IMG/VR virus record: IMGVR_UViG_3300045988_080276
Location: 1 to 13,576 of that record
Strand: one strand, 5' to 3'
Origin: a virus
Length of the DNA stretch: 13,576 nt
Shown here: piece by piece, positions 1 through 13,576 of the stretch
Position numbering within the stretch: the first letter of the stretch is position 1
Layout of the letters: the number at the start of each line of letters is the position of its first letter
Notes under the pieces: model-generated
Database searches by the model: none
Told to the model about the DNA's origin: nothing
What the model saw: the letters and a program-made list of their open reading frames with translations, nothing else
Made by a program: the position numbers and the translations under genes

Positions 1-139
1 CTTGGCAAGACCAACCTGTGAACAAATTGTTAACATTTCCCCAATCTGTTCATAATTGCAAAAAACTGGCATGAATATTGCTAGATAACTATAACATTAA
101 ATTGTCTGACAATATCATACAAAGTCGTCACTTATTCTA

Positions 140-168
140 TTGACATATTAGTTCAATTGGACTATAGT
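140..168 (+). promoter_or_regulatory. Near-consensus sigma-A/sigma-70 type promoter in the left ITR, firing inward
   Basis: The -35 is TTGACA (140-145), the spacer is 17 bp, and the -10 is TATAGT (163-168). The predicted TSS is near 175, just upstream of the small ITR ORF. Confidence 0.7.
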
Positions 169-200
169 AGACTTATCAAATGAAAGAGAGGAAACAAGAT

Positions 201-437
201 ATGAATAGCTTAGAAAACCTTAATGAGTTGTTGGAAAGGGCAAATGATGAGGGATATTGCTGGAGTGCTTTTGAGTCATTAGCTGGAGTTGTTGAAGTGT
301 ATGTGAACCGATTAGATAAATATAAGTATGATGTTTCTTACAAGGTACTCTGTACAGGTGCTGAGTACACTCGTACTTTTAACACTATAGTTGATGTCAA
401 GAGAGATATTTTAGATGAATTTCTATTTGAAGAGTAA
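201..437 (+). CDS. Small acidic hypothetical protein encoded in the ITR, left copy (78 aa from ATG 201; the ORF track gives 85 aa from ATG 180)
   Basis: The ORF track calls 180..437. ATG 180 lies about 5 nt from the predicted TSS and has no SD. ATG 201 has GAGAGG (186-191) 9 nt upstream. I count 16 D/E against 8 K/R in the 78-aa form. I recognise no family. An identical copy sits in the right ITR. Confidence 0.65.
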   Translation: MNSLENLNELLERANDEGYCWSAFESLAGVVEVYVNRLDKYKYDVSYKVLCTGAEYTRTFNTIVDVKRDILDEFLFEE

Positions 438-445
438 AAACAATA

Positions 446-463
446 GCCCAGCATCCGCTGGGC
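446..463. terminator. Hairpin terminator between convergent genes, shared by both strands
   Basis: GCCCAGC (446-452), loop ATCC, GCTGGGC (457-463). In the minus-strand sense, after the tail-fibre gene, it is followed by UAUUGUUUUUA, a good U-tract. In the plus-strand sense it is followed by CAUCUCUAUUAUU, a poor U-tract. Confidence 0.6.
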
Positions 464-474
464 CATCTCTATTA

Positions 475-1731
475 TTACATTGTGATTGAACCTCTATGAA
501 TTTGTACCTGTGTTACTTCTGTCAAAGTCCGGTAGTAGTGCTTATCGTCTGAAATATCATACAGGGCTAAATAGATATGCCTTCCTCGGAAGTTAAGCTG
601 TGCAGGGATGTGATAGAAATTACTTCCGGACTTAACGATCACAGTTGTTGGATAGCATGTGTATCCGTTATGATCTCCAATAAAAGACGTTGAGAAAATC
701 CGTCCCAAACGGTATTCCGTGCCATCACAGACAAGTGTTCCGCTGTTTGGGAGACAAACATAGTTACCCCATATCAGAGTACTCGTATTCTCATTATACG
801 AACTAACAAATGTCCAACTTGATCCAAGAGTTGGTGCAAAGTCACCTGCTTCAAAATTTGCAATAACATCATAAAATGATGGACTACACGATCCTGTTTC
901 TACAGCTGTAGCAAGATAGGCTGCAAGCCGTTCCTGCCCTGTTGTGTTTGGGTGAAATCCATCAGAAGCAAGAAAACCATCTGCATGAAGAATATAATCG
1001 CTTCCTGTCAAATACCGCCAATTCTTCCGCTGTATGTTATACACACTCTTCGCAGTCTTGAGCCTATTCTGTACATTTGGATCATCTGTCCGATCAACTG
1101 ACCATGCTACCATGGCAGAAAACACTTTGGCATTCGGAAATCTTGCTTCTGCTGCTCCCATAAAAGCGTTGATTCCGTTTTCAATTTCTGAGTAGCTTCC
1201 AAACTCATTAAATCCACCTACGACAAGGACCTGTTTTACATCCGCAGAAGCTGGTACAGCGTTTAACAACATAAGAAATGAATTAGTACTTGTTGAGAAA
1301 GATGCCCCACCATTTGCAGATATTGTGACATCCTCAAGTCCTGTGTACTTAATAAAGTTAGTTGTCCATGGAGTTACATTGCCATCCGGTGTATACCCAA
1401 CGGTATAACTGTCACCGATGATGATGGTTTTACCTGAGTGATCAAAAAGTCCTTCTCTTTTCTGTAATTTTGTGATCTCAGCTGTATTTGTTTCTACTTG
1501 CCCTTTTAATGGGTCAATCTGTTCAGTAATTACTTTGGTAGTAGCTTCATTTACTACTTTTCCAATCTCTCCATCATCAAGAGATTTCTGTATAGCATCA
1601 TCAATCATAGTCTGAGCTGTATCTTTGATGTGTGTCCACTCCTCGTGATCTTTGTCAGCCTGTTTGCCAACCTTCAGCATCCAGTCTAAGTTCATATCCT
1701 GCATGGAACTATGTGGATAATCAAAAAACAT
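475..1731 (-). CDS. Tail fibre/appendage protein with SGNH (GDSL) esterase domain, 418 aa
   Basis: All SGNH blocks are readable: I IIIGDSYTVGY, II ISANGGASF, III VVGGFNEF, V SDGFHPN. The first ~95 aa are coiled-coil-like and the last ~130 aa are beta-rich. It is the last gene of the structural array, where phi29 has gp12. The SD is GGAGGG, 6 nt before the ATG. Codons 102-418 lie inside the ITR. Confidence 0.75.
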   Translation of the reverse strand: MFFDYPHSSMQDMNLDWMLKVGKQADKDHEEWTHIKDTAQTMIDDAIQKSLDDGEIGKVVNEATTKVITEQIDPLKGQVETNTAEITKLQKREGLFDHSGKTIIIGDSYTVGYTPDGNVTPWTTNFIKYTGLEDVTISANGGASFSTSTNSFLMLLNAVPASADVKQVLVVGGFNEFGSYSEIENGINAFMGAAEARFPNAKVFSAMVAWSVDRTDDPNVQNRLKTAKSVYNIQRKNWRYLTGSDYILHADGFLASDGFHPNTTGQERLAAYLATAVETGSCSPSFYDVIANFEAGDFAPTLGSSWTFVSSYNENTSTLIWGNYVCLPNSGTLVCDGTEYRLGRIFSTSFIGDHNGYTCYPTTVIVKSGSNFYHIPAQLNFRGRHIYLALYDISDDKHYYRTLTEVTQVQIHRGSITM

Positions 1732-1743
1732 GTTATTCCCTCC

Positions 1744-2433
1744 TTAATAAATTAATAAAAGCAGATCCTGTGCAAATAACCCGGTGCAATAGTCAATGAA
1801 GCTTTGTTTCCTTAACTCAAGCTCTGACTGGATCATCTGCTGTGAAGTAGTAACACCAACGTTGCCATGAATACGCCCTACATGCTTATTCTGTCCAGTC
1901 TCTCTGCTTGTCTCACCCTTGCCATATTCAAATGTATTTTTGTTTTCTCCGGAGCTTTGTACTGTTGTGCTGCTACCGTACTCCGTTGTCGTTTTTTCGT
2001 TCGGGCTGTAATTTTGATCATTAAAAGCACTGACTTCATTGGTTGCTGTATCTGCCCCGGAGTTGGTCGTAGTGCTTCCATGTCCCGCTTCTTCCCTGTT
2101 GATATCCTGCCCGGAGCTTTGGCTTGTTCGTGTCATATCCGGGCTATCTGTCCATTCTTCATGACGATCATAGTTTTCAATAGGTTCATAATTAGTTAAT
2201 TCTAACACATTATAAACCTTGTCAATGCTTGTTTTCCATTTCATGCTCCAAGCAGGAATAGCACTGTTATACATGAAATCCCAGTCCGGATAGAGTGGCT
2301 CACAATCTCCATAGGACAGAAGCAGGCTATCAATAAAATTCTGCCTGTCTGCTGATTCTGGGAACTCCATCTTGTCAAACAGAGTACTGTTCCATTCGTA
2401 AAGCCCTGCTATAGTTACTCTATAAAGTCCCAT
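1744..2433 (-). CDS. Putative lower collar / head-tail adaptor protein (gp11 position), 229 aa
   Basis: It lies immediately downstream of the portal gene and overlaps it by 14 nt. The SD is GGAGGTG, 7 nt before the ATG. It has a Ser/Thr/Gly-rich central region and a conserved-looking C-terminus, GNVGVTTSQQMIQSELELRK. The function is assigned mainly from synteny with phi29 genes 10-11-12. Confidence 0.45.
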   Translation of the reverse strand: MGLYRVTIAGLYEWNSTLFDKMEFPESADRQNFIDSLLLSYGDCEPLYPDWDFMYNSAIPAWSMKWKTSIDKVYNVLELTNYEPIENYDRHEEWTDSPDMTRTSQSSGQDINREEAGHGSTTTNSGADTATNEVSAFNDQNYSPNEKTTTEYGSSTTVQSSGENKNTFEYGKGETSRETGQNKHVGRIHGNVGVTTSQQMIQSELELRKQSFIDYCTGLFAQDLLLLIY

Positions 2434-3340
2434 AAGGTTTCACCTCCACAGTCTCATAACTTCTGATCTTGATTGACAGGTCCATCTCCGGATAAAGTCT
2501 ATTTGTCATGTCAACACCTGCTTGCATGGTTTCAAGCCAAGTAGTTAGCCGTGTCACGGATTCTGCATCATTTTTGCTTGTCTCAAGCATATTCAATCGT
2601 TCTTTTTTATCAGATCCGACTGATGGGATGCCAACCTCTGTATCGAATTGATCCAGAAGTTTTTCAAAAACCTCAATAAGTTCTGGTGCAATAAAATTTT
2701 GCTTAAGATCCTTATTAAAAGTTTCCCATGCATCCTGCTTGCTTCCTTGTCTGTCCTCACTTTTTATTGATACGTCAAACGCTTCAACAGGGTTTCCTGC
2801 CTGGATGCTGTCATAGATTTTTTTCAATGTCTGAGCGGATGCCTTGTTTTTCGCAGCAATCAGAAAAGCAAGCTTTGAATTAAAAACATTCATGTCGAAA
2901 GCAGATGCTACAAGTGCCAGTTTGTAGCTGTAAAATCCGATAATGTCTCCAATCCCACAAAAAGTTGGTCTGAGATAGATGACAGAACAATCTTTTCCGA
3001 TCTCCATGTCTTCAATGTCAATAACAGCGTTGCTAGCATACGTGTGTATAGTTGCTATCGTTGGCTTGAAATAAATGTTATAGCCTGTCAGCATTGGGTA
3101 CTGCGCAATAAGTCCATAAAGATCTGTCTTTGTCACGCAAATATAGCCACCGAAAAGTAGGCAATATTTGAAGTAGTCAATATCAATGTTGGCATTATAT
3201 TTGATGTCAAGCACAGAGCATACACGCTCGTAAAGCATCCGATCAAATATATCTGTATATAAGCTGTCAACCTTAATTCCAGATGGTTGGAAGTAATTTG
3301 TACATATATTGATCTTGTCAAAATTCATAGGTGCCCACAT
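2420..3340 (-). CDS. Portal / upper collar (connector) protein, phi29 gp10-like, 306 aa
   Basis: Its size is close to that of phi29 gp10 (309 aa). The segment VGIPSVGSDKKERLNMLETSKNDAES resembles gp10 [28 protein letters not shown] (recalled from memory). The SD is AGGAGG, 9 nt upstream. It sits between the tail-knob and collar genes. Confidence 0.8.
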   Translation of the reverse strand: MWAPMNFDKINICTNYFQPSGIKVDSLYTDIFDRMLYERVCSVLDIKYNANIDIDYFKYCLLFGGYICVTKTDLYGLIAQYPMLTGYNIYFKPTIATIHTYASNAVIDIEDMEIGKDCSVIYLRPTFCGIGDIIGFYSYKLALVASAFDMNVFNSKLAFLIAAKNKASAQTLKKIYDSIQAGNPVEAFDVSIKSEDRQGSKQDAWETFNKDLKQNFIAPELIEVFEKLLDQFDTEVGIPSVGSDKKERLNMLETSKNDAESVTRLTTWLETMQAGVDMTNRLYPEMDLSIKIRSYETVEVKPYGTL

Positions 3341-3355
3341 TTTTTCATTCCTCCT

Positions 3356-4699
3356 TTATTCAAAATAAAAACCAGTGTTTAAATAACTGTTCACTTGATC
3401 CTGATCTCCCTCAAAACCTGCAAGCTGTATTGATGCATTCCTACATTTTACAAACCCACTCAATGAAGAAATAGTTCTAACAGTTTCGTCCACATAACCC
3501 TCGCTTGTTCCATCTGGATCAAGACTTGTACAGGCATATGAATTGAACTCTAAAATCTGGTTATTGAGTATATTTGATATATTACCAATAGTCCCCAGCA
3601 TAGATATTTCTGGTGCTGTAATGCTTCTTGCTACATCTATTCCTGCTGAGATACCTTGAATGTTTCCTTGTAATCCTGCACTAACAAGGCTCACAGCTGA
3701 TGTAGTCAACTGGGCTATGTTTGTAGTTGCATAACCAATTTGCACGGGCACTGACAACTGGAATTGATAAGATGCAAAAACAACTTTTTTTGACTGCAAA
3801 AATACATTGCATAATCCACTTGTTGCATCAAATTGATAGAGTGCATTTACGCTTTCATCAATTTTATAAGGGTTAAGGGCAACTACTCCAATAAAAGGAA
3901 GCTTAATAAAATAGGTTGAAAATGACGGACTATAATACCTAAAATCAGTGATAGCATAAAGTGGATTATCAAAAGCAAATGAATAAGAAAAATTAATAAC
4001 CGCATCTTCATCAATTCTTTTTGCCATTACACCACTATCCCAGAATCCTAGCTGTATTGCTTCACTATTACTATTTTTAAAGGCATCTTCAATAAATGGA
4101 ACCCATTTTAAATCAACGATATATTTAAAAGGGTCAAACATTAACTTTGTAACAGCATCCTTTATCACATCAGCAAAATTTGATTCTGTATACATATAGT
4201 CGAGTAACCTATTTAATTGGCTGCCATTAATGTAGTATGATGCAACTCCTGTTTTTGAAACTACTCGTATGATATATTGCTGTGAGTATGTTTGTGTCAT
4301 TATTTTTTCTTTGTGTCTCACATTTCTGGTTGTTAGCACCCAATCATTTGTTGGAATATACATAGAATCATTGGCAAGAGTAGTCTGCCTGCTTGATCTC
4401 TCAATAAAACATGTATAGTTGCCGATCTCTGTCCGGTAAGTTGCTAGCACATCCTCACTTGCTGAGATCTCAACCATGTCGTTATTTAATGATGTAGTCG
4501 AATTGATAAAATAATAATGGTCAGCCCATTTCAGATAGTTGTATTGCAATGCATTATCCAGTGATAATTTTAATTTAAACACTGGATTCTGAAAAGCGGT
4601 ATCAGCTTTTAAAAGGCAGGGGACAGAAGTCCCCTGCCCTGCTGGTCTTTTGGTGCTGTTTTTTCGTTTGGAAAAATGAAATAAAATAATCTCTGTCAT
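3356..4699 (-). CDS. Putative tail knob / major tail protein (phi29 gp9 position), 447 aa
   Basis: It lies immediately upstream of the portal gene, as gp9 does in phi29. The N-terminal region (YNYLKWADHYYFINSTT...EDVLATYRTEI) resembles my memory of the gp9 N-terminus. Its ATG overlaps the lysin stop codon (ATGA at 4696-4699). The SD is GGTGAGGT. Confidence 0.55.
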   Translation of the reverse strand: MTEIILFHFSKRKNSTKRPAGQGTSVPCLLKADTAFQNPVFKLKLSLDNALQYNYLKWADHYYFINSTTSLNNDMVEISASEDVLATYRTEIGNYTCFIERSSRQTTLANDSMYIPTNDWVLTTRNVRHKEKIMTQTYSQQYIIRVVSKTGVASYYINGSQLNRLLDYMYTESNFADVIKDAVTKLMFDPFKYIVDLKWVPFIEDAFKNSNSEAIQLGFWDSGVMAKRIDEDAVINFSYSFAFDNPLYAITDFRYYSPSFSTYFIKLPFIGVVALNPYKIDESVNALYQFDATSGLCNVFLQSKKVVFASYQFQLSVPVQIGYATTNIAQLTTSAVSLVSAGLQGNIQGISAGIDVARSITAPEISMLGTIGNISNILNNQILEFNSYACTSLDPDGTSEGYVDETVRTISSLSGFVKCRNASIQLAGFEGDQDQVNSYLNTGFYFE

Positions 4700-5346
4700 T
4701 TTACATATACCTCACCTTTTGCTGTGATGGCGCAGATCCATCCGGATGGAATCTTTACCCACGTTGCTCCGGCATCATCCTTTTTTATATCTTTTACCGT
4801 GACTGTGGTTCCTTTTTTCAGGCATCCATCTGAATGGGCATGTTTCATTCCATCAAAAGTTAGCTGTGCATACTCTTTGACCTGCCCCCATATGCTGTAG
4901 CGCACATGTAAGTGATCCACCATTGTAGTATAACTCTTACCTATTTCATAAGATGGACTTTTTTCATCCCATACCCTGCGGATGCAAGATAAGTCAGACC
5001 TACGAGTTACAAGACTTTTTACAACTCCAATACCTGGATTATTGACGGTATTTTTTCTTACTCCCCTGCTTTCAATCATATATCCATTACCGATATAAAT
5101 AGCACAGTGAGTAACCCTATTTCCAAAAAATAGAAAGTCACCTGCTTTCTGCTGCCCAATCGCAATCTTTGTTCCAATCTTGGAATAACCGGAAGCCGTC
5201 AGTCTTCCAACATTTGATCCAGCTGTCCTCTGGATCCAGTATAGCAACCCTGAACAGTCAAGTCCCTGTGTGGGGTTTGAACCACCCCACACATATCTCA
5301 CTCCAAGTAATTCCTTTGCATTTTCGACAAGTTCAATCGCTGTCAT
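4696..5346 (-). CDS. NlpC/P60 peptidoglycan endopeptidase with C-terminal SH3-like domain (endolysin or tail-associated lysin), 216 aa
   Basis: The catalytic Cys lies in GLDCSGLLYW and the His in VTHCAIYIGNGYMIES. The C-terminal ~80 aa (GATWVKIPSGWICAITAKGEVYV) look like a bacterial SH3 wall-binding domain. The gene is adjacent to the holin. Confidence 0.8.
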   Translation of the reverse strand: MTAIELVENAKELLGVRYVWGGSNPTQGLDCSGLLYWIQRTAGSNVGRLTASGYSKIGTKIAIGQQKAGDFLFFGNRVTHCAIYIGNGYMIESRGVRKNTVNNPGIGVVKSLVTRRSDLSCIRRVWDEKSPSYEIGKSYTTMVDHLHVRYSIWGQVKEYAQLTFDGMKHAHSDGCLKKGTTVTVKDIKKDDAGATWVKIPSGWICAITAKGEVYVK

Positions 5347-5356
5347 GTTATTATCC

Positions 5357-5581
5357 CTACTTTCCTAAGTGTTCAATTAAGGAATTCATTTTTTCAATGG
5401 CAACCGTATTATTTTTAATCACATTTGATAAGTTGTTAACCTCGTTTTTGTGTTCCTCATTGAGTTTATCAACTCTCTGATTGGTCTGATCGTACATGTA
5501 TTTAACAAAATACGCCATGGCACAACAACAAACAATTGGAAAAGCGTAGTTGCCTAAAATAGTTAAGAATGTGTCCATCAT
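5357..5581 (-). CDS. Holin-like protein (BhlA/UviB-type architecture), 74 aa
   Basis: It has a single N-terminal TM segment (NYAFPIVCCCAMAYFVKYM) followed by a charged coiled-coil tail, as in BhlA/UviB holin-like peptides. It lies directly upstream of the lysin. The SD is GAGGT, 7 nt before the ATG. Confidence 0.6.
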   Translation of the reverse strand: MMDTFLTILGNYAFPIVCCCAMAYFVKYMYDQTNQRVDKLNEEHKNEVNNLSNVIKNNTVAIEKMNSLIEHLGK

Positions 5582-5596
5582 ATTTTGTACCTCAAA

Positions 5597-6820
5597 CTAA
5601 TTATTACTAGGTGGCTTTGGTGCAACCTCCCCAAGCACGTAAAGAATAGCATTATGTGTGAAGTTGTTCCAAGCATTGAAGCGGTAGTGGTCAAAGATAT
5701 TGTAATATCCGCCTGCCGCATTGAATGGTGTAGTTGCAGAATACATCCACTGATTATTCACACCCATTGCTCTACGATCGTATAAAAGACCGAGTACATA
5801 AGGAATATTTACAGCTGAATTTGCTTTCTTTGAAACACCGTTCGCATCAATAATGTTTGGAGTGATGTTAATAGCTGGGCTGTCGAACTCCTGCCAGCCA
5901 TTTACCAGTTCTTTGTCGGCAATTTTAAGCTGTTCATCGTTAAATACCGTCGGGAATACCTGTGTTTCGCTGTCAATCCAGAAATCTGTGTACATGAGCA
6001 ACTTCTGGTTCTCCGGACGTGTAAATCTCAAGATATCTTTCCCAGTCAGATTCATGTGATATTTTGTTGTGCGATCCTGCATCTTCTTTGAGTCTTTCTT
6101 GATTCTTGCAACCACAAAAGCCATGAAATCTCTGTGATGTTCCGGGCTTAAAAGCTGTTTTCTTGTAAGATATGTACCATATGCTGTATTGTATTCATTT
6201 ACAAGATCAACCTCATTTGTGCCAAGTGAAGAGATACCCGCCATGAAGTTAAGCACCGTCATTCTGCGCTTTGCTTCGTTTCGGCTCTCGATGTCATTAT
6301 AATAAGCTGTCATGTATGAGCTTACAAACATAAGAAACTCTGCTTCGTTGGAAAAAGCAAGTGCCAGCTGATCCCGGAATCGTGTGATATGTGACTGAAG
6401 TAGCTTGCTTCCGTAGAATTTCAACTCAACTACTTTTGGGTTATTAATCTTGTACATATCCACAGACTGACCATCAGTAAGCTGGTTTTCATTCAAGTCT
6501 GTATTCCAATCCTGTGATGCTTCTGCATCCAATGGAAGTGAAATAATCTCACGTGTGATAGCTCCCCATCGCTCATTATCCTCAATGATGGAGCGAAACA
6601 CACCGGATCTGTACTTTTCCATTTCAAAATATGTTCGTCCACACCACTGGCTGAGTGCTTTTAGTGTTGGTTCTACTCCTGTCCGTAGCATGGTTTCACC
6701 CACAGACACAAATGAACTTGTATCCACTGCCTTAATGTTCTCCCTACCAGTAGCCATCTTGTACAGGTCATTAATGATGAGATAAGCATCCTGCACAACT
6801 AAACTATTTGCCATTTCCAT
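5597..6820 (-). CDS. Major capsid protein, phi29 gp8-like (HK97 fold expected), 407 aa
   Basis: It follows the scaffold gene, matching the phi29 7-8 order. The segment EFLMFVSSYMTAYYNDIE resembles gp8 FESFVSSIINAIYNSAE (from memory). The SD GAGGAGG is only 2 nt from ATG 6820 but 8 nt from the in-frame ATG at 6814, so the true start may be 6814. Confidence 0.8.
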   Translation of the reverse strand: MEMANSLVVQDAYLIINDLYKMATGRENIKAVDTSSFVSVGETMLRTGVEPTLKALSQWCGRTYFEMEKYRSGVFRSIIEDNERWGAITREIISLPLDAEASQDWNTDLNENQLTDGQSVDMYKINNPKVVELKFYGSKLLQSHITRFRDQLALAFSNEAEFLMFVSSYMTAYYNDIESRNEAKRRMTVLNFMAGISSLGTNEVDLVNEYNTAYGTYLTRKQLLSPEHHRDFMAFVVARIKKDSKKMQDRTTKYHMNLTGKDILRFTRPENQKLLMYTDFWIDSETQVFPTVFNDEQLKIADKELVNGWQEFDSPAINITPNIIDANGVSKKANSAVNIPYVLGLLYDRRAMGVNNQWMYSATTPFNAAGGYYNIFDHYRFNAWNNFTHNAILYVLGEVAPKPPSNN

Positions 6821-6829
6821 TACCTCCTC

Positions 6830-7159
6830 TTAATTCATGATTTTCATAAGATCTTCTGCCACGTTCTCAGATGTTCGTGGTGCTGATCCAGCTTTTCCGG
6901 ATGCCGAAAGGTTACCAGCCTGTAACGTAGCAGTCAATGTATTGATTGCTGTCAGAAGAGCTGCATTAGTTGCATCCTGTCCAGGAGTAACCTGTTCCGG
7001 AGTTGTAACCTGTCCCGGAGTTGTAACCTGTCCTGGAGTAACCTGTCCCGGAGTTGAAATCTGTCCAAGCCCAGACATATTCTGTGCATTCATAATTCCA
7101 ATGATCTCATCTTTTGAAAATCCAAGCTTTCCGAGTTCCAAAATTTCCTCTACTTTCAT
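6830..7159 (-). CDS. Putative scaffolding protein (phi29 gp7 position) with internal PGQVT repeats, 109 aa
   Basis: It is a small protein directly upstream of the capsid gene. The SD is AAGGAG, 6 nt before the ATG. The ends look helical and the centre is low-complexity. The function is inferred from position and size only (gp7 is 98 aa). Confidence 0.55.
   Translation of the reverse strand: MKVEEILELGKLGFSKDEIIGIMNAQNMSGLGQISTPGQVTPGQVTTPGQVTTPEQVTPGQDATNAALLTAINTLTATLQAGNLSASGKAGSAPRTSENVAEDLMKIMN
6968..7066 (-). repeat. In-frame tandem repeat encoding (T)PGQVT units
   Basis: The protein reads GQISTPGQVTPGQVTTPGQVTTPEQVTPGQDAT. The DNA shows about 5 imperfect 15/18-nt units (ggagtaacctgtcc / ggagttgtaacctgtcc). 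Confidence 0.8.
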
Positions 7160-7194
7160 TTTTATCTCCTTTTCTGCCGGAAGTTAAAATTAAA

Positions 7195-7266
7195 ATAGGT
7201 CAACGCTTCCGGGTTATCACCCCATGGCATCCGCTTCCGGCGGTCGATGTAGCCACGTTGACCTAT
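7195..7266 (-). ncRNA. Candidate structured RNA (three-way junction, ~72 nt) at the 5' end of the late transcript; could be an ncRNA, attenuator, antiterminator or pRNA-like element, function unknown
   Basis: The closing helix is 11 bp: AUAGGUCAACG (7266->7256) pairs with CGUUGACCUAU (7205->7195). Inside are two hairpins, CCGC-CGGAA-GCGG (7243->7231) and GGGU-GAUA-ACCC (7222->7211). The structure is followed by UUUAAUUUUAA and starts at the predicted TSS of the 7271-7299 promoter. Confidence 0.35.
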
Positions 7267-7270
7267 ATCT

Positions 7271-7299
7271 AATATATAATTTTTAAAATAGTTTGTCAA
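7271..7299 (-). promoter_or_regulatory. Near-consensus promoter for the structural (late) gene block
   Basis: On the minus strand the -35 is TTGACA (7299->7294), the spacer is 17 bp, and the -10 is TATATT (7276->7271). The -35 lies in the last codons of the ATPase gene. The predicted TSS is at about 7266-7263. Confidence 0.6.
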
Positions 7300-8329
7300 T
7301 ATAGAATTTTACAGAAATATTCTGGTAGCTGATTCTATTTGTCAGACGATAGCTGTCAATCCAGCTATAAAAGCACCGGAATTGGTCTTTTCCATGCTGG
7401 CTGTCTTCAAATACATCCTTGCAGGATCCGGAAATATGATCAGAAACATACAAGTGTGCTTTTGATTTATGCTCATAAATTGCAACTTTTCCGATCACAC
7501 AAATAAGCTTGTATTGACGGATATCTTCTGATCGGATCGCTGATATATCATCATATGCAAAATCGTTTGACAATGCCATCTTTTCAAAGTCTGTATCTCC
7601 AGATAAAGCACGATACAAAGCGGTATCTTTTTTCTTTTCCGATATTGGGGAATTATTAATCAGAATCAAGATGATTCCTCTCTCTTTTAACATGGAAAAC
7701 TCCTGCTTATTCTTTTTCATTCGTTCCAAGATCGGAAGCAACCCGAAAGCCTGCACAATTGGATTATCCAACGTGTTTGAGTTGGAAGCAAGCCACCATC
7801 GGAACGGTTTCTTTCCTTGTAGCTCCCTGTTTGCGGATATTGTTTCAACAGCATTCAGAAAAGCATCATCTTCCCCACTGATTGACTTGGCAATCTTTTC
7901 CGGGATAAACTCATCATAAATTCCCTCAGAGAAATCAGATCCAGAGAAACCACGGTTATTATGCATGGATGTAAGACAAAAAGCTTCACCCCGGTATACT
8001 TCTTCATCCTCTGTTTGCTCCATGATCTTAATGCGTCCGTATTCCCCTCTTGGTTTTTCAAAATGAAAAAACCTATTCATGTCCTTGTTTATGTCAATCC
8101 ATGGATCAAATTCCGGAAGAAAGACTTTTGTCAGCTGTTCTTTTGTCCGGCGCATGTAAATGATCTTCTCATTTTTCGAAAATACATCATTGATAAAGTG
8201 TTGGAAAATACCATATGTTTTTCCGGTTCGTCTGGCTCCAATAATGAATATGAAATTAATTTTATTTTTATCAGCCAGCTGGACGATCCTTGGAACATCC
8301 AGCCAACCATTTCTATCATAGATATTCAT
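7283..8329 (-). CDS. DNA encapsidation (packaging) ATPase, phi29 gp16-like, 348 aa from ATG 8329
   Basis: Walker A is FIFIIGARRTGKTYG (gp16: FVIGARGIGKSYA). IIYMRRTKEQLTKV matches gp16 FIYVRRYKPELAKV. Walker B is IYDEFIPEK (gp16: VFDEFIREK). The ORF track starts at 8377, but ATG 8329 forms TAATG with the upstream stop codon and has GGAGGTG ~10 nt upstream. Confidence 0.9.
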   Translation of the reverse strand: MNIYDRNGWLDVPRIVQLADKNKINFIFIIGARRTGKTYGIFQHFINDVFSKNEKIIYMRRTKEQLTKVFLPEFDPWIDINKDMNRFFHFEKPRGEYGRIKIMEQTEDEEVYRGEAFCLTSMHNNRGFSGSDFSEGIYDEFIPEKIAKSISGEDDAFLNAVETISANRELQGKKPFRWWLASNSNTLDNPIVQAFGLLPILERMKKNKQEFSMLKERGIILILINNSPISEKKKDTALYRALSGDTDFEKMALSNDFAYDDISAIRSEDIRQYKLICVIGKVAIYEHKSKAHLYVSDHISGSCKDVFEDSQHGKDQFRCFYSWIDSYRLTNRISYQNISVKFYIDKLF

Positions 8330-8628
8330 TACCGAAATCCACCTCCAGAGGATGCAGGCTCCGAATTCTGATTGCACTCATTGTATTTTTTGATGCAAGC
8401 ATCCTGCAATAATTTTTTCCATTCTTTATCAAGAGAATAAACAGAATTATAATACTTCCCGTCTTTCCCCTTTGTGCTTGGGAATGACAGGAAAAGACCA
8501 TCTTTTCCCTCAACCAACGTAAGAGCTTTGATAACCAATGTGTCATCCAGAGAAAGATCAACAAAGGCTTTTGTTTTTGAATTCCCATTATAAGGTTTGC
8601 AAGTAATTTTTACGTTTGATTTTAACAT
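8329..8628 (-). CDS. SpoVG-like nucleic-acid-binding protein, 99 aa
   Basis: KAFVDLSLDDTLVIKALTLVEGKDGLFLSFPSTKGKDGKYY aligns by eye with B. subtilis SpoVG [41 protein letters not shown] (from memory). The SD is AAGGAG. Translation appears coupled to the ATPase gene. Confidence 0.7.
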   Translation of the reverse strand: MLKSNVKITCKPYNGNSKTKAFVDLSLDDTLVIKALTLVEGKDGLFLSFPSTKGKDGKYYNSVYSLDKEWKKLLQDACIKKYNECNQNSEPASSGGGFR

Positions 8629-8629
8629 C

Positions 8630-8767
8630 TTATTTTGTCTCCTTTACATCAATTCTAATGATTTTTCCTACTTTATAAGCTACGATACTGATCTCATCAT
8701 CCTCATAGGTTACTTTTCGCAGGGTGCTTGTTTTCATAGTTTCATAGATTTCTGACATATCAATCAA
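8630..8767 (-). CDS. Mini-protein, 45 aa from TTG 8767 or 42 aa from ATG 8758; hypothetical
   Basis: This is the distal part of the ORF-track 81-aa ORF. A strong SD, AAAGGAGGTGAGG (8786->8774), sits 6-7 nt before an in-frame TTG and 15 nt before the ATG. The sequence is MSEIYETMKTSTLRKVTYEDDEISIVAYKVGKIIRIDVKETK. Confidence 0.45.
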   Translation of the reverse strand: MIDMSEIYETMKTSTLRKVTYEDDEISIVAYKVGKIIRIDVKETK

Positions 8768-8789
8768 TTTCCTCACCTCCTTTACTGAT

Positions 8790-8903
8790 TTAATCACCCA
8801 GCAGTAACAACAATTGACAGCTTGCAAACATGAAACCAAAAGCAATGCATGTCCAGAAAAACGTTTCAATGTCATCTTTGTTTTCTCTCCAAAATTTTTT
8901 CAT
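8790..8903 (-). CDS. 37-aa single-pass membrane mini-protein (absent from the ORF track)
   Basis: I translated it by hand as MKKFWRENKDDIETFFWTCIAFGFMFASCQLLLLLGD, followed by a stop. The SD is GGAGGTG, 5 nt before the ATG (8903). The hydrophobic stretch is 23 aa. It is the first ORF after the AT-rich intergenic region downstream of the polymerase gene. Confidence 0.5.
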   Translation of the reverse strand: MKKFWRENKDDIETFFWTCIAFGFMFASCQLLLLLGD

Positions 8904-8917
8904 AGTTACACCTCCTG

Positions 8918-8964
8918 ATTATAATTTAATATATTTATGTTACAAAACTATTACAATTTTACAA
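8918..8964 (-). promoter_or_regulatory. Candidate tandem promoters in the AT-rich intergenic region
   Basis: On the minus strand, TTGTAA (8956->8951), 17 bp, TATATT (8933->8928) forms one candidate. TTGTAA (8945->8940), 16 bp, TATAAT (8923->8918) forms a second. A third TTGTAA lies at 8964->8959. The second candidate would place the TSS inside the SD. Confidence 0.35.
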
Positions 8965-8968
8965 CAAT

Positions 8969-11092
8969 TTATCCGTATACGGTATCTTCAATCTCAAATG
9001 GTAATGGTAATCCGGTTTCCTTGTCATATGGTATTGTATGATCCAACTCGTATTCTGTATCGCTCAAGCGGATGGCACATCCATATTCAATCTTGCAACC
9101 GTCAATGATTACCTCATTTATTCCATCATGAAATATATATTCTGTCTTCATTTTCCACTTGGGATCCTGCCAATCATTCGATCTTCTGTAGTTCCTGCGG
9201 AATGTCAAGTCATTTCTGAAAATAAATCCTTTTCTAAAATTGGTTATATCATCGTTAAGGCAATAAATCCCCTCTTTTGGCACACCTGCGACTGTCAGAT
9301 GCAAGGATGCATCCTTTTTCAATCGGTAACAATAACGCTTGCTACCCATCGTTTTAAATTCACTGTATATCCCATCAAATTCAGCAATACCCAGTCGGAA
9401 TGTTTTAGAATTATACTCAACTACTCCGATGTTTCTTTTTTGTGACATTTCAATGATGGATCGATTAAATGAATCCAGTTTATCGTGATCCCAGTCTGTG
9501 CCCTTTACTGAATCTGTGTCTGAATATAACCAGTTCCGGCAACAGGAACCCAGCAGGAACAGATAAGCTTGTGCATACGCTGTGATCCATACCCCCCACT
9601 GGTAGGGCATGAAGCTGTTCTTGTTCCGATAGAACTTTTCAAGCTCTTTTTCCCTGTCCTCTGGTTCTTTTGATTCCCAGTCTCCGGAATCCATAAGCTC
9701 TGTACATAACATCTGAATAATTCTTTGAACTGTCATTCCGTACATACCATTTAATTCGCCTTTTGATATCATGTAGTTTTCTTCGTCCAAGCCTTTAAGG
9801 GTGCATTTTTTAAAAAACAATTCCATCAAATATCCGGTAAACCACTCCGGCAAGTAATCTTTTGTTGCCCTCATGACTTTTGACACATCGGCCCAGTCAT
9901 AGTCATAACTTGAAAGGATGACTTCTAAATCCGGATCCGTAAATGGATATATGACAAGATCAGCGTTGACGATCTTTCCATTATCCAGATTATCGTGGAA
10001 CTGTTCTTTTTTACTTTTTGCTTCCGGAAAAACACATACTTTCGCTTTTGAAAAAGCAAGTGGAGGCATAGGACAGTCTTTTTTTAGTCTCAGATTCTTT
10101 AATCTGATATATCCGGAAAAAGCATAGTCATCTTTCAATTCCATAATGTCTTTTAATGTTATATTGTTAGTATAACAAAATTTTGACATTGGAAACTTGC
10201 AATAGCACATCCATGCTATATAGGAACTTGTGAAATCGTAGCACTCAACAGGATCTTTTATCAGTTGGTTGACATAGTACCTATTGGCATGAGTATAACC
10301 ACCGTGATAGCAGTCAAGCATCTGGTCATACTGCTCCAACGTCAGAGCCATTTGTTCAAATTGCTTTCGCCATTTCTTGTCTTTTCTCGCTCGCCTGCGG
10401 GAATTGGCACGGATAAAACCTGTATTTGTCAACGGGCAGTTAGCCACGTTAAATCCTCTTTGGTTTATGTATTTGCGTAATGCCTTGCATAGACTGATTG
10501 TATCCGTACATACATATGCTATTTCTTTTGCTGTACGTGGGCTTTCCGGTGTTCGAAATTTCTTATAGTCCCATGTTCCAACTGCTTTCTCAGTTGTTCC
10601 CATGTCTTTGCAAAGTTTCTCAAGTGATCGTTGTGTGAGTATTAGACTATCACGGAATTCAATTCCCTGCGATGTCCATTTCATAAAAATATATTTATGG
10701 GTTTTAGCAGATAAAGACTTATCAGGATAGCCCCATTTTTGGAAAAAATGATTACGGAGAAAAACATAGTCATAAGGGAAATTGTGCACATAAAAGCGTA
10801 CAAGATGACTATCATCACTATGAAGAGTTGTACAGATCCTATCAATCGTATCAATCAGATCGGAAACATGATTACCGTAAATACAGCAATCATCCTCTAT
10901 AGTGATTGTCCAATCCGTGACAAAACCAATATCTTTGTTCATGTAAACAAATGTCTCTGTGTCTATAGTTATGATTTTTTCATAAACACCAAGATAATGT
11001 CCTGCATTGGACCTCCGGATAAAATCACCATCGAAAAGGCGCATATAATCATAATTTTTAAAATAAATAACCGGATATCCTGCGACTACCAT
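8969..11092 (-). CDS. Protein-primed family-B DNA polymerase, 707 aa
   Basis: The motifs are Exo I ITIDTETF, Exo II YVHNFPYDYVF, Exo III AYVCTDTISL, motif A YDFTSSYIAWM, motif B KGELNGMYGM, motif C LYSDTDS and KxY GSKRYCY. The SD is GGAGGG. Confidence 0.95.
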   Translation of the reverse strand: MVVAGYPVIYFKNYDYMRLFDGDFIRRSNAGHYLGVYEKIITIDTETFVYMNKDIGFVTDWTITIEDDCCIYGNHVSDLIDTIDRICTTLHSDDSHLVRFYVHNFPYDYVFLRNHFFQKWGYPDKSLSAKTHKYIFMKWTSQGIEFRDSLILTQRSLEKLCKDMGTTEKAVGTWDYKKFRTPESPRTAKEIAYVCTDTISLCKALRKYINQRGFNVANCPLTNTGFIRANSRRRARKDKKWRKQFEQMALTLEQYDQMLDCYHGGYTHANRYYVNQLIKDPVECYDFTSSYIAWMCYCKFPMSKFCYTNNITLKDIMELKDDYAFSGYIRLKNLRLKKDCPMPPLAFSKAKVCVFPEAKSKKEQFHDNLDNGKIVNADLVIYPFTDPDLEVILSSYDYDWADVSKVMRATKDYLPEWFTGYLMELFFKKCTLKGLDEENYMISKGELNGMYGMTVQRIIQMLCTELMDSGDWESKEPEDREKELEKFYRNKNSFMPYQWGVWITAYAQAYLFLLGSCCRNWLYSDTDSVKGTDWDHDKLDSFNRSIIEMSQKRNIGVVEYNSKTFRLGIAEFDGIYSEFKTMGSKRYCYRLKKDASLHLTVAGVPKEGIYCLNDDITNFRKGFIFRNDLTFRRNYRRSNDWQDPKWKMKTEYIFHDGINEVIIDGCKIEYGCAIRLSDTEYELDHTIPYDKETGLPLPFEIEDTVYG

Positions 11093-11107
11093 TACTTTCC
11101 CTCCATA

Positions 11108-11725
11108 CTATGGCCTGTATTTCAAAGCTTCCGCTTCACCTGAGAACCCCAACTGTTTTGCTATCGTGTCAGCCATATCTGGATCAGTTCTCCCCCGGAA
11201 TTTTTCCAAATCTTTTATAATTTCAGAAACAGTAGAATCATCCAATTTATGACTGATGATTCTCAAAGCTTGCTTGCTGTCATAGAAATTCTGAATCCGT
11301 TTCCAGACCTCAGATTTGAAAAAAAGTTTCATTTCTGTTTCTGACTTAAAGATAATTCCATAGCTTTCGAGCTTCTTTCGACGATTATCTATAATCTTCC
11401 TCCAACCCTGCACAGTGCTGCTTTTTTCTTTCAGTATTTTTTGTATTGCTTTGACCTGGGTTCTAGGCAATCCTTTATATTTTTCATTTTCCAGATTTTC
11501 CGGAATAGTGGATCGCCCTGGAAAAAATCTTGCAAGCAGATCTTGATAATCTGCGTACGCTCCTCCAACCTCTGAGTCAAACCCTTTTGCCTTTAACCTG
11601 CGCATACGCTGATTCAAACGTTTTGCAAGCTGTCTGCGGAGTTGCAAAGCTTCCATCGTTGTTAGCATGTTCGGGTTGACATTCAGACCCTTTGACGTGG
11701 TTGGGATTTTAGGATTCTTCGGCAT
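11108..11725 (-). CDS. Candidate terminal protein (by position), 205 aa
   Basis: It lies immediately upstream of the polymerase gene and is co-oriented with it, matching the phi29 gene 3-gene 2 order. The N-terminus is basic (QLRRQLAKRLNQRMRRLKAKG). The SD is AAGGGGGTG. I see no direct sequence similarity to any known terminal protein. Confidence 0.45.
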   Translation of the reverse strand: MPKNPKIPTTSKGLNVNPNMLTTMEALQLRRQLAKRLNQRMRRLKAKGFDSEVGGAYADYQDLLARFFPGRSTIPENLENEKYKGLPRTQVKAIQKILKEKSSTVQGWRKIIDNRRKKLESYGIIFKSETEMKLFFKSEVWKRIQNFYDSKQALRIISHKLDDSTVSEIIKDLEKFRGRTDPDMADTIAKQLGFSGEAEALKYRP

Positions 11726-12083
11726 TGTTAAGCACCCCCTTCATATATTCATATAGTTCATAAAAATCTCTAGTATTAATACAATAATCTAATTCTGGTT
11801 TTTTAATGATCAAATAGAGATTTTCGCAAATCACTCTTGCATCATTGATTGTATCATACACAAAAAATGAAGCACTAAAATTATCTTTCATAACACCTAT
11901 TACAGACTGTGCACGTGTGTACATTCTCTTGCGTGAGATCCGCTTTATAGTAACCTTTATTTCTGGATATTTTAATTCTATCATATCCGACCTGTCAAGA
12001 TTTGGTCTGGATTTAATAAGAGTTACAACCGGGGCTTTTACCCCGGTATTGGTATATTTGATTTTTGTGTATTTTGATTTCAT
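11709..12083 (-). CDS. Hypothetical early protein, 124 aa
   Basis: It is the first gene of the leftward array. The SD is AAGGAGG, 8 nt before the ATG. It overlaps the next gene by 17 nt. The N-terminus is basic. I recognise no family. Confidence 0.6.
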   Translation of the reverse strand: MKSKYTKIKYTNTGVKAPVVTLIKSRPNLDRSDMIELKYPEIKVTIKRISRKRMYTRAQSVIGVMKDNFSASFFVYDTINDARVICENLYLIIKKPELDYCINTRDFYELYEYMKGVLNNAEES

Positions 12084-12148
12084 TTACTATTCCTCCTTTA
12101 CAATCAATATTTAAGATTACAATAATCCATGACTTTTTGAAACCCTAA

Positions 12149-13102
12149 ACCATCATCATCGGTGACAGTTATACCGTTGGGTATACACCGGATGGCAATG
12201 TAACTCCATGGACAACTAACTTTATTAAGTACACAGGACTTGAGGATGTCACAATATCTGCAAATGGTGGGGCATCTTTCTCAACAAGTACTAATTCATT
12301 TCTTATGTTGTTAAACGCTGTACCAGCTTCTGCGGATGTAAAACAGGTCCTTGTCGTAGGTGGATTTAATGAGTTTGGAAGCTACTCAGAAATTGAAAAC
12401 GGAATCAACGCTTTTATGGGAGCAGCAGAAGCAAGATTTCCGAATGCCAAAGTGTTTTCTGCCATGGTAGCATGGTCAGTTGATCGGACAGATGATCCAA
12501 ATGTACAGAATAGGCTCAAGACTGCGAAGAGTGTGTATAACATACAGCGGAAGAATTGGCGGTATTTGACAGGAAGCGATTATATTCTTCATGCAGATGG
12601 TTTTCTTGCTTCTGATGGATTTCACCCAAACACAACAGGGCAGGAACGGCTTGCAGCCTATCTTGCTACAGCTGTAGAAACAGGATCGTGTAGTCCATCA
12701 TTTTATGATGTTATTGCAAATTTTGAAGCAGGTGACTTTGCACCAACTCTTGGATCAAGTTGGACATTTGTTAGTTCGTATAATGAGAATACGAGTACTC
12801 TGATATGGGGTAACTATGTTTGTCTCCCAAACAGCGGAACACTTGTCTGTGATGGCACGGAATACCGTTTGGGACGGATTTTCTCAACGTCTTTTATTGG
12901 AGATCATAACGGATACACATGCTATCCAACAACTGTGATCGTTAAGTCCGGAAGTAATTTCTATCACATCCCTGCACAGCTTAACTTCCGAGGAAGGCAT
13001 ATCTATTTAGCCCTGTATGATATTTCAGACGATAAGCACTACTACCGGACTTTGACAGAAGTAACACAGGTACAAATTCATAGAGGTTCAATCACAATGT
13101 AA
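12149..13102 (+). pseudogene. 5'-truncated duplicate of the SGNH tail-fibre gene (codons 102-418) inside the right ITR
   Basis: It is identical to the left copy from codon 102 onward. TAA at 12146-12148 replaces the AAA of codon 101. The first in-frame ATG is at 12305 (the ORF-track 265-aa ORF). That ATG has no SD, and the product would lack the GDS block I and block II. Confidence 0.7.
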
Positions 13103-13113
13103 TAATAGAGATG

Positions 13114-13131
13114 GCCCAGCGGATGCTGGGC
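13114..13131. terminator. Right-ITR copy of the hairpin terminator
   Basis: It mirrors 446-463. For leftward transcription from the right-end promoter, it presents the side with the poor U-tract. Confidence 0.6.
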
Positions 13132-13139
13132 TATTGTTT

Positions 13140-13376
13140 TTACTCTTCAAATAGAAATTCATCTAAAATATCTCTCTTGACATCAACTATAGTGTTAAAA
13201 GTACGAGTGTACTCAGCACCTGTACAGAGTACCTTGTAAGAAACATCATACTTATATTTATCTAATCGGTTCACATACACTTCAACAACTCCAGCTAATG
13301 ACTCAAAAGCACTCCAGCAATATCCCTCATCATTTGCCCTTTCCAACAACTCATTAAGGTTTTCTAAGCTATTCAT
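13140..13376 (-). CDS. Small acidic hypothetical protein encoded in the ITR, right copy
   Basis: It is identical to 201..437 (ORF track 13140..13397). Here it is co-oriented with the whole gene array. Confidence 0.65.
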   Translation of the reverse strand: MNSLENLNELLERANDEGYCWSAFESLAGVVEVYVNRLDKYKYDVSYKVLCTGAEYTRTFNTIVDVKRDILDEFLFEE

Positions 13377-13408
13377 ATCTTGTTTCCTCTCTTTCATTTG
13401 ATAAGTCT

Positions 13409-13437
13409 ACTATAGTCCAATTGAACTAATATGTCAA
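13409..13437 (-). promoter_or_regulatory. Right-ITR copy of the near-consensus promoter, firing leftward
   Basis: It mirrors 140-168: TTGACA, 17 bp, TATAGT on the minus strand. Confidence 0.7.
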
Positions 13438-13576
13438 TAGAATAAGTGACGACTTTGTATGATATTGTCAGACAATTTAATGTTATAGTTATCTAGCAAT
13501 ATTCATGCCAGTTTTTTGCAATTATGAACAGATTGGGGAAATGTTAACAATTTGTTCACAGGTTGGTCTTGCCAAG

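Follow-up and report, generated by a model that had tools for sequence, protein, structure and literature searches.

The window analysed here, a stretch of 13,576 bp of viral DNA, is closed by inverted terminal repeats (ITRs) of 1,430 bp. How ITRs of this length arose, and whether they belong to a real phage genome, is the question raised by this locus.

Genome of the window

The window comes from a human gut metagenome and represents, essentially in full, the genome of a phi29-like podophage of the protein-primed type. The original prediction of a self-contained phi29-type linear genome agrees with the gene content, which includes a protein-primed-type family B DNA polymerase (PolB) and a phi29-type capsid, connector and packaging ATPase. 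The morphogenesis genes were assigned from Pfam and PHROG.

11709..12083, minus strand: 124-aa first gene of the early operon
11108..11725, minus strand: 205-aa candidate terminal protein, by position only, immediately upstream of PolB
8969..11092, minus strand: 707-aa PolB, protein-primed type (PF03175; phrog_1907, 2e-49)
2420..8377, minus strand: morphogenesis block
7283-8377, minus strand: gp16-type packaging ATPase, in the block
5597-6820, minus strand: phi29-type major capsid protein, in the block
4696-5346, minus strand: NlpC/P60 tail lysin, in the block
3356-4699, minus strand: tail protein, in the block
2420-3340, minus strand: gp10-type connector, in the block
Within 2420..8377, minus strand: 109-aa repeat protein and 74-aa protein, in the block

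PolB has the full set of Exo I-III, A, B, C and KxY motifs. The candidate terminal protein, on which the original prediction also drew, is assigned by position only: Pfam, PHROG and PDB searches gave no homology, and the AlphaFold2 model (pLDDT 84, all-alpha) matched no PDB fold. The protein resembles only unnamed proteins of approximately 200 aa from metagenomic Podoviridae/Tectiviridae. Streptococcus phage Cp-1 and Bacillus phage phi29 share with the window a linear genome with terminal AAA (PMC6266182), adjacent terminal-protein (candidate here) and PolB genes, and the gp8/gp10/gp16-type capsid, connector and ATPase. The window differs from both in having nearly all of its genes on one strand, and a search for an Rfam pRNA in it gave no match. 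The non-redundant 12.1 kb had been placed near the lower size limit of tailed phages. This is not the case, as related PolB podophages of 10.4-11.7 kb are present in GenBank.

Structure of the terminal repeats

The window was compared with its own reverse complement. Bases 1-1430 match 12147-13576 with 0 mismatches, as predicted, and the two arms make up 21% of the molecule (2 x 1430 / 13576). The identity collapses at 1431, and beyond base 1430 the same-offset comparison of the two arms looks unrelated.

1..1430, plus strand: left ITR arm, exact reverse complement of 12147-13576, found at the tail-gene end only in all relatives
12147..13576, minus strand: right ITR arm, inverted duplicate, with the novel joint 12146/12147
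1..185, plus strand, mirrored at 13392-13576: family-conserved core ITR, homologous to both ends of relatives
140..168, plus strand, mirrored at 13409-13437, minus strand: inward sigma-70-type promoter-like site, TTGACA-17-TATAGT (11/12)
201..437, plus strand, duplicated at 13140-13376, minus strand: 78-aa gene, variable ITR-adjacent cargo (start of the 85-aa ORF, 180)
442..467, no strand assigned, mirrored at 13110-13135: G+C-rich hairpin, bidirectional terminator-like, between the small gene and the tail gene
475..1731, minus strand: 418-aa tail protein with SGNH/GDSL hydrolase domain (PF13472; phrog_31573)
12147..13102, plus strand: truncated inverted tail-gene copy, codons 101-418
12084..12146, minus strand: leader remnant (63 bp) of the ancestral early end, preceding the 124-aa gene

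The contig ends are true physical termini, because the terminal sequence AAACTTGGCAAG starts or ends at least 12 relatives (both ends of 9, one end of 3 more). Thus, the predicted termini are correct except that three terminal A are missing from the window on either side. The complete terminus reads AAA, then CTTGGCAAG..., and leads into the promoter region, and the completed length with the missing AAA/TTT added is 13,582 bp.

Promoter-like and terminator-like sites were found in each arm, as predicted. The T-run of the hairpin is good toward the tail gene and poor toward the small gene. Both arms carry the expected 85-aa ORF (180-437, plus strand; 13140-13397, minus strand), so each holds a complete gene. 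The size of 85 aa was not supported: 10 of 10 homologues are shorter, and 8 of them (77-79 aa) align from the start at 201. The small gene is therefore most likely 78 aa. Its product had no Pfam or PHROG match.

The ITR edge lies at codon 101 of the tail gene, 5 residues ahead of the GDS motif. The repeat covers 318 codons, or 76% of the gene, close to the three quarters originally stated. The joint creates an in-frame TAA, and therefore the first usable ATG (12305) gives 265 aa. The product of this ORF (12305-13102) reproduces the C-terminal 265 residues of the 418-aa ORF without change, also as predicted.

The much shorter ITRs expected of characterised relatives were confirmed in those checked. 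The phi29-group ITRs are 6-16 bp (PMC6266182), and that of Cp-1 is 236 bp. Lactococcus phage asccphi28 (Salasmaviridae), a protein-primed podophage like the window, has the longest ITR verified among the characterised phi29-like phages checked (annotated as 577 bp; in inverted orientation the ends are 98.7% similar over 609 bp). Like that of the window, it is long enough for promoters and terminators. However, it is non-coding and 2.5 times shorter, whereas one whole gene and three quarters of a structural gene lie within the ITR of the window.

Comparison with gut relatives

The window was compared with approximately 50 IMG/VR contigs (L002-L052) and GenBank MT836115.1 (human faeces, Mexico). 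These relatives belong to the same species-level group and agree with the window in the order and content of their genes; identity is 91-94% for PolB and 80-91% for the DNA, the nearest being approximately 90% identical. They share AAACTTGGCAAG and the ITR-borne promoter, which in relatives is the 12/12 consensus TTGACA-17-TATAAT, inward-facing and at the same place inside the ITR. The complete relatives are 12,877-13,556 bp, against 13,582 bp for the window. Their ITRs consist of the end sequence and this promoter and are mostly 223-254 bp, the longest simple ones being 334 bp (L024) and 442 bp (L002). Thus, the 1,430-bp length is not a conserved property of the lineage.

Tail-gene sequence was found at the polymerase end in 0 of the approximately 50 relatives; it matched the tail end only. 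The 78-aa gene was likewise at the polymerase end of none of the IMG/VR relatives. It adjoins the tail gene in two closer Logan relatives (L085 and L090), which were compared in the tail-gene part of each contig. The relatives have a different, unique right end, a finding that by the original prediction would speak against it. Such a right end in relatives points to a recent rearrangement in this strain and not to an artefact.

Related events were observed in the family. In L004 and L008, the 124-aa gene and the N-terminus of the candidate terminal protein are inverted at the tail end, the opposite direction to the window, and the piece is fused in frame to a cargo ORF. The joint of L008 lies inside a 7-nt exact microhomology. 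Its two arms are only 80% identical, and thus it is no fold-back artefact. Diverged arms are also seen in L001 (91% identity), L041 (90%) and L036 (97%).

Origin of the long ITR

As the relatives have no tail-gene sequence at the polymerase end, the window is considered to have arisen by terminal arm replacement. We regard it as probable that one recent replacement made the 1,430-bp ITR of an essentially complete, real phage genome. The left arm is the original copy, because it runs uninterrupted into the remaining tail gene (1431-1731), and the right arm is the inverted duplicate, which replaced the ancestral early-end terminus.

The ancestor would have had a family-typical ITR of approximately 175-450 bp, consisting of the end sequence, a strong inward promoter and a leader. 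Behind the early end would have come the early operon, with a small ORF, the 124-aa gene, the candidate terminal protein and PolB, and behind the other end a small variable cargo gene converging on the tail gene. The polymerase may have started from the tail-gene end and, after 1,430 nt of inward synthesis, switched to another template strand at a point 63 nt upstream of the 124-aa gene. The displaced single strand would be the obvious acceptor. Alternatively, an equivalent illegitimate recombination may have joined two genomes head to head. We infer that template switching of the polymerase is the likeliest mechanism. The product would keep every conserved gene and lose the ancestral early-end ITR-proximal DNA, and its early end would gain an inverted copy of the tail end, with promoter, 78-aa gene, terminator and SGNH tail-gene codons 101-418. 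With the same origin at both ends, the molecule should replicate normally, and at 13.58 kb it would still fit the family size range.

Near the joint, GACTTTTTGA (12131-12140, in the remnant) matches TCAAAAAGTC (1442-1451, where the other arm continues naturally). This 10-nt identity lies 6 and 11 nt past the repeat edge and was equalled in 49 of 20,000 shuffles (p of approximately 0.002). Because of the offset, a simple one-step switch there misses the observed sequence. The homology of the remnant to relatives begins only approximately 27-36 nt from the joint.

According to the account of Murthy et al. (1998) given in PMC4974454, the phi29 polymerase switches templates in vivo, and this gives subgenomic molecules from one end. 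These products resemble the window in that one end is duplicated inverted, with the same origin at both ends, and the phage polymerase and a displaced strand suffice for the mechanism. Inverted duplications of one genome end were reportedly obtained in vitro by Esteban et al. in 1997. The phi29 products are subgenomic, defective palindromes, whereas in the window the acceptor site is 10.7 kb away, and therefore a full-length genome with all conserved genes results. Other protein-primed replicons are also known to have ITRs of kilobase scale and to undergo end-to-end copying: linear plasmids have long ITRs (e.g. Neurospora kalilo, approximately 1.3 kb), and ITR repair is known in adenovirus. 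These belong to other hosts and replicon types, not tailed phages.

Alternative readings

The DNA may be real and yet not an infectious genome, but a template-switch by-product or defective variant needing a co-resident wild-type phage. Such products accumulate from one end in phi29 infections, and total faecal DNA includes intracellular replicating phage DNA. Moreover, the direct promoter context of the early operon is lost. In relatives, the 124-aa gene follows the ITR promoter directly or with one small ORF between them; in the window, a terminator-like hairpin and approximately 1 kb of antisense tail gene now intervene, and no good replacement promoter was found for the operon. A fitness cost should be expected. 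However, every gene conserved among relatives is kept in order, the loss is limited to the variable small-ORF region, which is altogether absent from some relatives, the length is within the family range, and the known phi29 by-products are subgenomic. In addition, the MEGAHIT contig described below has no branch to a wild-type early end, and so any helper genome would need to be far scarcer than the supposed by-product. This reading is unlikely, and we infer that the molecule is packaged or viable.

It is still less likely that the repeat is a fold-back chimera from library preparation, amplification or the assembler, and that the true genome has an ITR of approximately 230 bp and a unique early end. 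The arrangement is missing in relatives, the repeat edge cuts a gene, and the assemblies tied to the joint apparently all derive from one run or sample (ERR414472, human gut, MetaHIT total faecal DNA). Searches of IMG/VR and of JGI metagenome contigs did not find the exact joint sequence, and the authors of a gut-virome study caution that metagenome catalogues may include some artefactual ITR contigs (PMC9610469). Against this, the MEGAHIT contig of that run (L069, 10,973 bp) consists of the unique region, extended on both sides by exactly 127 nt (k) of the repeat, and passes through the novel joint with no branch. A Logan contig of the same run (L068) crosses the same joint and begins 30 nt (k-1) inside the repeat. 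The repeat alone forms a separate contig (L084), which measures exactly 1,430 bp and is recorded for 3 samples or assemblies. This graph topology fits a true inverted repeat. The same topology was obtained from MEGAHIT k127, Logan k31 and a scaffold-level assembly, as expected if k-mers span the joint at every offset and no other branch competes. A de Bruijn assembler needs reads to link sites without k-1 overlap, and a true path would win over random chimeric fragments. L008 is a diverged, hence genuine, terminal inverted duplication in the family, and the MetaHIT protocol is not known to involve multiple-displacement amplification. According to these read-derived k-mers in independent assemblers, the 1,430-bp ITR is real in the sample DNA and no assembler artefact.

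Least probable is the original view of an established 1.4-kb ITR kept identical by active homogenisation (panhandle repair or gene conversion): concerted evolution of the core ITR of approximately 230 bp is real in the family (in 8 of 10 complete genomes the two copies are 100% identical, whereas the mean identity between genomes is 88%), but tail-gene sequence at the early end and the exact joint are absent from the collections given above, diverged arms are tolerated in L001, L041, L036 and L008, and zero differences over 1,430 bp are also expected from a very recent event alone, so homogenisation is not required.

Recent terminal arm replacement would thus account for the perfect repeat. 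The edge of the 442-bp L002-type ITR, which holds a whole 62-aa gene and was also counted in favour of homogenisation, appears to recur in an independent sample (L092), and therefore extended ITRs can be inherited. The long ITR of the window itself looks like a strain-specific, recent inverted copy of the tail-gene end and not a conserved trait of the family.

Genome organization

The window represents a podophage of the phi29-like, protein-primed type, whose inverted terminal repeat (ITR) is unusually long and contains genes; we infer that this repeat arose by terminal arm replacement. The minus strand carries all the long open reading frames (ORFs) outside the right arm of the repeat. The main genes were assigned by Pfam and PHROGs as listed below.

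Main genes of the window
475-1731, minus strand, 418-aa tail protein with an SGNH/GDSL hydrolase domain (Pfam, PHROGs)
2420-3340, minus strand, gp10-type connector (Pfam, PHROGs)
3356-4699, minus strand, tail protein (Pfam, PHROGs)
4696-5346, minus strand, NlpC/P60 tail lysin (Pfam, PHROGs)
5597-6820, minus strand, phi29-type major capsid protein (Pfam, PHROGs)
7283-8377, minus strand, gp16-type packaging ATPase (Pfam, PHROGs)
8969-11092, minus strand, family B polymerase of the protein-primed type (PF03175, E 3.5e-11, above the curated cut-off; phrog_1907, 2e-49)

The gp8-like capsid protein, the gp10-like connector and the gp16-like ATPase score over the cut-offs of PF25622, PF05352 and PF05894, respectively, and PHROGs concur. 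The polymerase (PolB) has the complete set of exonuclease and polymerase motifs, and a phmmer search of PolB against the PDB gave no match. In PolB, the closest cultured phages share about 31% identity with the window: Clostridium phage HM2 and the Amedibacillus phages AD70P2/P3 (12.2-12.3 kb). These relatives infect Clostridium and Amedibacillus, and the host of the window phage is probably a gut Bacillota. The PolB type, the morphogenesis genes and the terminal ITRs, which are traits of phi29-like podophages (Salasmaviridae/Guelinviridae-type, former Picovirinae), are all present. The non-redundant length of 12.1 kb had been regarded as close to the record for small genomes; as related PolB podophages of 10.4-11.7 kb are found in GenBank, it is not.

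A 205-aa gene is located directly upstream of PolB, at the expected site of the terminal-protein gene. No named relative of the 205-aa protein was detected in Pfam, PHROGs or the PDB by single-sequence and profile searches, or in the PDB and BFVD by Foldseek using its AlphaFold2 model. The fold recurs only among unnamed proteins of metagenomic Podoviridae and Tectiviridae. As neither sequence nor fold has a named relative, the protein is a candidate terminal protein by position only.

A SpoVG-family protein of 99 aa (8329-8628, minus strand; PF04026, 4e-17) is encoded immediately upstream of the ATPase gene, and is conserved in every relative and in an unrelated phi29-like phage (L089). It is possibly a DNA- or RNA-binding member of the replication/packaging module. 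The 109-aa gene between the ATPase and capsid genes (minus strand) contains 18- and 51-bp tandem repeats at 6968-7066, which encode PGQVT-like units and vary among relatives.

The gap between the ATPase gene and the 109-aa gene (7160-7282, minus strand) is 83-98% identical across 50 relatives, at least 88% in most of them, and is better conserved than coding DNA at the other sites compared (about 80-85%). The gap folds into a three-way junction of about 70 nt with compensatory changes in the outer stem. The junction is followed by a U-rich tract and then by the near-invariant CTTCCGGC, whose exact complement, GCCGGAAG, is found in one hairpin loop. Rfam gave no match at E up to 1. This element may act as a pRNA analogue, as a terminator or in the control of translation.

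The terminal repeat and the genome ends

According to the self-comparison, bases 1-1430 and 12147-13576 are exact reverse complements, and beyond base 1430 the same-offset comparison appears unrelated. The 85-aa ORF is present in both arms, and the 265-aa ORF (12305-13102) is identical to the C-terminal 265 residues of the 418-aa ORF (475-1731). The arms together account for 21% of the window, and 76% of the tail gene lies in each arm. The original prediction described these features correctly. Within the tail gene, the repeat edge lies in codon 101. The joint at 12146/12147 creates an in-frame TAA.

The window starts with CTTGGCAAG and ends with its complement, and relatives have AAA-CTTGGCAAG at both ends. 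The sequence AAACTTGGCAAG is present at both ends in nine relative contigs and at one end only in three more. A separate contig of 1,430 bp stops three bases short of the relatives' ends, as does the window, and the termini of the window strain would probably carry AAA as well. Since the ends of the window match termini common to more than 12 relatives, they correspond to the physical termini, from which three A are probably missing at each end, and the view that they are true termini holds with this small correction. Reiterated terminal nucleotides, AAA in the phi29 group, are used in sliding-back initiation (PMC6266182). A circular genome with internal inverted repeats was rejected, because the outer ends of the repeat coincide with the termini of many relatives.

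The repeat in independent assemblies

By exact-protein look-ups, the same strain was located in a MetaHIT total faecal metagenome (PRJEB5224, run ERR414472). The look-ups using the 78-aa, 124-aa and PolB proteins were successful. Those using the 85-, 418- and 265-aa ORFs found nothing, because gene callers take the start of the 78-aa gene and contigs break at the repeat.

The MEGAHIT contig of this run (10,973 bp) consists of the unique region and exactly 127 repeat bases at each end, where the assembler k is 127, and its ends are mutually reverse-complementary over exactly 127 bases. The Logan contig of the same run begins 30 bases (k-1) into the repeat and matches the window at 100% identity. 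In a third assembly, the repeat alone forms a contig of exactly 1,430 bp, equal to window 1-1430, for which three samples or assemblies are listed. In the graph, the unique node is joined at both of its ends to the same side of a single repeat node. This pattern in three assemblies is the de Bruijn signature of a genuine inverted repeat. The contigs at k=127 and k=31 cross the joint at 12146/12147, whose k-mer is CCATGACTTTTTGAAACCCTAAACCATCATCATCGG, so reads must carry it. Thus, the novel joint is backed by reads and not by scaffolding, as seen at contig level in what seems to be one sample. The MEGAHIT contig crosses the joint unbranched, which indicates that a competing early end did not survive in that assembly. 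The exact 30-nt joint sequence has no match in IMG/VR or JGI metagenome contigs, and thus no independent sample with this joint was found there. A long perfect ITR in a metagenome contig need not mean an artefact, and the contig-level graph signature is a cheap check.

The MEGAHIT contig also has one AAT unit more than the window and the Logan contig at the C-terminus of the capsid gene (window about 5596-5605), which reflects either a minor within-sample polymorphism or a difference between the assemblers.

ITR length among relatives

About 50 IMG/VR contigs belong to the same phage group (PolB 91-94% and DNA 80-91% identical), and MT836115.1 is a GenBank member. The PolB cluster at 90% identity counts about 1,400 sequences. 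Most relatives' contigs with both termini have a perfect ITR of 223-254 bp. The longest simple ITRs among them are 334 bp (contig L024) and 442 bp (contig L002, with two mismatches), and the tail-gene fragment of the window matches relatives at the tail-gene end only, never at the polymerase end. This comparison shows that the long ITR is not a conserved trait of the group.

The 442-bp ITR of L002 contains a complete 62-aa gene at both ends; with about 90% DNA identity, the L002 sub-lineage is nearest to the window. A contig from an independent sample, L092, begins within the 3' end of this 62-aa ORF (L092 1-40), which suggests that it has the same repeat edge. ITR length is thus a variable character that differs between close relatives, and the window is the extreme case.

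The core ITR copies within a genome are 100% identical in eight of ten complete genomes, and the mean identity between genomes is 88%; hence the core ITR evolves in concert. Diverged arms are tolerated in some genomes (91% in L001, 90% in L041 and 97% in L036). Active homogenisation over the whole 1.4 kb, which had been deduced from the perfect identity of the arms, does not stand.

Kilobase ITRs exist in other protein-primed replicons. The longest verified ITR in a characterised phi29-like phage is that of asccphi28, which is 577 bp and non-coding; the ITR of the window is 2.5 times longer and contains genes. The ITR of Cp-1 is 236 bp compared with 1,430 bp in the window, and those of Clostridium perfringens podophages are 25-30 bp. 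The ITRs of the phi29 group are 6-16 bp (PMC6266182).

Origin of the long repeat

Because the tail gene continues intact from the left arm, this arm is the original. The right arm, an inverted copy, abuts a 63-bp remnant of the leader upstream of the 124-aa gene. At this position, relatives have about 40-570 bp of other sequence and their own ITR. A single event explains the structure. A strand primed at the tail end would be extended for 1,430 nt, synthesis would then move to a strand of opposite polarity at 12146, and it would continue to the end of that strand. The product would be a full-length strand with complementary ends of 1,430 nt. One-end inverted duplications were reportedly obtained in vitro by Esteban et al. 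in 1997. In vivo, the phi29 polymerase is also known to switch templates, and the resulting molecules are subgenomic and come from one end (Murthy et al., 1998, as related in PMC4974454).

The 10-nt sequence TCAAAAAGTC and its complement are found at 12131-12140 and 1442-1451 of the window. The identity is offset 6 nt past the repeat edge on the novel side and 11 nt on the natural side, and runs as long as 10 nt appeared in 49 of 20,000 shuffles (p about 0.002). This suggests that microhomology may have helped to bring the strands together. A simple one-step switch at the 10-mer was rejected: it predicts a repeat of 1,451 bp, and 1,430 bp is observed.

The ITR promoter, the cargo gene and the early operon

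The ITR of the family has an inward consensus promoter (TTGACA-17-TATAAT), and the site in the window matches at 11 of 12 positions. At the polymerase end of relatives, this promoter is ahead of the 124-aa gene, directly or via one variable small ORF. At the tail end, it drives a small, variable cargo gene, convergent with the tail gene over a shared hairpin.

In the window, the cargo gene encodes 78 residues. The protein homologues are 75-91% identical, and eight of ten of them are 77-79 aa, which indicates a gene start at 201. The region has no DNA match in any IMG/VR relative, and the IMG/VR search using the 85-aa protein gave only spurious short matches. In two Logan relatives (L085 and L090), the homologue adjoins the tail gene within the part of the contig fetched. 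A 15-kb Logan contig of the unrelated phage (L089, SRR31228216) also has a homologue at 1343-1576, with 81% DNA identity, amid other short ORFs of a differently organised phi29-like genome. Its presence there indicates that the cargo gene moves between phages.

The window has the 78-aa gene behind the ITR promoter at both ends. Between that promoter and the early operon now stand the 78-aa gene, the hairpin and antisense tail-gene DNA of about 1 kb, and the T-run of the hairpin is poor in the direction from the ITR promoter to the early operon. The search for a substitute early-operon promoter in the window found no good candidate, and the displacement should be a cost. This loss of the promoter without a good substitute is the main argument that the window is a defective or transient variant. 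On the other hand, all conserved genes are kept, the assembly has no wild-type branch, and the length of 13,582 bp is counted within the family range (complete contigs, 12,877-13,556 bp).

A promoter-like site at 12097-12126 (plus strand, TTTACA-18-AATAAT, 10 of 12 positions) points from the leader of the 124-aa gene into the truncated copy of the tail gene. If active, the site could express the 265-aa C-terminal fragment.

Terminal duplications in other genomes

Two relatives have mirror-image terminal duplications, with the inverted copy at the tail end (L004, 11942-12587; L008, 12197-12933). The copy consists of the 124-aa gene together with 62 or 35 codons, respectively, from the start of the candidate terminal-protein gene, and is fused in frame to the C-terminal part of a cargo ORF. 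The L008 joint lies in an exact 7-nt microhomology (AGCTTGC), and the L004 joint has weak microhomology only. Each joint is unique in IMG/VR. The inverted arm of L008 is 80% identical to its own other end, and is nearest (87%) to another lineage. As its arms are only 80% identical, L008 is not a fold-back artefact; its arm either persisted or came from a co-infecting strain.

Short proteins with the N-terminus of the candidate terminal protein were considered as extra fusions, and the two looked at closely seem to be frameshifted genes. The remaining ones, besides the L004 fusion ORF, are short, unclassified fragments, and neither these nor the frameshifted genes were added to the event count.

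Implications

The ITRs of protein-primed phages are usually regarded as short, fixed origins, and metagenome pipelines flag completeness by terminal repeats. Events in both directions were found here: that of the window, the reverse ones of L004 and L008, and the gene-containing 442-bp ITR of L002/L092. In one phage group, three or four independent events show that genome ends can be copied onto each other in nature, and they give the template-switch model of ITR origin a concrete example from nature. They also suggest a route for duplicating or exchanging early, ITR-adjacent cargo genes.

A wider reading, which we put forward tentatively and with more doubt than confidence, is that terminal arm replacement is a recurrent, heritable reshuffling of end-adjacent genes in this abundant family of phi29-like gut phages. 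In this reading, the ITR would be a sliding boundary and not a fixed origin, and could absorb whole genes from either end. If so, the absorbed cargo would stand behind a strong ITR promoter at both ends, its dose would be doubled, and it would be expressed whichever end enters the cell first. The template-switch origin of long ITRs, proposed from the in vitro work on phi29, would then have natural evidence in the form of these full-length genomes.

Follow-up and report, generated by a model that had tools for sequence, protein, structure and literature searches.

We found that, in a small branched RNA encoded by a phi29-like gut phage, the bulge of one arm (P2) is complementary to the terminal loop of the other arm (P3), and that this pairing covaries, both inside clades and from one to another, in at least 10 of them, with 3-8 bp whose sequences differ widely. 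The complementarity is a new result of the present analysis. The best explanation, to which we give somewhat less than an even chance, is that the phage encodes a miniature version, by homology or by analogy, of the phi29 prohead/packaging RNA (pRNA), and as read from its sequence the element may be a candidate for the first packaging RNA outside Bacillus phages. The covariation of bulge and loop, together with a promoter layout like that of phi29 A1, gives strong and unexpected support to this reading, one of three entertained in the original prediction; the argument that had been drawn there from adjacency to the gp16 homologue failed, as two clades have the element far from the ATPase gene.

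The window, that is, the whole stretch of 13,576 nt that was analyzed, is a complete 13.6-kb phi29-like gut phage genome, linear and with inverted terminal repeats, which carries genes for a DNA polymerase B of the protein-primed type, for the collar/connector and head, and for an ATPase of the gp16 type. PHROG matches were obtained for the terminase (phrog_2150), DNA polymerase, upper collar connector, and major head protein, and the best PDB relatives of the ATPase are the phi29 gp16 entries 7JQQ and 5HD9; ARAGORN detected no tRNA or tmRNA genes in the window. Region 7160-7299 had been called the only long non-coding stretch of the unique region, and it is indeed the longest intergenic stretch and the sole structured one, although 8876-8968 is also non-coding. 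No other intergenic candidate for a structured RNA is present in the genome, which was counted in favor of the pRNA reading. The first gene of the structural operon is a 109-aa ORF with PGQVT repeats directly 5' of the major head protein gene; its earlier designation as the scaffold gene is presumptive, with no PHROG match. The features of the element are as follows.

Positions 7294-7299, minus strand: -35 hexamer TTGACA, inside the last ATPase codons (..I D K L F *).
Positions 7271-7276, minus strand: -10 hexamer TATATT, from the promoter scan.
Positions 7255-7266, minus strand: P1 5' strand AUAGGUCAACG(U), pairing with 7195-7206; counterpart of the A helix of pRNA.
Positions 7252-7254, minus strand: P2a 5' strand GGC, C-helix-like, pairing with GCC 7226-7228.
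Positions 7244-7251, minus strand: 8-nt 5' bulge UACAUCGA, CE-loop-like; A7248, U7247, C7246, and G7245 are complementary to the P3 loop.
Positions 7231-7243, minus strand: P2b hairpin CCGC-CGGAA-GCGG, E-helix/E-loop-like, with a CNGAA pentaloop.
Positions 7226-7230, minus strand: AU spacer (7230-7229) and P2a 3' strand GCC (7228-7226).
Positions 7211-7223, minus strand: P3 hairpin GGG-GUGAUAA-CCC, D-helix/D-loop-like; U7219, G7218, A7217, and U7216 pair with the bulge.
Positions 7195-7210, minus strand: J3/1 GGAA(G), then P1 3' strand (G)CGUUGACCUAU.
Positions 7184-7194, minus strand: U-rich tail UUUAAUUUUAA, directly after P1.
Positions 7176-7183, minus strand: CUUCCGGC, complementary to GCCGGAAG at 7241-7234, a stretch that comprises the E-loop together with the last bases of the P2b 5' strand and one additional base.
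Positions 7157-7170, minus strand: SD AGGAG (7170-7166) and ATG (7159-7157) of the first structural-operon gene.

The anatomy proposed in the original prediction, a promoter leading into a three-way junction closed by paired ends and followed by a downstream complement, was right, as were the minus-strand positions given for P1 (AUAGGUCAACG at 7266->7256 with CGUUGACCUAU at 7205->7195), the two hairpins (CCGC-CGGAA-GCGG at 7243->7231 and GGGU-GAUA-ACCC at 7222->7211), CUUCCGGC (7183->7176), and the promoter (TTGACA at 7299->7294, a 17-bp spacer, and TATATT at 7276->7271), which the promoter scan lists identically with 11/12 matches. The first hairpin is present as described, but the helix below it (GGC 7254-7252 with GCC 7228-7226) had been omitted, and the complete arm is a stem, an 8-nt bulge, a second stem, and a loop. 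The RNA thus consists of a closing helix P1 of 11-12 bp, a P2 stem with the 8-nt 5' bulge and a CGGAA loop, and the P3 hairpin; its 72 nt fold at -30.4 kcal/mol (z = -3.5), and none of 200 shuffled sequences was equally stable. The 9-mer CCGGAAGCG does occur twice, at 7240->7232 and 7212->7204, but the second copy is not conserved (GUAAG, AUAAG, or AGAAG in relatives), and the idea that the duplication matters was rejected.

Compensatory changes, which had been proposed as a check on the fold, were abundant: among 31-34 distinct relatives, 14-17 of the 26 pairs change on both sides, a level that 0 of 500 shuffles matched, and 93-97% of cells are paired, versus 30-46% in slid controls. RNAalifold independently recovers the same fold, P2a included. 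Double-sided changes occur at 8-9 pairs of P1; all three P2a pairs show GC/AU/CG exchanges while remaining 100% paired, and P3 pair 53-61 is GC in 30 sequences and AU in 4. A covariance model built from the window superclade only (R1) gave no matches in distant relatives, which were recovered by a custom descriptor scan for the promoter, helices, and CNGAA loop, and by reading sequences. Human-gut phage contigs with the element number in the hundreds, and cultured isolates have it too (Amedibacillus phages AD70P2/P3; OP172638, OP172639); the clades that carry it number at least 10, with ATPase identity as low as ~27%. Throughout the family, arm 2 begins with a short stem, opens on its 5' strand into a bulge of 7-10 nt, and continues as a stem of 4-5 bp capped by a CNGAA loop; arm 3 is a short hairpin. 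The CNGAA pentaloop (CGGAA, CAGAA, or CCGAA in all clades but L087, which has AGCC) is the sole primary-sequence motif kept across nearly all clades; J3/1 is GGAAG, CUUUG, AAGGG, AAGAA, UA, or ACA, depending on the clade. Inspection of Clostridium phage CI644P1 and Eggerthella phage LE1-1 for the element revealed nothing convincing, and in the related CI644P1 the late promoter leads directly into the SD.

At least 15 different complementary bulge:loop pairs were found, such as AUCG:UGAU (window), AACCA:UGGUU, AGCCA:UGGCU, GCUAUA:UGUAGC, GUCG:CGAC, GGC:GCC, and UCC:GGA, with six different 8-bp pairs within the L086 superclade alone. Cognate bulges and loops form a mean of 5.3 bp versus 3.1 bp for non-cognate combinations, and the cognate score was reached in 0 of 5000 permutations. 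The kissing columns are 23-58 (AU in 26 sequences, GC in 8), 24-57 (UA in 22, CG in 12), 25-56 (CG in 34), and 26-55 (AU in 22, GU in 11), two of which show double-sided changes. All clades fit the kissing register AUCG:UGAU; the alternative, CAUC:GAUG, breaks down in L071 and L180. Faster evolution of the kissing helix than of P1 would have pointed to selection for specificity, but the comparison of L154 with L158 showed none. As judged by sequence, the covariation of bulge and loop fits cis (intramolecular) and trans (intermolecular) pairing alike.

The topology of the element is the same as that of phi29 pRNA, with its A helix, C helix, CE bulge, E hairpin, and D loop. The tool used for the element folds phi29 pRNA into a closing helix, a stem, a 9-nt 5' bulge with 0 nt opposite, a 4-bp stem, a 6-nt loop, a 3-nt linker, and a hairpin, and family members fold likewise; in both, arm 2 has two stems separated by a 5' bulge of 8-9 nt that faces 0-2 nt, the outer stem being 4-5 bp long and ending in a loop of 4-6 nt. 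Common to both are also a phi29-like protein-primed podophage genome with a gp16-type ATPase and an arm-3 loop complementary to the bulge by 3-8 nt, the sequence of which changes from phage to phage; the phi29 pair is AACC:GGUU (PMC2241910). pRNAs were reported to have a fixed architecture and an almost free primary sequence (PMC12670572), and the same holds for the element family, which argues against a small-molecule aptamer or ribozyme core. The promoter layout is shared as well: the family form, TTGACA-17-TAnnnT, ~6 nt, and then the first base of the closing helix, matches that of phi29 A1 and its pRNA. In the element family TTGACA/TTGATA and a 17-bp spacer are kept in all clades, with 0-8 nt from the end of the -10 hexamer to the start of P1 in 90 unique members. 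This host sigma-A-type promoter is placed for a start at the first base of P1, and in the window transcription is predicted to begin at ~7266-7263, the first P1 bases, so that the 5' end of the RNA would be paired with a segment ~60 nt downstream, the equivalent of the A helix.

The two RNAs differ in size, the element having 60-85 nt (~70) and pRNA 117-174 nt. The C-helix equivalent has 3-6 bp, versus 9 bp plus a bulge in phi29, and the A-helix equivalent varies from 6 to 16 bp across the family without bulges, in contrast to the long, bulged, gp16-binding A helix of phi29. The element has no separate terminator domain and is always the leader of the structural operon, whereas phi29 pRNA comes from the end of the genome as a terminated transcript of its own. 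Rfam RF00044, a model with a ~118-nt core, a long bulged A helix, and a long C helix, gives phi29 145 bits; searches with it produced no match in the window (E<=10) or in L082, L085, and L086 (E<=1). The RKR motif of the phi29 connector binds pRNA, and when a phi29-like basic N-terminus was sought in the window connector (MWAPMNFDK...), the RKR motif of phi29 gp10 was absent. Leader position, short P1, the RF00044 null, the connector lacking RKR, and CI644P1 lacking the element were all counted against the pRNA reading.

If the element is a packaging RNA, the bulge and the loop would pair between neighboring molecules, as in phi29, and the kissing molecules would form a ring that sits on the portal vertex of the prohead and serves as the docking site of the gp16-type ATPase, with the conserved E-loop contacting a conserved protein; the phi29 ATPase docks through pRNA (PMC2241910). 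The structural-operon transcript would presumably supply the RNA as its first ~70 nt, which might be freed where some transcripts terminate at the P1 U-tract (window clade) or where an RNase cuts the AU-rich linker. Since no terminator follows P1 in several clades, a free small RNA would need processing there, and in several clades a downstream segment pairing with the E hairpin might mask copies still on the mRNA. With slightly more reserve than for the element itself, we propose that RNA-dependent packaging extends beyond the Bacillus relatives of phi29 to the 12-15-kb gut podophages of anaerobic Firmicutes, the first mRNA segment serving as a ~70-nt pRNA in such a ring.

Reviews confine pRNA to phi29 and closely related Bacillus phages (PMC11476376, PMC5066667), and the newest survey added only Bacillus-type pRNAs of ~120 nt (PMC12670572). 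The family is a concrete candidate for the means by which gp16-type ATPases in the many other phi29-like phages attach to the portal. A packaging function would halve the known minimal size of pRNA, would show the essential parts to be the junction, CE bulge, E hairpin, and D loop, would suggest an ancestral pRNA for the entire phi29-like lineage, and would supply natural orthogonal kissing pairs of 3-8 bp for RNA nanotechnology.

The main rival, which we regard as possible though doubtful, is that the element is a cis-acting 5' leader of the structural-gene mRNA, in which bulge and loop would pair within one molecule, a tertiary contact making the fold more compact. A fully paired 5' end would shield the mRNA from decay by the 5'-end-dependent route (RNase J/Y); instead or in addition, the conserved E-loop would bind a protein of the phage or host with an effect on translation or stability, and the downstream complement would act as an alternative-pairing platform. 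Such a leader would be a new widespread class of structured RNA controlling structural-gene expression in the smallest tailed phages. In its favor, the structural operon opens with the element at its very 5' end in every clade, whatever the first gene or the location of the ATPase gene: in the L082 and L074/L180 clades the latter is elsewhere or convergent and the element still heads the structural operon, which rules out that it belongs to the ATPase gene. A predicted start at the first paired base is a design known to stabilize Firmicute mRNAs, some clades lack a terminator and have the SD directly after P1, and the roughly equal lengths of P2a and P3 (3/3, 4/4, 5/5, or 5/4 by clade) would suit side-by-side docking; covarying intramolecular kissing loops have precedents, such as the lysine riboswitch. 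Against a leader, a simple hairpin would be enough for a stabilizer, and an elaborate form kept down to ~27% ATPase identity asks for more; the first gene varies between clades, which makes gene-specific autoregulation unlikely; and exact pRNA topology in a phi29-like phage would also have to be a coincidence.

The element resembles purine/lysine-type riboswitches, three-way or multi-way junctions locked by a loop-loop contact, in its ~70 nt, P1 closing helix, two arms in loop contact, place in a 5'-UTR, and, in some clades, a downstream complement beside the SD. Unlike them, it lacks a conserved junction core: only CNGAA is kept between clades, leaving no conserved junction nucleotides for a ligand pocket, and the partner in the loop contact is an internal bulge, not a second terminal loop. 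Rfam 15 models, including Phage_pRNA, riboswitches, and self-cleaving ribozymes such as hammerhead, twister, pistol, and hatchet, gave no match to 7160-7300 at E<=10; a hammerhead was rejected by eye, there being no core and a J2/3 of 1-3 nt, not CUGANGA. As for the downstream complement, CUUCCGGC and GCCGGAAG form 8 Watson-Crick bp, which 7 of 2000 shuffles reached, and analogous complements exist in the L056/57, L071-73, L082 (with a compensatory change in L094), and L086 clades; such complements of 7-10 bp occur in 5-6 clades (p = 0.003-0.17 each). These segments, complementary to the E hairpin or core, favor a leader; several clades lack them, however, and sequestration of the SD is not seen consistently. 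Their resemblance to a riboregulatory platform was noted as a point against the pRNA reading.

We consider it improbable that the element is a promoter-proximal intrinsic terminator or attenuator, in which P1 and the U-tract would stop most transcripts, including read-through from the ATPase operon, and structural-gene expression would need read-through or antitermination, like lambda PR'-6S RNA-tR'/Q. Lambda 6S RNA/tR' and HK022 put share with the element a strong phage promoter directly 5', a long operon, and ~70 structured nt, and the 11-12-bp P1 of the window is followed at once by UAUUUUAAUUUUAA, a likeness to tR'; similar tails occur in the L056 and L180 clades, and the terminator scan found no other terminator between the ATPase gene and the structural genes. 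The U-rich tail UUUAAUUUUAA may, as its sequence suggests, serve as a partial intrinsic terminator in the window clade, and this part of the original prediction could hold in some clades only. The feature is clade-specific, however: in 128 distinct element-plus-downstream sequences, the first 9 nt 3' of P1 contain 0-8 U, with 5-8 in the window, L056, and L180 clades but not in L158, L165, or L086. In the L158 clade P1 is followed by the U-poor tail GUUCUAAG and an SD within ~13 nt, in L165 by the SD itself, and in L086 by GUUUCUGAG; the distance from element to SD is 0-110 nt across clades. A conserved stem with an immediate U-tract, as in a tR'-like attenuator, is thus not found across the family, the terminator scan made no call at P1 and its U-tract, and neither a Q-like gene or factor nor a qut site was found. 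A branched three-way junction with covarying loops also far exceeds the needs of a terminator; lambda 6S/tR' and HK022 put are simple hairpins, with no sequence similarity to the element.

Least probable, by a little, is a put-like or EAR-like processive antiterminator RNA that binds elongating RNA polymerase and carries it through the ~6.8-kb structural operon, for although the element is promoter-proximal at the head of a long operon in every clade, is comparable to HK022 put in size and multi-stem shape, and precedes terminator-like hairpins within the operon (e.g., 4639-4621), it has no conserved nucleotides besides CNGAA for contact with a conserved polymerase surface, the internal terminators are weakly predicted and not in excess over shuffles (10 versus 7.5), and a put-like role would be undone by a downstream segment that opens the E hairpin as soon as it is made.

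A coding function of the 45-aa ORF at 7162-7299 was rejected on the basis of internal 1-nt and 3-nt indels in the relatives L053, L056, and L057 and of pair-preserving substitutions, including G-U pairs that are workable only on the minus strand.

The promoter, helix, hairpin, tail and SD coordinates listed in the original prediction were all confirmed on the minus strand. In the element, P1 is the closing helix of the paired 5' and 3' ends, arm 2 comprises P2a, a bulge, P2b and the E-loop, and arm 3 is the P3 hairpin. The features are as follows:

8969-11092, minus strand, family-B DNA polymerase (PHROG search)
7283-8377, minus strand, gp16-type packaging ATPase (PHROG search)
7299-7294, minus strand, -35 TTGACA, 17 bp from the -10 (promoter scan, 11/12 matches)
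7276-7271, minus strand, -10 TATATT (promoter scan)
7266-7256, minus strand, P1 5' strand AUAGGUCAACG, complementary to CGUUGACCUAU at 7205-7195
7254-7252 with 7228-7226, minus strand, P2a, GGC with GCC, a 3-bp helix overlooked in the original prediction (RNAalifold)
7251-7244, minus strand, P2 bulge UACAUCGA, 8 nt on the 5' strand with 2 nt opposite
7194-7184, minus strand, U-rich tail
7183-7176, minus strand, downstream segment CUUCCGGC
7170-7166, minus strand, SD AGGAG, with ATG at 7159
6830-7159, minus strand, repeat-rich 109-aa ORF
5597-6820, minus strand, major head protein (PHROG search)
Minus strand, tail genes
2420-3340, minus strand, upper collar connector (PHROG search)

The AUAGGUCAACG/CGUUGACCUAU helix encloses two hairpins. 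Arm 2 runs from the P2a stem through the 8-nt bulge and the P2b stem to a CGGAA loop, and bulge bases A7248 U7247 C7246 G7245 are complementary to U7219 G7218 A7217 U7216 in the arm 3 loop. The 72-nt segment folded at -30.4 kcal/mol (z = -3.5), a stability equalled by none of 200 shuffles, and across the window, a complete 13,576-bp phage genome, 7160-7282 was the only significant intergenic structure, ITR terminators aside. No tRNA genes were found by ARAGORN, and relaxing the threshold to E<=10 produced no Rfam 15 match at the locus. The best solved relatives of the window ATPase are phi29 gp16 (7JQQ, 5HD9); among deposited sequences, the nearest relatives are human-faecal phage contigs that carry no annotation, together with two cultured Amedibacillus phages, AD70P2/P3 (Guelinviridae). 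The 109-aa first protein of the structural operon had no PHROG match, and the scaffold label originally given to it is putative. A second near-consensus promoter (TTGACA-16-TAGAAT, 7332-7359, minus strand) precedes that of the element by 60 nt, within the 3' end of the ATPase gene; a transcript from there would extend the P1 5' end.

The element is a conserved three-way-junction RNA supported by covariation. Among 339 IMG/VR contigs with ATPase relatives, 80 were kept (40-97% amino-acid identity), and the element directly follows the ATPase stop in every relative down to 65% ATPase identity. Unguided RNAalifold on 31 distinct sequences returned four helices: P1 (10 of 11-12 bp), GGC/GCC, CCGC/GCGG and GGG/CCC. 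With pairs counted on our own structure, 97% of cells in this alignment were paired, compared with 30-43% when partners were slid. The proposed check for compensatory changes revealed double-sided changes in 14 of the 26 pairs, a number that none of 500 shuffles reached. After addition of the 40%-identity clade (34 sequences), 92.7% of cells were paired, 17/26 pairs had double-sided changes, and the covariation score was 0.45 versus 0.18 in shuffles. G-U pairs such as U7255-G7206 (18-22 sequences) indicate that the structure belongs to the transcribed strand. The bulge-loop pairing also co-varies: its four columns in the larger alignment contained AU in 26 and GC in 8 sequences, UA in 22 and CG in 12, CG in 34, and AU in 22 and GU in 11, and within a single clade AGCCA:UGGCU (L180) is replaced by AACCA:UGGUU (L188). 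An overlapping 45-aa ORF was rejected, as relatives carry 1-nt and 3-nt indels.

A covariance model built on the window superclade failed to detect distant relatives, which were recovered by a descriptor scan (promoter, P1, P2a, 6-11-nt bulge, P2b, CNGAA, P2a', bulge-complementary region, P1') and by direct reading of the sequences. The common architecture was present in 165 of 197 loci (90 unique sequences), with the CNGAA pentaloop as almost the sole sequence conservation between clades; when six members that look unrelated were each folded alone (MFE), the same dot-bracket grammar resulted. Examples of the bulge:loop pairs are as follows:

AD70P3: UCC:GGA (P2a UUGC/GCAA, bulge AUAUCCAA, loop CCGAA)
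MT835998 clade: GCUAUA:UGUAGC; in L094, GCUAUG:UAUAGC
MT836263: GGC:GCC
MT836155: GUCG:CGAC
MT836587: UCC:GGA (E-loop AGCC)
MT835901 superclade (137 IMG/VR contigs), 8-bp pairs of six kinds: AAAAGGAA:UUCCUUUU; AAGCAAAG:CUUUGCUU; AACUUAGA:UCUAAGUU; AAGUUAAG:CUUAACUU; AACAAGAG:CUCUUGUU; AACAUAGA:UCUAUGUU

Over 27 distinct bulges, consecutive Watson-Crick pairs averaged 5.3 for cognate and 3.1 for non-cognate combinations, and the cognate sum was matched by none of 5000 permutations. In the MT835901 superclade, a second structured domain, a long hairpin (L086 GUUUCUGA...UUCAGAAAC; L143 GUUCCUGA...UCAGGAAC), lies between element and SD, 1-90 nt after P1, and is loosely reminiscent of domain II of the 174-nt phi29 pRNA.

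In at least ten clades of phi29-like gut phages, the element lies at the predicted transcription start of the structural operon. In all clades, a -35 resembling TTGACA is separated from a TAnnnT -10 by 17 bp (16 or 18 in rare cases); the -10 ends 0-8 nt before P1, and hence the predicted start site is the first paired base. The proximity to the ATPase gene emphasized in the original prediction is not general. In the MT835998 clade, the ATPase is on the opposite strand, 8 kb away; the element (L082 1045-1125) opens the structural operon on the plus strand, and a small hydrophobic protein is the product of the first gene there. The ATPase gene of the L074/L180 clade stops at a terminator opposite a convergent operon, and it is this operon that the element heads. 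What is constant is the order of promoter, element and first structural-operon gene, with the start codon, where locatable, 15-95 nt after P1. In locus L042 (IMGVR_UViG_3300045988_092829), a stretch of 27 nt immediately before the element is duplicated in tandem (TATATTGACAAATTATTCAAATAATCT twice), which copies the -35 region and ATPase gene end and yields two tandem promoters. The more distant phi29-like Clostridium phage CI644P1 (OP172766, 15163-15557) has no three-way-junction element; its structural-operon promoter (TTGTCA..TATAAT) leads directly into the SD, and a terminator-like bulged hairpin with a U-tract lies near the genome end.

The phi29 A1 promoter (TTGACA-17-TATAAT) is likewise followed, after 7 nt, by UCAAUGG..., with which the A helix begins. 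RNAfold of the 120-nt phi29 pRNA gave the A helix, a C helix of 9 bp interrupted by a bulge, then a 9-nt 5'-strand bulge with 0 nt opposite, a 4-bp E helix capped by a 6-nt loop, a linker of 3 nt, the D hairpin and the A helix 3' strand. In phi29, contact with gp16 is made through the A helix and with the prohead through the CE/D domain, and CE-loop 45-AACC-48 pairs with D-loop 82-GGUU-85 on the adjacent pRNA (PMC2241910). The element agrees with phi29 pRNA in the order of its parts, in the side and size of the bulge and in the size of the E hairpin; it also has a D-like hairpin, and its bulge and loop are complementary in a phage-specific way, with AACCA:UGGUU in one clade. However, it is half as long, its C equivalent has 3-6 bp and its A equivalent 6-16 unbulged bp, it lacks a terminator domain, it is continuous with the structural mRNA, and it is undetected by RF00044, which gives phi29 145 bits. 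We rank the miniature packaging RNA first, tentatively and a little short of an even chance, because this specific architecture corresponds to that of the only RNA which motors of this kind are known to require, because free sequence within a fixed shape is a pRNA-like mode of evolution, and because there is no conserved core for ligand or catalysis.

A cis-acting leader, either a 5' stabiliser or a protein-responsive regulator with an intramolecular tertiary contact, is possible and somewhat less probable; the invariable leader position, the clades without a terminator and the roughly matched P2a/P3 lengths favour it, as do downstream complements. In the window, CUUCCGGC is complementary over 8 bp to GCCGGAAG, which covers the end of the P2b 5' strand, the E-loop and one further base; 7 of 2000 shuffles reach this. 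The MT835998 clade has UCCGUCCGU:ACGGACGGA, with compensatory A>G/U>C in L094; in the L056/57 clades, the segment pairs with the E-loop 3' half and the P2b and P2a 3' strands (9 Watson-Crick bp; 13 with G-U, by eye); in L071-73, it targets the P2a 3' strand and P3 5' strand; and L086 shares the motif UUCCGGCAG. No comparable complement was found in AD70P3, in L083 or in the L154, L158 and L165 clades. The alternative or pseudoknot pairing originally suggested is real as judged from sequence, but clade-specific, and the second CCGGAAGCG copy is not conserved in relatives. The readings are compatible with one another: a leader-derived pRNA is possible, in which the downstream complement could, speculatively, mask mRNA-attached copies.

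A terminator or attenuator would suit the strong U-tract after P1 in the window, L056 and L180 clades, but the L158 clade has a U-poor tail with the SD within ~13 nt of P1, the SD abuts P1 in the L165 clade, and the L086 tail is weak; being clade-specific, the U-tract cannot provide the family's common function, and we consider this reading improbable. The put-like antiterminator also proposed at the outset is, in our estimate, about as improbable and ranks last. In L180-L196, directly after P1, a downstream AUAGG offers the CCUAU of the P1 3' end an alternative partner (CCUAU-UUCU-AUAGG, then UUUCAAUUUUAUU); this pairing could form a small terminator-like hairpin competing with the P1 base.

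According to reviews, pRNA is confined to phi29 and its Bacillus relatives (PMC11476376, PMC5066667). An Infernal survey of 2025 added 12 pRNAs (PMC12670572); its seed models and the phages it names suggest that all are of Bacillus type. The Guelinviridae genome paper mentions pRNA solely as the ATPase's partner (PMC3362512). In the literature searched, no such RNA was described from Guelinviridae or gut phages. If the packaging-RNA reading is true, the element is a new pRNA variant; otherwise, it is a new class of leader RNA. Cultured hosts exist for AD70P2/P3.

The phi29 inverted terminal repeat is 6 bp. The perfect 1,430-bp repeats of the window (1-1430, 12147-13576) are very long for a phi29-like genome, and each contains ORFs, a bidirectional terminator (442-467; 13110-13135) and a promoter matching the consensus at 11 of 12 positions (140-168; 13437-13409). 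The PGQVT(T) repeats of the 109-aa protein are encoded by tandem 15/18-nt repeats (6968-7066, minus strand). Inside the structural operon, a G+C-rich minus-strand hairpin with a U-tail (GGGCAGGGGAC..GUCCCCUGCCUUUU, 4602-4645) is found where ORFs 4696-5346 and 3356-4699 meet; its plus strand gave a weak chance Rfam match. The listed ATPase start is GTG 8377, but for many relatives the alignment begins no earlier than residue 17 (MNIYDRNGW..., ATG at 8329); 8329 is probably the true start, which would also remove the overlap with ORF 8329-8628.

Follow-up and report, generated by a model that had tools for sequence, protein, structure and literature searches.

A 1.43-kb inverted terminal repeat carrying a truncated esterase gene copy in a phi29-like gut phage genome

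Genome organization and termini

The sequence analysed here, which we call the window, is a stretch of 13,576 nt that represents the complete linear genome of a phi29-like podovirus from the gut, short of three terminal bases (AAA) at each end. For comparison we used the GenBank phage MT836115.1 (84.5% identical, from human faeces), a set of 65 IMG/VR contigs that includes about 50 close relatives (polymerase 91-94% identical), and several Logan and ENA contigs that were reached through the 124-aa and 85-aa proteins described below; individual loci from this collection are given L numbers. Nearly all genes of the window lie on the minus strand. Profile searches identified a protein-primed family B DNA polymerase (8969-11092; PF03175, 43.1 bits against a cut-off of 25.8; phrog_1907, E 2e-49), and a gp16-type packaging ATPase (7283-8377), a gp10-type connector (2420-3340), and a phi29-type major capsid protein (5597-6820), for which the matches to PF05894, PF05352, and PF25622 all exceed their cut-offs. 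An NlpC/P60 tail lysin is encoded at 4696-5346. The first conserved early gene encodes 124 aa (11709-12083, minus strand) and shares 97.9% DNA identity with its counterpart in L002, and its protein is recorded on three contigs. The 205-aa gene beside the polymerase gene had no family match in the profile searches, and its position suggests that it encodes the putative terminal protein.

At least 15 relatives end in AAACTTGGCAAG, which is found at position 1 of L002, L003, L009, L010, L013, L024, L030, L036, L048, and others, while the window begins with CTTGGCAAG instead. The window thus seems to lack the terminal AAA at both ends, and with these bases restored the genome would measure about 13,582 nt and its repeat about 1433 nt. 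More than 50 relatives share the repeat core and the termini, and in L018 an Illumina adapter tail (CTTCCGATCT) is joined straight to AAACTTGG, which marks a physical DNA end at this point. The termini are therefore physical ends of the DNA. Three identical terminal bases are the rule in phi29-like phages, where they permit sliding-back initiation (PMC6266182).

The two arms of the terminal repeat

The window carries an inverted terminal repeat (positions 1-1430 and 12147-13576) of 1430 nt, the arms of which are 100% complementary and each make up 10.5% of the genome. In the left arm (1-1430) the repeated sequence lies in its native context, which consists of the terminus, a promoter, a small gene, a hairpin, and the 3' 954 nt of an esterase gene. 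The promoter is a strong sigma-70-like site (TTGACA-17-TATAGT, 140-168, plus strand; mirrored at 13437-13409, minus strand) that is conserved in the repeat core of relatives. It is followed by the small gene g85 (180-437, plus strand; mirrored at 13397-13140, minus strand), which probably starts at the ATG at 201, giving a protein of 78 aa; its ten homologues are 68-79 aa long. A G+C-rich hairpin (442-467, minus strand; mirrored at 13110-13135, plus strand) has a T-run on its esterase-sense side only and is a predicted terminator in that direction alone.

The esterase gene itself (475-1731, minus strand) is complete and is the last gene of the structural module. Its 418-aa product has a coiled-coil-like N-terminus of about 95 aa and matches the Pfam family Lipase_GDSL_2 (PF13472) over residues 105-267 with 35.7 bits against a cut-off of 32.9. 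The GDS of SGNH block I is present at residues 106-108, with Ser108 as the predicted nucleophile, and the Asp-x-x-His of block V can be recognized by eye in the translation as DGFHPN. We consider the product a predicted SGNH esterase.

The right arm (12147-13576) is the copied arm, and it stands in place of the variable early gene or genes that relatives carry between a repeat of about 0.2 kb and the 124-aa gene. It contains a truncated esterase copy (12146-13102, plus strand) that consists of a TAA followed by codons 102-418. An earlier note on this DNA, every string and coordinate of which proved correct, had placed the inner edge of the repeat in codon 101 of the esterase gene, seven codons ahead of the catalytic serine. 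This agrees with the numbering and with the translation: perfect identity ends between 12146 and 12147, equivalent to 1431 and 1430, and as (1731-1431)/3 = 100, position 1431 opens codon 101 (AAA, Lys), seven codons before Ser108. In the right copy this AAA is replaced by TAA (12146-12148), after which the frame continues ACC ATC ATC ATC GGT GAC AGT, or TIIIGDS. The same note had suggested that the stop was selected to silence the extra copy, a proposal that we found unsupported. With T at 34% of the bases on that strand, a junction codon of the form NAA is expected to be a stop about once in three cases. There would also be little to silence, as the copy already lacks a promoter, a ribosome-binding site (RBS), and the first 100 codons, and its first in-frame start (ATG at 12305, Met153) lies past the catalytic serine. 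We therefore regard the TAA as incidental, and on the reading that we favour below the truncated copy is a silent by-product.

On the inner side of the right arm, positions 12084-12111 (minus strand) form the leader and RBS (AAGGAGG) of the 124-aa gene and are homologous to the same region in relatives. To judge from this homology, they were certainly never part of a former duplication. The distance from the repeat promoter to the 124-aa gene is now 1.3 kb, and no convincing promoter is present on the minus strand of 12084-12146. A strong promoter-like site (TTGACA-18-TAAAAT, 11998-11969, minus strand) lies inside the 124-aa gene, and its TTGACAGG word is conserved in relatives; with this site, transcription of the putative terminal-protein gene and the polymerase gene might not depend on the repeat promoter.

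Terminal repeats and variable early genes in related phages

The usual repeat in complete relatives is 225-250 nt long, with a range of 89-557 nt in which some of the shorter ones are truncated contigs. Its inner boundary coincides with the RBS of the first gene at either end or falls within that gene's first codons. The normal repeat of this family is thus an origin, a promoter, and a leader that drive a different small gene at each end. At the esterase end of relatives, a small gene is convergent with the esterase gene across the hairpin. Homologues of g85 occupy this position in the close relatives L070-L074, and a more distant phi29-like phage (L075) encodes one without an esterase neighbour. 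At the polymerase end, upstream of the 124-aa gene, we found at least eight unrelated small-gene cassettes, or none at all, and this slot between the repeat and the 124-aa gene appears to be hypervariable. One cassette family (...CNADPDFEKWCLNDIFGIEL) is not tied to this slot and lies at the polymerase end or at the esterase end, depending on the genome.

The window is collinear with its relatives up to 12108-12125, beyond which it continues into an inverted esterase end. None of the approximately 75 relatives has a second esterase copy; each has one. Because homology to the relatives' polymerase end resumes at 12108-12125 and the relatives have a single esterase gene, we infer that the esterase end overwrote the polymerase end, with the loss of the accessory early gene or genes located there. 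The unique polymerase end of the relatives is missing from the window and an inverted copy of the other end is present instead, which is what defines a terminal arm replacement. The junction at 12146|12147 was found in no other assembly searched (IMG/VR, JGI metagenomes, and GenBank phages).

Sequence has been copied between the ends elsewhere in the family. In two separate ENA assemblies (L078 and L079), the 3' end of the esterase-end small gene and its hairpin are found inverted at the RBS of the 124-aa gene. This 87-nt block matches the esterase end in more than 40 relatives, and it places the hairpin AATAGCCCAGCATCCGCTGGGCTAT directly upstream of the RBS (L078 1-84, L079 1-115). The polarity of copying is the same as in the window, while the breakpoint lies at the hairpin rather than inside the esterase gene. 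The same block is present in L067 (1-69), where the second half of the hairpin has been deleted between two CAGCAT words, which we read as true decay at an inner margin. In L002, a 442-nt repeat includes a whole accessory gene and has two mismatches just before its inner edge. Copying in the opposite direction is seen in L004 (12031-12587) and L008 (12419-12880). In both, the esterase end holds an inverted copy of the 124-aa gene, extended by a 5' portion of the gene that follows it, and the breakpoint within the small esterase-end gene differs between the two. Arm identity is 100% in L004 and 79% in L008, and both contigs stop short of the true termini, so that the 557-nt inverted repeat of L004 is located at contig ends that are not genome termini. 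Taken together, these loci point to end-copying that is recurrent in the family and occurs in both directions, with a mobile repeat boundary.

The arms of a given genome also appear to evolve together. Within most complete relatives they are 97-100% identical, although this figure may be inflated because short-read assemblers tend to collapse repeats, while the 184-nt terminal core of the window is only 78-91% identical to that of relatives. Higher identity within genomes than between them is a signature of concerted evolution. Single mismatches between arms were retained by the assemblers in L010, L013, and L045. In L001, L041, L002, and L036, the outer part of the repeat is perfectly identical and the differences are scattered toward the inner edge, a pattern that fits homogenisation working best near the termini. 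The process is not strict: the arms differ by about 10% in L001 and L041 (in the aligned inner part), and by about 3% in L015, L036, and L039. The earlier note had seen in the window both concerted evolution and a decayed inner margin. The former holds at the level of the family, where inner-margin decay also occurs, but such decay was seen in relatives only.

The inner edge of the repeat

Between the right arm and the conserved leader of the 124-aa gene lies an orphan stretch of 35 nt (12112-12146), which holds the word GACTTTTTGA (12131-12140) and the pentamer AAACC (12140-12144). As 12084-12111 is homologous to the early-gene leader, these 35 nt are the most that could be an esterase relic. 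We searched for the orphan stretch with three exact or degenerate patterns in IMG/VR, which gave no match, with one 20-mer in the JGI metagenomes, which gave only an unrelated 24-nt chance match (L076), and with blastn-short against all collected loci, which gave no match beyond the RBS; among GenBank phages only MT836115.1 was recovered, and the stretch was not found.

The word GACTTTTTGA is the reverse complement of TCAAAAAGTC (1442-1451), which lies 11 nt inside the left boundary in the real esterase gene and is kept in relatives as part of ...GLFDHSGK. Between this word and the start of identity there are 6 nt in the right copy, compared with 11 nt in the real gene. The earlier note had proposed from these matches that the duplication once reached further inward. 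Spelled out, this model would take the original copy to at least 1451 and perhaps to about 1475, with a 5-nt deletion, possibly a 10-nt deletion, and a number of substitutions accounting for the later decay of its innermost 20-45 nt, while gene conversion would keep everything outside a sharp boundary at 1430 identical. The word match was compared with chance by means of 5000 dinucleotide-preserving shuffles of the 63-nt inner flank, each compared with the 100 nt inside the left boundary. A shared word of at least 10 nt occurred in 79 shuffles when the offset was left free and in 19 when it had to lie within 10 nt of register in either direction, which corresponds to p of about 0.004-0.016 for a word that was found post hoc. 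Among real 63-mers of the genome, 16 of 2972 shared a word of at least 10 nt. The best local alignment score was reached in 185 of the 5000 shuffles (p of about 0.04), and the same 35 nt contain two further 10-mers that match unrelated genome sites, at 11780 (plus strand) and 9872 (plus strand). The 10-mer is thus present as described, but its significance is weak, the whole alignment is less distinctive, other 10-mers compete with it, and its status as a relic is not demonstrated. The smaller matches fare less well. The AAACC pair (12140-12144 and 12147-12151) is present but is not significant (p of about 0.01 for the exact word, 0.06 for any 5-mer), and ATTACA, which had been offered as a further relic, is a 6-mer without significance; both are incidental. 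The GACTTTTTGA word is either a chance match or an unreadable footprint of the event that formed the repeat.

As an account of the window, we consider an older, longer duplication that has decayed at its inner margin improbable, and this low probability applies to the deletions and substitutions together with the sharp conversion boundary. Several observations speak for it. The 10-mer lies within 5 nt of register, as in only 19 of the 5000 shuffles, and a gapped alignment adds AGATTACAATAATCC against AGATCACAAAATTAC with 11 of 15 positions matching. In the family as a whole the arms do evolve in concert, inner margins have decayed in L001, L041, L002, and L036, and in L067 the inner margin of the copied block carries a microdeletion flanked by direct repeats. 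The general model is therefore plausible, but its demonstration in the window fails on several grounds. Apart from the alignment statistics and the competing 10-mers, the leader at 12084-12111 is certainly no relic, and Blast carries homology with the polymerase-end sequence of L002 and L068 into 12112-12125. In an alignment anchored at the RBS, TTTGAAAAA in the accessory gene of L002 (43 nt away from the RBS) falls opposite TTTCAAAAA in the window (45 nt away), and the intervening sequence is about 62% identical; TTTCAAAAA may therefore be ancestral to the polymerase-end side. A change from 11 nt to 6 unrelated nt beside 1430 unchanged nt also looks like an abrupt event and not like gradual decay, while a recent event, or repeat collapse by the assembler, would explain the identity of the arms over 1430 nt equally well. 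The comparison with relatives gave a different boundary from that of the window, with the usual edge at the RBS or start codon and the window junction unique.

The orphan stretch may thus be an esterase relic or the remnant of a lost accessory gene, two tentative readings for which the support is similar. They are also compatible, as a word that already stood on that side may have annealed to esterase sequence when the repeat was formed. The 13-aa peptide GFQKVMDYCNLKY is a possible remnant of an accessory gene, and tblastn of the L002-type accessory protein against the window gave no match. Two simple microhomology models were rejected as complete explanations of the junction. Annealing at the 10-mer predicts GACTTTTTGA-TCACTCAGGTA-AAACC and annealing at AAACC predicts GACTTTTTGAAACCATC, while the observed order is GACTTTTTGA-AACCCT-AAACC. 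The esterase genes of relatives were checked for a variant nearer to GACTTTTTGAAACCC and none was found, and a search for a templated source of AACCCT near the junction gave only scattered 7-8-mers. No microhomology can be read at the crossover from the window alone.

Origin of the long repeat

We favour, at a little better than even odds (roughly 0.55), the reading that the 1.43-kb repeat is a real terminal arm copy, with the esterase end inverted onto the polymerase end. The ancestor would have had the family's repeat of about 0.2 kb, with a replication origin and an inward-facing promoter. In one illegitimate event, a block running from the terminus through the promoter, the 78/85-aa gene, and the hairpin to the 3' 954 nt of the esterase gene would have been copied, inverted, and joined at 12146|12147, displacing the variable early gene or genes. 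By the simplest route, a strand primed at the left end would have grown to about position 1430 and been displaced, after which it would have re-primed near 12146 on a strand of the same polarity and been extended along this template as far as the template's 5' end. The product would be 1430 + 12146 = 13,576 nt long and would have correct origins at both ends in a single step. The identity of the arms would then stem from the recency of the event, from the homogenisation seen in the family, or from both. Against this reading, the junction is unique to the window, none of the relatives has a duplicated esterase, the crossover shows no readable microhomology, both simple annealing models fail, and the early operon has been split from its conserved promoter and RBS arrangement by 1.3 kb, with no convincing promoter in between at 12084-12146. 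Early transcription plausibly passes the hairpin by read-through, because the hairpin lacks a T-run in that direction and lies in the same orientation before the 124-aa gene in L078 and L079, and early expression probably survives.

A more general form of this account is that the phage's own polymerase repeatedly makes inverted template switches and that homogenisation then proceeds inward from the termini, in which case the window would represent the largest event and the 10-mer would be a pairing footprint. The recurrence of end-copying in both directions would accord with this scheme, which we put forward as tentative. Under it, the early operon would gain a 954-nt leader antisense to the late esterase mRNA.

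The long repeat might also be an artefact. In that case the real genome would have an ordinary right end and a short repeat, and past 12146 the contig would have been extended with the reverse complement of its own left end. Chimeras, for example inverted chimeras amplified early in multiple displacement amplification, or an assembler error could have produced such a contig, and we regard these causes, taken jointly, as an unlikely but credible source of the repeat. The junction is unique among about 75 relatives and occurs in no other collection searched, and arms that are 100% identical over 1430 nt would follow automatically. Chimeras made by phi29 polymerase are mainly inverted (PMC1855051), inverted-repeat contigs of artefactual origin are known from gut metagenomes (PMC9610469), and L004 has its 557-nt inverted repeat at non-terminal contig ends. 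However, a chimera, being rare, would need to have prevailed over the true right end so fully that the contig retains no trace of it, and the length of the window falls inside the family range (maximum 13,789). The same polarity of copying also recurs in two separate assemblies (L078 and L079), the 79% identity of the L008 arms is impossible from a chimera of one genome, and assemblers resolved single arm mismatches in L010, L013, L045, and L002.

Comparison with other terminal repeats

Repeats of intermediate length are known from Cp-1, with about 236 bp, and from Lactococcus phage asccphi28, with about 577 bp. The inverted terminal repeats described for Bacillus phi29-like phages are far shorter, at 6-16 bp (PMC6266182, PMC11476376). 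The window shares with phi29-like phages a linear genome, a protein-primed PolB, a gp16-type ATPase, a connector, a phi29-type capsid protein, and identical ends, and its relatives end in AAA, as sliding-back initiation requires (PMC6266182). It differs in that its repeat of 1430 nt (1433 nt with the AAA) includes, besides a promoter and a terminator, one entire gene and three quarters of a structural gene.

The closest parallels in outcome are the terminal repeat variants of poxviruses and the linear chromosomes and plasmids of Streptomyces, in which one end is lost and replaced by the inverted other end, the repeat is lengthened, and the illegitimate junction lies inside a gene. The chemistry of the ends is different in these systems (poxviruses have hairpin ends), and the scales range from kilobases to hundreds of kilobases. 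In the window, the event would have taken place in a phage genome of 13.6 kb, with the phage's own strand-displacing polymerase as the likely agent. Adenoviruses also have protein-primed strand-displacing replication, and their arms are alike within genomes and diverged between them, with the outer part most identical. There, the repeats are repaired and homogenised through panhandle or strand-switch intermediates. Several of the phage relatives, unlike adenoviruses, tolerate differences of 3-10% between the arms (L001, L041, L015, L036, and L039).

The polymerase of phi29 itself offers a model of the proposed copying step, as it forms mostly inverted chimeras in vitro through displacement of a 3' end and re-priming (PMC1855051). 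In chimeras from multiple displacement amplification, the 3' end switches to a strand of the same polarity, which yields an inverted join and an intervening deletion as in the window, and 77% of the inverted joins have at least 2 bp of complementarity (PMC1855051). In contrast to these in vitro chimeras, the window would conceal any complementarity within the innermost bases of its repeat, where reading it would require the ancestral sequence. What the window adds is new in degree and not in kind: the family has mobile repeat boundaries that capture genes, and the window is the largest case among those compared.

Terminal repeats serve as a mark of completeness for protein-primed phages and are usually taken to be short and fixed. 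In this family the position of the inner boundary ranges from about 90 nt to 1.43 kb, promoters, whole genes, and parts of genes can be taken into the repeat, and each end is able to overwrite the other. Completeness calls for viromes should therefore allow for long and variable repeats, and truncated duplicates at contig ends should not be annotated as real genes. The mobility of the boundary also bears on how early "accessory" genes are shuffled in small linear genomes. If the junction of the window is real, the phage would be a natural substrate for measuring gene conversion from end to end.

Other features of the genome

Some further features of the window lie outside the repeat. The 109-aa gene upstream of the capsid gene (6830-7159, minus strand) contains imperfect tandem repeats of 15/18 nt (CCGGAGTTGTAACCTGTCC-like, 6968-7066), which suggest that its product contains a repetitive segment. 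A search of Rfam for a packaging RNA (pRNA) gave no matches at E<=1. Between the ATPase gene and the 109-aa gene, a candidate structured RNA is found at about 7190-7262 (minus strand). It is conserved and has a folding energy of -35.9 kcal/mol (z = -3.1), a promoter (TTGACA-17-TATATT, 7299-7271) lies just upstream of it, and in L007 its closing stem shows compensatory changes. It is possible that this RNA is the equivalent of the pRNA. L067 encodes an extra DNA methylase-like protein of 268 aa (3827-4633), a gene that the window lacks. Finally, the relatives' equivalent (L067 3521-3820) of the 99-aa gene at 8329-8628 (minus strand) is recorded as a SpoVG-family protein, which points to a host within the Bacillota.
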